Source of the DNA: Amoebophrya sp. A120
Taxonomy: Eukaryota > Protista > Dinoflagellata
Reading direction: 5' to 3'
Length of the DNA: 64,000 bases
Assembly: GCA_905178155.1 (NCBI GenBank)
Contig: CAJINV010000005.1
Span: forward strand, 3,713,253 to 3,777,252
The position numbers were made by a program, and so were the translations under genes. The notes under the pieces were generated by a model, which ran no database searches, was not told the DNA's origin, and saw only the letters and a list, made by a program, of their open reading frames with translations. Shown here in pieces: positions 1-64,000 of this stretch (positions within the stretch are counted from its first letter, which is position 1; each line of letters begins with the position of its first letter).

Positions 1-3000
1 AGACTGATTGTGTTCGTCCCAACGGAAGCTGGTGTTGTCGCCCTTGTTTGGCGGAGGTAAGACAAGGCCGACAAGCGTCCCGGTCGAGCTGCTATTCTCC
101 GCGGTGGACGGCGACGGACCTAAATGTTGCGCAAGATAAGCACCACCAGACCTACTACCAGCAGAATTGTTGTTGCTTCGCGCACCACTGCACTCGAGGT
201 TAGGATTGCTGATGCTCTGTGACCGCCGGAATAGACTCTGGCTGTGTAGTTGCTGCTCCCCGTGCATCACAACAGCAGCCCCACCGGGATCGCTGCTCCC
301 CTCGTAGGTCGCTTCTGTGATAGATCGCGGCAAGGCAACCTGCGGTGCGGACGGAAGGTGAAAGCTGGATTCGCAGTTCTGCGGTAAGGTTGGAGACGTT
401 GGGAGGAGTAGGTTGGGAGCTGCAGATGCTGGGCCCCCGCCGGTGGAGCTACCTGGTAGTTGTGCCTGGTGATAGTGCGTCATCGAAGCCCCGCCCGCCG
501 GGTTCGAACCCTGACTGCCGTACTGCAACGCGTGATCGCGGAGAGGTACTAGGGGTTCGTCGCTCCTCTTCCCCGCGATGGCCCCAGCACCGCCCTGGTC
601 GACACTGCGCACGCTCATTTGTGGTAAGCAGAATTCAGCGGCCTGATGAAAGTTCATCTTGTTTTCCTGGTTATAAAAATCTTTGATCTCGCCAAACTGC
701 AAGTTCGCTGTCATGTTGCCCGGTGGCGCTGGCGGACTGGTCAGGTTAAATTCCTCCATTTGCTCCGAACGATCTCCGGGGCTCGGCTTCCGCTTCAAGT
801 TGTCGCGCAGCTTCTCTTTTTCCTTACTCCCGTGCTTGTGTCGATGCGACGTCTTGTGGTCTTTATGCAGCTTGTCATGATCCTTAACCTTAGATGTTGA
901 TTTGTGGTGCCGCATAGGAGATGAAGAAGCCGCTGCGACGGGCGAGCCGGTTGGATACTCAACGAGCGGATTTGTGTCAACGGGCGCAGTCATCGTGTTC
1001 AGATTCAGTGGACTGGACTTTCGCTGATGATGTTGCCGGTGGCGGTCCTGATGCTGATGATGATGATGGTTGCGTTTGTCGCCTTTCCCATGAGCTGCAT
1101 CTTTCTCCCTAGTTTCGTGCGAATGATGCTGGTGACTTTGCAAATTTGGGTTGTTTTCCGAAAATCCCTGATGCAACAAATTCTCATCCGACCCGCGGCG
1201 CGTACTGTGGTGATGATGCCCATGATGCCCCCCGCTGTGCTTGCCACTGGCTCCGTGATGACCACTGTGGTGGTGTCCATGCGCTCCTTTCTCGCCCTTG
1301 AACATGCGCTTTACTTTTGCCGTTTTCAGAAAATTGTACACATTATCCGGATCCGCGGTCCGCGCGTCCAGAAACGACCTTCTTTTTTTCGCCCGCTTCG
1401 GCCGGTGCTCCGGGCTGCACAGACCACCGCCAGCACCTCCGGTTGTGGTTCCGTTGTTGTTCTTGCTGCGGCTGCCATTGCTGGAAGTTATCGACGCATT
1501 CCGAATTCGGGAGGAGCTGGGGTTGCGGAAAGCGGAAGAAGCAAAGTGATGCTGACCACGGAAAGAGGACGGTAACGTAAGCTGGTGGCCGTGGTGCAGA
1601 AGGGAACGAGGATGGCCGTGGGAAAAATGATCGTGCTCGATGAAAGCAGGTTGCTTACCACTAAAGCTGCCGTGATTTTTGTGTTGGTGCTGGTTGCTGC
1701 TGTTTAGTGTTGTATTCTGCTGGTGATAAAATGGCAGGTGAGCACCAAAGTTACTAGAACTACTAGACCCGGAACCTTGAAGATGATGGCCAACATTCGT
1801 TGCAAGTCCCCGCAACGCGGCCCTGGAGGATGATCTGTCGAGAGACTGACACCGCATGGAGTTACTGTCCGACAGCCCCCGCCCCCGAGGATGAAAGAGG
1901 CTTGAGTGGTGGTGCGCGAGGCCACGAGACCGCAAGTTTCGGTTGTGCAGCCATTCCAAGTACTTGGTGCTGCTTCTTATGTCAGAAATGCCGCCGTGTT
2001 CCTGACCACCAGCCCGGTCCAGCGATTGTGCCCGAATGCTTGCTGATGTTTTGCTGCTGGGCACCATCTTCGTAGCGCGCAGGTCATATCTTCCGGAAAA
2101 CATTTGGCCTGCAGCAGAAGTGCTTGGTTGGAGGCCTTGGCTCGCGCTAGTACCACCACTTTGCGCACCAGCTCCACCGTTGTCCTCCGCGGGACCCAAT
2201 GCTAAGGACGACGCAGAACTGCCCGCAGAGAAGTGAGGATTCGTGTTGAATGAGTTGTAATTGTAACCTGCTGCTGGTGGTGCTGAAACCTGCTTGTGCT
2301 GCAAATTTTCCTCTCGCTCCTGCTCGCCTTCATCTACTACTTCGTGGCCGCGGGCAACCTCGTTGCTCGCTTCGTTTTGGAAATAACCTGTCCTCGTCCG
2401 GGAGGCGGATGAACTATCGGGATTTTTTTCTTTGGTCCCCGACACAAGTTGTGAACCCGACACCGCCGGAGGCTTCAATAAAAACTCCACCTCTTCCTCG
2501 TCACTGGTAAGAACTGACATCACCGGCTGCATTTTCGGCGGCGTGCGAAGCAGGAGAGGATCACTGTTCACCTGCTCTAGCGTACTGCTGGAACTGGGAA
2601 CAAGGCGATGCGAATTACGAGGATCAACATCTTCTCCTCGCTCAACATCGTCGGCACCACGACTCTCAGCTCCAAGTTGTCGCGGCAATCCTTGCTCCTC
2701 TCGGAAGCAAAAATTGTCGTGCGAAGAGGTGAATAGTAACCCTTCTGTAGATGCGAATGGACAGGGACTGGAGAAACTCTTCATGTTACTGACTCCGCCG
2801 GGGGGTGCCGGCAGCTCGTCGTGCTCGGGCCGCTCGGCCTCGGCCTGCGAGGGACGTAGCTCTGCTGCGTCTTTGGACTTCGTGGAAGTTCGCGACATGG
2901 ACGAGGAAGTAGCGTGCATCTTCCGCTCCTCGGACTTAATCTTGTTTCCAAAAGAGGATGAGAATGATGAGCCGGACGTCAGTCTAGAATTCGGACAGCG

Positions 3001-6000
3001 CGCGGGCAAGTCGGACGGTACGAGATCCTCGTTGCTGCCGTGTAGCTCTTCAGATGAACTCTGCGAAAAAATAGATTGGCGGAAAGTCGCGAAGTGATTA
3101 TCTTTTTCGCCACCGAACTGAAGGGTCTCCCTGTCAACATCCGATTTTGGCGAGTCTTCAGGTAGAAGGAGATGATCGCTGAAAAGTGGCTCCCCGGTAA
3201 CGCTGTTGACCAACCGTCTACGAATTCCCTGTCCCCCGGTCGTTGTCTGTTGTTCCGCGATCATCCTCTTCCGCGGCCCCAGAGCAGAATCACAACCCAG
3301 CTCGGTGTTGACTACATCGGCGCAACTCGTTTTTCGCGTTCTCGTGGTTTCTTTTTCGACCAGTTTTTCTTTTTCGCAGGTCAGGGAAAGTGGGGGCACA
3401 ACCACGACATCCTGCAGCGAAGAGCTGGATGAGCACGGCCGTTGAACAGCAGGAACCACGCTAGGAAAATTCGGATCGTTTTTTGCTGCTTGATCATGAT
3501 CGTTGTATTTCGAACAACTTGACCTTCTACCGGTCAGGCTTTTTCGGTTGATGCTCGTTCTGCCAACAGCACCACCGACGACGGTCGTTCCGTGAGTAGA
3601 ACTGCGCCGGGGATGAAATTGTTGTATCTGCGAATGAGCACCAAGAGCTCCCATAGTACTCGTGCTTTCCTGAGGCGTAGCTGGTGGCAGGGGTACCGGC
3701 ATCTTCAAATCTGTCAGCAACGGCTTGCCATCGGGGCCAATCAAACTCAAAGTCGGCTGCTTGTTCGCGGAATTACTTGCGCTCTTCGCTGTAGTTCTCC
3801 GAAGTGAGGACCGGTGCCCGGGATTGCGACCGTCCGGCGCACCAGCTCCACCCTGTGACAAACGCTTGCCTTGCGTGCCGGTCGCGCCGCCCCAGTGGAT
3901 TACCTTTGAAGACGAGGAGGAGGCACTTAGCGCCTGGTTGTACAGAACCAAGTTTCCACTTCGAAGAAGATTTCGCCCAGAATAGTTGTTTCTCGAACTG
4001 CTTCTAACTTTTCCCGTGTTCGAACGGGGAAGCAACCTGCCGGATTTCTTCGGATGCCGCCGTGCAGGGGGGGACGAGCAACCGTGGTTCATTGCTGCTG
4101 TTCCGCTGGCGTGAAGATGATCTTGATCTCGTCCTTGTTGCATCAAAACGACATGGTCTCCCGCCTCAACAAGCCCTGTAGTTGTACCTCGATGATGTTG
4201 ATGGTGATGGTGGTGCAACCGCCGTCTCGCCAGCTTGTTCTCCAACGATTTACTGCGCTTCTTTTTCTTCAATTCCTTTTTTGGCCGCCGGAAGAACATC
4301 TGCCGGTGTTTGGACAATTTGTTGCAGGGCGTCTGTGGCGCTCCAACTACAGAATGCGAGCTCTCCATCGCGAGTGTGAGGGGGAAGGGCAGGAGAGGCT
4401 TGGACAACTCGGAATCAGATTCTTTGCCATCTTGGAGGTCTTGTTTTTGTACTACGTCGTCCTCACTCTCTTCCTCTGAGCTGCTGCTACTTTCGCTGCA
4501 TGTCAACGCCGGGTACGAAAACATGTCGCAAGAGCCTAAGCTTTTGGTCCGGTGTCGACTATCAAAGGTATTCGTTTCTGGTCTCGGTATGATAATGCCA
4601 GAGCCGCGCCCCGCCTCCAGGGCGACCGCACCGTGGCAGTCGGCTGCAATATCGGGGATTACACTTCTGCGAGCCCGGCGGTCGTGCACTAGTGGAAGCG
4701 GCAGATCAGGAAGATGTTGCTCCACAAGAACTGCTTCAGAACCAGTCTTGTTGCTATCCGGGTGTGGAACAGGGGACACGTCGTCGTTACCTGGAACGTC
4801 ATCAAGATCTTCAGCACAGTCAACGATCTCCTGCTGGTGCCTATCAGCCTTTACTTCCTCATCTTCGCAGGGCTCGTGCAAAAGATCTCCGACTTCTGCG
4901 ACGCTTTGCAGCCCATGTTGCTCCTCATTCGACTCGGTCGAAACGGGGATTAGGATACTTTTTGTGTTTCGGCTGTCGCACGAGACACTCCGGTTGCTGC
5001 AACGGCGGTTAGTATTGGACGACGCCGCAGCGATTTGGTGCGGTGGTGCCTGGTGCTGCTCGTTCGTAATGAGTGTGGAGTACGCGGATTCCCGGCCTTC
5101 CGAGATACAACCTAACGAGTCTCGGCCGGCCGGAACCACGCCAACAGGGTGGGTCGGGACGATCATGCAGCCACCCACAACTCCCGGCGCTGCTACACTG
5201 TGAGAGCTCATCTTCGTCGCGTAAGCGCCGTTGTTGAAGGTGTGATGCGGAAGATAACTATGGTGGCTAGGATGATTCAGATTCGTGGAACAACCTAGCA
5301 TGGTCCCAGTACTACTCCCACCAAACGCAGCCCCTCCGATCCCCCCAACATTCGACACAATCGAGTGTCTCGTTCCCGCTGAACTCGGCGACCCGGCGTT
5401 GCAGGTCAGCAAATCCTGTTCGTTCAACGATTTTCTCCCGCCTCCATCCGAGGAACACAGCATGGCGCCCGCGTGAATTCTCGCTTCAATGCTGTTGTAT
5501 TTCTTCTTCCCGCTATTTCTCAGCGTCAATAGCAACACGTCCATCACTAATCCGGCCGAGTTTTTGCAGTTCTTTAAAATCTCCACCCGGGTCTTTTTCA
5601 AAGAGCAGAGGGGAAGAAGGTTTGGCACCGCTAAGCCGAACAGCAGCGTAGCCAGAATGGCGGCGATCACAGCGAGCGGCCGACGCCAGATAGTTGTGAA
5701 TATGTCGTACGTGAAGTCGTTGCTGAGGGCCTGGTCGATGTTATCCAGGATGGGGCCGAGGGCGTTAACCTGGAGGTGTATTTTGGTTTAACTGAAGATG
5801 TAGGTAGTGGTAGCTGTACAGAAATGGATTTCATGTAAACTTCTGACGCAAGGCGTCGGCGTCCTGGATACAGTTACAGCTTACGACAGGATGTTAACCG
5901 AGGAAAACATTAAAAAATGCAATTGATTATGGTGCACGATCATCATGCTCGTCCACCACCATACCTTCGTCTCGTATTTGAACAGCACTGCAAGCGACGC

Positions 6001-9000
6001 GAAGCTGACAATGTTGAACGTCAGGGAGCCGATGTGACAAGGCCTGGTGAAGTGCGGCGGCAAATACGCTTTTGCCGTTTCGAAGACCCAGATGACGACG
6101 AAATTCGCAATCACAAACGTCGCCAAATAGCTCGCCTTTTCCGGTAAGAAATGCACTGCGGAATGAAAAATCTGCGGATTCGCATGCGGATCCACCAACC
6201 CCTCGACGTCTTCCGGCATCGGATCTGCAACTGTGACGATTCTCCGCGGTAACCCGTACAACAGTAGTAGTACATACAATAAAGCCACGACGATTGCGCA
6301 GAGCGTCCCAATCAAGTAAAACACCGCCTGCGACGCGAGCCGCTCCACCGAACCGAGTTGCCACATGTATGGATTGTAAAACTGTCTGGGTCTGGAAACT
6401 TGTGATGCCGGGTGGCGTATCATGAAGAGGCCACAAATGCTGGCTCAGCATGACAAGCTTTTGACCTTCTAGGTGTTGCCTACTCTGCATGACAAACTGC
6501 GTTTCTGCATGACAGCAAAAGGGGGATCTTGGGTAACGTGCGTGACAGATTTAAGAGTCATGCCAGACAAGCATGACAAATCTGGCAATCTTCCAGACCA
6601 AGACGTATTTGCATTTGATAACATGTTCAAGACGACAATACAACCGGAGCTGGTCCAGGGAATCCCGATGGACTGGTGGTCTCCCAAAACCTGAGAATGA
6701 ATCTCCCAGGTCGCGCACAAAGCCGTGAAAACGGTGATAGCGAGCGGTAACTTTGTGCCTTCCGACACATTCTGCAGCCAATGTGGGATAAATCGCTGGC
6801 TGCCTCGCTCGTGCCGCCAGGACGTAACGGAAGTTGTGTAGCTTGGTCCAGGAGCTCCAACATTTTTGTTCTTCCCGTGGTCCGAAGAAGCAGTACCACC
6901 ACCAGCCCCGCTTCCACCAGAATTTGGGTTTATTTTATCTTTCGCTCTCATCTGTTTCACGAGCTGCTGCACTGTGATTTTCGGTCTTTTCAGCAAGAGA
7001 CCACTACTTGATGCAAAGTAGCTGCTCTGTCTCGTTCGCCGTCCTGGCGCGGTTGTCGTAGTTCCGTTCATCTTGTTCCGTCTTTTGTCACAGCAGCTAC
7101 TGCAGCCGCGAAAGGAGAGCGAGTTTTGCGACGGTGCGGCCTCGGCCAGGACGAGTAAGGCTTTGGACTTCAGCAAATGGTTTTCCAAGTGTAGATCGTG
7201 CAACTCCTCGTCGTCCATCATTTTCTGTTCAATTTCCTCGTGATCGTCATCCTCCGGATCGACAAGTTTGCCCCGGATTGAGGAAGCGGTGGACTGGTGC
7301 GCCGGAAATAAATTCACCAAAGAAGAAGTCGGATGTGACAAATGGTGTGCCGTAGTCGGCGCACTGAGGACTTCTTGCATCGTGTTTTGACTGTTTGTTC
7401 CAGTTGTTAACGTTACCCCAGGCTGCACGAGCTGCGGGACTTCTAGCGCATGTGACGTTCCAAGTAGAGCACTGGCATCGGGGGCAATACTAGTGGCGAG
7501 ATGACGTCGCGTTGGTGTTGCAGAGTTGATGCTTTCAACGTAATTTGTTCCATATTGGCGTTGGACATTCGTGTTCTCGCCAGGAGAGCTGGCGGCGTTT
7601 GGTCGATAGTTTCCTGATAATTCAGTGGCCTGCTCTTTCGACGAAAAAATAAGCGCGGAAGGCGCTGGAGATGAGCCCGGCATATTTTCCAAGACTGTTG
7701 CTTTGCCCGTCTCGGCTCTCAAAGGAACGAGGGGCGGCTGCAAGTTCGATGCAAGAACTACAGGGGCGGAGAGAAGTCCGGGACCACCTGCTATACCTTC
7801 GCCAATCGTTGCGGCTGGCGCTTGGTAGCCCTGCTTGTTTTCTTCTCCACCGTTACGCCATCGTAACGGTGGCGTCCCGTTCCTTTCACATCCTGCTTCG
7901 TGATCATGATGTGAAACCCCTACTTCGGGTTCGTCTTTTCGCGATGAAGAAGACCGCACCAGTGGGGTTGACCGTAGAATGCTATCAGCTACCACGGAAT
8001 TTTCACTGTCGATCAATCCGAGGACTGCGAGGTGGGACTCATCGACGTTTCGTGCAGGTTCGATTCCCCCTTCGTACTGCGGGCCCGATGAAGATCCGCC
8101 TTCAATAAAAAGCTCGCCGCGGCAGCTTTTGAGCTCAGGTTGAAGTAGCCCAGAGCCAGCAGATCTCGTCCCCTTTTCTTTCTCTGCCGATGCCGAAAGA
8201 ACTTCTGGTTCTGTCCCCGACCTACTATCATACTCTTGAAACGTAAAGGCGCGACACATCGGGTCCTGTGCAGGGCTGCGCGTGCTTTGTTCGATGGCTG
8301 AGCTCTCATTTCCACGGCGCTGAGGTTGTTCCGCCGAATCAAGAGGCTTACTACCTCCTCGCTTGTCTCCGACATATTGTCCGGCCGAATTCCGACCAGG
8401 GGCAGCTTCATCTCCGGAAGGACTCAGAGAGAAGTTAGTCTGCTTTTGCTGCCGTTCCTGTGATCTAGTTTCTGATGCAAAGGAGGGTCCTCTGGACCTT
8501 CGGGGGTGAGGACCACCCGCCAGTTGTCTGCGAAACCGGTCCATGGAAGCCGCAGCGGCAGCATCGCCCTGCAGCCCGAATCCGGGCAACGACGTCATTT
8601 GCTGCGACTGCGTCGTTCCCCCGCTGCTGTTGAATAGGGAATCCGAGAGCCGCGGCCGGGATTTCTGGGCGTCGTTATAGTCATAGATGGACACTGTGTT
8701 CCGGTTTTCGTCTTCGTATTCATCGTTGTGGTCGCTCTGAAGATCCTGAACAACAGACGACTCCCGGGAAAGCGTGCTGCCCTTGCGGGAAGTAGATGAA
8801 AATTTAAACCTCACTCCGCTGGATGCGGTTCCACCCCCTGCGACGTTCTTCATCCGATCAAGCGTGCGTTGGTTATGTTGCGGCGTCGTGCTAGCACTAA
8901 TTGGCATTAGGTTTCCGGTCGCGGTGTCAAGCTCCTGCTCCCCGTAGTCGGCGTTGTTCACGACACCGCGGCGACGCGGCCCAGTGCTGTCGCCGCGATA

Positions 9001-12000
9001 TAGGCCTGAACGCCGACGCGCCGGCAAACCGACGAGAGAGCCAGTCCTATCGCGCCGACCTCTCATCCTGCTCAGGTGGCTGCTTGTATTGACGTTCGTA
9101 CTTGCTGGGTTATTACATTCCGCGCTGTCCACTCGAATAAGGCGTGATGTTGAGCTTGTTTCTGGACCAGCAGCACGCCGGTCATGATCATCGGTGTCTA
9201 AAATATCCAACTCAAACGACACATTTCTGCTGTTTTCTCTCGACGAGTAGGAAAAATTTTCGCCGTGGATCAGTTGCAATGGCAACAAATCTCCTTGTTC
9301 CATGTTTGTTTGGTCCTGATTATGATTCAGATTATCAGCGTCAGAGTCACTATAATTATCGGAGTCAACGTCATTGATTCCGTCCGAATGCGAATGCGAC
9401 GATCCCATGTTGCGGTCCTGGTCTGTGCTATCGACATGAAGGTCGCCTTATGAAATGTAAAAATGTCTGGGTCTGGGAGAATGCAAGTTTGTCATGCTTG
9501 TCTGGCATGACTCGGGAGTCTGTGTTGCATAGGCACGAAAAAGCCTTCTTACCTGTCACGCAAAAACGCAGTTTGCCATGCGGAATACGTAAGACATGGC
9601 AGCCAAAAAATTTGTCATGCATAGCTGCGTATTGCAGTGCGTCTATCATTCACTTTTAGCATTACAAGTTTCCAGACCCAGACATTTTTACATTTGATAC
9701 GCCTTCTCCTTCAAGACACACTCCACCGCCACCACGCTGAGTTCTTGTCCTATTCGTCGGGGTGTCAGGCGGCAAGGAAGACATGTCCACTTTCCCTACT
9801 ATCTTTCTACTGGTGTAGTTATCCGCAGCACTTCGGCGGCGCTGGACAGAACGGGAAGAAGTAGATGGTGCCACGGGGCCGGTTCCGGAGGATATATTTG
9901 AAGCACATAATTTCATCGCCGCAGCTGCAGCACCACCTCCACCTGACCTTGAGCTTTTGGACGAGCTGCAAAAATTTTGCAGGTTGTAAACACTTCGTTG
10001 ATTTTCATCCTGAGGTGGACCTCCGCCATCGTCGTCGTGGAATCTTGTTCGGTGGTGGTACACGCGGTCCTGAATGTTTGATTTGGAACTCGTCCGGGAA
10101 CCGCGAGTTAAAAATGTCGCTGACGTTTTGCCTTTCTGATAATTATTCTGGTGATCATGTTGTTCTTGAGACGAAGTGGTGTGCAGCGCCGGGGGCTTCG
10201 TATTAGCGCCTGCTTCCTGTTGATGGTGCGTAGAAGTAGATCCTCGTGACGCCGACCCACTTCTTGTTTTCAGAAGTGCACCGGTAATTGGATCGAACTG
10301 GTGGGCGACGGGGGCTCCTGACGGAACAATACCCGGAACAACTGCTCCCCCTTCGATGGACGTGGTCGCTCTCTGCCGTCGAATTATATCACCAACCTTC
10401 CGACGCGCTTTGCTGCTCCGCGAGGTCCGTTGCTGGCCGATCACTGCTCCGTACCCTACGGCGGAAGTGCTACTGCTAGCTGCTCCGCCCCCAATATTGA
10501 TCGTCGCTCTTGATCGTACCGGAGCGGGAGGAGCTCCTCTTGAGCCAGAATAAAGGCCGCCCTGGTGTGAATGATTTATGTGATCCTGCCTGCTGGTAGT
10601 GCTTTTCGGCAGCTTTTCCCTGGGTGACGGCTCGAACAAAGCCCCCAAGCCCGTCGAGCTGTGTGCCCCTTGAGAATTCTGCGGCCGCTTGATCTGCGAC
10701 AGAGCGAGCTGCCGTGTGTAGTGCCGTGGAATGGATAAGCAGTTTCGAAACAGTGCCTCCTGGTGGTCCACCTGTTCTCGCTCGCTAAAATACTGCGCAG
10801 GATCCGGCTGATGTGCAGGAGCTACAGGAACTGTTACTCCTGCGGCGCGATCCGTTGGACTGGCCAGGAAAAGAACAGGAGCTGCAGGTGTAGTAGAATT
10901 GTTTACACTGGTGACTCCGGCGGCTGCAGCCGTTTCTTGCTGTAGTAGTTGCGACGATTGAGCTCCTCCGGGACCAAGCTGCACACAACTTCCGCCAACA
11001 TTCGATGCGCTGAGCCGAGCCGCCGGGGCAGGTGGCCTACTGCTACTGCCCGAATAGGAATACGCAGCCCCGACCGCAGATGTTTCTTCCCCTGGCGCGG
11101 AGAGCTGCTTCTGCGTGGCTGCACCGGTGCAACCAACTTCTTCTGGCGGCGGCACCGGGGGCGCCGCAAGTCCGGAAATTGGTTGGTCCTCCGGTCCCCC
11201 TGTAGCTCGCAGCACCGACCTCTCCGCGGTTTTCGATCTCGGGGGGAAGGACACAGACGTTCCCTCCACGATTGGCACATTGCCTGAAGTCCTGCTCGTC
11301 CGCCGAGCTGGTGGCAGCTGTGCCAGAGGTGCCGCGCTGCCACTTGCAGCCCCGCCACCACCTCCGGGGCGACTGGTGGTTGTTGACGTTGATGTGTAGA
11401 ACAAATTCCCTGGCCCCGTGCTACTTGTCGCACCGCCTCCCGCTGTGATTGTTGTAGCCCGGAGATCATTGCTTTCATCATGACCCTTTGCACTACGAGC
11501 AGCTCCCGGCGCGGCGGCGCCGCGGGCCCCCGCATACTGGTTCTGCGGGCTGTGCTGTTGAAGATCATTTTTCCTATTCCCGCTTCTCTCTCCTGTTCTA
11601 ATAGATGATGAATTCGGGTCGTCAACAAGAACGACCGCACCTGTGCTAGCTGCTCCAGCTCCGTTTCTGCCGGGAATAGAGCTGCCCCTTCCACCGAGGC
11701 CGCCGCTGCCACTGCTCTCGAAGGCAGCACTGTTGTTCCAGCGCTGCCGTGCCAAGTCATCCTCTTGTGTTACCGAACGCCCACGCTGGCTAATATTCTG
11801 TGGCGCACCTCCAACAGCGTAGAAGGTCTGCGCTGCAGCTTGTGAAGATGAATCTAGCGACGATGCGGCGACTTGCTTCTCACCTCGAGGATGTTGGCCT
11901 CTACCAGTGCGTTCGACGTCGGAGTCGAAAGTTGCAGCCTCGTCTTGACCTCCGGCAGGCCCGGCCCTGGATGTTCCACTAAAAATCGGCTCGCTCTTAC

Positions 12001-12112
12001 TGGTGCTGCCGGTTCCTTGCCGCTGCTGGTCGCCCACATCTTGATGCTGGTCCGGTAAATTTCGAAAACTCGAAGTGAAATCGCGAGTAGAAGGCTGCTG
12101 GAAAGAACTCAT
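1..12112 (-). CDS. Very large (>3,800 aa, 3'-partial) low-complexity protein with a central multi-TM module resembling ALMT/FUSC (aromatic acid exporter) transporters; exons ~12112-9700, 9443-6621, 6362-5899, 5769-<1
   Basis: ORFs 9662-12112, 6469-9408 and 5881-6423 join in frame after removing two TIR elements (EGEG|DLHVD; VLNM|WQLG) and a GT-AG intron at 5770-5898. The same frame appears open from 5769 to the window edge (no stop-terminated ORF is listed in it; spot-checked only). TM segments PWTSSGCIVVL..GSV..LIGTL, GSLTFNIV and RRPLAVIAAI..LLP resemble the ALMT/FUSC pattern; the family call is tentative. Confidence 0.7.
6368..6620. mobile_element. TIR introner, family A (TATCAAATGTAAAAATGTCTGGGTCTGGAA), 5-bp direct repeat ACATG
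   Basis: ~30-bp imperfect TIRs; ACATG at 6363-6367 and 6621-6625; removing 258 nt restores the frame; interior closely similar to 33741-33998. Confidence 0.92.
9449..9699. mobile_element. TIR introner, family A, inverted relative to the 6368 and 33741 copies; direct repeat CGCCT
   Basis: TIRs tatgaaatgtaaaaatgtctgggtctgg / ccagacccagacatttttacatttgata; CGCCT at 9444-9448 and 9700-9704; removing 256 nt fuses the 816-aa and 979-aa ORFs; a GC-AG reading is possible. Confidence 0.93.
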
Positions 12113-13391
12113 GTAGGGTTAATGGGTATAGAAGGGGAAGAACTTTATCTAAGAGATGAATTTTGTCCGTGAGTACTAAAGGGCTCTACTTCATCGGGGA
12201 ACTTCTATCAATATCTTTCTACCAAGTCAGAAGTGACAACATAAATTTAACTGTTTCGTAATTTATTGGGGTACGAGGAAAGTTGTGCCTCGAATAGTGA
12301 TCTATCAAAGTAGCACTTGGCGACCTCGTCCTGTAGTTGTGTAGATGATCATGACTCCATTCTTTTGCTCGCAAAGTTGTCTCATGCTTCTGATCCGAAG
12401 ATCAGAAGCAACCACTGGATACATATAGCAGAGAATCGTAAAAAAAAGACAAACGAAATTGAAAGCAGGGATCTGCGCTGGTCCTGTGATCACCTGGTGC
12501 TGATCGCAAGGACAGCATAAATAGATCCTCCGGGGGCGACGTGATCTTGAGGATATCGGGGACCTTCATGACCAAAAAAACAAAAGGAAATCGAACTCGT
12601 GTGGCATTTCAAAGCCGGATCTTCCACCAGGAGGGTCTTCCCTGGTCTGGAGGGACGGAAAGAACATCCAAGCGTAAGCAGAAACAAAAGCGTTTCTTTC
12701 CTCCAAGAACTTGCGGAACTTTTACCGTTGTAGATCCATCTAGGAAGAAGATTGAATCGAAAAACTGCAGCGATGAACAGATGCTCCGTGAGCAGGCCAC
12801 AACCGCGGCTCGAGGGACGCGCTGTCGGTTCCCGCGATGCGGATACGTCCACTCGCACCACGCAAACGCAAGCTGCTCGCTGCATGCGCCAAAAGATCTT
12901 TTTTTTTCTCGTTTACAATGCGCTTCATTGCTTTATTTCTTTTGTTCACATTTCTTTCTACTTATTTTCGCACGATTTTTGTTTCTGTGCGGCTGTGATG
13001 ATGCTAAATTGTACAGAAACTCGATGAAGGCTACATTTTCTTTTCTTTTGTAATTTATTCCTTCTGTTTTTGAAACTTCTTCAGTTCTTTTTTCATCAAC
13101 AGCAACAGGGCGCGTTTGCTGCCCCCTCGAAACGGAAACCTCTTGTTGCTTTTGCGTACCAAGATCATTCAGTTCGTATTCTGCGCGCAAACAGTCATGT
13201 GGCGCAAGGAGATAAAAATGACTTGAAATAAACTAGACTCGACTTAGGCATGCTCCTATTGTAGGAAGCAGTAGCTGACGCTGCGGTGGAGAAGGCAATC
13301 ATCTTCTTCGTGGGGAACGACGTTGATCTCGACCGTCTCACTCCCTGTTCCAGTAACAAGTAACTTGTTCCCTGTTCAAACAAGTCCTCTT

Positions 13392-16300
13392 CTATTGGAT
13401 GAAGCACATTCTGAGCCCGATCACGTGGCCCGCGAGCGCAATCGGAAGGGAGACCAAGGGGAACCACTCATAGGGCGGGAAGAAAAAAAACACTGCTGCA
13501 GGTTCGTTTTGGAAGAGTCGCAATCTGAACATGATTTATTCTTTCGCGCATAACTTTGATAATTTTCATTCAAGTATTTCATCTCTACCATTGCAGGATT
13601 CCATCACTTACAGTAGTTGACGTTGAGCACAATAGTATTCCACCAAACGAGGCACTTGAAATTCAAATTCGAATTCACGGCACAATAAGCATATCCGAGG
13701 AGTGACGATTTGTGAATCTTCTCCAACAAAAATTCGCAAAATATACGGTGTCGGCAGCGAGAACAGGATCGTGAAAATGACCGAAAAGAGTAACAGCAGC
13801 CCGATTACATTGAAGACAAACAGCACCACTTTCTGCTTGATGTGAAGCTGCGGAGCGATTGTTGATGCAGGTGATATTAGTGGCGCAGAATTTCTTTCCG
13901 GACTGCCAGTGACGTCCTCATCGCCGAAGAAAAATGAGGTCAGCGGTCTAGTAGTGCTTGCTTTATTTTTTCCCCCAGCACTCCCCAGTCCAAGCGCTGA
14001 CAAAATGGTAGTTCCTGCTGTAGAAACGAGAGACGAAATACTTGCAATTACGTCATGATCTGCTTCGCCGTTCTTGGTTGATGATGATGTTGTTGTGCCC
14101 CTGTCTGAGTAGAAGAAGAAGGAGTTCTGATTGGGATTGTGACAGGAAGACGCTGTGGTCGATACCACGTCATCCACGTCAGTTTGCGGATTTTCCTCTT
14201 CTTTCCGAGGGGATTTCTCGTCATCTGAGGAGCTACTCGACGTGGGGCCCATGTTTAAGCTCACCTGGAAGAAGTAGGAAATCGAAATGTTACTGATACC
14301 TAGTAAGTTGCGTTTTTCAAAAGGATGTCAACATCTCCATGTATTTCTCTACCTATATGGATATCTCCTGCCCGTCAGCATGAAAATGACCACAAGAGCG
14401 AAAGAAGTGAATTGTATTTGTATATCAGCTTGGCTCTACAACATTCACAATCGATACCGCGAAGGCGAGAATTCCGGTGATGATGTCAAAATTGTGTCCG
14501 TGGACCGTCATTTGCTGCGGAACAACCCCCTGATTGTGCCCGACGTGCAGCAAATACTCCAAAAACACCCGGAACACCTGGTAGCCCACGATCAAACTGG
14601 CGGGCACTTTCCGCGCAATCTGCTCGCCCCAGAACGAAAACCCAAAGAAGAAGACAATCGCGAGGCAGCCGAAAAACAGGAGCACAATGAAGACCGCGGG
14701 GAACGAGAGAAAGCAGGAGGTCAGAGCGTGGGTGAGCAGGAGCCAGGCTGCGATGCACCTGTTTAGTTGTTTCGAAAAAAGGTCATCTTGTGCCGGTTGG
14801 GGTTGTCACGTAGGGCCAATTAGTCTTGTTCAACAACAAGCAGTGAGCTCATCTTCATCATCTTCATGGTAGTTCATTTACTGGGCAAGGTGATGAAATT
14901 GAAATTGTAATTGTGATGAAACATGTATTTTGCATTTACTCATCCTACCAGTGCAGCGGGCGCTTGACTGTTTCGTCTGTGGCCCCCATGTGGCAGATGG
15001 ACACAAACGCGTAGACCGACACCGCAAACACGACGAGCATCGCCGCCATGTAGGCCCCGGAGGGTTCCGGCACGTGCGTTCCCGGAAACAGGGTGACCAC
15101 CCGTTTCGGCGGTACCTTCTCGCTGTTGAAATCCGGGAAGAAGTTGTTGACTTCCGCCTTGGGCTTGTCCTCCAGGATGATCGTCTGCTCGACCCGGTGC
15201 TTCTCGAGATTGCCGGGCACTTCCAGTGTCAGCGCCGGCGTGTGCGGATCTTCGTGGACCTCCACCCGGCCGAAGGCCTGGGGCTATTGCAAGGAAAAGT
15301 AGTCCCCCTTTCCCATATTGAAAGCGCATCCTACTGAAAATTTGCGATGCAGATTTGTGACCACAAATCGGGTCTGCCTTCCAAGAATGCACATTCAGGC
15401 TGTCGGCCACGTTATGCGGGCGATTTGTCATGCTGTAAGGCCTACAGAGTAGCCGGCTGCCATACCAAATATAGCCGCCGGGGCGGAGGTAGTGAGGTCG
15501 TGGGCGTTTTCTTGCCGGCCGTCGCCTTGGCCGCGGCTTTGCTTTTTCTGGGCCCGCCGTACCGCCGTGAGTAACGTTAGGCCGCACGGTATGGCGGCCG
15601 CTTGATAAACGTCGCAAATTTTCGCAAATTCCCGATATTCCTTTCCGAAAGCCAGCCCCCATGCTATGAGGCCGATCCGGGTGCCACGGGGGGCGCCCAA
15701 AAAGCGAAGAAAAATCGGGCCCGTAGCATGCGGATTGGCTTTGCGCGTCTGGCGCGCTTTTGCTTTTTTGCGTTTTTATTTTTCCCGTCGGCGCTTTTTG
15801 CAAAGCCCCCCAGGCTCTGAAACCGGCGAAAATGCGGCCGCTTTCGCGGCCGCCCAAAATGCTCCGAAACCGCGGCCGTGCCATGCTGTTTCGCTGTTCT
15901 GATTTTGGGTGCGTTGTTTTCGGGCGCCCTTTTGGGCGTCCTAAACCGCCAGAAATCAAGGCGGCGGGCGCCCCAGAAGGGCGCCCCTTTTGCTGGCTTC
16001 TCTGCGTCGTTTTACCCAGCGGCGATCGATAGAATCCGCTGGCGATTCGGTGCCAGGTAAGCCAAACAGGCTTGCACGCTGGGATCTTTTTCATGCAAAA
16101 AAACTCTCTACAGGCTTCAAAACTGCCGGTCGTTTTTCAGGGGAGATGGCAAAAAAACTCCCCGGTTAGAACCGTTCGGTGACCTCACTACATACTAGGC
16201 GCCTAGTATACCAAAAGGCCCCCGCCAAAGCCAGGACCACGCATTCCTCGTCTAGCTGCAACACAAGTTTGATTTGTCTATCCAAATCCAGCATCAGAAG

Positions 16301-16756
16301 TTTCGTTTTGATATGGGGAGGGTGGATTTTTCCTTTTGATAGGGGCCCGAAGTCCACCAGGGAAGGCGGATTCAAAATGCTGGAGAAGACGTTGGAAATC
16401 TTGGTGCCAATGGCTACTTCACCGCCTGTTTCCGTTTCCTCGGCGAGGACCACAGAAGCGGGAGCTTCATTTGAAGTTGTGCTTTCTCTCGCAGCTGCCA
16501 ATGATGCTTCTTCTTTAGCCGTGGTTTTCATCTCTGCCAAGGAGGACGCCGCTCCTGCTGCTCCTGCTGTAGTACCTGCTCGTACTCCCCCGGTAGTCGC
16601 ATGAGCACTGGTCGACGCCCCGCCCAGGCTCAGAAAGGCTGACGCCTGAGACGAGTCGCTGCCAGAGCCGCCCATTTGCAGCATGATGTCAAACGGAGCC
16701 AGATCCGCTGCCGTTGACCCGCCCAGCAGGCCGACTACCTCCTGCATTTTTACCAT
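13392..16756 (-). CDS. Multi-exon polytopic membrane protein resembling a bacterial-type hypothetical membrane family, with low-complexity N-terminal extension
   Basis: Exons ~16756-16314, 15278-~14949, ~14758-14440, 14264-~13700, ~13480-13392. Motifs LIVGYQVFRVFLEYLLH, PQQMTVHGHNFDIITG, FNVIGLLLL..SLPTP, PYEWFP..ALAGHVI. The last junction is unresolved. Confidence 0.7.
15284..16313. mobile_element. Degenerate introner (ends TATTG.../...TTTGATA, direct repeat TGGGG) enlarged by a nested ~732-bp repeat
   Basis: TGGGG at 15279-15283 and 16314-16318; removing 1035 nt joins IHPP|QAFGRVEV in frame; motif TTTGTCATGC near 15424. Confidence 0.65.
15463..16194 (-). mobile_element. Non-autonomous Helitron2/Helentron-like repeat, copy 1
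   Basis: Collinear with 31558-32297; 11-bp asymmetric inverted repeat GTAGTGAGGTC (15489-15499) / GACCTCACTAC (16181-16191); hairpin CCGCC-GG-GGCGG (15475-15486) outside the IR; no TSD seen. Confidence 0.7.
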
Positions 16757-19271
16757 GGCGGCAGATTACGGCACGAAGGACGCGGATGTGAGTGCTCCCG
16801 ACTTGTGTTCGATTTCTTGGCGGGAGAAAGCCGTCCAAGTAGCACGTAGTTGATGTTTCGTACGAAGCTATTTTCTGCGCCGCAGGTCTAGCTTCTCCGT
16901 ACTGCTCTTTTGTCTTTCAACAGCCAGTGGCGAGGGCGTCACTGGAAAAAATGGGGCTGTGAGCTGCGTCGCCTCGAAAAGCTGCAGTCGGGCGGCCTTA
17001 TGCCGGTTTTGCACATTTTCGCTGTTGCGGGGGGCGGAGCGATACCGTGCGTAGATGCCTCCGCGGGGCACTAGCACTGATCACTTGGGCGTTTCTAGTT
17101 ACGATGGCGCAAAAGGAGCTGCTGTGCGAGAACGAGTTGAGGGAAGTTCATCTTCCATTTCATCTAAGCAGCATTGCGGCGTCGGGAAAAACAATACCGG
17201 TGGAAAGTGAGCTCAAACACCGCGGTGAAGAGCCAAAAACTACAAGGGAGCGGAACGACGTTTGGCCGCTCTCTTTCAGGTGCCGCAGACACGCACTCTG
17301 GGCCGAAGCCAATTACTTAGCGTTACTAGTAGAAAGAGCACATCAAGAAAGCGTCAGCGTATCGCGGGCCGCATGGCTGTACAAACTCAAAGAACGAGCA
17401 CGAAGGTGGAGGCAACAAGAACACCGTCGAGCGTGCGAGAAGAACACTGTCGCCGACGATGGTGGCGCGCGCATGAGTAGATGCGTTTTCTCGTGTGTAT
17501 GCGGGGGCGCTTTGCATACCTTATCGCCTGACTTGGGCCGGGCGGATTCTTGCAACAAGGCTAGCAGGAAGGACCGGGCGACCGGCAGGGCCGCTAGCTT
17601 TCTTATGCTTGAGGGCGGCGGGGCCCAAAGGACTAGACCGACGCCGACGAACCCGGCGCCCCTTCTCGACACAACCACGCCCAACCACCACTGTTGCGTA
17701 TGGGTGTGGGGCGGGTCGGCGTGACGATTCGCACCAAACGAATCTACTTATCAATCGAGCGAAGTGCGCCGCGGGTGGCCACGATGGAAACAGGCGAGGG
17801 CGGGGCGGCATGCTCGCCTCGCGGGCCAACGAGCGGGCCCACCAGCTGCCCCCCCCACCAAGCCGGCCGAGCGGGGGCGCAAAAAAAACGCGCCCGGCCC
17901 GCCTGCGAGCCTCCCTCACCCCCCGGCAATGTGCCGGCGGCGGGCGCGGGCGGGCCGTGCGCGGGTGGCCCACGCGCTGGCTTCGTGGCCGTCCAAGCAG
18001 GCGAACCATGGAGGCGGGGCCCCCCGCCTTCAAGCGCTTCCGGTCTGATGCCGTCGCGGTGGATGCCACAGCGGCGCCCCGCTCATATTCTTCTCGCCTG
18101 CCGGCGGTCGCGCTGGTCCTACGCTTCTCCTTTGCTTCGCGCAGGATGGCGGCACGTGGCCGCGCCCCAGCCGCCGCATCGGCACCCGCCGGCCGCTCCT
18201 GGCCCCCCCGACCTTCGCAAGGAGGCGCGGCGCCTGCCCGTCCTCGCTCTGGCAACAGACGCAAAGCACAACGATGCCCGGGCTTTGCGCCACGCCGGGG
18301 CGATTATAGTGATGCCGACCCCGATAACTCATACCGCAGCGAGCGGGCCTGCGGGCAAAAAACCACGCGCCAGGGCGCGGGACCGGCCGCGGGCGCCATG
18401 CCTGGCAATCTCGCCGAGACTTCCGCCTTGCGCTGCGCCTGGCCTCCAGAAACTGGACGCCGCCCTGGAGAAAGTCGCACGGGGTGCCCGCCTGCCTTCC
18501 TGCGCTGTCTCCGCCCCGAAGCGGCTGCCCTTTCGCATGTACGGGCAAAGATAGCCAGCCGATGCGTCATCGTTCCGCAGTCTCTGGGCCTCCTGGTTCG
18601 CCCAGATAAGCGCCACCGCCAGCCCACGCGCGGCCCGAACGTGCTGGCGCGCGCGCCACTGCGGAGGGGCAGAAGTCGCTATCACAAAGAAACAGGCCCC
18701 CGGAAGGAGAAGACACGCAACAAGAAACAACGGCACCGGCACCGCTTCAACTGAACCAAGTCTTGCACTGAACACCGTCGCAGCAGCGTCACGGCCTTTT
18801 CTCCGTCTTGAAATGACTCAAGCACTCGTCTTGCATATCACGCACGAAGGCAATCCAATCGTGGGCTAATGTGAAGTCCAAACTATTTTCGATAAACAAC
18901 TTCTTCTGACGACATTTCATCGCCCGCGGTCACGGCAGTGATGCTGTAGCGATATTAGATGTGGCTAGCGCCTGAAACGTAAAATCGTACATTGATTTCA
19001 GACGTGGCGGAAATGCTTTTTGGCAAGAAAACAGACACATTTGAGCATACATCTAGTTCGAGGGTAATATGACGCAAGAACGTATAGCACACCGCACGAA
19101 GCTGCAGTACATGTTGAGTGCGGCACCATATGCGGACGAGCTGTAACAAGTGGGCACAAGTAGGATCGTATCATCAAACAGAAACATCTACGTCTGGATA
19201 TCTTTCAAACACCAGGGACACCCGAACCAGGCCACACACCAGCATAGTCATTGTCATTTTCATCAGCCATC

Positions 19272-21927
19272 TTACAACAAATCTCCGTATCCAATATTCA
19301 TCGTATCAACGGTCCTCTTTGCCTGCGTCATATTTGGTTTTGCTTTTGGCTTCGCTTTTGGTGGTGCCGACGGCGCTCCTCCAGCTTTGTTCCCACCTGC
19401 ACTTTTACCAGAACTAACACCCGTAGTTGCTTTGCTCCCACTGATGCTTCCCATCTGCAAAGTCATGCTGTCCAAAGCTGCACTGCTCAACTCCTCCTGC
19501 TCGAAGTGATGACCGAAAGCACCAGCAGCTCCAGGGCCTTTTCGTCCGGCGACCACCGTTCTGCCACTTACCGCACTACTAGTACTACCTGTTTTCGCTT
19601 TCGCCTTCGGCGGCCCACCGCGGGGCCCTCCTCCTCCTCCTGCCAGTTGCTTTTGATTTTGTCGCGCCGCCTCTTCTTGCGCTTTTTCCTCCGCGCACTC
19701 CCCACACAAGGCTTTGCCCGGACCCGCGACCGACTCGTCCAAGGTCTGGTAGGCTTTTCCCTTCAAAGGCTTCTCGCACTCGCTGCACTTGAAGCACAAG
19801 GGGTGCCAGGTTTGCCCCGCCGCGGTCATAACTGTGCCCTGGATCTTCTCCTTGCAGCCGAAACACGTTTTCCCGAACAGCTGCAGGTGGCAGCCCTCGC
19901 AATAGAGGTTCTGTTTCTCCGTAAAGTAGCGGACACCGACCTGAGAGTGGAGGTGTGATGATGGACATGCGAGACGCGTTCGTAATATGCGAGAAAGCAA
20001 TAAACCTGCAAAATTCATCTAACTCATCGCAAACTCGCATCTACTCTGAGATGATGACAGTCACATTATAGACTTGTGTTTATTTTCTGAAACATAAACA
20101 ACATGACAGAGCCGCTTCATGCGCGACGTCATTGTGGTCGTCCTCTCCAGTATCCAACAGAAAGTCTTCGTACATACGTCTCTATACCAGATTCCTTTCG
20201 CATTCGCTGCAGGTGAAGCACTCCTTGTGCCATTTCAGATTTCCCTGCTCAATCACTGCGCCGCCGTGAATTGGCTCTTTGCACTTCGCACACGTCCCCA
20301 ACTTGCCCCACTGGGTCTGCACTTTCGGCTCCCTGTTAGTATTCCCGGGTCCACCACCTCGCTGCACGGTAGTAGAACCCCCGGGCGTAGTGATGGTCTT
20401 CCCCATCCCGCGCTTGCTATTTACATTGTCGTGCAACACGAGCGGTCCGCTCGCGATGCGTTTCTGCAGCAAGGCCGTGTCCTCCACTGGAAAAGCCGCG
20501 TTCGCGAAGTTCAGCGCGCAACAGTAGCCGAAGGTTTTGTGCAGGGTGATTGCGATGCCTGCAAAAAAATATGCCGGGTCGAAAATGCCTAACCGGTGTC
20601 CGCGGGAAGGGACACCATCGTCCACGATTAGGTCCTCGATCATCGCGTAGCCAGATTCCGGCAACGTTCCGTACCACAAGCACTCCCCGACTTTGTAGCG
20701 CCAGTTGGAGTACCGAGTGATCCGATCCTGCACTTTCGTGATTTTGTCTGAAGAGGTGTGCGACGCCAGTCCGGTAACACCGAGGTCGGCCGCGTGGTCG
20801 CTGGCGGAAAGAAAAAGCGTCGGATGCGGCAAAATCTGGCCTTGGTGGGGGTTTATTAAGACTGTGGACGAGGTTGATGAGGAAGCAGGCGATGATGTTT
20901 TTGGCTCGCCAGGTTTCATCATTCTTGCGACCAAGATCCCCTGCTCTTGGTCCCAGGTGCAGCTACTGTGGAGTTGTTGCATTTCCGCAAATTGAGAGAC
21001 TACCTCATCTGGCGGAGGCGGGATAATTCCGGTTCCATTCACGCCCTCCTCCGCTTCCGGAGCCGCACACATCTCCGACCCCGCGCGACCCCGATTTGCT
21101 GTTCCTACAGATGTTGACCCCGACTTGATGTTTCCACCTCCACCCGCCAAGTTCTGGCAATACTGAATCGCTTCCACGACGACCGCTTCGCCCTCTTTCG
21201 TCACCACACACCGACCGGCGCGCCCCACCGTCGGGTGGAAATCTTTTCCTTTGAACTTTCCGACTCTTCTCTGTTTCAACCGGTCGGCGGCGAGCTGCGG
21301 ATTGCGCCGCAGCTGGTTCAGGGCGTAGAGAACCTCAATCTCCAGGAGAACTATGGCCAGCTTTTCCAAGGCTTGCCCGAGCGGGTTCATGTCTTCTCGT
21401 TTCACAGCCGCGGCGCTCTTCTTGCTCCTTGTTGGTTGGGAAATGGAACTTCCGATGAAGATTTCCCAATCGAAGCGAGATAGCAGAGGTTGTTCTACTG
21501 GGCCGGACACTTCATCTTCGCCTAGGCGGTCGGTCTCAGAGGTGTCACTTGTTGCAGTAGCACTGTTGATGCCGACGTCTCGATCATGGTTATTTCCTGT
21601 TCTGGCCGGGATTTTAGTTCTCAAAAAGTCGTCGACCAAAACCGGAAGTTGCCCGAGGGCCGTCTCTTCTGTCTGCGTTAGTCGGGTGCTGAGTCTCAAG
21701 TGTGATGTGCTTGCAGACGAAGAATTGCTGGCAAGTTCCTCTAAAACTCGGTCGGCTAGACTCGCCTGCCGAGCGACCAGGTCGCGCGAATCAGAGACGA
21801 AGGCTGAAAGGAGCTTCAGATCGATCTTCTCATCGGCAGAAAAAGGACGGTCGTCTACTTTAGCCTGCTGTGCCACGCGGCGCCAAAAAAAATCGCATAT
21901 GAGCTCCATCGTCGGAACTAGCTGCAC
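19272..21927 (-). CDS. CAP (SCP/PR-1-like) domain protein with two C-terminal LIM domains; start uncertain
   Basis: CAP motifs (LNQLRRNP, SASDHAADLG..SH, GECLWYG, LIVDDGVPSRGHR); LIM CxxC..WHKECFTCSEC joined by a GT-AG intron to YCEGCH..CFGC..WHPLCFKCSEC..LCGEC. Confidence 0.88.
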
Positions 21928-22428
21928 TAAAACAGCAGGCCAACGCCAAACGCCAATAAATTAGACCTCCTCCGTGGCATCTTGATCTTCATGACTTTGC
22001 CTCGGGTAATATCAAGCAAGGGCTGGTTGTCTCTCTGAGTCTGGCTCGAAGACACCGATCATTATACAGTCTGCGCAGCATTATATTCATTGTGCAGAAG
22101 AGATTTCGGATACCAGAGGGGAAAAAGTTGATGGACCTGAAATGAAACATAAAAGCGCAGATGAGAGGACCACGCAGGACGAGCTCCTGGTCTTCTACGA
22201 AGCAGTATGAGCCTTTCAGCTGCACTGGCGAGTAGAAGTTTTACCAACCTCGGCAAAAGACCTGCAATAGCGTGCTGAAACTCTGGTCGGAAGCGCTGTC
22301 ACTCTAGGTTGCTGCTGTAATCTCTAATGCTGATGCAAGTTGCGGTATCTACAAACTGCATCCACTTTATTAGATACTGCTTCTTGAAACAAGGAAAAAA
22401 CAGAAGGCGGCAAGTAAGTAGTCTCGAG

Positions 22429-23286
22429 TCAGTAAACTGTAAACTTGAGGCAACTGAAGATGAACACACTTTTTCTACACGTCTTGAGAGAGCAGGACCA
22501 CAGTTTCGACGTCCTGTTCCCTCTCATCGCACTGCTACTGCCAACTACAGATATCTTCTTGTCCTTTGCTGAAGTTGAAGACGACTCTTGATGCTGTTTC
22601 CTCGCTGACGACGTTTTCACAGGAGCGTGCTTCTTGCTTAGGTTAACGCTCGAAGTGGTGGAAGAGGGGATTCTAGTCTTGTTCTTCGTTGCAGGTTCTC
22701 CCCCAAAGACATTATTTGCTGCAGCACCATTCTCGTCGGCAGAACGAGAACTAGAACCACTGTTCGACGAAAGCAGATGGACACCGAGCAGAATGAAAAA
22801 CACCCCACCAAGGAACATGCCTGTTCTAGCGTTTAGTGTCGGATAAGAGTCCGCGTAGGATGTTGTGGCTACGGGTGGTAGTAAAGCAGTTTGAGTTACA
22901 ACACCTCCAGAAACTTCTGAAGTTGTTGACGCAGTGGTTGTTGCATTCACTGCAGCATTAGCAGGAGCAGCACTCATTGTCATCCTCCCCGTTACCCAAT
23001 CGACCCCGCTCGACATTGACGCGGAGAACAGAAAGTTTAGCCCCAGCGCAATCGCGGAAACCTCCGTGCTGCTTTCCGCTTCCACGTTCGCGGAGAGAAA
23101 AAACTTCCACATAATCACGTTGGAAAAGAGCCCGAGCAGGAACCAGAAGGCTCGCAAGGCGGCCAGGAGAGCGAACGGAGAGATTTTTTCAGGAACCGTT
23201 GCATTAGAGGTCTTGAAGGCTTGGCTCATGCAGACGCTGGCGAAAGCCGCGGAAAAACTCGAGACGATTAGGGCTCGAGCGGGCAT
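22429..23286 (-). CDS. TMEM42-like (DMT/EamA superfamily) small membrane protein
   Basis: Hydrophobic segments AAFASV, SNVIMWKFF, SSTEVSAIALGLNFLFSA and GGVFFILLGVHLL fit the TMEM42 pattern. Confidence 0.65.
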   Translation of the reverse strand: MPARALIVSSFSAAFASVCMSQAFKTSNATVPEKISPFALLAALRAFWFLLGLFSNVIMWKFFLSANVEAESSTEVSAIALGLNFLFSASMSSGVDWVTGRMTMSAAPANAAVNATTTASTTSEVSGGVVTQTALLPPVATTSYADSYPTLNARTGMFLGGVFFILLGVHLLSSNSGSSSRSADENGAAANNVFGGEPATKNKTRIPSSTTSSVNLSKKHAPVKTSSARKQHQESSSTSAKDKKISVVGSSSAMRGNRTSKLWSCSLKTCRKSVFIFSCLKFTVY

Positions 23287-23986
23287 GGTTATAATTTTCG
23301 TACTTATTGCCAACAGCAGCACTAGATGAATCTTGTTTGCTTTTGGTGCTAGCTACAATTCATTGTCCTCGTCGTCTACGTATGTCCGGCGTAGTCACTG
23401 TCCATGTACAATTCCTTTTTGCGGAAACATGATCTCTTCGCTCGAGGATGAACCACGACGCGACTGACGTACGTGGCATCGGCGTCCGGACTAAGAAAGC
23501 CGACCGGATGAAGTTTCTATTTGAGTACGCAAAACACCATAATCGAAATGCACGAGTCTTTCCCAGCTCGTTCTGTGCCTACTCCACCAGCTGATGTCCA
23601 CCACCAATGAGGTTGACTGTTGTTTTCAACTGCGTGCGATCACCGCCCAAAGATGCACGTACTGCAGACTAACAACACCCCGAAAATTCCATGCGCATGC
23701 GTCATTAAAGAATATATCTGTTACGTCGTAGCTGACGAGAGCCTGAAAGAACAAAGTATTCATTCCGAACTACACAAAACTTTCAAGAACCGCAACTGCA
23801 GGGGTCCACGGTGCAACACCGAATAAAGACCACCTACTTCTATCTAAGTAGACAGGAGAGGATGCTGCACCGTCAAACTAATCTGTACATAGGCTGCAAG
23901 TAAAGGAGAAGTAACGTCTACTTCCCGTATTAAGTATTACCAGTTGCGGAACAAGATGAGGAAGTTACCTTCCACCAAGATGATCC

Positions 23987-27546
<3,560 letters not shown>

Positions 27547-28257
27547 CTTGTTTCAACTGCGAAAAGAAAACTCAAATTAAACGAGGGCGCCGCTCCTTCG
27601 AGAATAAGTTCACAAGTGCATGCGAAGTGCAAGACTTTACGGGCGCAATAAAGAAGTGTGTCTGCGCAGCGGTTCACCCACCTTTTGTTTTTGGGTCATT
27701 CTGACACTGAATAATGCAAAAAGACATAGTAAACAAAGAACGTGAACGAGAACCAAGAAAATATCATAGCCGTACGACCTCGCAACCTCATTCTCAGATG
27801 GCATTGCTGATTACTCACAAACATCACTGGTGTCGCATTTCTTTACCCCACCACTGCTGACGAGGACGAGCGCTACCTCTACTTACTGCTTATTTGGAAA
27901 CAAAAATATACCTCGATGAAGACGTCAATTTCAGCAAGATAAAGACGAGTATTTATCACAGACCAGCAGTCAAGGCGGCCTCCTGACTGGTGTGCTGCTG
28001 ACTCTCACAGAAGCTTCTGTTGCATTGAATAGAACACGCCAGATCATGTTCAAGTTCAACGACAATGATGGTAAGTCCCTGCATTATAAGTACTAGCCCG
28101 ATTGTTCTGTTTGTGAATCAATGTGACAAGAACGTCGACAGAAGGCGACTCGCGGGTGACGAGAAAGACTTTCTGAATCATGTTGATCGTGTGCATGTAC
28201 TGTCCTTCTACTTCTCTGCACTTTGCTTCACATCGGAAAAACACCCCGTCCACGTCC

Positions 28258-30888
28258 TCAAAGCTGCCTCCATTCCCGCACCACCTGTTGCGCGCGCAAC
28301 ACAAACACCTGCCAAAACGGGCTGGGTTTCCACGGCCGCCCCTCGGGAAAGGGCAGCCAGACCCTATCAAATGTAAAAATGTCTGGGTCTGGAAGATTGG
28401 AACTTGTCATGCTAAATCTGAATCAGGCAAAAAACTGTGTTGCATGAGTGGCAAAAGTTGTGCACTTTTGACCTAATCGCATCGTATCGTTTTGACATTT
28501 GACTCCTGTCAGGGTGGCGTTAGAACAGATTTAGCCTAATCGAGAGACAGTTTCTCATGCAGGATAGGCATGATAGAGCGCTCACAGAATCTGTCATGCG
28601 ATGTCCTACATGCCAGACCTCATGAGTCCTGGAAAACCTGCATGACACGTTTGGCATTCTTCCAGACCCAGACATTTTTACATTTGATAGACTCCGAGCG
28701 CGTGCAAAACCCCGAAAAAGCCGCCGAGCCCGTTGCAGTTGCCGTCTGTGCGGTCGGCCACGTAGCCGCCCGTGAATTTGTAGCATTTGCCGCGCCGTGC
28801 ATGGAAAAAGTGTCGCACTGGTAGACGTAGACGCTGCATTGCAAATTTTTGTAGAGGAGCGATGGAATTTGCATAGTGATATATGCTAAATCAGGACGAA
28901 AGCCAGATCTGTCATGCTGTCCCGCAATTCATTTCAGTGCGTTGAGCACGATACTTTTCCAGTGGATACGTCCGCGTGGAAGCTCATGCTGAGGACTTGG
29001 ACCGGCGTGAGCACGCGTTTGTGCGGGTTTGGCTTTAGCAATGTGTAAGAACTTCTGCGGCTGGAGATCGAGACAAGAGACGCGGCAGTACCAGTACCAG
29101 CATCAGTGTGGCTAAAAAGGCGGTCGTTTGTGACGGATACTGCCGGCGCCAGTGGCACGGAATCTTCCTGTTGTCCAGTGTTTGGTACTCCGCTTGCTCT
29201 GCCTGGTAACTCTAGCGGCCCTGCTTGGTACATATCTCCGCGAGAGAAAAACCACACGCGGTCCGGCTGAATATGAGAGCGCACAACTACTTTGCCCTGT
29301 AATTTATAAAATGAACAGCAATGCTGGACATCTCGGTAAGTCAAGAGTGGAAGTGGAAGTGGTACTGCTTTTGCATGACAAACCCACACAGAATCGCCGT
29401 GCTGCATCGGCTGCCGGACGAAGATGAACAATCTGTCATGCATACCCATACTTAGTACTGAGAAATCGGAAACAACAGAGTCCTTTTTTTTTTGGGCAAG
29501 ATGAGATGAGCCAGGGCAAGTTCTCGTGCACTCTCATACTCCAGAGGGTCTATTTGGAACCCGAAAAAATTCCCCCGCAGGTACGGAAACGTTTTCCGCA
29601 CTTGGAAACTGGAAAACGCGTCGACAAACTCCTTCTTGCTGAGCGGCCCCACCACGGGAAAAACGAAGCGAAAGTCCTCTGCGAGCAGACTCGGCTCCAG
29701 TGTGCCGAACTCCGCACGCAGAATGGCCTGCGTCAACGCGATCAGTTTCTCTCCGTTGTTCCGCACGTCTACTACTTCAGGCGGGTTGAAGTTTAGCGGG
29801 ATACTTGTAGTGGTTGCTGGTAAAACATCAGCAGGGGACGACGAGTTTGTCGTCGTGAAAGCCGCTGATCTAGTGTGTACGAGAGTTTCCGCCTCGTCCA
29901 GTACCTGGGGCAGGCCGTTTCCGAGCGCACCCTCGGAATTCTGGCGGTATTTCAGCAGCCCCGCATGGACTCCTTCCAGGTGCGGCAGGATGGCGCAGGG
30001 AAAGTTATGGGTGTGGAATCTTGAGAAGGCACAAACCGACGCAAAAGTCACGGTACTCGTGCTGGAAGATTGTATTGGTCGTATGGAGGACAACAGTCAG
30101 TGCGCAGGAGCATGTTGCGGACTATCTACAGATACAGACTTCACGAAGGTAACATCGAGAGAATGTCGTACTAACTTCTTCTACTGTAACCTCGCCCCAG
30201 TGCTTGGACGCTAAAATTTTGTCCTGTAGTTGAATAACAAGACAGCGCTTCGCATCGACATCGACAATTGCAACATACAACAACTTCACACTCCTGTGTT
30301 TGTACAGCTCAAGATCCCCTTCCGATAAGCCTGCGTCGCCAGGTCCTCGACTTTCGCCCCAAAAACGAAGGAGATGAACCGGGAAAGGAAATCCGTTGCG
30401 AGCAGCACTATCACAGGAAAAAAGTGTTACAGTTACACATTTGTTGGAGTTTCTGCATCACAAACCTGCTCGACATGGCAAACAAAACCTGTGCTGCGCA
30501 AACTATATTAAGGGAAAACACGAATGAAATGAGGTTGGCAAGCATTTCCTGCATGACAGAGCTTGTCTGTCTTGCTTGTCTCCCATCAGAGTGTGTAACT
30601 GTAACACTTTTTTCTCACGATAAGCACGCAGTCCGACGTAATGCCCCCGGTCAGAAGGACGCAGCTTGCCAATGCGTGACCCGTGCAACGACGGGAGAAG
30701 GAGAGGGCTTTCCTGATGTATGTGGTATGATATTTGTTTTATGAACGTCGTGAATTCGTCACAATCAAGCACAAGCTTACAACGTGCTAATATGACATCG
30801 AGTCCGAAATCCTAATCCTGCCGCGGGGTGGAAAAAATAAAAAAAAGAGTCATGATGCAGGAAAAAGTCACCTACCAGACCTCCGTCA
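28258..30888 (-). CDS. Conserved algal-type hypothetical protein, possibly NTF2/SnoaL-like fold; 7 predicted exons
   Basis: Reconstructed: MTEVWKALSF..; LLAEDFRFVFPVVGPLSKKEF..FQIDPLE|PDRVWFFSRG..QVLSMSFHAD|GKCYKFTGGYVADRTDGNCNGLGGFFGVLHALGV|WLPFPEGRPWKPS. All junctions keep the frame. Confidence 0.75.
28365..28689. mobile_element. TIR introner, family A ends with a different interior; direct repeat GACCC/GACTC
   Basis: Perfect ~31-bp TIRs TATCAAATGTAAAAATGTCTGGGTCTGGAAG; removing 330 nt gives ALGV|WLPFPE. Confidence 0.92.
28796..28968. mobile_element. Degenerate TIR introner
   Basis: IR TGGAAAAAGTGTCG / CGATACTTTTCCA; internal CTGTCATGC; removing 178 nt gives SFHAD|GKCYKF. Confidence 0.6.
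29272..29538. mobile_element. TIR introner, family B (TATGAGAGYGCAC); direct repeat CTGAA/CTCCA
   Basis: TIR tatgagagcgcac / gtgcactctcata; removing 272 nt gives DPLE|PDRVWFF. Confidence 0.85.
30017..30316. mobile_element. IR-bounded intron (old introner?), possible GA-AG splice at 30020-30316
   Basis: IR ATCTTGAGAAGGCACAAAC / GTTTGTACAGCTCAAGAT; removing 297 nt keeps the frame (YRKG|FHTHNF); no direct repeat left. Confidence 0.5.
30409..30622. mobile_element. TIR introner, family C (TATC....GAAAAAAGTGTTACAGTTACACA); direct repeat AGCAC
   Basis: ~35-bp TIRs; perfect AGCAC at 30404-30408 and 30623-30627; removing 219 nt keeps the frame (DCVL|LATDF). Confidence 0.9.
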
Positions 30889-31557
30889 TGGTACAGCGGA
30901 CCGCACCTCCAGCTGCCACGCAAGAGCGATACTCCCACTCCTTGACTGAATAACCTCCTTTCTGTTCACGTCAATCCCGCACCAAGCACGTCGGAGGCGA
31001 ACACGGAGTGGAAGTGCTGCTCATCTTCATCTTCTTGAAATCGAATTTACGAGAGTTCCAGAGCATACGGGATCTCATGATACTCAACATGTTGACTCAT
31101 GTGCCTACAAAAGGGCAGCTCCGCTCACACCCATCCAGTAAGTAGTTGTTCGGCGTCTCATCAATCGCTCAAATTCGCTTGTGCAGCTCTTTCGTAAATA
31201 TGGATCGTCCGGTTCAGATCGTCCTCTACAACAGAGCTGAAGCTGGCAGCTGTTCCGGCCCCCCGTGGCCGTGAAACACAATTTGGAAGTTCGACTCGTC
31301 GCGTAATCGTTCCAACTTACTCTTTTTGGTGGGGTGTCAAATCGACGGAGAACAACAAGAGCAACAGATTTGTAATTCGCTTTTCTTTTAAGTACTCGAA
31401 GTCGAACTACAAAATTTGAATTGAGAAGCAGTGCCATTCCATTGCAAAGCATGGCACTACGACACGATATTTATTCGGCATTTTTCGATGGAAAAGAACG
31501 GAATCCGAGGCCATCTTCGCTATCAATCTGGAAACATAGAATAACAAGAAACCAACG

Positions 31558-32297
31558 TACCAAATATAGCCGCCGCGGCGGAGGTAGTGAGGTCGGTGGC
31601 GCTTTCTTGCCTCCACCCTGGCCGCGGACCGGCAGGGGGTCTGCTTTTTGTGGGCTCTCCATGCCGCCGTGGGTAAGGTTATGCCGCACGGCATGGCGGC
31701 CGGTTGAAAAACATGACGCACTTTTGGCAAATTTCCGAAATTCCTTACCGAAAGCCAGCCCCGACGCTATGGGCCCGATCCGGGCGCCACGGGGGGCGCC
31801 CAAAAACCAAAGAAAAATCGGGCCCATAAGATGCAGACTGGCTTCGCGCGTCCGGCGCGCTTTGTCTTTTTTGCGTGTTTATTTTTCGCGCCGGCGCTTT
31901 TTGCAAAGCTTGTCCCGATTAGAAAACGCCGAAAAGGCGGCCGCTTTCGCGGCCGCCCAAAATGCTCCCAAATCGAGGCCGCGCCATGCGGTTTCGCTGT
32001 TCTGGCTTTGGGCGCGTTTTTTCTGGGCGCCCTTTTGGGCGCCCCAAATCGACAGAATCTCACGCGGCTGGCGCCTCAGAAGGGTGCCCCTTTTGCCGGC
32101 TCCCCTGCGTCGTTTTATCAATCGGCGACCGATAGAATCCGCAGGCGATTCGTTGAAGACAAAGCCAAACAGGCTGGCACGCTTTGACTTTTTTCATGCG
32201 GAAAAACGCAGAACAGCATTACAGACTGCCGGTCGTTTTTGCCGGGACATGTCAAGAAAACTGCCAGGTTGGAGCCGTTCGGTGACCTCACTACATA
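31558..32297 (-). mobile_element. Non-autonomous Helitron2/Helentron-like repeat, copy 2 (intergenic)
   Basis: Collinear with 15463-16194; IR at 31584-31594 / 32284-32294; hairpin CCGCC-GC-GGCGG at 31570-31581; T-rich 5' flank on the minus strand. Confidence 0.7.
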
Positions 32298-32482
32298 AAA
32301 TCATGATCATCCGCTGCCTTATTCATCATATCCCCGGGTATTTGCATTAGCATTTGGGACGGGCTAGTTGTCGTTTCCCTCGCCGTTTCCTTGTCGTCTC
32401 CCTTGCCGCCTTGTTGTCGGTTCTGGGTAGCGCCACCCTTGTCTTTCCCAGAGTTTTGTAACAATTAAACCACCTAGCTAGG

Positions 32483-32660
32483 GTATCCGAGTTAGTTGTC
32501 CGTTCGGACGACTAACTCGGAATTTGCCGCGGGCGGCCTTTTCCCTCGGGCATCGCGGAGGTCCAAACATGCCAACAGCCCACAAGGCAAAGGCTTCCCG
32601 CGTGGTCAAATTCCGAGTTAGTCGCCCGCCCGCACGGGCAGGCAATTTCATCGGATATAC
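32483..32660. repeat. Foldback mini-element with three copies of CCGAGTTAGT(C/T)G
   Basis: Hairpin 32487-32520 (15/16-bp stem); 32505-32526 is also a 21/22 inverted match to 32607-32628. Confidence 0.75.
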
Positions 32661-32663
32661 TGG

Positions 32664-34352
32664 TTAGTAGTTGGTCCAATTGTTACTCTCTTCTCGTTCT
32701 GCACGTGTTAGCGGACGCGGCGTTCTCCACCAAACCACCTGGTGCCCAGCGACGACATTCGGATTCGATGGGCTCCCGCTTGTGGGCACCCGCGCAGCGC
32801 TTTCATCTGATCCCACGACATTGACACGATCGTCATCGAAATCATGCTCGATGTCTTGGATCTGACTGTTTGGGTCCTCCGTCGCCTCGCCCTCCTCCTC
32901 GGGCCTCGGATTACGGCCACGACACAAACGGCTAAGCATTCCACGACCAGGAACATAGTCCCTCCATCCTCTAGCGGTCGTGAACGTAGTTTCTAGCATG
33001 CTTGCTGTGGTTGCACCGGCCAAACCGGCAGTGCCGTTGCTCGTGCCGCCATCGCGCTCTTCGAAGAGCTGCTTTTCGTGCTGCGGTCGGCCGTGGTGCC
33101 CCTCCTCCTGCGGGTCCTTGCGCGTACTGTTGTACACGTACACCACAACCTCGGCCGGGGTCAGTTTGGCATCCCCATTCGCATCCACCCCGCGCGGCGG
33201 GGCCGGACACTCCGTTTTATCCAGCACATGGTTCTTGTCCGTGTCCAGCGCGCTGAACTCCGCGATTATCTCGGCGACGATGGACTCCAGCTCCGCGAAC
33301 ATCCCGGAAGTGCTACTTTCCGCCGCAGCCACTGATCCGGCAGGAAGACCAAACAACGGGATCGAGTCAACCAGCTGCCGCATCATCAGGCGAGTCAAGT
33401 CTTTGGACACCTGATACGAATGGTTTTTAATTTGGATTTTTCAATGTGAAGTTTCACGTTACAAACACAAACAGGCTTAATAGATCAGGCTTGAATTTAC
33501 AGTTAGTTTATTGCTGCTGTCACTTGACCACCCCAACTGCAGTTCCTCCTCCTACAACGAACGCAAGAACATCTTTTTATTTATTTAGGTTCTTACAACT
33601 TCTAAGAGTAGAACTCGTCGCCTATTATACCCGATCAATGTTGTCCATTTCCAATTTCGCGTTCAGTTCGAAAAATTCCGCGCGGACGCGTTGGCGGACC
33701 GCGTCGTCCAGTCGGTCCTGCGCCTTCAAGCGGGTACCCTTATCAAATGCAAAAGTGTCTGGGTCTGGAAACTTGTGATGCTGGGGGGCGTCTCATAATG
33801 AGGCCACAAGTGCTGGCTCAGCATGACAAGTTTCTGAGCTTCTAGGTGTTGCCTATTCTGCATGACAAAGACAAACTGCGTTTCTGCATCACAGAAAAAT
33901 GGAGCTCTTGGGTAACGTGCATGACAGATTTAAGAGTCATGCCAGAGAAGCATGACAAACATGCATTCTTCCAGACCCAGACATTTTTACATTTGATAAC
34001 CCTCGTTGAGGAGCAACATGTTCGTCAACGTCGCCAGCTCGGTGTCTTCCTCCTTCGCAACCCCAACCGTCGTTGTCTCCTCCAAAAAAGACGTGCTTGA
34101 GAAGGGGTTCGTGTCAGTGGAAGGCACGGGAGAAAAGGAAGCGGTAGTGGAGGTTGCGGTTGGGTCGTTTTGGTCTTCGAGTTCGTACGTTTGCTTCAGC
34201 TGCGCTATGGAATGGAAAGCTGTTGCTGCACGACCTTTCGTGCCATACCCATATGCGGGAAAAAAAAAGCTTCGTGGTTGTGGAGATGCCGTTACCTTGT
34301 TCCGCGACAAAGAGGCAAGGAGAAGGTAGAGAAAAAGAGCAGTTGAGAGCAT
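32664..34352 (-). CDS. EF-hand-containing hypothetical protein, possibly secreted; start uncertain
   Basis: EF-hand-like loops DTDKNHVLDKTE and DANGDAKLTPAE; exons joined across a family A element (LNEG|TRLKAQD) and a probable GT-AG intron (IDR|VSKDL); hydrophobic MLSTALFLYLLLA start. Confidence 0.6.
33741..33998. mobile_element. TIR introner, family A; direct repeat ACCCT
   Basis: 30-bp TIRs; ACCCT at 33736-33740 and 33999-34003; interior alignable to 6368-6620; removing 263 nt gives an open frame. Confidence 0.93.
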
Positions 34353-34839
34353 GATGTACTCAGTACTGCTTGCATAATGTCCGACATGGGCATGGCAAGT
34401 TACGCTTGCAAGACGATATGGGCATGGCATAGTTACTGCAATCATCTTTCCGCATGATATGCGCCATCAGTGCTGCTTTGTCCTGCGAAAGGGCCTTTAC
34501 CTGTTATGTCATCGAAGAAAAAAGTGTTTTTCAAAAATGTAGTTGCATCCGAGTTTTGTTTGTGATGCACGATCGAGAGGCAGCACGAGGACGACGTACT
34601 AGAGTTTTGGCTTTTATTTGGCACGAAAATCATTTACCGACGCCCTCCTGTAACACTACATCACGAGTCCAGTTCGTCGTATCATACCTGCTCCTGTAGG
34701 CTCAAAATCATCGCGTCGGAGTGCTTCGTGTCAAGACTTGCGCTACTGGCTGCTCCGGTATGGAAAAGCCAAAGAAACTGTCCTCAGAGGCACAAACTAC
34801 GGACTGCAGGCATAATTTTCCGTATAGAGTACGTGAAGT

Positions 34840-35488
34840 CTATGAAAAGGTAGGTACAACACTCGTGGTCGAAGACAAACGTCCAATCCCAGCGTTTGCG
34901 AACGCGCGGAGTGTCACTAGAAGATCACTCCACGATCTGTAACACGACCAGGAAGATGGCTTTGGTCGTTTCTTTCGCTTTCCATACGTCTTAACTTTCG
35001 ATGGATTCTGCATAGCCGCAGAGGAGTCGATCGTCACCATCTCGTCCGGCGACTATCCTATGTCAAATCTTCACCCTCGAGGATCATCAAGTTGCGATAA
35101 AAAACGCATTAAGTAACTATTTTATGCAGAAAGCTGGTTCTTGCTGCCAATTACAGATCTACGCATAAAATTGTAATTGAATGCGAGCAGGAAGGTCTAT
35201 ACAAAAAAAAAATTGCACATAGGATAGCTCATCGGAAAACTGGTCGATGGCGGTGGCGACCCCGAATGCCCCCAGAACCAAGGTAAGACAGGTCATTACG
35301 TACGCGGAAAGGATGCACGTATGGAGCCAAAAATCAAAGGGACTTGACAGACCCGCTTTCGTTTTCAGTGTTCTTGTCGGACCACTTTTCAACAACATTG
35401 CGGCACTTGTGCAAGGACTCTGTCCCAGCGCCGTCCCCGTGGTCCTCCCGCGGTCGATTTTGCTGCGCCGCGTGCGGAGCAGCGACAT
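34840..35488 (-). CDS. Small hypothetical membrane protein, 2 predicted exons
   Basis: Hydrophobic stretch FWLHTCILSAYVMTCLTLVLGAFGVA; ORFs 35159-35521 and 34840-35040 join in frame across an IR element. Confidence 0.4.
35054..35226. mobile_element. Degenerate introner, family D ends (TATCCTATGT)
   Basis: IR tatcctatgtcaaat / attgcacataggata; removing 178 nt keeps the frame (GA-AG possible); same terminus as the element at 41807. Confidence 0.65.
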
Positions 35489-36481
35489 CTTGATACAACT
35501 AGATGTTGACCAGGAGATCACAGTAACATCTGAAGCGCGGAAGCAAGAGAAGTTTACTCCTTTTTCCCGGCTATGTCATGTCCATGCGTCATGTGCGAAT
35601 CGCAGTATAGGACTTGACCATCTTTGTTATGAAGCAGCGCGGAAGGAAGAGCGCTCTCGCTCCACTCAGGCACGCATTCTGAAATCCATGTAGTTTATGG
35701 CTTCTCTCTGAACTAGAGTTCAATGGTGCCCCACGGCACAGGGTCTAAACTCAAAAAAAATAGAGAAGTCTTGCTTAAATATCAGTCTACTACGCGGAAA
35801 CAAGGAACCGAACCGTGAACCTTATTTGGAAGATCTTGCTGCTTTGCAACACATAGTCACACCGTTCTTAACCGCTGACGAAGGTATATTAAATGGGACG
35901 CAGGGCGGATGTCGTGGTGCCGATAAACCATGTACGGTCTGCTCTTCTTTCTAACTATCGCACCAATCTCCAGCGCAAATTTCACATGTGGATAAAACAG
36001 CTAAGAGACGACATCGTTCGAGAACAGCAGCAAACACCCAAGCTGAGGCGGTCCTCTTGAGCGGTAGTCTGAGCAGCAGCTGTGCCACTGTAGCTTCATA
36101 AGTTGACGTAACTTGTTTGTTAGGCTCTTTAGCAGGGGAGCTTGTATTCGTTGCTGAATCACTCTCGATGTAGCTCTTTATTCGGGTAAAAACTTTATCG
36201 CGCTCCATGAGAAAATGCACCCACTGAAGCTGAACCGCAGGGGGTCCCTAAAGGTCACACAGCACGTTGACTTTTTTTGATGTTGCAAATAGCAATACTG
36301 GTGGGCAGGTAGAGCTGACAGGCGTCGCGGTGTTGAAAAAAATCTACTTGGTACAAAATTCCCAGTTGCAAAGAAGCCTGTTGAGAGGGCTTCTTCCTCG
36401 AGAATTTTAGAAGCTCGAATCGCCGACTACTACTTGTACAACTTGCCATGCTCTTCAAACCACCGCAAGGTCACAAACAAC

Positions 36482-37892
36482 TCAGTCTTCCTTTACTTCC
36501 CCGATAGGCAGGTGGCCACAGTGATTCTCGATGGCCATACACACATCGTTAAACAGGTGCTCCACAACTAGATAGCCTTCCACGTCGAAGTAGCGGCTGA
36601 CGCACTCGGCGTTGACGGTGGGCTCCGTGTTCCGGGAACCCCGCACGTCGATGATCAGTTCCGAGGTGTTTTCTTCCATTCCGATCGAACCAGTATGCCA
36701 AGAAAGGTGCTGGTTGCGGGGGTTGTTTGAATCAAGTCGAAAAGTTCGTCTTTTTTGCAGAACAAGTACTAGTACACGTAAGCGGCCTCCTTATTTTCGT
36801 GCTGAACAACATGACCGACATCAAACAAAGCATCTCGCACAGACCAGAACAAGACCATGCGATCGCCTCGTGGGCCCTTGATGCATTCAAGATTTTTGTT
36901 AAAAACATGTACTTGCAGCACAAATAGGAGCTTCTTGTACTTGATGATCCTTATCCTTTGGATTTCTTGCAGCGACGTAGATCTAGATGTATAGACACAT
37001 TCTTTCATGTTGAGCATGACATCAACATGTTATGAGCTTGCCGCCGATGAGCTTCATCACATGTCGAAACCTTAAGTTTCGTTCTGAATTAGACTTGATG
37101 CAAAAGAACTCCCTCACGCCCACCATTGTTGCCGGGATCATAAACGTGCACCGAGTGGTTGTCAAAGTCCCGCAAGGAGTAGACGTTTGCCGGCCCGAGC
37201 GCCCACATGTCGATGTAAGTGACAATCGCTGCGATGAGGGTATACAACAGTACGAACGGCAGCAACGTGTCTTTGTCCTGCGGGAATTTCAGCCGCACCA
37301 CGGTATAGGTGCCCAGGGCGCAGGCCAGGACGGAGCAGAACAGACGGATGTCCAGCCAGTAGGTGCACTCCTCAAAACCGGCATCCTGCATGATATCCTG
37401 CAGCATATCGCAGACGCACTTGTGGTGGTTATGCAATGCAAATTTTGCACCGCTGCACACTCGTACAAGAAAACGCATAGACAAAATCAAAAAAGGCACA
37501 GCACATTCCTTGCCATACTCAAACAATAGGTTGCATCAAAAAGACTTTCGTCATGCTGAAACAGCAACATCTGTACGTTGCGTGCGGCGAGAGCACTACA
37601 TTCATTGTGGATAGCAGTCGGGTTTGGAGTAGAGCGCCGCGGTTCGGTTGATATCCGGACTGTCCGCGACGATGTCGCGCACCATGTCATCGGAAAAGTA
37701 CTGCGAATAGTAGTCCACAGAAGCACCTCCCTTGGTCCCGCTCGACTGTTTGTGGGTTTTCTGGTCATGCTGCTTGTTTTTCTTGTTTTTCCCCTTGTTC
37801 ACCTGTTGCAGCTCGATCTCGCCGCCGTGGTGGTCCCCATTGTTGGAGGTGGAACCCCCCTTGTTCTTGTTGCCATTGTTCTTCTTTCCCAT
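36482..37892 (-). CDS. SPCS2: Signal peptidase complex subunit 2 (SPC25/SPCS2)-like
   Basis: GFEE..WLDIRL..LAC, KFP..LLPFVLLY two-TM pattern and C-terminal VSRYFDVEGYL; three predicted exons, second junction uncertain. Confidence 0.7.
37430..37613. mobile_element. Degenerate introner in the SPCS2-like gene; direct repeat GTGGT/GCAGT
   Basis: Ends TATGCAATG / CATTGTGGATA; internal TTTCGTCATGC; removing 189 nt gives KPDC|HKCVCD in frame. Confidence 0.65.
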
Positions 37893-39438
37893 TTTTGATG
37901 CGTGCGAGACGTTGACGTCGAGCAGCTTCGCACCTCGACTGCTCGAGATGAGATATTTTTGGCAACCTATTTACCAAAAGAAGAACAACGCTATGTATCT
38001 CTACTGGGGTTATTGGATTTTTCAACTGTTTTTAGCGAAGTTACTTGTTGCGTGTGACTCTGTCTCTGAGTCTGAGTCTGACTATAAATCGCTATACATA
38101 AAAATACTGGTCAACAAACTTTTCGTGTTTTTTCAAGTTGATTGTACTTAGTAAAAATCGCAGTACAGAGGACTCATATGACGGGTCGTGCATTACCGGT
38201 TTTTATCGCCCCTTTTTACGTCTGTCGCCATTGTCAAAAGAACTCACTATGGAAACATGTCGCTTGTGGAAAAATTGAAAGGCCCGAAGATTTGAAGTCG
38301 TGTTCTGTTGTAGCTATTGATGTAATATACAATGTATTCATGGACTTTGTCTCTATCTTCATCGTCTTGGTTATGTAAGTTTATTGTGATGTCGCTGAAT
38401 AATTCAATTCTGATTTACATTGTGAAATTATGGTACTAGTATGTGAATATTTCAAGGAGGCATAAAGGCGGGTCTGCAGCACTTCAACTTGCAGTTCTAG
38501 AACTTCTACCTTAATAGGCAATGCATAGCTCTGGCGCTCCTTCGGGAGCAAATGGAATAAAATCCGATGGTACAGTATCAAAAATCTTGGAGTTGTGAGA
38601 TCCTTCGGACATCTTCTATCAGACGTGGCATTGCGCTTGCGCTTGAGCCAAAGAGGATCTTTCACTTTTGAAATTGAAGGAGCGAGATCATGTTGCTCTT
38701 TGACATCGATCTCTACTCGTCCACTTCCTCTTGTGCAAAAATACTGTTATTGCCGTGAAAACAAAGGTTCAGTCGCACAGCCTGAATTACAGCGGGAACA
38801 CATTCATCATCAAATTCGAAAAGAATCTATCATGATTTCACACGACAAAAGCGCTCGAGTTATCGCACCTCCTTCTGTGCTGACTTCTGAGCTGCTTTGA
38901 TGTCTTCTTCCGCATAGTTTCTCATCTTCGCTTTGTTGAATTGGGCAAAATCGTAGTTGCGATCTGTCAGTCTGTAGTTTCTTCGAATACCAGAACGGTT
39001 TCAGTTCTCCAGCTTTTTGTTCCATTTCTCTTCTTCGGCCGCAGCTACTCGTCCCCACGACCGCATCACGGATCCGCCGCCACGAATTCGAGGCCCAATT
39101 CCTCCGCTTCTCCCACGGAGGATAGCAGCCGCGACATACTCTCCGGTTTCGACGCCCATTCTATGCTTGGGTAACGAAATCCTGAGTCAAGACAATGTAG
39201 TACGTTTCGACTTTCTTGTTTGAAGATGCAGATGCGATGATCCTTCCTTCACCTAAATCTCAGTCACGAACTACCCAGATTGATTGAGGTAGAGATCCCC
39301 AGATCATGCACAAAAAACCTCTTGCTTTTCCTTTTCCTGCTCATATGAGGAACTCATGACGCGGCTTGCCCACGGTGATGAAAAACCTCCTTGCTGTAGG
39401 CCGTGATGTCGCGGAGACTTCAACACCATCACCTTATT

Positions 39439-42400
39439 TCAGAAGGAGAAGCCACCACCAGACTGCAGTTTCCATTCTTTACATTTCGAAAGAAAGCTAT
39501 GCGTCACTTTCAACATTCTTGACTCACAAAAAATCAATTCCCCTTCCATACAGACTTCCAAATAGAACTGCGAGTCGCTCCCCCCCGCCGGGTCGCCGGA
39601 CAAACGGTCCAAGTAGCTGATTTTCGTGCGCGGCTCCTTCACGGTGTACGCCCAAATGTCCGAGGAACTGAACGGCCGCAGACTGAGCGGCGGCACCGCG
39701 GCACTCGACGCTGCACCAGCGCCACCCGTAGTTGCGGCCGCCCCGCCACCAGCTGCCGCAGCACTCGCCCCCGCGTTCAACTGCGCGATGGTCTTTTCAA
39801 AAAAACCCAAACTGGGTCCCGTGTGGCGCAGGTTCAGCCGCCCGCGCTCGGCCTCCGCGAGCAGGAGACCCGCCCCGGCCTCGCCAAACTGGTTGCCTTC
39901 GAGGTCTAGGGTGAGAAAATGCTGGTCCCTTGCGCGGCCCTTGTCGCGGATAGCGGCGGCGAGTTCCAGGAGTTCTTGCTGCGTCACAATGCCATTCTGC
40001 CGCAGGGAGACGGTGTGCAAACTGTCATTAATTATTTCGATCCATAGATTGTTTTGACGCTACAATTTTTCCTCCTCGGCTTAGAAATTCAAATGAACAT
40101 AACCATGTATGCTTACTTTCACGCATCTCGGGTACAGATGAACGTCGAGAAATCTATAATATGCAATGGCGTTCATCTTCATCTGAAGTATTTCATCCGA
40201 TTCCGAATCCGAGAAAAAATGAGACTACGGCGGTTCATAATACGAATTGCTGCATCATTTATACACTGAATTGGGATTTTTCGCGAAGTGTCGGGCGATG
40301 TGCGTCCCCGCGCCCGCGCAACAGTTGTCGGAGAAGTCCAAGACCTCCAACACCGTCGGCTCCTCTCCGGCAAGCATGTTCATGAGACTCTGTACCCCCA
40401 CCGCAGAGATGGCGTTGCTGCCCAGCAGCAGTGCGCGCAGCGCCGGACTGGTCGCCTGCACGCCTCCCCGCGCTTCCCACTCCGCCAGGCAGGTGTCGGT
40501 GAGGCAGTTGCCGGTGAGGTCCAGGTACTCCAGCGTTTTCGTGGCCAATATGACCTGCAGGGCGCCCTTGTCAAAGCACTTCACGTTTCGCAGCGACAAA
40601 AACCGCAGGCTGTCTGTATCAGAGTAGAAAACTTCCCCCCCATGTGTCATGCTTAACCGACTTTTATTCCTTTTGGCACCTTTATTCATCCATGACAGAT
40701 TTCGGAAGGGGCCCAACCTACAGTACTGCAGCTCGCGCACGATGAATCCGTCATGCACAGAGTGCAGGTGTGCAGCTCGTGCCGGCGCTTTTACTTTTAG
40801 TTCAACTGCTGTCCATGGCATATACATGCGAAGGAAGGGAGCGACGAGTTGTGCACTCTGATAGGTCGGGGTCTGCATTTCGGACACAAACCGGTGGATC
40901 GCCTGCACCGGGTCTTTCAGTTTGCCGTGCAACACCAGGTATTCGCACAGGGAGGCGTAGAGAAAGCAGGTGTTCGACGACATGGCATCACTTTCCCAGT
41001 CGACGACTGTTTTCTCGTCCGCTTTTCGCGGGAGAAACAAGTACTCCACGCCAAACACCTTGCGCTTGTTCCGTTCCAGCGCCATCTGCTGCTCGCCGGT
41101 GGCGTCGTACCCTGCCAACTCGCTGAAAATTCGCCGCTCCTCCTTCGGTTTTTTGGAGCTCGAGCTGCTGCCCCCGACCGACGCGGTCCCGGCGCCCCCC
41201 GCGGAGCCCCCGAGTTTCTGGTTGATACCGGACTGCGCGACCGAGGGGGTTTGCGGTTTGCTGCCGTTTGTGGGGGAAGCGTTGCTGGCGTCTTGCTGCT
41301 GCTCCGCCACGCTCGCCGGCATCATGGTGCCGTCGGACTGCGCGGGCTTCTCGCTCAGCCCGCCCTTGGATTTCAGCTTTTGAACGAAGAACTTCTGGCC
41401 ACGAGGGTTTTGCCGGACGTACCGGACCAAAACCTCCTGCTCCGCGGGACCGAGCGTCGGCAGGGACTTTTTTCTCTTCGAGGGGGAGGACGGGTACTGG
41501 TATGCAATTGTCGTCGTCGCAACCGTCTTGTCCGAACTGGAGGCGAAAATGCTGTCCTTTTCGTCCGCGTCGGAACCGTCGGCACTGTTTCGGACCCGCA
41601 CGGCCCCGCCCTTCCCGTCCGTTTCCGCGGAAAACAAACTTGGTTCCGGCTCGCTCATGTACGGGCTGGCGAAGTACTGCACTTTGATCTTCGCCTTCTT
41701 CTCGATGGCGATCTGCAGCGTCTCCAGCACCCGCCACGCGTGGGCGGAGGTGAGGGTGATTTGCGACAGGTCCCAGACGGAGTTCGTCATCAGCCGGGGC
41801 ATCGCGTATCCTATGTAAAAACGTCCCAAGCTCCAAGGTCAAGATGGCGAATCGGCTAGACAAATCCACAAGTTTTGGCTGTCTTCCATGACAAATTTGG
41901 ACTCGTAGTGTAGTGCTGTTTGAGCTACCTCAGCAGCATCGCAGATCTCGTATATCATGCTGATTGGAGCATGACAAATTGCAAAACACGAATAGAAAAT
42001 GCTTCTCATGGGGCTCCGCATGAGAAACATTTTCAGCATGCAGATTTGCATTACAACTATGGGGTCGTGGGAACGTTTTTAAATACGATATCGCGTAGAA
42101 CTGGTTTTCCACGAAATTCGTGTCCACCCGCCGCTGGAAACGCTCCGCCATGTCTGCGAGGGAGACGAAGCCTCGGTCGTGCTCGAGGTGAAGGAGAAAG
42201 GGGACGATCTGGATTTTTTTTTCGCAATTTTCTTTATCTTTATTCGCATGCTTGAAAAATCTTGCACTACTACAAGAACGCAAAAAAAAAAAATCGCAAA
42301 TTTTCTCTTAAAGTTCGACGATAACAGGGATAGGGAAAAATAAGATGAAGTCATCAACAAAAAAGCAAAGTGAATGAAATACCTCGTCCAGCATAGAGAA

Positions 42401-44584
42401 ATGGGATTCCGCAGCGTACGTGTCTTTCGTCATCACTGCCTGCGCCAGCGCATATCTCAACCCCCGAATCGTTACGCCGTCCTCTGGTAAACCGAACTCC
42501 ACCCACTTGCGCCACCAGTCATAGAAATAAGCATAGCTGCCATTCAACCCGATCCCGTTCCGGAAAATCACCTTGTGCAACCTCCCTGATTTGCCCTTCT
42601 TCGGCGTTTTTGCAGACGCGCCGCCAGCTCTGGATGGCGAAGAGGAACCCCCTCTCGACGGACTCGGCGAAGCCGACTTGCTTTTCTTCTTTTTTTTCGC
42701 CGATGAGGGGGAAGTATTGTTGTTATTTCCGTCCTCATCGTCTTCTCCGGGTGGAGGCGGGGCGATTACCAGCTCTTCCTGCTCCATACTGGCGTAGTCC
42801 TGTTCGAGCTGGTTGATCCGTTCCTCCAAATTTGCCGTTTCCAACCCGACCGACTCGATCCGAGAAACCACGTCCTTGGCCAAGACCGTGTCACCACCAG
42901 AAAGTTTTTTCGGAGACGAAACGAGGTAAATGTCGGGCGAGGCCGAAGAGGCGTAGTTTTGCCCGGTACCTGTAGTATTCTTCGTCTCGTCGTCGTTCCC
43001 AAAAACATCAACGGTTGTCTCTTCCGCGCTCGTCACCGGTATCTCGGGCAGCAAGTACGCTTTCGCGCCCACACACTTCCTTGACGGGGACGAAAAATCC
43101 ACTTCCTTTTCCTCGCCCGCAAAGAGTGTTGAGTCTGGTTTCCGCGGTGCTGGCGCTTGCTCCGGCGTCACTGCCTCCAGCAGCTTCACCAGCAAGCGGC
43201 CCAACGCCCACCGCTGCGCCTTCGCGAGCGTCTTCTTGTCCTTCGGCGGAGCGTCGTCGTCTAGAGCGGTCGTGCCCGTGGGGGAAGAAATTTGGTTGTT
43301 TGGTTCGTCGTCCCCTTGTTCACCCCCTGCCTTCATGGTTGAACTGTTGAACATTTCCGGTGCGCGTTTTTTCGCCTGCGAGCGGATGATTTCTGGGACG
43401 AGGAAGTGCCCGAGCTCGCGGATTTTGTAGAGCTGGACGTCCACCCACCGCATCTGGCCCTTATCGAACAGCTCGGGCAATCCGAACTGCTTAAAAAACA
43501 ACGGCAGTTTCGACAGAAACAGCTGCGGGAGCTGTACCTTGTACTGCTTCCGGCACACCGCGGACAAGTACAAGTTTTCGCACTCCAAGAATGTCACTTG
43601 CAGTTTGTGCTCTCGGTAGTGGTTCATCCCCAAGCGGCGCTGCGGGTGCTGCGGGTCCACGTTATCCTCGTCCGTGAAGTTTCTCGCCTTCGCCTGCAGC
43701 ATATGACAGTGCACAACTCCCCCTCCCCCTCATTTGTCATGTAAAATCCCAAATCCAGGCACTGCCTTGTGGCACTGTTTGCATGACAAATTTCGCACCC
43801 TCAAACAGTACTACAATCCGGGGGCTGAAGATTTGTCATGCGGAAGCCACATTTCTGGCGTTGCTTGTGTTGCTGCTCATGCCATTCAAATGAGGGGGAG
43901 GGGGAGTTGTGCACTCTCATACAGCAGGTTCCCCTCGTTGTCCTCGCTGTAGTTGCCCCTGCAGAGCCAGATGTTCTCGGGCCGGAGGTCCAGCATGCAG
44001 AACCCCTTCGCCTCGAGTTCGAGAATGGCATCAAAAACCGCGTGCACGATCTGCACCAGCCGGAACGCGGACAGCTGCTGCCCGCGGCTCCCGGGGGGCC
44101 CCTCCATCTCCCGGGCGAGCGTGCGCGCGCCGGGGGGCAGGGCCTTGTAGATCGCGACGAGAAGGTTGTTGTCCTGAAGCGCGACGTGCTCCAGCGTCGG
44201 CAAGGCGCGCAAGCCGGACAGACTGCGGAGCACGTAAAATTCCCGCATTGTCAACTCCGCATCGACGGGGTTGACCTGTGGGGATTTGTAAGGTGTAGAA
44301 GTGCTGCAATATTCACCGTGCATTTGACGCTCACACAGAATTCTTGCTCAATGTCAGTCATTCGTAAAATAAAACTGTACCCAGATAAATCGAAGCCATT
44401 TTCGCTCGCCGCTATACACGTCGACCGTTTCTAATATGGCGTGCCGGTGCGGAAACGCGGTGACGACGTTTTTCACCAGGAACCGCCCGTCGTAGGTTTT
44501 GTACTGCACGGAGTTGCAAAATTTCTCGTAGTCCCGCGTCTCCGAGAAGGTTTTCACTGCCAGAAGAATCTCCGAAGCTGCCAT
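39439..44584 (-). CDS. Large multi-exon protein with a degenerate kinase-like N-terminal segment and C-terminal RNI-like leucine-rich repeats; 3' end uncertain
   Basis: MLDLRPENI (catalytic-loop-like); LRRs LEYLDLTGNCL, LRALLLGSNAI, LEVLDFSDNC, LHTVSLRQNGI, LTLDLEGNQFG; the ORFs join in frame across three TIR elements and GT-AG introns. Confidence 0.75.
40617..40863. mobile_element. Family B introner hidden in frame and stop-free inside ORF 40255-41829
   Basis: TIR tatcagagtagaaaact / agttgtgcactctgata; three CATGAC-type motifs; 247+5 = 252 nt = 84 codons; weak direct repeat GTCTG/GGTCG. Confidence 0.72.
41807..42090. mobile_element. TIR introner, family D; direct repeat TCGCG
   Basis: TIR tatcctatgtaaaaacgt / acgtttttaaatacgata; perfect TCGCG at 41802-41806 and 42091-42095; removing 289 nt gives NQFYA|MPRL. 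Confidence 0.9.
43702..43921. mobile_element. TIR introner, family B; direct repeat CAGCA
   Basis: ~35-bp near-perfect TIRs TATGA(C/G)AGTGCACAACTCCCCCTCCCCCTCATTTG; perfect CAGCA; removing 225 nt gives GNLL|QAKAR. Confidence 0.93.
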
Positions 44585-45427
44585 GATTGCGCTGATTTTT
44601 CCTTGCTGGTTGTGGCTGAGTAGACTGGAGGCGTGAATTTCGTGTATGAACTTAATGTATGGCAGCTTTTCGAAGTAGTTCTCGGAAAATAAGTATTGAA
44701 AATGAACAACCTAGTCAACTAACAGCTTGGGCCTCCAGCTGTTGTACCCGTACGGAGGAGCAACAATCCGCCCCACTGCACGCCTCCGGTCCTCCACGCG
44801 CGACGAGGAAAGACTTCGAAAGAAAAGAGGGCAGCGAAGGGCGAAGAGCTGACACTCTCACGATTTGTAGTTTCCCTCTCGCTCTCGTTTTTGGTGGGTA
44901 CCGTCGAGTCTCCTTCGAGGTTCGCTCAAAGTTAGGACTTCTAGGGTACCTAGTCGCGAACGAAGAGGACAAAGCGAAAAAAGTAAAACCAGGTTGAGCG
45001 ACAAAAATTCCAAAAGAAAAAACACGTTTATCCTTGATGTGGGCGCGCCAAGTCTGTGTCTGCCACTCAGCACGAGCCCATGACCAGAATCTCGCTCTAA
45101 CACTGAAGCACATGGCTGCAGGTCGTCGCGTCATGTCATGCCAAGAAAAAAATCAAAAAAATTACAATGAATTGCAGTCACTCACGGTGAGCGGTTCCCA
45201 ATTGGCATCATGTTGAATGCAGCTCGTCCGCGGCACGTTAACGTTACCATATCAGCTGCACAAAAGACCTCGAATAGAGCAGGCGCTCATTCTTCGCTTG
45301 AAGTTTTACGTGGAAAAGAGGAAAGCAACCAACTCACTCTAGCGATGCCGATCCAAAAAATATAAGTTCCTACTTTTAGGCCTTTTAACGATCTAAAAAA
45401 GATTGATTTTGATGTTTATTTTTTGCA

Positions 45428-46765
45428 CTATTTCAACTCCCGGATAAACTTCCGAATGCGGTCGTGTGCTTCTTTTACTTCTTTCCTGTTCGTCAGCCAG
45501 GTCATCATCGTGAAATCGATGCCGTTCAGAAACATGAAGTTGTGTACCCCGTTTTCCGCGGTATAGAGAGTTGCGTTCACCCCGTGCTCTTTCAAATCAT
45601 CGTACAGCTGTTTCCCTACATCGACAAGCAGGTCCTTCCCACCTAACGTCACCAAAACCGGGATGTCGGTCAGAGTTTGCGCGAACATTTTCGGGTCGAT
45701 CTTCGCGTGCCGGTGGTTCGACTCGTAGTTATCCTTTGCGGACGCAGCTCCGTGGTACAGCCGCCTGCTGAGCTGAAACACTTCAGGCGTCAGGAAGTCC
45801 CGGTAGTAGTTTTTGTGGGGGGAAAGCGGCGCATGGTAGCTGTCGTACACCGGGCAGTGGAGCAGAAGCGCGTCGGGCATAGGATTTTTGGGCGTTGTGA
45901 GGTTGTTGCTCGAATTCGCGTTTGCACTTGCACTTGTCCCCCGCCCGTCCTCCTGGGACAGAACATTAGCATTTTTCATGTCCATCGCCGCGCACAGCAC
46001 GATATTGGCTCCGACGGAATCCCCGGACAGCACGATTTTCGCGGTCGGGTTCTTTGCCTTCAGATCCAGAAACACCTTCCGCACTTCTTTCACTTGCAAC
46101 TCGTTCTCTACGCAGGCGTTTGGGTTCAATCCCGTCGTCGTGTACCGCACCATGGCCCAAATGGTCGCGTTGTCGCTTGATGAATCGTGGTCCTTGCTTT
46201 TATGCAAAACCAGCGACCCGATCGAGTACGCGTAAAACCTGCTCGGCATGCAGAACCGAAAGCCGCCGACCGCGTGGATGACAATCGTCTTCGCGGTCTC
46301 GATGGAGACACCCGTCGGGGAATACAGATCGTAGGTGACCGGGCCGATGTTCAAGTTCGTGAGCTGCTGGGTAAAAACGGTATGACTAGTTGCCACATCG
46401 ACGGTCGTTTTCATCTTTTCGACCTTCAGCACCCTCCTCCGACAGCAACTATTCAGTCTCGCCTGCAGGAAGCAGCCCAAACGCATGGTGTACCAGGGGA
46501 AGAGGACGTGGACTCGGGCGAGGGATAACGTGAAACTGACAAACGTGATGGAGAAGACCTGCCACAGGTTGCCCCGGTTGCACGCGAAGTCGGTGCATTT
46601 CCGGAAAATAGAGATAGGGATGGAGAAAACTAGCCCGAGGGGAATGAGCAGGCTCCACAGGGAAAAGGTCCAGAAACGGGTGAAAAACGACGCGTGATTC
46701 CAATTAGAGGAATCCCCCTCAGAAATGAGAGACGGCGCCGGAGGCGGGGCGGACGAAGACGACAT
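45428..46765 (-). CDS. Alpha/beta hydrolase of the GDXG/HSL lipase-esterase type with an N-terminal membrane anchor; intronless
   Basis: IHAVGGF (oxyanion region), nucleophile elbow SGDSVGAN, GGKDLL (Asp), NGVHNF (His). Confidence 0.88.
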   Translation of the reverse strand: MSSSSAPPPAPSLISEGDSSNWNHASFFTRFWTFSLWSLLIPLGLVFSIPISIFRKCTDFACNRGNLWQVFSITFVSFTLSLARVHVLFPWYTMRLGCFLQARLNSCCRRRVLKVEKMKTTVDVATSHTVFTQQLTNLNIGPVTYDLYSPTGVSIETAKTIVIHAVGGFRFCMPSRFYAYSIGSLVLHKSKDHDSSSDNATIWAMVRYTTTGLNPNACVENELQVKEVRKVFLDLKAKNPTAKIVLSGDSVGANIVLCAAMDMKNANVLSQEDGRGTSASANANSSNNLTTPKNPMPDALLLHCPVYDSYHAPLSPHKNYYRDFLTPEVFQLSRRLYHGAASAKDNYESNHRHAKIDPKMFAQTLTDIPVLVTLGGKDLLVDVGKQLYDDLKEHGVNATLYTAENGVHNFMFLNGIDFTMMTWLTNRKEVKEAHDRIRKFIRELK

Positions 46766-48307
46766 TGGTATTGGTTCAGTTGGTTTAATATTGCTTTTGT
46801 GGATTACAGCATGAGCATAAATCTAACAACCCAAACCCAATAGATACAGATAATGTAACGGGATGACACAATGCGAACTACACGCTCACTGCCCCCTAAG
46901 GCTAAGGCTTCACCTGTGCTATCTAATAAAGGAAAGTATCATTCTGTCGTAAGAAGCTAGAGGGTAATATTCTATTGACGCAGAGCACGGCTGGGCACCC
47001 ATACGCGTCGTAACACCGAGCGTTTTGTTTTCATAGTGGGAGAGATCCTTTTCTACTCTCGCTTCGACCAACTCATTTCTGCCTTGGCTCACGTCATGAT
47101 AATATTATCTCTCACTTACACAAGCACAACGAGTGGTGCACACGACATGTATTCTTCTTTTCGTCACTTTGGTCCTTTTTCCAAGGCCAAAAAACCTGAA
47201 ACTCCTTCATCCTTGTTGTGTTCTGTTGATCAGCTCTGGACCATCTCGCTTCAGCGCAATGTGCCCCCTCGACGAACACAAGAGACCGCTGTCCACTGCG
47301 CATGGTGTCTACCGCACACGTAGACGTCTACAAACTGCGGTCGTGCTTCCTTCTATAAATCAATGCGCTCTCTCTTTACAAAAAATCTTCGTTTTGGAAA
47401 TTTTCCGATTAGGATAAGCAGTTGAATGTGCAGATTGATGCTGATCCGAGAATTTGCATGACCTCGTAGACCAGATAAAAACGTCGTGTGTCGAGGGTTT
47501 CAGGAGCATAGTAGATGAAGCACTAGCTCAGAGTCGGAAGTTTCATTTTTTCCATAAAAGAATGAAAATGCGAGCGTTGTAGGAGATCCGATCATATTTT
47601 TTGTATTGATGTTGCAACCGCTTCGTGTAAGTAGAAAATCAAAACGAAAGCCATTTAGAAGACTCCAGTATAATAAATGAGCAGTCGCTCGCTGCAATGA
47701 ATACACATACAGAAGGTCGTGCACATGCTGACGTTTCATTACCAAGCAAGCACTCGATCGTGTGGAAGGGATGTCGATCTTTAAGCAATAGGCTTGTTCT
47801 AGTACTACTTTATCTGTGGTGGAGAGAGACTGTCAGAGAGGAATGCCTGCGAGAAATTACTCGGAACGACTCCTGCAGTGATGAATTTGAATCGTGAGAG
47901 TAGATCGGGGCCGAATCATAACGAAAGCCGAGAAACAGCCGCGCGCCTCAAGGATTTTGTGTTGTAAGTATTTCTACCTACTTTCAAACGTAAGCGTTGC
48001 AGAATCTACAGGAAGACCTCACTGCAAATCTATCTGGCGTAGCTTCCTCAGAAGCCGGTCACTTCGGTTGTATTGGAAGTTCTTAGCTGTACTTCGAAGG
48101 ACGTTCCTTGATGAGGCAGAAGCAGTTCCTTAACCCTAAGCGTAAGCCTAAACCGATATAAAGCAAGCAGAAGCCAGCCGGGTGCATCTTCATCATCATC
48201 GATCCTAGTACCTGCAGATTTAAAAAATCGTAAATATATTAAAGTGCAATTGATGTACTCGCTCTATTCCCCGAATGGAGGTAATGACAGAACCCCGCTC
48301 TCCTTGT

Positions 48308-51300
48308 TCAAAACTCCGGCCAATCGTACCAAATACGTTTGGACCCATCACCGTACTCCTCGCTGAACAAGTCCCAGCTTCCGCACGGCCACGCCAAAAA
48401 TTTTGTCTTCTTCGCCGAGTTTACTTCCGCTTGTTCCCCCGCCACGAAGTCCATCCGCTCCCCCGCATCCGCATCCAACAACGACAGGCAGCTATTCACG
48501 ATGGCGGTGTTCCGGGCCTGTATTCAAAGGAAATTTCCTGCACGCGCACAACTTTGAACGCGTCTTCTGCATGACAGAGAGTTTCTTTAATTCTATTCAG
48601 CATGGCAAGCGATGCGCTCCAGGGGTGCTCTAGATTTGTCACGCATTTTGCACGTGTGCAGGAAGTTTGTACTTATTGCATAACCTGGATCGGCAAGCCA
48701 CACAAACTCGCCCCACATTCGGTTATCTCACAGACCCATAGCTCCGGCTCCTTCATCGTCTCCTTGTTCCAGACCACATGGTAATCAAACCGCCCGTTGC
48801 TGGGACAGTTCAACTCCGGCCACTCACTGTGGTACCAGGTGAGCCACTTCCGCGTCAATTCCTTCGCCTGCTCCTCCATCTTGGCTTGAAGGATTCCGTC
48901 ACCACCCCAAATCGCTTCCAACGCCTGCTTCGGGGTCTGGTTGATGTGTCCCGTCATATCCAACCCCGCGTTGTTCACGTTCGACTCGATCCCCATGTAG
49001 GCGACCTTCATGTCAAAATCCCCGTTTCGCGTCAGGTCCATTTCCTTTTGGACGTTGTAGAAGTTGTGTTCCGCACAGTTTGAGATTTCCGCCGCGTCGT
49101 AGCCTGAAAGCTTAAATAAATGCTCCATGTCGCGTATCTGGTCCCGCAACTCTTGGATCTGTGCGTCAATGGAATTTACTTGTTTTTTTTTGTAGATGTC
49201 AAATACTTACAAAAGTTAAAAAGCTCATTTTACTCTGCTACTTTTTCAGAATTCATTGTATACGGAGTTCGCGTTTTTCGGAGCTCCTGGGTATTCGTAT
49301 TCATAAAGCAAATCACTAACGACCGCTGAGTCAAGGAAGACAGCAAATGTACGAAAACTATTGATCTTTACCTTTTTCTCTCCTGTCGAATAACTTTCCA
49401 TAACCGTGCCATCATCTTCTGCTGGCACCATCACGACATCGTCCTTTCCGATGTTCACTGCAACAGCATCCCGAGTCAACAGCTTTTCGTTTTCCTTCTC
49501 CAACACATCCAACTTCCGCTTCACGTCCACCAACGGCTTCTCCAACCTCTTCATCTCCCGCCGCTGCACAAAATCCGTCGGAACCACCGCGCGACTTTCC
49601 TTCGGCACCCCGAACGCGTGGATCCGCAGTTCCGCGATGCGGTCCGGCACCAACTCCTGCACGATCACCGACGTCGCAATCTGGCCCTTGTGGCAGCAGA
49701 TCATGGATTCCAACTTTTTCGCCAAATCCTCCGCCCCGTGCCACACTTTGACGTCTACGCCCATCCAGGAAAAACCGAGTTTCACCACACCGGACATCAT
49801 TTGGCTTTCTTCTTTGGTCGTTCCTTGGACAGCCTCGTCGTCAGGAGGAGGTAGGGGACTGTCGTGGGCTTGTTGGACGAGGATCTGCTCCCCTGCATCA
49901 CCCGCGGCACCCGAGTTGGTCGAGGCGGGGGATTCATCACTGGTTGTACTGTCAGAGTTCAGAGTGACGACCGGCTCCAGCTGCTTCACTAGAGAAATAC
50001 AACCCTTCTTGTAGCTCATCTTCTTCGCCTGATCTACTTCACCAACCAGCGGAACACTCGGCACTATCGGTTCATTTCCCCAGACGTTCTTCCGGATCAT
50101 TCGCAGTGCGTTGATGGCGTTTTTCGCGGCCTTCAGACTGTCCTTCTTGATACTGGTCGCGTACACCCGGGTGGTCGCCGGGGTTTTCAATTCCCGATTC
50201 TGGCACCCCGCGTTGTAGTACTGTTTCCCACACAGTTGCCGGTACAAATGCGAGGGCGCCGGGTACCGGGTATGAATCTCCGTGTTCTCCATTTGCCGCA
50301 TGAACTCGAAAAACACGGACTCCTTCACCATCCCAGCGTCACTTTTCGGGTGCCGGTTTTCCGGACCGAACTCCCGCTCCGCCGGCCACAAGTAGTACAG
50401 CCCGCACTTCGCCTTCCCGACGAGCAGATCAGCGAAGGGTCGACGCTTGCTGCAGCTCTTGGTCGTAGTGGAAGATGGATCATGCTGGTCAAGAACATGC
50501 TCCTGCAGCTGCGCCAGCTGCTGCATCTTCACGACGCTTGTTTGATGTAGTTGCTCCACCTTCTTCTTCTCCTCCGGCAAATGCAAAACGTGCTGTTGCA
50601 CGAAACTCGTCAAACACTCTTCGTCGAAGCAGAACAGTTCGTAACATTCAAAGCGATTCCCCACCGCCGCCTTCACCCCGGCCTGCTCGATCAACGAGTA
50701 AACCGGCCACTCCTGGGTGATTTTGTACTCGGACTTTCGCTTGTCAGACCAGTAATCGAACCAACGCAGGATGAACAGGCTGAGATCGATCTTGTTTTCC
50801 ACAGGAGCCAGTTGTTGCTTCTCGTCAACACGGATTTTGTTTCCGTCTTTCTCGGCTTTCCCGTTCAGGAGTTGCTGGTGGTCGACATCAACCATCTCAA
50901 CCTCGGTGGTCCCCGTTAATTCCACGGACTGCAACAGCTCGACATTCACCTGAAGGAGTGGGGGATACTAATAGATGCTATACGCATCTTGGTTGACACA
51001 CAACAGTCACTCACTGGCGTTTTTATTTGCCATCAAAAAGAAAAACAAAAAGCATATTGCAATCATGTTGAACAAAAGTTCTTTGGTATAAGAGACTAAA
51101 TTTGTGCAACACTATCTAGTACCTTATCGTACACCCGATACTGGAACTTTTCATCCACGTAGCCCGATCCCGCCTCCACGAAGCAATACTTTTCCGCCGG
51201 GACCACGACTAAACCCTTGACCACAGAGTCCGGAATCTCCGTGTTGCGCTCGTAGAGAAAGTCGACCACCTTGCCCTCAACCCAGCCGTGCGCGAGGCCC

Positions 51301-52239
51301 CAGATCGGACGCAGCATGTACTCGTGCTTGGTAGTAGTTTCCTGCTGGTCGACGGAAGTGGTTGCAGTGTCGGTGATATTAGCCTCGGCGGAAGCAGCTG
51401 TTTTCGGGTGCATACACATAGTATGAAACATGGTCATTTTGAATTAATTTGATGAACATCAACGTGCCCGCGAACACGTGCGTGCTTTATCAAAAGAAGA
51501 ATCAGAGTCAAAAAGCGTCCTACCATGATCATCTCTACTTAGACTTACCCTGATTGTCCTTGCGCCGGATTTTCAACTCCGGCTGCTCGAGTTGTTCCGA
51601 ATTACTATTCAAAGCGGCCGAAGGAGCTGCTCCGTCGTCACCGGCAGTTTTTGCAGTAGAAGTAGTCGTTTCCATCGCCACGACGGGGCGACCCCCGCCA
51701 CCGTTATTTGTCGTGATGGACATCGAAATTTCGACTCCCGCGACCTTCGCCGTCATGTTGGTGGTGGTAGAAGTTTGGTTCTGTTGTCCTCCCAGCAGGA
51801 GCTCTGGCGCTGCAACAAGCTGCACATTGGGAACGTTGTTCCCCCCGTTCGTGGTCACTGTGCCGGTCTGATCCACGGCACCAATACTCGGAACAACAAC
51901 CACCGCAGGAGCTCCATCGCTACTAGCTGCAGTAGCCGACCCTCCAGCATCCTGCATCTTTTTTCCCGCTCCCTTGGTCTTCGCCTTCACCTCTCTGTGT
52001 TCAAACTGGTGGTACGCCCGGTCGGCGAGGACGTAGCGCCAGACTTTGCTGTAGTGGCAGTCGTAAAAGAACGAGACTTTACTGCCGATTTGGTACTCGG
52101 AAAATTTGTCGTTGGTGACGTTCTTACCGACGGTTTCAGCATTGTCTTGCGCCAATTCTTGGATTGGTTGCTGATTCGGGACGGTCGCTGGCTGTGGGTC
52201 GGGGCCAACGCCGCCAATATTGTCCGTCACCGGCAGCAT
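48308..52239 (-). CDS. Multi-exon hypothetical protein with a possible ATP-grasp-like domain
   Basis: Five ORFs linked by GT-AG introns; motifs PATTRV, GVVKLGFSWMG, IVQELV..ELRI, RFDY and WVCEITE are ordered as in ATP-grasp folds (tentative). Confidence 0.6.
48521..48682. mobile_element. TIR introner whose direct repeat (GCCTG/ACCTG) supplies a canonical GT-AG
   Basis: Ends TATTCAA..AAATTTCCTGCAC / GTGCAGGAAGTTT..TTGCATA; minus strand CAG|GTTATG...ATACAG|GC, 167 nt, frame restored; internal GCATGACAG. Confidence 0.85.
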
Positions 52240-53315
52240 GTGAGGACGAGGAGCGTGTTGTGCCTTGCGGGGGCCTTCCGCTGGTGTGCGCCTCTTGTTG
52301 CAAGATTAGCGAAATATTTGGGTGTGTGTGCGTGTGAGCAGATTCTTCAAGAAGAGTCCAAGTTTGTTCTTCGCTTGATGTCTTTGTAGAGATATAAAAG
52401 TTCGAGTTGTGTCTCAAGACTTCTACGAGTAGAAAATCTGAGGCTTTTTCTCTGCGGTAGTTTCTCGTATTTCTATAACCCTTCTAATTTACTATGTTGT
52501 GTCAGATGAGCAGACGCATCACAGCTGTTGATTTGTTCGACGAGTTAATGTCTACGGGACCCTAAACCCTTGTCCGACACTTCTCATCTACATCATCGAT
52601 TCGTAATCGTATCATTTCATTGATTGATTGTGAATGTCTGCATCACCATTGGTATTTTTGGAATGGGGATCGCTTTCGTGGAGGCTGGTCAATGGAATGG
52701 GGATCGGTTTTGAGTGGGGGTGGAGTGTCAAGTACTCAGACTCTCGGTCTCATTTGCAGAGATTGCGTGACCCTTTACTTCTGACTGTGTTAGTGTTTCT
52801 CGCCCTTGTTGCAAAGCAGCTGTAACCAACGTTGACCATGACTTTTCTGATTCCGAATTTATTTTTTGCGTGAAGATGTCCCAGTGGCAACTGCGCACGC
52901 TGCTCATCTTCACTCTTGACAATTCTTTTTTTAAATCTTGCGAGAAAAAAAGTATCAGATTCAAAACCCCCCGCAAACAAATAATCATTATGACAGCCAT
53001 TCTTCAGGTGCAAAAGCGTTCATCTTAATAGTAGCGGCACAGCTAAGGGCGAATTATCAACTACATCAAGTCGCTTCTTGAACAACTGACATGATTCCCT
53101 TGACACTTTGGGTCTTCGTTCACCAAACAGATCTCCAAAAATTCAACGCGCCGAAACAACCATGTAGTCAGTTTTCAATTTCGCGGGGACGGTTGCAGTA
53201 CCGAGAACGACATCTATATCGCATCTTCCAGAAGCTTCCTCGTCTGTGTTTTGTTCTTCTCCTTTACTATAAAATCAATGCACCAGTGCAAGAAATATAT
53301 CATGAGGTTATCTTA

Positions 53316-56300
53316 TCACGACATAATTTTTTCCATTGACATCAGCACTCCGGGTATGTTGATTTCCTTTTTCCGTTCTTGTGCCATCACCTTCGCGGCT
53401 TCCCGGCACAATTGAGCCAGAGAGGTTGGGAGGTTGGATGTCACCAGGGCGGAGGTGGTTGTATCCTTTTTCGTGTTGACTTTGTCCTGAACCTGGTCCT
53501 CGGAGAAGAATTCGTCCGCATCAAAGTTTTCATCGTTGTGCAGCTTCGGAATGGAGACATGAAAGAATTCCAGTGCGGGAAACAGAATTTGTCGGTCATG
53601 GTCTCCATCTCCTAGTACTTGTTGACTATTGCCACTACCTCCGCCAAGAATCGTCCGCAAAAACATTCCAACCGCTTGAAAGCTCAAGACAGACTGGTCA
53701 AACTCCAAAATCCTTAGCTCTCCGGCGAATGGAGGTTCAGGGCGTGCCCTGCGGGTCTTCTTTTTCACGTCCTTCTTTTGTTTATTCGGTGCAGCTGGGG
53801 GTTGTATTCCAGCAGCGCTAGTACGACGACCCTTATCTTCGTTGGGCTGAAGTTTTACTACCTGCACAACCTCCTGACAGAGCCTTAGCAACGCTTCGCT
53901 CGTCAAAGACTCGTCGACGGCAAGATGTTCTAGTGTTTTGTGACTGTGCAAAATCGTCCGAATCAGCTTTGCGATCACTGCAGGCGAGAGGGTGCGACGC
54001 TGAGCTTGACTTTTACAGCTGCTTCTGGGCGAATCGATGTTGTGGAAATCTGTTTTCGTACCCGCAGCAGTTTGCTGCGCCAGCAGCTCTGCCTCGTCGT
54101 ATTGTCGCTTGTTTATCTTCCGCCCGCAGACAGTGCCGATAATCAGCTTTGGTGGTAGCTGGAATTGTGCTCGATCGGTGCGCAACAAATCGTGTCCTCC
54201 TCTCGTTTGCTGGTAGTTCCTAGCACTGGTCCCACCCGCTGCTCTAGTACTCCTCGTATTAATAGAACTTCCCTGTACTGCGCCCCGTCCCCGTCTTACA
54301 CTTACTCTTACTGTGGTTTTCACATGACCTTCACGACTCAACACAGACGGAAGAGGAGCTCCCACCTGCTGTTTCTTGCTTCCGAGAGTCATCAACATCG
54401 ACTTTTCCAACTCTGAACAGAAATCCTCCACCTGGCACTCGAACTCGAACACCAACTCAAGACACTTCAAGTTTTCTCCAAAAAGCGGGAGAATGACCTT
54501 CAACGTTTCCGCAATCGCGCCGTTTCCGGAAATGACCAGCCTTTCCAACGTGTCCGCGTGCGCGGCGCAAACGAACGCGAAACGTTCGAGACTATGCCAA
54601 CTACCCGGCTCCAAGACGGTGGCGTAGTGCAGTTCGGACAAGTTGGGTGCTTTTAGGTGTGCGAAGGTGGCATCGGAAATTCCGGTATCCGGTGGGAGGT
54701 GGTGGATCAGGTGTTGAACAAGTTCACGGTCGGAAGTTTTACGGTCTTGCTGTGCTAGGAATCGTCGTTTAATTGTTTTGACCGGTTTTGCAAAAGTTTG
54801 GTCTTGTTGTCGTTGTGGATTCGGTGTCGTTTCGGTACTATTGTCCATTGCTTCTTGTAGTAGTTTTTCTTCTTCATCTGCTCCAGAAATATTCACCACA
54901 GCCAGCTGCTGTCTCAGCTCCATCGGGACGTAGTCGTGTTTCTTTATCGCGTCTCCAAAAACCGATATTTTCCAATTATCGTATGATGTTGACGATTTTT
55001 CGCAAGAGCTGCTGCATTTCTTGTTGAGATCAACATTTTCTCGTCGAAAATTTGCGGTCGTTTCCCGATGATCGTTCGTCCCGATGTAGATGAAGTCTAA
55101 GTCATCTCCTCCACCGCCTGCCCCTTGGTATTCCGCTGCTTCCAAACTCATTTGCTTCATCTGGCGCAGTTCACACGCTTGCATCGCAGCAACGACTTTC
55201 GCGACCCTCTCCTGAAAGAGCACGACTGGGGTTGTAGTAGGAGAGGTCCCGCCTTTCGTAGATTTACTTTTGTTCTCGTCCAAACACTTCGTCACGAGCG
55301 AGTCCAGAGCGTCCACGTTGCGCTCCAGAGAGGACAGCGTCGTTGGATTGTGATAAAGATGAAGCTCCTCGTCTTCGTCTTCGGTGATTCCAACCCGCTT
55401 TACTTCCGGTGGTCTGTGATCTCCATTACTATCGTCCCCTTCCAGCAAGTCCTCTGCCCGGAAGAACTCCGCATCCGTCGCGGAACTGCCGTTCACTATC
55501 GCCTCATGCAACCGCTCCGCTTGATCGCAAAGCCGCCGCCGCTTGTCGACTTGTTCCCGAAGGTTATCTAGTCGCTCTGGCTTGCTGGAGTGGCAGACGA
55601 ACGATTGCGTGTGTGACGAGAAGTCGCTCTTGATCCTCTTTTCGCGGCTTCCGATGACGTCTCCACCCAAAATCTGTTTCGCGTTTTTTTGGTCCTGCTG
55701 TTTGACAACTTTTAAAACCGGCCCGCCTGGTCGTGCAAATCCTGATGATGCGACGGGCACTTCATCTCCTGGCGCATCAACACCTCCCGGTGGTGAAGAT
55801 GATCCACGTAGTAGAACATCAAGCCGAAGCTCTTCCATCTCCTCTTGCAGCACCAACTTTTCATCCTCGAGCAGAATAGCCGCTTTTGCCTCGTCAAGCT
55901 TCTTCTGCAATTTCGCGCCCACGGCCGCGACGACGGTGTCTACTTTAATATTCGTCACACTGTTCAGGGAGGAGACTGTGCTTGCGCGGCGTCTGGTTAA
56001 TGTGGGCGCGAAGGGGTAGGCTTTTTGGGGAGGGCCTCCACCTCCTCCTGCAGCTGCGGTATGTGTATGTGTGTGTCTTCCACCACACGAAGCTACGGCG
56101 GAACCGGAAGTAGAAGTAGGGGCATCTTCACGATTTACAGTAATGTTAGACGTCGCACCGTATTGACTGGCAGCTGACCACAGCAAGTGCCGGATCTGTT
56201 CGCGGTCTGGCACGCCCGGAACCGAGAAAAATCCAGCTCCTCCACCAGTACCACCGTTGGTCTTGTAGTTTTCATCTTGTTCCTGCCGTTGTTCTCCTGC

Positions 56301-58433
56301 TGTTGCGGTTATTTCCTTCTGCGATGCGGCCTCGACCGTACTGGTCGCTCTATTTCCGCTTTTTGGAGGCATCCCCGGGCGAAAAGCAGAAGTAGCCCCT
56401 GCCGTCAAGGTTGACGTTGTATCACACTTTTTGATCGTGATGTCTCGCAAAGCGGCCTCCGGGCCCAGGGTGGCAAGGGAAGTTGCGATTCTTTTGCACC
56501 ACAGGAAATTCTGGTGCTCGGAATGATTTAGTTTCCCTCGGCTTAAAGCGGATCCATCATGCGTTGCGGACGCAGGATCGTCTCCTGCTTCGCAGCCCAG
56601 CACAATCCGAATCTTGTAGGAGAGCGGAGCTTCAGCTTGTTCACTACCGCAACTCATCTCTGCGGAAGCAGAAAAAGAGCCTCCGTGTTGTTGATCCGCT
56701 AACAACCCCAGAGATCGCCTTGAGGAGCGGGCACTTGCCAGGGCGTAGCTCGCTGTGAAATCCAAATCTGCTTTATTGGAAGATCCCGCCGCTGCACCAA
56801 CTCCAGCAACATCGGCACTCGAAGAGGCTGGCGAGGAGGAAGAACTTGAAAAATTTCCTGCCACGCGCTGCCCGATTGTGCTGTTGTTCCGGTGCGACAC
56901 GTGCTGCTCGTTGGTCAGCAGAAGTGTCTCGGCGATGAAGTGGTTGAGTTCTGTCTTCCTTTTCACATGAGCGGATATCGAAGAAAAGGAGGAGGTAGTA
57001 GAGGGAGCCGCAGCTTTTGATGTTCTCCCCTGTACTAGATGACCGGTCCTATTTGTTCTTCCAGCACAATCTCCGCCTGCGAGCTCGGAAAGCAGCGCTT
57101 GCAGGTGCGGGTCTGATTGGAAATCGTTTTTCCTACCATTCAGGAACAAACAGGTCAGCACGCCAGTCTTCCGGTTCGTCACTTGAACTTGTGGCCCTGG
57201 TGCAGCTCCCGGGTGTAGTTCTTCTTGCTGTGCGTCCCTCTGCCGGGATCTCGCGGAGTCCGGTTCATCTCGCAGAGGCTGAGCTTGTTGATGTTGCCCC
57301 GTCGGTGCCCGATTTGATGAATTGCCCACAGGAAGAGTAGTAGCGACAACGCCTGAGGAGTCCTCACTAGTGACGAAGACTCGCAAAGCGATTGCACTGT
57401 AGAAATTATCGCTGCTAGTACCGGTAAATTCGTCGTTCTCGTTTTCATTCGTTGAAGCTACAGCTTTATCCAAAATGATCCTCGGCAAAACCGCCTCCAA
57501 GAATTCCTCTCTTCTGTGTACCGCGACCCGTTTCCGCGGCAAAGCTTTGCCTTTCCACAGCCCGGAGTGCACATCGGTGAAGGATTCTGGGTAGGATCCG
57601 CGAAGCAAGTCGTCCAGTTGCGCGCCCTGCTGGCTGTGATGAGCGGCGGCAGGCGCAGAAGCAGTCCTGCCGGATGTCGAAGTCCTGCTTGCCGTTCCAT
57701 TTCCAGTCGCGGTTGTACTAGTGCCCATGCCTACTTCATCCTTCAGTCCTTGACAGCTGATTTCAATGTGCGGTAGCGGTTGAAAGGGTGCAGGTGCAGC
57801 AGACGCACCTCCAGGCGCTTCTGTCTGTTCCGAGGGCCCGAGTTGATGAAAGGCCGACACTGAGGCGGCACTCGTGCTACTACTTGAACATCGCCCTCGC
57901 CCACATGCAGCTGCTCCGTCTATTGGTCTGTTCGCCGGGAAAAGCGCTGCGGCTAATCCACCGAGAAAATTCGCCCGCCAATCCCCGCTTTTGCCGGATA
58001 GTGCGGCGATGTAGGGGTTTGAATTTGCGGTGTAGGACAAACGACCTGCAATTTGATGACCATTAGAAGGCATATTGCAGAAGAAGATCGTTTCTCTTCC
58101 CCCGGTCTGCAACCGCCTGATCAAGCTACTAAACAACCGCTGCCGCGTCCAATACGTCGCTAGTTCGGCGGGTGCGTAGGTCCGAAGTAAGGCGTTGCTA
58201 GGAGGACGAGGAGCGCTGTCGTCACCTGCTTCTTTGCTGGCATTCGGATTTTCGCTGCCGGTCCTTGTTGAGACAGTAGGGCCAGCGGTAGGAGTTGCTC
58301 TTGCAGCAGCTCCACCCGCGGGAGAGCAGAAATGCGCTTCCACATCGGTCTCGCATCGCAGACGGTTGCTTTCCTGCAGCTGCCGGGGACCAGAAAACGT
58401 CCCGCCGAGTGAGCTGCGGTGGCTGGTATTCAT
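53316..58433 (-). CDS. 1705-aa intronless hypothetical protein (low complexity, central coiled coil, weak LRR-like C-terminal part)
   Basis: 5.1-kb uninterrupted ORF on the gene strand; no confident domain. Confidence 0.8.
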   Translation of the reverse strand: MNTSHRSSLGGTFSGPRQLQESNRLRCETDVEAHFCSPAGGAAARATPTAGPTVSTRTGSENPNASKEAGDDSAPRPPSNALLRTYAPAELATYWTRQRLFSSLIRRLQTGGRETIFFCNMPSNGHQIAGRLSYTANSNPYIAALSGKSGDWRANFLGGLAAALFPANRPIDGAAACGRGRCSSSSTSAASVSAFHQLGPSEQTEAPGGASAAPAPFQPLPHIEISCQGLKDEVGMGTSTTATGNGTASRTSTSGRTASAPAAAHHSQQGAQLDDLLRGSYPESFTDVHSGLWKGKALPRKRVAVHRREEFLEAVLPRIILDKAVASTNENENDEFTGTSSDNFYSAIALRVFVTSEDSSGVVATTLPVGNSSNRAPTGQHQQAQPLRDEPDSARSRQRDAQQEELHPGAAPGPQVQVTNRKTGVLTCLFLNGRKNDFQSDPHLQALLSELAGGDCAGRTNRTGHLVQGRTSKAAAPSTTSSFSSISAHVKRKTELNHFIAETLLLTNEQHVSHRNNSTIGQRVAGNFSSSSSSPASSSADVAGVGAAAGSSNKADLDFTASYALASARSSRRSLGLLADQQHGGSFSASAEMSCGSEQAEAPLSYKIRIVLGCEAGDDPASATHDGSALSRGKLNHSEHQNFLWCKRIATSLATLGPEAALRDITIKKCDTTSTLTAGATSAFRPGMPPKSGNRATSTVEAASQKEITATAGEQRQEQDENYKTNGGTGGGAGFFSVPGVPDREQIRHLLWSAASQYGATSNITVNREDAPTSTSGSAVASCGGRHTHTHTAAAGGGGGPPQKAYPFAPTLTRRRASTVSSLNSVTNIKVDTVVAAVGAKLQKKLDEAKAAILLEDEKLVLQEEMEELRLDVLLRGSSSPPGGVDAPGDEVPVASSGFARPGGPVLKVVKQQDQKNAKQILGGDVIGSREKRIKSDFSSHTQSFVCHSSKPERLDNLREQVDKRRRLCDQAERLHEAIVNGSSATDAEFFRAEDLLEGDDSNGDHRPPEVKRVGITEDEDEELHLYHNPTTLSSLERNVDALDSLVTKCLDENKSKSTKGGTSPTTTPVVLFQERVAKVVAAMQACELRQMKQMSLEAAEYQGAGGGGDDLDFIYIGTNDHRETTANFRRENVDLNKKCSSSCEKSSTSYDNWKISVFGDAIKKHDYVPMELRQQLAVVNISGADEEEKLLQEAMDNSTETTPNPQRQQDQTFAKPVKTIKRRFLAQQDRKTSDRELVQHLIHHLPPDTGISDATFAHLKAPNLSELHYATVLEPGSWHSLERFAFVCAAHADTLERLVISGNGAIAETLKVILPLFGENLKCLELVFEFECQVEDFCSELEKSMLMTLGSKKQQVGAPLPSVLSREGHVKTTVRVSVRRGRGAVQGSSINTRSTRAAGGTSARNYQQTRGGHDLLRTDRAQFQLPPKLIIGTVCGRKINKRQYDEAELLAQQTAAGTKTDFHNIDSPRSSCKSQAQRRTLSPAVIAKLIRTILHSHKTLEHLAVDESLTSEALLRLCQEVVQVVKLQPNEDKGRRTSAAGIQPPAAPNKQKKDVKKKTRRARPEPPFAGELRILEFDQSVLSFQAVGMFLRTILGGGSGNSQQVLGDGDHDRQILFPALEFFHVSIPKLHNDENFDADEFFSEDQVQDKVNTKKDTTTSALVTSNLPTSLAQLCREAAKVMAQERKKEINIPGVLMSMEKIMS

Positions 58434-59911
58434 TCTGACAGACCTGACTGCAACGGAATCGAAAGTTTGTGATTTGAATGTTTTTCAACGAAAACCAAGG
58501 AATATGGAGTAGAAACCTGACCTGCTCTTTCTTCTATTCGGTTGCTGCAGCGAAAATGGCGGTAAAAAACCCTCGAACAGGTCCACGCTCATGTCAATGA
58601 GGAAAAGAAATCAATAAAAACGCCCCGACCGCTGCACCAAACCTCAAAAAAGCAATTTGGGGTATTTGCGAGTATCAAAATTCCTCGGTGCACCAGCACC
58701 AGAATATCTCTCAAAGAGAAACTCAATTTGCTTGTTTCCGCTCAACAACGTACTTGTTGCGTGCCCAAATCTAGGATGCCCTCGTGTTGCGCCCTCACCA
58801 ACAAGAGCAGCCGCTCTTTTTCGGCTCGAGGATAAATGATGAAACCATCAGTCATGCAGGGCCGGAAAGAACTTCAGAATAGCTCTGCCGTATCAGCAGT
58901 GGCAGTGCGGGAATCTTTTTCCTCGAATGCAGCGACCTGTCAGACTGGATAACTTTTATGTAAAAAGATAGAAGAAAACGATAACTACAAATCCGCTTCT
59001 ACCCCCTTCCAAACAAAGGCATTGGGAAGCAAAGGATGAGCTGAAGCATATATAACAGGCAGAAGTTGTCTTCCACGTCTGTGAAAAAATTCTATGCTAC
59101 ATGATCATGCTTGGCACAGTCTGCAGTAGTTGCGAGCGACGTTGCACTGGCCGCAGACAAAGACATGCGCCGAAGTTATAGCAAAACCCATCCGCGCCAG
59201 AAGGTCACGGAAGCTGCTCGCCCTTTCGCTCCACGCTCAGCAACAGATCTGCACGCCACTCATCAAGGTCCCCCGAGAAACGCGAAGCAAGCTGCCACAT
59301 AAATTGTATAATTGAGAACGCGCCTCGATCGTTGTCGCTTCGTGCACGGGGGTGCACCAGATTGGAGGACACAGGTCCGCCGTAAAGTCGCTTTGATGGT
59401 TCTCTCTGGCAGTAATATGATCTTATTCCGAAAGTGGCATACGTTGGTGGTAGTTGCCTGCGTTCACAGGTTCATAAGGATGCTCTTTCACAGGAGCGAG
59501 GCAATGTCTGTGTGCGTACTTTGGTGCGCCCTCGACTTACATATAATCATACAATCCGACCTACAGTCGTGCAATCCTTTGGCGTACCCAGAAAATACTT
59601 AATCACACAGTCCTACACTCTAACAGGTAAAGATTGATTTGAAAACTAGCTCTGGCAGCAACTACGAGATCGACCACAATTCTAGCGAAAGCGTAACATC
59701 ATCTCGAAAGATGATAGTAGATAAGCGACGATTTTCACAGAATTCGAAGGACAAAGATGAGCAGAAGCATTTCAAGCAGGCAGAACCAGAATTCTATAGC
59801 ACTGCTGTGATGTCTGTCCTCTGGCAATAAATTCTACACCACGAAATCATTATCGATCGCAGCTGTGCAGTAGATTTTCTCACACACGCAGGAGCACGGC
59901 TACTGGGTTCT

Positions 59912-60619
59912 TCAGGGATTAGAATACATGTAGTGTTGCGTTGGAGCTTGCGCCGGATACACGGCATCACGCGCCAGCGCTGTACAGCACTTATCATATG
60001 CGTCCTCGCACGACCCAATCGCACAACCTGCGCAACAACCACCCCCGCAACATACTGAAATAATTCCCCCGACCCCAGCACCCGGACAACCGCCAAAGAC
60101 GTACCCAGTGCCGGCACCGATCGCCAAACAACCGGCACCAGCGCCCGTCCAACAGGCTCCCTCACGGCAGCTCTTTCCCGCTTCCTCGGCCGCCAAAGGA
60201 CGCTGGTCAATACCGTCCGCCCTGTCAGTGGCGGGTTTACAGTAAGGGCAGCAGCCGGCGCCAAAACGCTGCAGTAGGACTGTGCGAGGCAGACGGCCGT
60301 CCCCGGCTCCGGTCGGTCGAGAAACAGCAGCAGGGGAGCCGGCAGCTGCTTGACCACCACCAGCAGCAGCAGCAGGGGCACCAGCAGCAGCAGGGGCGCC
60401 AGCAGCAGCAGCAGGGGCACCAGTAGCAGCGGCAGCAGCCGGGTCAGCAGCAGGGGGGTTCAGCAGCGGTAGCGGTAGTTCACGCGCTCCGTTAGGAAGT
60501 CCGACGGTCAGATGCAGTCCCTGCACGTGCACCACGCCCGTAGAAGTCATCAGGCAGAAGTGCTGCACAACAAAGTGCAGAGAGGAGAGAACGGCGAAAA
60601 CCGTACGTAGGGACGTCAT
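59912..60619 (-). CDS. Putative secreted or surface protein with an Ala-rich GAPAAA repeat linker and a Cys/Gly-rich C-terminus
   Basis: Hydrophobic N-terminus, tandem GAPAAA(A) units, many Cys residues. Confidence 0.6.
   Translation of the reverse strand: MTSLRTVFAVLSSLHFVVQHFCLMTSTGVVHVQGLHLTVGLPNGARELPLPLLNPPAADPAAAAATGAPAAAAGAPAAAGAPAAAAGGGQAAAGSPAAVSRPTGAGDGRLPRTVLLQRFGAGCCPYCKPATDRADGIDQRPLAAEEAGKSCREGACWTGAGAGCLAIGAGTGYVFGGCPGAGVGGIISVCCGGGCCAGCAIGSCEDAYDKCCTALARDAVYPAQAPTQHYMYSNP
60360..60453. repeat. Coding minisatellite (CAG)n-GGGCRC units
   Basis: cagcagcagcagcaggggcac-type units repeated about three times, encoding GAPAAA. Confidence 0.8.
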
Positions 60620-61243
60620 GGTGATCAAGGAGAGATGGCTGAGTGAGTAACTGGTTGCAAAAAAGCTGCTGTAGTGATGTTGCTTCGATGTAGTGTACGT
60701 AGTACTTTTTGCGATCCTCGAGTATTAAAGTGCTCAACTAGAGCGATGTGGGCTAGTTGTAGACTGTAGACAGATGCTCGTATTGTAAACGCAAAGCCGG
60801 TTGATGGTTTGCAAAAACACAACTCCAACAATAAAGATTCTTCTTGATCATCCATCCCAGGATCCATTTTTACTAGTGCTAGAGCGTCCGCGATCTTGTT
60901 CGTGTTCTCTACATTTGTCATTTCCACGAGTCGAGCGACGCTGGTCAAACCGATTCTTGGCACTGAATACCGCTCCTTTACTAGATCAGAACAAAAATTT
61001 GGAAAAGAAACCTTTTTGCTCAGATGCTGCAAGACCGAATTTTGCAGCTTGATCTGGATCAAAAAATCTTCTGGGACTACTTTTCACGAGAGGATCCATC
61101 TCTTTTATGCTGCACGACCTGGCTTTTGAGCTTGATCTACGTCATGGTCGAGGAACGGCACACGTATACTTTTTTTCGTACGACCAAAGGATAAGGATCG
61201 CACATCTTCTACAATCAGATAATAATAGCTGCACCAAGAATCC

Positions 61244-64000
61244 TCACACGTGGCCCAACTCCCCCTCGCTCTCGTCCGCCGGAAAGTCGTCTGTAACCGC
61301 CGGCAGCCACGTGATTGGGTGGTGCCCGATTCTTCCGAGCAACCCAAAGTTGCAGAACAACGCACGGACCCCGGCGGGAAGTTGATAATGGTGTTCCGTT
61401 TTTGGGCGTTTGTGGGCGGAGGAACCGCCGTCTTCCGAGACGTTTCGACCGCACGAGCCCCGTGGCGCGCCCACCTGCATCCCCAGTGCCATTGCCAGCG
61501 CACGCCACAGCAGCTGCTCCTGCTGCCCTGTAAGTTTCTGCGAAGGAAAAAGCGGTCCGCCTTCATCGAGTCGCAAAAATTCCGGGTCCGACATATGGCC
61601 TACTCAGCTGGAGAGACCATCGTCAAGTGGAACGATGTTGTAAACCGGTCAGAATTACTCTACTAACTTCTTCTTCATACATATGAAACGGAAGAACGCA
61701 AATAAACCATATTGCTCCAACTTCTGCATCGAAAAATTGAACGAACTTCAAAGCGGTGCTAAATATCATATTAGATATTGTACTGTTGAGCTGATGTGCA
61801 ACTAAGACTATAGGCAGATGCAGATCATCGGCATTCTGCATCACAAAACGTTCCATTTGAGATTGTTATCCAACCGAGCATGTGATACGCCAGCAGCTTC
61901 TCCTCTGTTTGCCAGCCCACCAAGTTCACTTGCCTGCTCAAGGCATCGGTACTCGCACTGGTGTGCAAAGAATTCGCCTTCGTGAGGTCGAAGCCCGCAC
62001 GTTCCGCGATCCTCTTCATGTCCTCACCCCACCTGAGGGACGAACCCACGGCGCCCGCAGCGTGAAAGACTAGCGAGTTCTTGTTTGGGTACAGAGCTTG
62101 GAGCAGTTCGTTCAGAAACAACACCTCGTCATCCCAGCTCAGCAGCACCATCATGCTTTCCATGCACATTTGCGCCCGCTCGAGACTCTGCTCTGCTGGA
62201 AGCACCTCTACACCAGCGCCGTCGTTCTCGTTGGCACCATCATGCATGTACGGGTGGTAGCCCGCGCACTTCTCCGTGTAGGCGTTTCCCCACCCGCACG
62301 CACACAACGCCTGCGTGAGCGGTAGTTCATTGTAGTCCTTGGGACTGTCTACGACGTGGCTCTCGTTCTTTTTCACGAAGAACTCCGGCACTTCAACTTC
62401 GTCGAGGCATTTCTGTCCCCACCGGAGAAACACGGCTCGGAATCCCTCCATGCCGCCCGCCAGGTGGTAGTAACCCCGGCCGCGGGCGTGCTGCGGGTAG
62501 CTCGTGCCTTCATCCAGGTGTCGAGCCTCACAGGGCGGCAAGGCTTCTTTTTGAAGATGCGAGTTGTCTTCACCAGAGTCTGCAATTGGCTCCGAAGATG
62601 TTGAAGAAGAAGTGGAACTAGAGGAACCCGAATTTTTTCCAGGAGGACCAGCTGCATTTTTCCCATTCCGGCCTGTGTGGACATGACAGACGCTGTCCTT
62701 GTCCGCGTTCGCCAGGAAGCTCGCGTAGACAACCGAAAGCGTGACTTCTTCTTGTTTGAAATAAGCTACATCGTTGCTATGATGTTGCGACTGGGTCGGC
62801 GAGAAGAAGTTCACTTGCCTGTCCGCTTCCTCCGCTACCGGACCCCGGAGAAACGCGGTGGCGCTCGTTTCGGTGGCGCCGCACCGAATGTTGCTGCTCG
62901 ACAAAGGGTGCAGCTCGATCAATGTTCGCACCGCGTCGTCGATAGATTCCGCGTGCCGCACAGAATGACAGGCGCGGGCACTGCCAGTAGCTGGCTTGTC
63001 GTTCTTGAGGCTGGAGGACTCCGCCGCCCACACCTGGTGCCAGTTGTCACACACCCGCAGCAGGTTCTGGAAGGGTGGGAAATCTTGCAGCGTTTGCTTT
63101 ACAGTGCTTGAGGCGCCCCCTTCCTCGTCGTTGTAAACTGTGTCGTTCATAATTTGCGGTATCGCGAAGGCAATCTGCGCGCTCGCGCCGCCCATGGAAA
63201 ACATGTTGTGTTCCTGAATGGCGATGGCCTCCAGCTTGGCTTCCTCCCATCCGTGCAAAACGCGCATGTGGTGCGACCGCTGCAGCGTCGGCCCACGGTT
63301 CCCGTACGTGTTCAACGAGAAAACGGCCTGCTCAAATCTTTTCAAAATTTCGTTCGGCTCGTCCGCTCGGAGGCGCGCGCCAGCGGTTGCGTAGCCGAAA
63401 ACTTTCACTGGGAAAGCGCCCGTCTTCACGGATTCTTCGGAAAAGTTGGTGTCGTTGGCGACACGAATGCGACTTGCTAAGTCGAAAACGAGAGACTTGG
63501 CGGCGAGTTTGCAGGGGTTGGTCGTTTTTTGCTCTGATGTTTCTTGTTCATCATCTCCATCGTCGGTCGAAGATGACAGTTGTGTCGGCGCACGACCACA
63601 CGCGACTAAAATGTCGTCGACTTCTGTCGCGCAGCCGGCGCCAGGAACAAATTCCAAGGTGTTTGGCTTAATGAAAGATGGTAACAGCTGCAGCACCGTC
63701 GTTCTCGTATAATTATCCCGCTCTTGTCCTACTTCTACTACTCCAATAGGATGATCCTCGCTAGTACTCCGGCGGCACCGCTGCAGCACCTTCGCTCGAG
63801 TCCCGGAGCTGCCGATGTCCAGTCCGATCCACAGTTGGAGCATCGGGCAATTGCCGGCGTCAACTGTGCAGGTTCTTGGGCGAGGATCGTGGTTTTGTTC
63901 TTCGGAAGTTGAATTTATTTTCCCATCACTGTAGTTATCATCGTCGGCGGTCGAGGTAGTTGTAGCTTGATGCGCCCCAACAGACGCGTCCTCCTGTTTC
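61244..64000 (-). CDS. GDA1/CD39 family nucleoside phosphatase (apyrase/NTPDase), 5'-partial; 3' exon structure uncertain
   Basis: Apyrase conserved regions LDIGSSGTR (ACR1), YATAGAR (ACR2), LHGWEEA (ACR3), MGGASAQI (ACR4); the frame is open to the window end. Confidence 0.82.
61618..61864. mobile_element. IR-bounded AT-rich segment, probable degenerate introner
   Basis: IR ATCGTCAAGTGGAACG / CGTTCCATTTGAGAT; typical size; GCATCACAAA motif variant; no clean in-frame junction found. Confidence 0.5.

Follow-up and report, generated by a model that had tools for sequence, protein, structure and literature searches.

Introners in a genomic window of Amoebophrya sp. A120 are likely removed at one fixed position relative to their TAT and ATA ends

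We analyzed a 64,000-nt stretch of contig CAJINV010000005.1 from Amoebophrya sp. A120 (hereafter the window) and found that the TAT...ATA elements interrupting its genes are likely cut out at one fixed position, 1 base before and 4 bases after the element, as judged from gene models and homologous residues. The reading we prefer, with a probability of roughly 0.55, is that these introners, which carry a 5-bp duplication, are removed from pre-mRNA in this -1/+4 register by an altered U2-type spliceosome that keeps +2U and +3A. The elements are A120 introners, a system that has already been published (Farhat et al. 2021, PMC7789003). The original prediction had recognized them as the repeat-bounded introners known from Amoebophrya, and this is borne out by host exons that are 100% identical in sequence comparison to A120 proteins P0001 and P0121 and by the published anatomy. 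The accessible parts of that paper describe A120 introners of about 240 nt that have inverted repeats starting with TAT and followed by an A run, examples of 5-bp direct repeats, no transposase inside, non-GT-AG ends, and RNA-seq backing as introns; the same arrangement of direct and inverted repeats is reported there for 15% of canonical A120 introns. Protein identity places the window elements in the same strain, and they match the published introners in having inverted repeats that begin with TAT, a later A run, 5-bp direct repeats, a length of about 240 nt, no internal transposase, and non-GT-AG ends; nothing in those parts is different in kind. The accessible text describes the cut positions as variable relative to the hairpin or as unknown, and its S23 legend places the inverted repeats 1–5 nt from the splice sites. 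Relative to that text the fixed -1/+4 register is likely new, and the window elements also add spliced copies that have lost the repeat or the stem, and an internal motif common to the elements. In the later literature, searched with most subscription journals outside coverage, we found no study that fixes the register, the mechanism, or the internal motif.

Each of the 14 element starts listed in the original prediction pairs with a corresponding far end, and six further elements were found (15285–16341, 26366–26599, 27280–27442, 30006–30327, 40617–40863, and 61594–61887), the last of which lies beyond the range first considered (6363..48687). All host genes of these 20 elements are on the minus strand. 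To gauge chance, the window was compared with four shuffles: TA..TA pairs that score at least 18 for the stem and have all 5 bp of the flanking repeat matched occur seven times in the window versus 0, 0, 0, and 1 times, and pairs with a stem score of at least 22 and a repeat of at least 3/5 occur nine times versus 2, 1, 2, and 2 times. TAT is present at 19/20 sense 5' ends (the sense 5' end of 15285–16341 is also TAT) in a set of which 10/20 were selected by the TAT/ATA motif, and positions +12 to +16 are A-rich. The expectation that terminal inverted repeats and a 5-bp flanking repeat occur nearly throughout was right for the matching far ends (14/14) but not for the repeat, which is perfect in only 6 of those 14 and matches at 2–4 of 5 positions in the rest; among all 20 window elements it is perfect in seven. 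Similarly, the quoted lengths of 256, 263, 272, and 289 are indeed not multiples of 3, but element plus 5 nt is divisible by 3 in 7/14. Retention results in an in-frame stop in 19/20 elements, the exception being 40617.

Ten elements correspond to introns in three gene models, all on the minus strand. The TTLL1 gene (P0001, 747 aa; 23987–27546) contains two GT-AG introns and four element introns, at 25311–25620 (repeat 3/5; intron 315 nt, GT-CT), 26366–26599 (almost no direct repeat; 239 nt, CT-CA), 26895–27144 (3/5; 255 nt, GT-TG), and 27280–27442 (2/5; 168 nt, TT-CG). The P0121 gene (380 aa, no Pfam family; 28258–30890) contains five, at 28365–28689 (family A, repeat 4/5; 330 nt), 28796–28968 (3/5; 178 nt; a decayed 3' end in which ACG replaces ATA on the sense strand), 29272–29538 (3/5; 272 nt, GT-CA), 30006–30327 (2/5; 327 nt, TT-TT), and 30409–30622 (5/5; 219 nt). 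An AG lies 1 base downstream of the 29272 element, and its use would shift the frame. The P0128 gene (567 aa; 13608–16756) contains two GT-AG introns and one element intron of 1062 nt, corresponding to the 1057-nt element at 15285–16341 (5/5). The annotated GT-AG introns of these gene models start with GTA in 4/4 and GTAT in 3/4 cases.

The other ten elements likewise lie in minus-strand genes. Three belong to family A, at 6368–6620 (253 nt; repeat 5/5; predicted intron 6364–6621, TT-TG), 9449–9699 (251 nt; 5/5; predicted GT-GC, in the orientation opposite to 6368 and 33741), and 33741–33998 (5/5; predicted 263 nt). The remainder are at 35054–35226 (2/5; predicted 178 nt; an in-frame GT-AG is possible nearby), 37430–37613 (3/5; predicted 189 nt; directly upstream of an exon with an SPC25 signal peptidase subunit domain), 40617–40863 (2/5; upstream of an LRR exon, with a frame that stays open on retention), 41807–42090 (5/5; predicted 289 nt, AT-CG), 43702–43921 (5/5; predicted 225 nt), 48521–48682 (4/5; predicted 167 nt; a GT-AG is possible 1 base off), and 61594–61887 (4/5; predicted 299 nt). 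A homologue search with exon 40870–41799 returned 0 of 4818 candidates.

To place the cut we compared six registers, where k=4 is a cut 1 nt before TAT and 4 nt after ATA in the direction of the transcript and k=1 is its mirror. All ten non-canonical introns in the three gene models equal element plus 5 nt, as had been proposed, and k=4 alone fits all ten of them (versus 7 for k=5, 6 for k=3, and 4 for k=1), in agreement with the proposed fixed 5-nt offset. Copies with mismatched direct repeats, singled out in the original prediction as the means of fixing the cut, gave this single register when gene models and homologues were applied to them: 25311 rules out k=5, 26895 rules out k<=3, 28796 and 29272 require k>=3, 30006 requires k>=4, and the register is unique at 26366 and, by gene model only, at 27280. 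Conserved residues of TTLL1 homologues, taken independently of the annotation, support the selection of k=4. The residue at the 26366 junction is E/D in 111/119 homologues, and the K and A that would result from k<=3 and k=5, respectively, occur in none; the 25311 junction has L in 117/119, and the 26895 junction has S in 83 and C in 2 of 119. At all three of these junctions the TTLL1 sequence matches its homologues residue by residue. The junctions that separate k=4 from its mirror are sense-polar in 6/6 cases. Support for the register comes from gene models and homologous residues at seven informative junctions in two genes on one strand, of which only two fix it by themselves, one of them by conservation. 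At 16 mismatched repeats, coding scores only weakly favored k=4–5 over k=0–1 and did not separate 4 from 5 (23.3 vs. 23.5).

These numbers leave some room for a cut on RNA that floats within the duplication, with the fixed register a small-sample effect. The description of splice sites as variable relative to the hairpin in the accessible text of PMC7789003 and the two self-sufficient junctions speak for such a cut, but the seven informative junctions intersect in one register and we consider it improbable; the apparent variability may arise because aligners are unable to place the cut in perfect repeats.

The TA-bounded inverted ends recall the internal eliminated sequences (IESs) of ciliates, and the elements could be excised from DNA, in a programmed or somatic manner, with transcripts arising from element-free templates. 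We regard this as very unlikely, because the polarity of the cut follows transcription at 6/6 informative junctions even though the elements insert both ways, and because they form a stable part of two assemblies. A hairpin with a direct repeat is also the classic layout for reverse-transcriptase template switching, and the junctions might be artefacts of this kind or of annotation, in genes that no longer function or are spliced at GT-AG sites close by. An in-frame GT-AG is indeed available within 15 nt in 10/20 elements, and gene models rule out its use in five of these ten, leaving 35054, 40617, 43702, 48521, and 61594. We give this explanation the least credence of all, given that no such GT-AG exists for the other ten elements, that two junctions have almost no repeat, that retention yields a stop in 19/20, and that TTLL1 is kept intact at three junctions and shares 83% identity with the A25 orthologue along the exon used as query.

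The ends themselves do not resemble conventional splice sites. Among 102 coding junctions from a second assembly, the +1 base is A in 36, G in 29, C in 22, and T in 15, and the last two bases are AG in 12; neither end shows a clear canonical preference, as expected if splice dinucleotides do not direct removal. The view that most elements offer no GT-AG holds at k=4, where GT-AG termini number 0/20, and needs qualification in that 3/25 elements offer GT-AG in some register; among the six registers compared, 48521 offers GT-AG and 9449 GC-AG. To our knowledge, this freedom of the +1 base and 3' dinucleotide exceeds that of any known spliceosome, which speaks against the reading we prefer.

Under the altered-spliceosome reading, removal would take place on RNA, and the inverted end would provide the +2U, +3A, and +4U of an ordinary donor with any base at +1. 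The 3' cut would be placed by its distance from ATA rather than by AG, with a branch A possibly within ATA. Because the ends are symmetric, either orientation would be spliced with removal of one copy of the duplication, and the original codons would be regained. Entamoeba provides a precedent for fixed branch-to-3' distances. The match to a YURAY branch motif is poor, with T at -9 in 8/20 elements and a purine at -8 in 10/20. An excess of U tracts at the 3' end in the window was not reproduced in the other 102 junctions, in which conservation is the same at the two ends. Conservation of TAT/ATA is also expected from the needs of a transposase. According to the accessible parts of PMC7789003, A120 has U2, U4, U5, and U6 snRNAs and 83/89 spliceosomal proteins, with U1 undetected; T occupies +2 in 9/9 of the top A120 splice pairs (Table S4), and in strain A25 the inverted repeats start with TTA and the splice pair is TT-NN. 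Strain Kv has GT-AG introns and U1.

A tentative alternative, distinctly less probable than the altered spliceosome, keeps the same elements and register and has a structure- or motif-guided endonuclease make a staggered cut at the paired TAT/ATA ends, after which an RNA ligase joins the exons. This alternative comes nearest to the original prediction and resembles proposals for the non-conventional introns of euglenids and diplonemids. It would account for the free +1 base and 3' dinucleotide and for the equal conservation of both ends, and most elements have a stable predicted fold (z <= -2.4 in 15/19, the 15285 element excluded). Euglenid introns likewise pair at a fixed offset (+4/+5 with -7/-6) and form circles. 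Against it, the sense-strand terminal pairing probability is at least 0.5 in 10/19 elements but at most 0.02 in five (25311, 26895, 27280, 28796, and 37430; the 15285 element again excluded), four of which have an annotated intron. The sense strand is the better folded in only 11/20. Arm mismatches show no significant excess of G-U over A-C that would indicate selection on an RNA stem (22:14, p=0.24; 28:26, p=0.89). In its stated form, the claim that the terminal stem guides removal is not supported. Since the direct repeat is almost absent from two elements and no terminal stem is predicted for several, stem and direct repeat both seem dispensable, while the TAT and ATA motifs are kept where they have decayed. 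As far as the accessible text allows, the U and A at +2/+3 also match the GTA donors of the host in both A120 and A25, and the trait tracks with loss or divergence of U1. We similarly hold it possible, though doubtful, that a dedicated non-spliceosomal cut-and-join machinery in A120 reads only the TAT and ATA ends and cuts at -1/+4 in tens of thousands of mRNA introns.

Comparison with other systems places the A120 elements among several partial parallels. Euglenid and diplonemid introns (PMC3935182, PMC11170887, PMC12621601) share the non-canonical ends, the flanking repeats, and a proposed MITE origin; their ends pair at a fixed offset that leaves the 3' overhang longer, as those of some A120 elements are predicted to do. 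Their conserved pair is CA/TG at +4,+5/-7,-6, in contrast to TAT/ATA at +2..+4/-7..-5 in A120, and circles have been reported for them. Fritillaria borealis (PMC13326754; PMC11282704) likewise has MITE-derived non-GT-AG introns in bulk, which its U2 spliceosome removes, and is a model for an adapted spliceosome; it keeps preferred ends (AG-AC, AG-AT) and U1, whereas in A120 neither end is constrained and no U1 has been detected. The introners of Micromonas, Aureococcus, Symbiodinium, and Florenciella (PMC9860276) are also DNA elements with terminal inverted repeats and target site duplications (TSDs) whose splicing leaves the mRNA unchanged, but they carry canonical splice sites or co-opt them from the TSD, which A120 elements do not need.

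A fixed, transcription-polar register would turn the "variable splice sites" of a published system into a single rule, predict where a branch point or endonuclease cut must fall, and allow some 30,000 A120 introners to be re-annotated without motif-biased aligners. It would also explain random exon invasion, as the entire signal would lie in the two ends and exactly one duplication would be removed. If the spliceosome is responsible, it needs neither the initial G nor the final AG; if it is not, a second mRNA-splicing pathway exists, and with a dedicated machinery any 5-bp-duplicating TAT...ATA transposon would be silent at every site and in both orientations.

The elements have the features of MITEs in that they are short and non-coding, carry terminal inverted repeats and a TSD of constant length, and occur in either orientation with little target preference; a search for target-site or proto-splice preference found none. 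An exact 5-bp duplication flanks 189/252 elements of the second assembly, and exact 4-, 6-, or 7-bp repeats flank none of the 252. The elements may be inserted in trans by a DDE transposase. No autonomous copy was found: three long copies (803–1255 nt) contain only ORFs of 70–170 aa and none of transposase size, and the element inverted repeats gave 0 matches to viral contigs. A TIR family with LTR-integrase-like ORFs has been described in A120 (PMC12130899). IS3EU/GingerRoot elements (PMC10045372), which have an integrase-like DDE enzyme, share the TA..TA termini; membership in this group was rejected, as its TSD is usually 6 bp versus 5 bp here. Family A has four copies in the window, and 140 element copies were counted in the loci compared; 12/20 window elements have no relative in those loci. 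Family A copies number 19 versus 25 in the two orientations, with 7 unclear (n=51), so that both occur. The 15285 element harbors a nested repeat of about 740 nt (15463–16210, without assigned strand), a second copy of which, 82% identical, lies at about 31558–32297. The motif shared by the elements, GCATGACA, is internal to them.

Scans of the window for inverted ends and flanking repeats recovered the elements of the original prediction, all 14 of whose starts proved real, and added six, resulting in a set of 20. Stem-forming TA..TA pairs with perfect 5-bp repeats numbered seven in the window and 0, 0, 0, and 1 in four shuffles. The predicted 5-bp flanking repeat held only in part, being perfect at 6 of the 14 elements and matching at two to four of five positions at the other 8. 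Of the 20 elements, one is 1057 nt long and the others are 162–325 nt. All interrupt reading frames on the minus strand, 19 cause an in-frame stop if retained, and for 11 the length of the element plus 5 nt is divisible by three. A TTLL1 exon (protein P0001) and a second exon (P0121) match Amoebophrya sp. A120 proteins at 100%. According to the available text of the A120 study (Farhat 2021, PMC7789003), 66,565 A120 introns have RNA-seq support, more than 60% are non-canonical and 29,850 are repeated; introner inverted repeats begin with TAT followed later by a run of A, and direct repeats span 3–5 nt (5 bp in the published example). Because the protein identity and this description agree, the window elements are the already known introner system of that study, as had been proposed. 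That they are instead excised from DNA is highly improbable.

The same text terms the splice sites "variable" and the borders "unknown." Three public proteins, P0001, P0121 (omitting its first five residues), and P0128, were mapped to the window, and every donor/acceptor pair reproducing them was listed, with k denoting the number of upstream repeat bases retained. The three gene models contain 14 introns, 4 of them GT-AG and 10 non-canonical, and all 10 of the latter equal an element plus 5 nt. Register k=4, which gives the intron the form N-TAT...ATA-NNNN in the direction of transcription, fits all 10, compared with seven for k=5, six for k=3, and four for k=1, which supports the fixed 5-nt offset of the original prediction. 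At 26366–26599 and 27280–27442, two elements missing from that prediction, the direct repeat is nearly absent and k=4 is the sole register allowed by the gene model. Because gene models can err, each k was also scored against homologue residues. At 26366, k=4 yields E; 111 of 119 TTLL homologues have E or D at this position, and none has the K or A that other registers would place there. At 25311, k=5 yields V in place of the L shared by 117 of those homologues; registers k≤3 at 26895 yield C, present in 2, versus S in 83; and an E (6/6) and a D (4/6) in P0121 homologues need k≥3. The 27280 junction lies within an unconserved stretch of TTLL1, the 30006 junction is supported by one of six homologues, and three junctions carry no register information in this scoring. 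At copies with mismatched repeats (including 25311 and 26895), suggested earlier as the place to fix the cut, homologue residues and gene models are consistent with k=4, and the transcript-polar form is preferred over its mirror image at 6/6 discriminating junctions. Artefactual junctions are the least probable of the readings considered, and a cut that floats rather than holding a fixed register is also improbable. A canonical GT-AG intron of TTLL1 (26680–26829) starts G-TAT, ends AAA-TCAG, and has a flanking repeat matching at 4/5 positions; judging from this sequence, it possibly derives from an old introner that keeps the k=4 register.

The end of family A, the element family that includes 28365, matches at least 131 loci, and all 80 matches listed are contigs of one assembly, which does not overlap the window over any long stretch and may not be of the same strain. 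There, the 5-bp duplication is perfect in 121 of 140 family-A copies. De novo scanning of the loci 1500 nt or longer (353,850 bases) yielded 252 elements versus 4 in one shuffle, with an exact 5-bp repeat in 189 and an exact 4-, 6-, or 7-bp repeat in none. Among 238 scored junctions the coding model preferred removal of the element plus 5 nt at 162, plus 4 at 45, and plus 3 at 31. The first intron base at 102 confident coding junctions is A in 36, G in 29, C in 22, and T in 15, and 12 of these introns end in AG, in keeping with the earlier view that terminal dinucleotides do not define the cut. Summed coding scores for 16 mismatched repeats (16.0 for k=0, 23.3 for k=4, and 23.5 for k=5) weakly back k=4–5 over k=0 but do not distinguish 4 from 5. 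At the 102 coding junctions, introns placed by k=4 have phases of 50/32/20 (p=0.001), a skew reflecting neither target preference nor pipeline bias (53/36/46); the corresponding split for the 20 window elements is 7/4/9.

The direct repeat appears to be a transposition scar rather than a splicing requirement, because it has decayed in spliced copies. The long terminal stem, which had been proposed to guide removal, looks dispensable because predicted sense-strand terminal pairing is ≤0.02 in five elements and the arm mismatch test found no excess of G-U over A-C, although equilibrium folding may miss protein-aided pairing. Kept in the 10 annotation-defined introns are TA(T/C) at +2 to +4 and ATA at −7 to −5 (ACG in one).

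Inverted ends, constant duplication, and random orientation would point to insertion by a DDE transposase. Family A lies in the two orientations relative to transcription 19 and 25 times (7 unclear, n=51), with strand calls in this assembly being model-based and one locus (L011) called differently in two analyses, and no duplication position departs from background at 85 perfect-repeat sites. No ORF of transposase size was found in three long element copies. Two family-A elements (L027 3001–3972, 972 nt; L004 1296–2550, 1255 nt) contain long inserts in their interior; the inserts have short direct repeats, and neither element holds a long ORF. The accessible portions of the literature describe integrase-like ORFs in a TIR family of A120 (PMC12130899) and IS3EU elements, which share TA..TA ends but make 6-bp duplications.

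We favor removal by an altered U2 spliceosome (probability roughly 0.55). The cut would set U, A, U at +2 to +4, like the host's own donors; all four annotated GT-AG introns start with GTA, and T occupies +2 in 9/9 top A120 splice pairs (Table S4, PMC7789003, as available). In strain A25 the element ends differ (TTA) and splice sites are TT-NN (PMC7789003); U1 is reported as undetected in both strains with the trait (for A120, PMC7789003) and present in strain Kv. The sources available also describe distance-set 3′ ends in Entamoeba, offered here as a parallel for the proposed ATA-spaced 3′ cut, and show that the U2 spliceosome is able to adapt in Fritillaria. Complete freedom at +1 and −2/−1 and a poor branch motif speak against an altered U2 spliceosome. 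The main rival, a staggered endonuclease cut followed by ligation, is a tentative alternative; endonuclease-ligase removal is discussed, in the text available, for euglenid and diplonemid introns.

GCATGACA or its complement occurs 25 times in the window, 23 of them within elements (1.9 expected), and GCATGACA/TGTCATGC is present in 115 of 146 non-family-A elements of the second assembly, being common to otherwise unrelated introner families. Because it is found in both orientations, the motif would more likely be a site bound at the DNA level than a signal for branching. In the accessible text of the literature on Amoebophrya splicing and the motif, including PMC11453091 and PMC9860276, we found no fixed register, dispensable repeat and stem, or internal motif, but the offset may appear in the figures of PMC7789003.

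A short family of 118–126 nt (L001 1374–1492, L029 977–1094, and L055 3675–3800) has an inverted repeat extending into A4/T4 flanks, placing its true ends further out. A GC-rich repeat of ~740 nt has two copies, 82% identical, at 15463–16210, nested within the 15285 introner with a short direct repeat at its flanks, and at about 31558–32297; the same 7 bases begin both, leaving the true ends ambiguous, and no match was found among the fetched loci of the second assembly. The stretch at 17477–18751 (62–64% GC) has long open frames on both strands within a gene cluster otherwise all on the minus strand, and is possibly a repeat or retroelement remnant. Close to the 3′ end of a gene, 32498–32635 holds a lone 29-nt inverted repeat with arms 86% complementary and 80 nt apart.

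Follow-up and report, generated by a model that had tools for sequence, protein, structure and literature searches.

Introner elements of Amoebophrya strains A120 and A25 form non-canonical introns (Farhat et al., 2021, PMC7789003; Gozashti et al., 2025, PMC12130899). In the former study, U1 was not found (section 10) and the splicing of these introns is stated to be an open question. Introners that create introns in either orientation have been published for Polarella glacialis (classes 1, 2, 3, 6, 7, 8 and 10; class 12 has a 5-nt target site duplication) and, as cited in the same preprint, for Aureococcus (bioRxiv 2020.10.14.339549). Both the element class and its two-way insertion are already known, and the two orientations pointed out in an earlier note on the DNA analyzed here are, in view of these reports, not surprising in themselves. 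Its contrast with introners found only in sense orientation was correct for those of Micromonas, as portrayed in PMC3879977. What is new here is a proposed single cut register, which may not have been described before.

Element copies and their host genes

We analyzed a window of 64,000 nucleotides (the whole stretch of DNA under study), in which four copies were found. The window likely comes from an Amoebophrya-like, parasitic dinoflagellate; in a tree, its TTLL1 grouped with dinoflagellate rows (97/90), on a branch of its own. The copies and their hosts are as follows, with the strand given where one was assigned.

6368..6620, minus strand: E1, 253-bp element with terminal inverted repeats (TIRs), common orientation; ACATG at 6363-6367 and 6621-6625
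6364-6621, minus strand: predicted intron of E1, TT..TG
9449..9699, plus strand: E2, 251 bp, assigned to a sister subfamily, reversed relative to its minus-strand host; CGCCT at 9444-9448 and 9700-9704
9445-9700, minus strand: predicted intron of E2, GT..GC
28365..28689: E3, 325 bp, TIR as in E1, E2 and E4, different interior; duplication GACCC/GACTC
33741..33998, minus strand: E4, 258 bp, common orientation; ACCCT at 33736-33740 and 33999-34003
5901..12118, minus strand: host frame of E1 and E2, 1901 codons, stop-free once each element plus five bases is omitted
31417..35452, minus strand: host gene of E4, covered by RNA-like contigs with eight skipped stretches (two GT-AG, six non-canonical), 504 codons open

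All four copies carry TIRs of about 30 bp with the pattern TAT-N7-AAA, starting with TAT-CAAATGT-AAAAA in E2, E3 and E4 and with TAT-GGATTGT-AAAA in E1. The flanking 5-bp direct repeats are exact at E1, E2 and E4, and differ by one mismatch at E3, a copy that the earlier note had missed and whose interior is weakly related to the others. The alignment of the three copies bore out the coordinates and shared orientation reported for E1 and E4, which are 86% identical end to end. E2, reported as the same element reversed, does align only as the reverse complement, with 72% identity to E1 and 74% to E4; the sameness was slightly overstated, since E2 belongs to a sister subfamily. Using the interiors only, the z values of E2 as reverse complement were 38 against E1 and 31 against E4, vs 3.7 and 2.2 when it was not reversed. 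A stem was predicted in the RNA of the host-sense strand at each of these copies (z = -2.4 for E1, -6.8 for E2 and -7.1 for E4). In a DNA-like run (X3), the summed depth exceeded 1e5, compared with about 45 in the flanks, a value that is not a copy number.

The hosts of E1, E2 and E4 are minus-strand genes, as the note had it, and E1 and E2 do share one frame, which is followed by another open frame of 1929 codons at 1-5787. Stops occur in all three minus frames inside E1, E2 and E4, and removing the element plus five bases opens the minus frame at each (806|991 codons around E2, 942|160 around E1 and 156|36 around E4). The claim that both orientations restore the frame holds to that extent; such restoration is expected whenever an insertion and one target copy are taken out, and alone is no proof of splicing. 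E1 has accumulated 20 private changes and its host frame is without a stop, against a rough neutral expectation of 27 stops. With two private changes in E2, the probability of no stop is 0.07, and the decay argument is weak there. No Pfam match was obtained for the E1/E2 host frame. The E4 host gene has one relative (P0121, 79%), and a weak search among longer proteins, limited to 2000 residues, returned no relatives of the host protein. No transposase family was recognized among the 17 window frames scanned, and the TIR pattern had 0 matches in viral contigs.

Copies in another assembly

The element was found at 156 loci in another assembly, the flanks of which did not match the window. A perfect 5-bp duplication flanks 120 of 135 copies there. 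A GT/GC-AG register is available on the sense strand in 8 of 89 of these copies; the opposite strand offers one in 7 of 89, and 6% is expected. Selection for G or AG in the targets was considered and rejected (p = 0.16-0.68).

Host strands at these loci were taken from our codon model, which called 20 of the 21 3-kb tiles of the window as minus (one without a call) and agreed with the junction-level strand call in 34 of 35 cases. For 24 of 34 copies the orientation could be called, and the E1/E4 orientation prevailed by 20 to 4 (binomial p = 0.0015), or by 15 to 4 when restricted to a strand score of at least 15. The remaining 10 were uncalled, with frames at the junction short or conflicting at L048, L049 and L052. 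In the window the count is 2:1, and the E3-like family is unbiased (8:10). The note proposed to count orientations relative to host genes; at the loci of the other assembly both occur, with the 20:4 bias. Of the note's view that any directional signal is dispensable or symmetric, the occurrence of both orientations in coding frames stands. Orientation is not neutral, and neither, fully, is the interior, likely because insertion favors one orientation or because that orientation is better spliced.

All four reverse copies are without a GT/GC-AG register, and two of them lie within long open frames. At L139, a reverse copy 90% like E4 interrupts a gamma-tubulin complex gene with an open frame of 96+98 codons, the host strand being fixed by the Pfam domain GCP_C_terminal (E = 1e-10); at L069, one frame carries two opposite copies. 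The Pfam scan of 69 flank frames gave one useful match and one below the cut-off, and no PDB match was obtained for the upstream flank of L139. The note had allowed that E2 might be spliced only through a fortuitous GC-AG, with other antisense copies absent or unspliced; at the DNA level, L139 and L069 speak against this. E2 is probably cut elsewhere than at its GC-AG, since the fixed geometry described below predicts GT..GC.

Skips in RNA-like contigs and the cut register

Three runs (X1, X2 and X10) consist of contigs that we call RNA-like, their RNA nature being a guess. In these contigs E4 is skipped by 263 bases, exactly 258+5, in three runs that carry one sample label; the skip at E3 is 330 bases, exactly 325+5, in two runs. 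E4 lacks any GT/GC-AG register, and the mismatch in the E3 duplication rules out every AG-ending register on the minus strand. Among the joints listed, a list filled by run X3, whose repeat joints would hide any X1 joint at these copies, there was no splice junction at E1 or E2. The alignment of an X1 contig (7066-6621) ends at the E1 border with three letters over, which was not counted as proof. Raw-read runs X7-X9 matched repeat stretches only, with none on exons. Further stretches bounded by TAT..ATA are also skipped (strand given where assigned).

31565..32297: TAT..ATA element of 733 bp, beyond the E4 host's stop codon; only the 1+4 register (TT..TG) is compatible with the joint
34206..34459: TAT..ATA element of another family, duplication TGCGC; skipped by 259 = 254+5
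34501..34687, minus strand: canonical GT-AG intron, geometry G-TAT...ATA-ACAG, flanked by the repeats GCAGG/ACAGG
34759..34986: old TAT..ATA element, duplication fully diverged; the joint forces a 1+4 cut (GT..GG)
35054..35226: old TAT..ATA element, skipped, 1+4 compatible (CT..CG)
36694..37142: old TAT..ATA element, skipped, 1+4 compatible (TT..GG)
37430..37613: old TAT..ATA element, skipped, 1+4 compatible (CT..CA)
41807..42090: element with related TIR, duplication TCGCG; skip predicted from the coordinates of one RNA-like contig, with 119 letters between the contig pieces and the frame open

Of 35 joints, 15 were listed; of these we used 12, three GT-AG and nine non-canonical, dropping two internal to repeats and one that had a 27-base side plus unknown filler. 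Eight of the nine non-canonical joints listed fit the form N-TAT...ATA-NNNN, that is, a cut one base before and four bases after the stem (1+4), and two of them force it; the rule was found post hoc, on eight joints of one sample label, and those at E4 and 34206 permit every register. Where the two duplication copies differ at the joints listed, the base retained is that of the upstream copy in all 16 informative cases at positions 1-4, and that of the downstream copy in both cases at position 5. For independent uniform cuts, the probability of a common register by chance is 0.005 for the joints listed. Whichever way the element lies, this geometry has a T at +2, and for an NNAGG target it is identical with GT-AG. 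In independent data, T at +2 is found in all nine predominant non-canonical motifs of A120 (Table S4, PMC7789003). The joint at 32452-32687 (GTAA..ACAAAAC) falls outside the 1+4 rule and keeps T at +2. The canonical intron at 34501..34687 likely derives from an old element whose insertion target was NNAGG.

Two other regularities were tried. A G start common to every non-canonical intron was rejected, as the joints at 31560, 36687 and 37424 permit none; nor did an A at -5 prove to be conserved in the canonical introns (3/4).

Proposed mechanism and alternatives

We consider it probable that elements of the E1/E2/E4 kind are abundant non-coding, non-autonomous DNA transposons (MITE-type introners) that a relaxed spliceosome splices out at 1+4. 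The anatomy, both orientations in coding frames, the exact skips of E4 and E3 with five further bases and the lack of a target-sequence preference are its observed part. A putative transposase, cutting its target with a 5-base stagger, would insert the element in either orientation; an A120 family described in PMC12130899 with TIRs and Copia/Gypsy-like ORFs is a candidate source of such a stagger. As the element ends are mirror images, either transcript would start with N-UAU, end with AUA-NNNN and form an identical predicted stem. The hairpin predicted for the mirrored ends then likely sets the cut points, one base before and four bases after. From the first duplication copy four bases would be kept and from the second only the last, so that the mRNA is restored for any target sequence. 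The element would supply the U at +2, with G+1 and the final AG dispensable. For the chemistry of removal we propose a spliceosome with relaxed requirements.

The same element and geometry could instead be served by non-spliceosomal excision, in which a structure-specific endonuclease and a ligase act on the terminal stem, a route that has been proposed for euglenid nonconventional introns. Neither G+1 nor AG is required, the terminal stem is strong in both orientations, U1 was not detected in A25/A120, and euglenid introns are described as using TIR stems and leaving as circles (PMC11282704). We nevertheless regard this as unlikely. The spliceosome is preferred mainly because a 1+4 cut at an NNAGG target yields exactly GT-AG; one local GT-AG intron has this geometry. 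Moreover, T at +2 is retained, the old copy at 36694-37142 is still skipped with almost no stem left, and Amoebophrya has nearly all spliceosomal proteins.

Reverse copies might also be merely tolerated, that is, spliced poorly or otherwise and purged, with a directional interior signal that matters and E2 saved by a chance GC-AG or GT. The orientation bias, which persists at the stricter strand score, would fit this, as would the GC..AG register available in E2 and the lack of an RNA junction for any reverse copy among the joints listed. It is nonetheless rather improbable, given the reverse copies that sit in coding frames with no such register, the unbiased E3-like family, and the Polarella classes that are reported to splice well both ways and are also orientation-biased (bioRxiv 2020.10.14.339549). 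It is very improbable that the RNA-sequenced cells had alleles empty of the element, or had lost it by exact excision from the DNA, so that the skips are not splicing. In favor of this, an empty site would show exact loss of the element plus five bases, the data are contigs only, and the comparison with the DNA-like run covers only E1 and E2. Against it, E1 and E2 are contiguous with their flanks in that run, the contigs with the element+5 skips also skip GT-AG introns, the listed pieces of these contigs contain 0 other letters, and one transcript misses six different non-canonical stretches.

For the non-canonical introns of Amoebophrya, two-way insertion, no target selection and a single geometry together narrow the open splicing question to a precise prediction, namely that the symmetric end gives U at +2 and a stem four bases from the 3' cut. 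If true, this would explain how a transposon fills exons at no protein cost and show how far spliceosomal rules can relax. More tentatively, this lineage may splice by a ruler, ignoring G+1, the final AG and directional branch or pyrimidine signals and measuring 1+4 from the TAT/ATA stem. Any transposon with 5-bp targets and such ends would then be a perfect intron at every site and in both orientations, and the "variable", signature-free sites in about 60% of Amoebophrya introns could largely be one NT...NN rule hidden by direct repeats.

Comparison with known systems

The copies have the features of MITEs or non-autonomous TIR DNA transposons: TIRs, a target site duplication (TSD) of constant length, short size, no coding capacity and many copies. 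Micromonas introners, in the account of PMC3879977, are likewise repeated introns at new gene positions; they occur in sense only, with reverse splicing proposed, whereas here both orientations (E2, L139 and L069), TIRs and TSDs are found. Euglenid nonconventional introns, as described in PMC11282704, share a terminal stem whose spacing from the junctions is constant, TSD-like repeats and the absence of GT-AG and of a pyrimidine tract. Their pairing is CAG/CTG at +4..6/-8..-6, compared with TAT/ATA at +2..4/-7..-5 here, and euglenids are a lineage unrelated to this host.

The introners of Polarella and Aureococcus, in the description available in bioRxiv 2020.10.14.339549, resemble ours in TIRs, TSDs and insertion in either orientation with a one-way bias; the RNA skips seen here concern the common orientation and E3. 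At NNAGG, Polarella class 12 draws its 5' G from the final base of the TSD, which is also the register here. These introners need a G-starting donor and an AG acceptor from the TSD or element, in contrast to our copies, which show no such target selection.

The anatomy of the copies is that published for the A120 introners. None of the 12 supplement files of PMC12130899 searched, out of 14, contained the TIR strings. The literature text searched gave no orientation count or fixed cut register for Amoebophrya; part of the geometry may be shown in Figures 3, 4 and S19-S25 of PMC7789003. As in the copies here, the A120/A25 inverted repeat is TAT, seven bases and at least three A, direct repeats are present (3-5 bases published, 5 here), the length is about 240 bases, splice ends are variable, genes are co-oriented and G+C content is similar (52.3% vs 51.2%). 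Family fam12 of A120 (331 copies, 252-260 bp, TIR of at least 33) is of the same size as our copies, a likeness by description only. A120-type introners are removed from RNA without GT-AG, as E4 and E3 are in the RNA-like contigs. In the text of that literature the border position is given as variable or unknown, whereas we propose a single 1+4 register.

Copies and Their Orientation

Four element copies were studied in the window:
6368-6620, E1
9449-9699, E2
28365-28689, E3
33741-33998, E4

E1, E2 and E4 lie where the earlier note had placed them and are oriented as it had claimed: E1 and E4 align in the same direction with 86% identity, and E2 matches them only as the reverse complement (72 and 74%). 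With 35 bases cut from both ends, the interior of E2 still matched those of E1 and E4 in reverse (z of 38 and 31) rather than forward (3.7 and 2.2). E3 is a fourth copy, which has its ends in common with the others but scarcely its interior. Each copy has inverted ends of approximately 30 bases, beginning with TAT, and is flanked immediately outside by a 5-base direct repeat. A window scan for TAT/TAC-bounded stems with direct repeats gave 14 candidates vs 3-9 in shuffles, and 6 vs 0-2 at ≥14/20 paired bases. The four interiors each hold 5-8 CATG motifs, several as GTCATG/CATGAC, which are possibly subterminal transposase-binding sites.

At least 156 loci with the terminal inverted repeat (TIR) pattern were found in contigs of another assembly, and none of their flanks matches the window. 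Once duplicates, edge cases and elements with non-TA ends had been removed, 135 elements remained, of which 120 have a perfect 5-base duplication. Host strands were called by a codon model for which the window served as training set. It assigned 20/21 of the window's 3-kb tiles to the minus strand (1 no call); at 600 bases, 52 were called minus and 2 plus, with 52 left uncalled. Two calling methods agreed in 34/35 cases. The orientation count proposed in the earlier note, run on these loci, recovered both orientations: of 34 copies of the E1/E2/E4 type, 24 received a call, and these divide 20:4 between the E1/E4 orientation and its reverse (p 0.0015; 15:4 by hand count at scores ≥15). E3-like copies were split 8:10, with 7 uncalled. 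The suggestion that inverted copies might depend on a GC-AG intron is not supported at the DNA level: a GT/GC-AG register exists in 0/4 reversed copies. One of these, L139 (90% like E4), sits within a reading frame that stays open over 96 + 98 codons; the downstream portion of this frame matches gamma-tubulin complex component 2, and the target contains no G. At locus L069, a single frame holds two related copies that face opposite ways and are separated by 171 bases. The reversed copies L048 and L080 are less convincing, with shorter frames. Among the other-assembly copies, neither a target base preference nor an enrichment of splice dinucleotides at targets was observed (sense strand 8/89, opposite 7/89, expected 6%). 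A separate small hairpin-like stretch in the L069 gene (960-1020, CCATCCACATCC...GGATGTGGATGG, with GTCATGC motifs) is probably another short element.

Host Frames and RNA Joints

All minus frames contain stops within the elements. Removing the element plus 5 bases leaves the minus frame open at E1, E2 and E4, in line with the earlier note's statement that both orientations restore the frame, and a single 1901-codon frame holds both E1 and E2. Since such restoration is automatic for any insertion, we examined RNA, represented by contigs from three runs guessed to be RNA under one sample label. Contigs from all three skip 33735 to 33999 (263 bases, E4 + 5) and 259 bases at the element at 34206; contigs from two runs skip 330 bases at E3. 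The E4-skipping contig also skips two GT-AG introns and five more non-canonical stretches, and the E4 host exons so joined are open for 504 codons. GT/GC-AG is absent from every possible register of E4 and E3. The non-canonical skip 31561-32298 lies beyond the stop codon that ends the E4 host frame, hence elements are removed from untranslated sequence too. Among the joints listed, none crosses E1 or E2, where excision is predicted. E1 has 20 private changes when compared with 17 relatives, with its host frame intact, a sequence pattern that would indirectly support its excision; the same argument is weak for E2. Window exons draw no reads from raw-read run X7. About 75 reads of that run have the TIR found at 9670-9699, an E3-like interior and another flank, so the family occurs and is read in this RNA sample.

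A Proposed Fixed Cut Geometry

From the 15 of 35 joints that were listed, 3 were dropped, leaving 3 GT-AG and 9 non-canonical joints. Eight of the nine are compatible with N-TAT...ATA-NNNN, that is, cuts one base before and four after the terminal stem (1+4), and two force this register. Where the two duplication copies have diverged, RNA reveals which one was kept: informative positions 1-4 came from the upstream copy (16/16) and position 5 from the downstream copy (2/2). Were cuts independent, a shared register would have a chance of 0.005. The rule is post hoc and drawn from few joints. The sole misfit, joint 32452-32687, keeps T at +2; its stretch 32453-32686 has GT..AC ends, a terminal stem and a longer 3' overhang. 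GT-AG intron 34501-34687 and an L069 copy at an NNAGG target share the same form. The register predicts splice ends GT..GC for E2, TT..TG for E1 and TT..GG for E4, and the predicted folds of their host-sense RNAs include the terminal stem. T at +2 also occurs in 9/9 predominant non-canonical motifs of A120 (PMC7789003, Table S4).

The TIRs and target duplications most likely reflect a non-autonomous DNA transposon inserting in either orientation with a 5-base stagger. Judging from sequence, its mirrored ends would present an identical stem and +2 U either way, and a relaxed spliceosome would then probably cut at fixed distances, restoring the mRNA; the geometry supports such cuts, while the enzyme is presumed. 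As the main rival, an endonuclease-ligase route like that suggested for euglenids could perform the excision. The 20:4 bias shows that symmetry is incomplete, either in the interior or at insertion.

Other Features of the Window

Called tiles all lie on one strand, and G+C content is 52.3%. Further TAT..ATA elements of other families, and Pfam matches, are:
30409-30622, element, exact 5-bp repeat AGCAC
43702-43921, element, exact 5-bp repeat CAGCA, joins 142- and 462-codon frames
20182-21960, minus, LIM domain
23987-24976, minus, tubulin-tyrosine ligase (TTLL1-like)
40255-41838, minus, leucine-rich repeat (weak)
45428-46822, minus, alpha/beta hydrolase

The TTLL1 exon grouped with dinoflagellate proteins, and its nearest set includes a EukProt record whose prefix we take to denote a syndinian transcriptome. 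Together with the single coding strand, the G+C content and the TIR motif, this points to a genome like that of Amoebophrya A120. A 1,057-bp TAT..ATA element (15285-16341, repeat GGGGC) encloses a 741-bp element (15470-16210, repeat CCAAA) that is 85% like the skipped element 31565-32297; their sequences suggest likely nested insertions and possibly a twintron. GC-rich repetitive stretches occupy 17300-18900 and 31700-32300, and depth in the DNA-like run X3 is 0-6 over 16676-20000 vs about 45 elsewhere.

Comparison With Published Introners

The TIRs of the window elements match the published A120 motif TAT + 7 + AAA. Such a class has been described, with U1 not detected and the splicing mechanism left open (PMC7789003); in the accessible text of that paper, "orientation" has four uses, all of genes. 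TIR families of this size are listed for A120 (PMC12130899). Two-way introners with an orientation bias are reported in Polarella (bioRxiv 2020.10.14.339549, which also cites Aureococcus); Micromonas introner elements are reported in sense orientation only (PMC3879977). Neither the accessible parts of these sources and of PMC9860276, PMC11282704 and PMC11453091 nor literature searches yielded a tally of element orientation in Amoebophrya or a fixed cut register there, but the Fig. S23 legend ("1-5 nucleotides") could refer to a related geometry. The elements are members of the class already described, of which two-way insertion is expected. Added here are an absence of selection on targets and a proposed fixed 1+4 cut, by which the splicing question can be tested directly.

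Follow-up and report, generated by a model that had tools for sequence, protein, structure and literature searches.

A shared internal motif of Amoebophrya introners is a likely binding site for a protein that mobilises them

Why does one short word recur inside terminal inverted repeat (TIR) elements of Amoebophrya sp. A120 that differ in their ends and interiors? The window analysed here, a stretch of 64,000 bases, contains 25 exact copies of GCATGACA on its two strands, compared with a mean of 2.5 and a maximum of 6 in 100 dinucleotide shuffles. The first-pass annotation had listed 18 of these sites, all of which are real (those given at 9612, 15425, 28591 and 43833 are off by 1, with the ninth base included); the additional sites are at 29373, 33860, 33919, 33950, 37014, 40645 and 45134. 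The A or G that had been noticed after the word is present at 21 of the 25. The 22 TIR elements of the window, delimited by their own ends or by RNA joints, cover 6,593 of the 64,000 bases (10%) and hold 24 of the 25 exact sites (binomial p 5e-23), with at least one exact site in 13 of the 22. The word had also been described as rare in the long exons, and no exact copy turned up in four canonical introns or in the 9,431 nt of exon whose limits are set by RNA contigs. The lone exact site outside any element (45134..45141, minus strand), at the RNA-contig end of the 45428-46765 gene, is probably due to chance.

The same enrichment is seen in an independent sample of 479,450 non-redundant bases from a related assembly (loci L001-L133), in which 603 motif sites fall in 101,226 element bases versus 199 in the other 378,224 bases; with all element-like sequence masked, the densities are 6.0 sites per kb in elements and 0.14 per kb elsewhere. 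In a de novo search for 8-mers across 383 elements of this assembly, GCATGACA ranked top, occurring in 17 of 21 multi-copy families, and GCATCACA occurred in 15 of 21. As the motif is absent from only 10 of the 383 strict-TIR elements there, the evidence for spliced introns without it comes mainly from the window. Lack of enrichment, or confinement to a single alignable family, had been named in advance as outcomes that would speak against a common signal; the enrichment is strong, and the motif spans nine lineages with unalignable interiors (17 family consensuses, aligned with the motif masked).

The host elements are Amoebophrya introners of the type published for A120 (TAT..ATA ends, 5-bp duplication): they are non-canonical introns removed from RNA, occur in many genomic copies and have direct repeats of 3-5 nt at their junctions. 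The portions of Farhat et al. 2021 (PMC7789003) and Gozashti et al. 2025 (PMC12130899) covered here likewise describe non-canonical introns that fall into many families, with TIRs starting TAT, an A-run end and junctions marked by short direct repeats, as well as co-oriented genes, but no internal motif, fixed spacing or cross-family signal. Inverted repeats that start with TAT and contain a conserved A run are present in the elements described here, and the motif-bearing families have in common TAT-[C/G]...AAAA ends and the 5-bp duplication, which is exact in 289 of the 383 elements of the related assembly (6 or 7 bp in none). The element finder required TAT, but of the 13 RNA-defined elements of the window, 11 carry it at each end and another at a single end, while the last has GTA. 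Among the RNA joints listed, all drawn from contigs of one sample, 13 of 15 are non-canonical TIR elements, and the splice cuts fall 4 and 1 nt outside the TAT..ATA ends. In the raw RNA run X9 there were only 201 partial reads, almost all of them on a single TIR, and an Rfam scan of the window gave no match. Summed DNA contig depth of the elements reaches thousands of times the single-copy level.

The motif-bearing elements of the window, given here without strand, range from densely occupied to vestigial. The element at 6368..6620, with family A ends and a 5-bp duplication, carries exact motifs at 6448, 6487, 6507 and 6571 (all plus strand) and two variants, the sites lying 34 and 81 from the left end and 43 and 74 from the right. 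A family A element in the opposite orientation (9449..9699; 9490 and 9613, minus) and two high-copy members of this family follow, at 28365..28689 (28405 and 28592, minus; 28640, plus; removed from RNA at 28359-28688) and 33741..33998 (33821, 33860, 33919 and 33950, plus, with two variants; removed at 33736-33998). The other high-copy elements are those at 30409..30622, with a different TIR (30551, plus, with two variants; removed at 30404-30622), 41807..42090 (41969, plus; junction 41801-42089, inferred from RNA piece lengths) and 43702..43921 (43781, plus; 43834, minus; an RNA piece ends at 43696). Exact sites are also carried by the low-copy element at 29272..29538 (29373, plus; 29434, minus; removed at 29267-29538), the element at 40617..40863 (40645, minus, with two variants; junction inferred from RNA contig piece lengths) and a short diverged element at 48521..48682 (48569, plus, with two variants). 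The 311-bp element at 15285..16341 (duplication GGGGC; motif 15426, minus; sites 44 and 77 from the right end) is interrupted by a second element of 741 bp nested within it (15470..16210, duplication CCAAA), which belongs to a different family poor in motifs and is 82% identical to 31565-32297. Old elements comprise 28796..28968 (left end decayed; 28910, minus; removed at 28791-28968), 36694..37142 (37014, plus; removed at 36688-37141), 34206..34459 (two variant sites, GCATGGCA, spaced by 32 bp; removed at 34201-34459) and 37430..37613 (vestigial sites, with a 7-mer at 37550; removed at 37425-37613), and a diverged family-A-like element at 25311..25620 has no more than a variant site (GCATCACA, near 25563).

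The motif is asymmetric; GCATGACA, its most frequent form, corresponds to AYYTGTNATGC on the opposite strand. The first-pass annotation had proposed that a near-palindromic TCATG/CATGA core would work in either orientation; this does not hold, as the base that varies freely is the C of TCATG (C 0.64, G 0.24, A 0.12), the motif is not a palindrome and its orientation relative to the element ends is fixed. Motif columns have an identity of 0.93 and the remaining interior columns 0.84, with the motif higher in 17 of 17 families (p 1.5e-5), while the free middle base evolves as fast as other interior bases. In 10 families, parsimony changes per site relative to the other interior are 0.49 on terminal and 0.23 on internal branches (ratios biased by a tree built from non-motif columns), with the middle base unconstrained. 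The terminal constraint fits rounds of transposition that were not sampled, but also selection after insertion. RNA structure was considered as the source of the constraint and rejected: predicted folds contain motif-to-motif pairing, but the middle base shows no covariation. In 53 of 99 copies, a left site and its symmetric counterpart on the right have different middle bases (TIR arm positions differ in 689 of 3,830), so that the motif is not maintained by pairing.

These observations bear out the proposal of a common cis-signal, conserved across families whose interiors cannot be aligned. The description of those families as unrelated goes too far, given that the motif-bearing families follow one end grammar and some interiors do align, such as those of the elements at 41807 and 43702, which have different TIRs. 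This common end grammar and the alignable interiors are what could be expected if the motif had simply been inherited from a common ancestor and had no function; its survival where flanking sequence is unalignable and a change rate of a quarter to half that of neighbouring bases make such passive descent very improbable.

The position of the motif relative to the ends, for which a check had been suggested, proved to be regular. Elements carry 3 to 6 copies at fixed distances inside their ends, and the first inward site, scored at 26 ends, lies at 33-34 bp (8 ends), 41-45 bp (15) or 53-56 bp (3), with none between; the best period of these distances is 10.5, a phasing that, as the families are related, rests on few independent shifts (rough estimate p 0.004-0.06). 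Direct pairs 30-33 bp apart number 27 in the 17 consensuses, against a null mean of 3.9 and a maximum of 11 in 2000 trials, and inverted pairs 44-49 bp apart number 11 versus 1.9 under the null. Conservation above the interior, together with set positions and orientation inside the ends, gives the motif two features of a subterminal binding-site array. We favour, with a probability of about 0.6, the reading in which the motif, carried by one group of miniature TIR elements, is not a splicing signal but a predicted site at which their mobilising protein binds DNA. Of the two roles suggested by the first-pass annotation, a transposase subterminal site fits as a prediction, and a recognition site for the removal machinery is not supported.

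The case against the latter comes from introns that lack the motif. Among the joints listed, 4 of the 13 RNA-supported non-canonical introns show no trace of it: two TAT..ATA elements (30006..30327, removed at 30001-30327, and 34759..34986, removed at 34755-34987), a long-palindrome element with GTA..TAC ends (32458..32686, removed at 32453-32686) and an element whose ends start like those of the 41807 family (35054..35226, removed at 35049-35226). Their best matrix scores are 3.0 or less (shuffle p 0.59-0.82), and they are joined out in RNA contigs, on the same contigs as the joints of motif-bearing introns. The motif is hence not present in all removed introns and is not required for splicing. 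That it nevertheless acts in RNA, as an enhancer or as an snRNA or protein site for the intron-removal machinery, is an alternative that we regard as improbable. It would account for the confinement of the motif to intron elements, for the constraint that persists on terminal branches, and for a mild bias that a pure DNA model does not predict: in coding insertions the direct-pair end comes first in RNA in 96 cases versus 60 (p 0.005), and RNA-sense UGUCAUGC outnumbers GCAUGACA by 276 to 210. An alternative machine might also be expected, given that U1 was undetected in A25 or A120 according to the part of Farhat et al. 2021 (PMC7789003) covered here. However, each family with sufficient copies has many elements in either orientation, motif retention is alike in coding and non-coding insertions (267 vs 53, p 0.54, in a low-power test), and the distances step by about 10.5 bp. 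Moreover, excision of TIR transposons from mRNA triggered by a hairpin has a precedent in SOS splicing, as described in the portion covered of bioRxiv 10.1101/2025.02.14.638102, which, like the nonconventional introns of euglenids (reviewed in PMC11282704), resembles the present case in the removal of TIR elements from mRNA with non-canonical ends joined by pairing. Both are systems of removal, a step that does not need the motif in the present elements.

Under the mobilisation reading, the protein would bind several sites on one face of the helix, as suggested by the end distances of 33-34, 41-45 and 53-56 bp, by direct pairs separated by three turns and by inverted pairs at 44-49 bp, and the bound protein would place a DDE catalytic domain of the integrase type at the terminal TAT. 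One enzyme could then move all families while the TIR spacer drifts into many, and removal from RNA would depend on the terminal hairpin alone. Multi-site ends are familiar from Mu and Tn7. The subterminal motifs of MITEs and DNA transposons such as Lemi1/Emigrant likewise consist of a short asymmetric word repeated inside the ends, in set orientation and more conserved than the other interior bases, and binding of transposase to such subterminal repeats was demonstrated in the part of that study covered here (PMC1636448). In comparison with the subterminal motifs of MITEs and DNA transposons, a single word is used here across families with diverged TIR spacers, its binding being predicted from sequence, and the elements double as precisely removed introns.

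The mobilising protein is likely of the integrase type. TA..TA termini as in IS3EU/GingerRoot (PMC10045372, PMC6839031) are present in the window elements, but the duplication there is usually 6 bp, compared with the 5 bp found here in 289 of 383 elements; IS481EU termini (TNT..AYA) resemble the TAT..ATA ends, but with duplications of ~4, 15 or 25 bp. In the Gozashti 2025 Dataset (PMC12130899), in the part covered, row fam38 lists an A120 family as Ginger with '5-bp TSD, TA/TA Termini'. Neither the window nor the 479 kb of loci, a very small sample of the genome, yielded a transposase or an autonomous element, and Farhat et al. 2021 (PMC7789003), in the sections covered, report no transposase and no family-specific signal in A120 and argue against general mobilisation by a transposase. 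A 6.2-kb TIR pair in L042 that had looked autonomous consists of two short elements in opposite orientation, and long family members in L013, L015, L044, L045 and L074 contain unrelated inserts with ORFs of at most 150 codons. Viral (5 and 17 loci) and prokaryotic (35 loci) matches were treated as chance, as no TIR with a 5-bp duplication was present at any of the 57 loci.

The reported lack of a transposase would suit two further alternatives. In the first, which has a low probability in our estimate, a DNA-binding or chromatin protein of the host occupies the array and aids mobility or tolerance (by bending, silencing or read-through), while the catalytic enzyme reads the terminal bases only. 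The array geometry suits any protein that binds double-stranded DNA, and the terminal box is only weakly motif-like (mean score -13.9 vs -20.5 shuffled); nevertheless, motif density outside elements is close to background (0.14 per kb; 1 of 25 sites in the window), with no sign of a host regulon. In the second, the elements would move via the excised RNA, and a retroelement machine, whose integrase makes the 5-bp duplication, would use the motif for packaging or recognition. LTR retrotransposons are reported in A120 (the part covered of Farhat et al. 2021, PMC7789003), and the TA..TA ends, the duplication and the mild RNA-strand bias would all be in line with this route, but the element ends differ from the splice cuts and the sites lie on both strands in DNA-helix steps, which makes it rather remote.

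A broader proposal, which we put forward tentatively and consider unlikely in its full extent, is that a single unrecognised protein moves thousands of introner families by reading the internal motif, with its helical phasing, instead of the TIR sequence, so that the TIR drifts and is held by splicing only to keep its pairing; a DNA code for mobility would then coexist with an RNA hairpin for removal in a genome without a detected transposase. The motif was not found in the literature covered, namely the Farhat 2021 supplement, in part, and 12 of the 14 supplementary files of Gozashti 2025. A shared phased motif would unite many families in one mobilisation system, which bears on the spread of the tens of thousands of non-canonical introns in Amoebophrya. 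With the array as a defined DNA bait the protein could be isolated, and with the array as a query the autonomous element could be sought; once the signals for mobility and for removal are told apart, what is left of the splicing question is the terminal hairpin with its 4+1 cut.

If the array drives mobility, copies in which it is intact would keep amplifying, whereas inserted copies would lose it with age. The 733/741-bp family, repeated with only one variant site (as in the element at 31565..32297, removed from RNA at 31561-32298), counts against array-driven mobility. Duplication mismatch, used as an age proxy, gave a weak trend, and a relaxed search for old introns yielded 8 candidates with 0-4 sites each versus 0-3 per decoy, too few to weigh. 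High-depth elements of the window carry more sites than near-single-copy ones (7 vs 9 elements, p 0.013), and the sites at 41886 and ~43735-43742, decayed in the window copies at 41807 and 43702 (the latter at 43735), are intact in nearly all other copies in the DNA contigs.

The exact motif GCATGACA occurs 25 times in the window, against a mean of 2.5 and a maximum of 6 in shuffled sequence. Twenty-four of these sites fall within 22 short TIR transposon-like elements spanning 6,593 bases (p = 5e-23), which we delimited by their ends and RNA joints, independently of the motif. Every site listed in the first-pass annotation exists, although four were shifted by one base and seven further sites had been overlooked; the scarcity in exons noted there holds, with no exact site in 9,431 nt of RNA-delimited exon. 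The canonical introns of the window (n = 4) likewise contain no exact site.

The window elements match the transposon-like introns (introners) of A120-type Amoebophrya, in which the inverted repeats begin with TAT and finish in an A run (Farhat 2021, PMC7789003). The host introns are already published; neither the motif nor its spacing turned up in the passages and supplement text covered. RNA-contig-covered genes are transcribed from the minus strand, and contigs from a single sample give at least 15 joints at 28.0-37.6 kb; among 15 listed, 13 correspond to TIR elements and two to canonical introns. Every non-canonical joint excises the element plus 5 nt, and all 12 TAT-type elements (28359-37613) agree with a cut 4 nt beyond one end and 1 nt beyond the other. 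In the RNA sense, the stagger lies 1 nt before the 5' side of the hairpin and 4 nt after its 3' side (12/12), and the joints at 31561 and 34755 allow no other register of a staggered cut.

For an independent sample, we used at least 133 loci on JACKZZ01 contigs, from a related assembly, retrieved with one TIR pattern; these have element families but not unique sequence in common with the window. Their 479,450 bases (overlaps removed) yielded 383 elements in 21 multi-copy families and 43 singletons, a sample skewed to family A and to well-paired TIRs; shuffled sequence gave about 0.4 false calls per 100 kb. Exact sites number 6.0 per kb in element-like DNA versus 0.14 per kb elsewhere, and an unseeded word count placed GCATGACA first (17/21 multi-copy families) and GCATCACA second (15/21). 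By eye, about 13 elements lie within 6.7 kb of coding DNA at L042:1900-8600. Inserts that terminate in a run of A or in (ATC)n, resembling non-LTR retrotransposon insertions, occur in elements at L013:632-1465, L015:5078-5534 and L045:8960-9455. Among prokaryotic matches, three Calothrix loci (L165, L172, L185) carry 31-32-bp tandem repeats with GCATGACA in cyanobacterial intergenic DNA; neither TIR nor duplication was found in these repeats, which we take to be unrelated.

A matrix of 83 sites, seeded from one-mismatch matches, gives A-Y-Y-T-G-T-N-A-T-G-C, in which N is C (0.64), G (0.24) or A (0.12). Column conservation is 0.93 in the motif versus 0.84 in other interior positions and higher in 17/17 families, with some added bias because columns were picked by consensus match. 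In trees built for 10 families, motif positions evolve at 0.49 of the interior rate on terminal branches and 0.23 on internal branches, and the middle base is free of constraint. Therefore, the near-palindrome TCATG, previously proposed as the core, is not the conserved feature. The middle base differs between symmetric left and right sites in 53/99 copies, whereas only 18% of TIR arm positions differ, a contrast that favors reading by a protein over base pairing.

Once the motifs were masked and the ends trimmed, the 17 consensuses fell into nine lineages without mutual alignment, so the motif is not limited to a single alignable family. However, the families are not simply unrelated, as first described: they have in common the ends TAT-[C/G]-N(4-6)-AAAA and a target duplication (exactly 5 bp in 289/383 elements), and some interiors align, namely those of window elements 41807 and 43702, which have unlike TIRs (z = 7.4, motif masked), and those of families F5/F6 with F13 and F14. 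The overall view is of a single superfamily whose TIR spacer drifts. In the consensuses, TIR arms are paired over positions 1-3 and again starting near position 9, often with mismatches at 4-8; the spacer contains in most families a short tandem doublet of about 6 bp, or 15 bp in F7 and F14.

Across 26 consensus ends, the first inward site, TGTNATGC, lies 33-34 (8), 41-45 (15) or 53-56 (3) bp from the end, with a best period of 10.5. In family consensuses, direct pairs spaced 30-33 bp number 27 versus 3.9 under the null, and inverted pairs spaced 44-49 bp number 11 versus 1.9 expected; window elements repeat the consensus positions (34, 41-43, 73-74, 80-81). Helical phasing is suggestive (our estimate, p 0.004-0.06), resting on few independent shifts because the families are related.

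We consider it probable (roughly 0.6) that the array serves as a double-stranded DNA binding site for a mobilising protein, which would set an integrase-type catalytic domain at the terminal TAT; binding, protein and protein class are all predicted. Subterminal arrays are a known kind, of which this motif is a new instance, and a transposase is known to bind the subterminal repeats of a MITE cooperatively (PMC1636448). IS3EU/GingerRoot elements have TA..TA ends, as here, but usually a 6-bp rather than 5-bp duplication (PMC10045372, PMC6839031). A supplement row of Gozashti et al. 2025 (PMC12130899) places one A120 family under Ginger, with TA/TA termini and a duplication of 5 bp, whereas the main text describes it as without Ginger homology or the expected termini. 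No autonomous element was found in the window or the 479,450 bases of related-assembly loci. The array makes the mobilisation question open to direct test.

Of the two cis-signal readings first offered, transposase site or removal signal, the former gains from copy number and decay. Summed DNA depth, a rough guide only, reaches thousands of times the single-copy level in six window elements, with a lesser excess at element 32458 and about single-copy level in nine others; sites are more numerous in high-depth elements than in those near single-copy depth (p = 0.013). Sites 41886 and 43742 are decayed in the window copies and intact in nearly all DNA contigs compared, and RNA piece ends indicate that the elements with decayed sites still appear removed. 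That the motif instead serves intron removal seems improbable, since 4/13 RNA-supported non-canonical introns bear no motif trace and yet are excised at equal total offset. Motif retention is equal in coding and non-coding insertions (267 versus 53, p = 0.54). In animals, a hairpin is known to trigger excision from mRNA (bioRxiv 10.1101/2025.02.14.638102). Against the mobility reading stand the lead of the direct-pair end in RNA (96 versus 60, p = 0.005), the constraint persisting on terminal branches, and the fact that only 10/383 strict related-assembly elements are motif-free.

Elements 15470-16210 and 31565-32297 form one motif-poor repeated family (740 bp; 733/741) with a single variant site and its own inner repeat, GTAGTGAGGTC, close to both ends, which fits group-specific mobilisers. 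The first copy is nested inside another element; in the second, the right end is 16 bp shorter, yet the copy is still spliced. A separate superfamily may be represented by motif-free long-palindrome elements whose ends are of another type (window 32458-32686 and L027:1949-2275). Finally, window positions 17000-18850 have 62-64% GC and long overlapping ORFs on both strands; the flanking genes differ.
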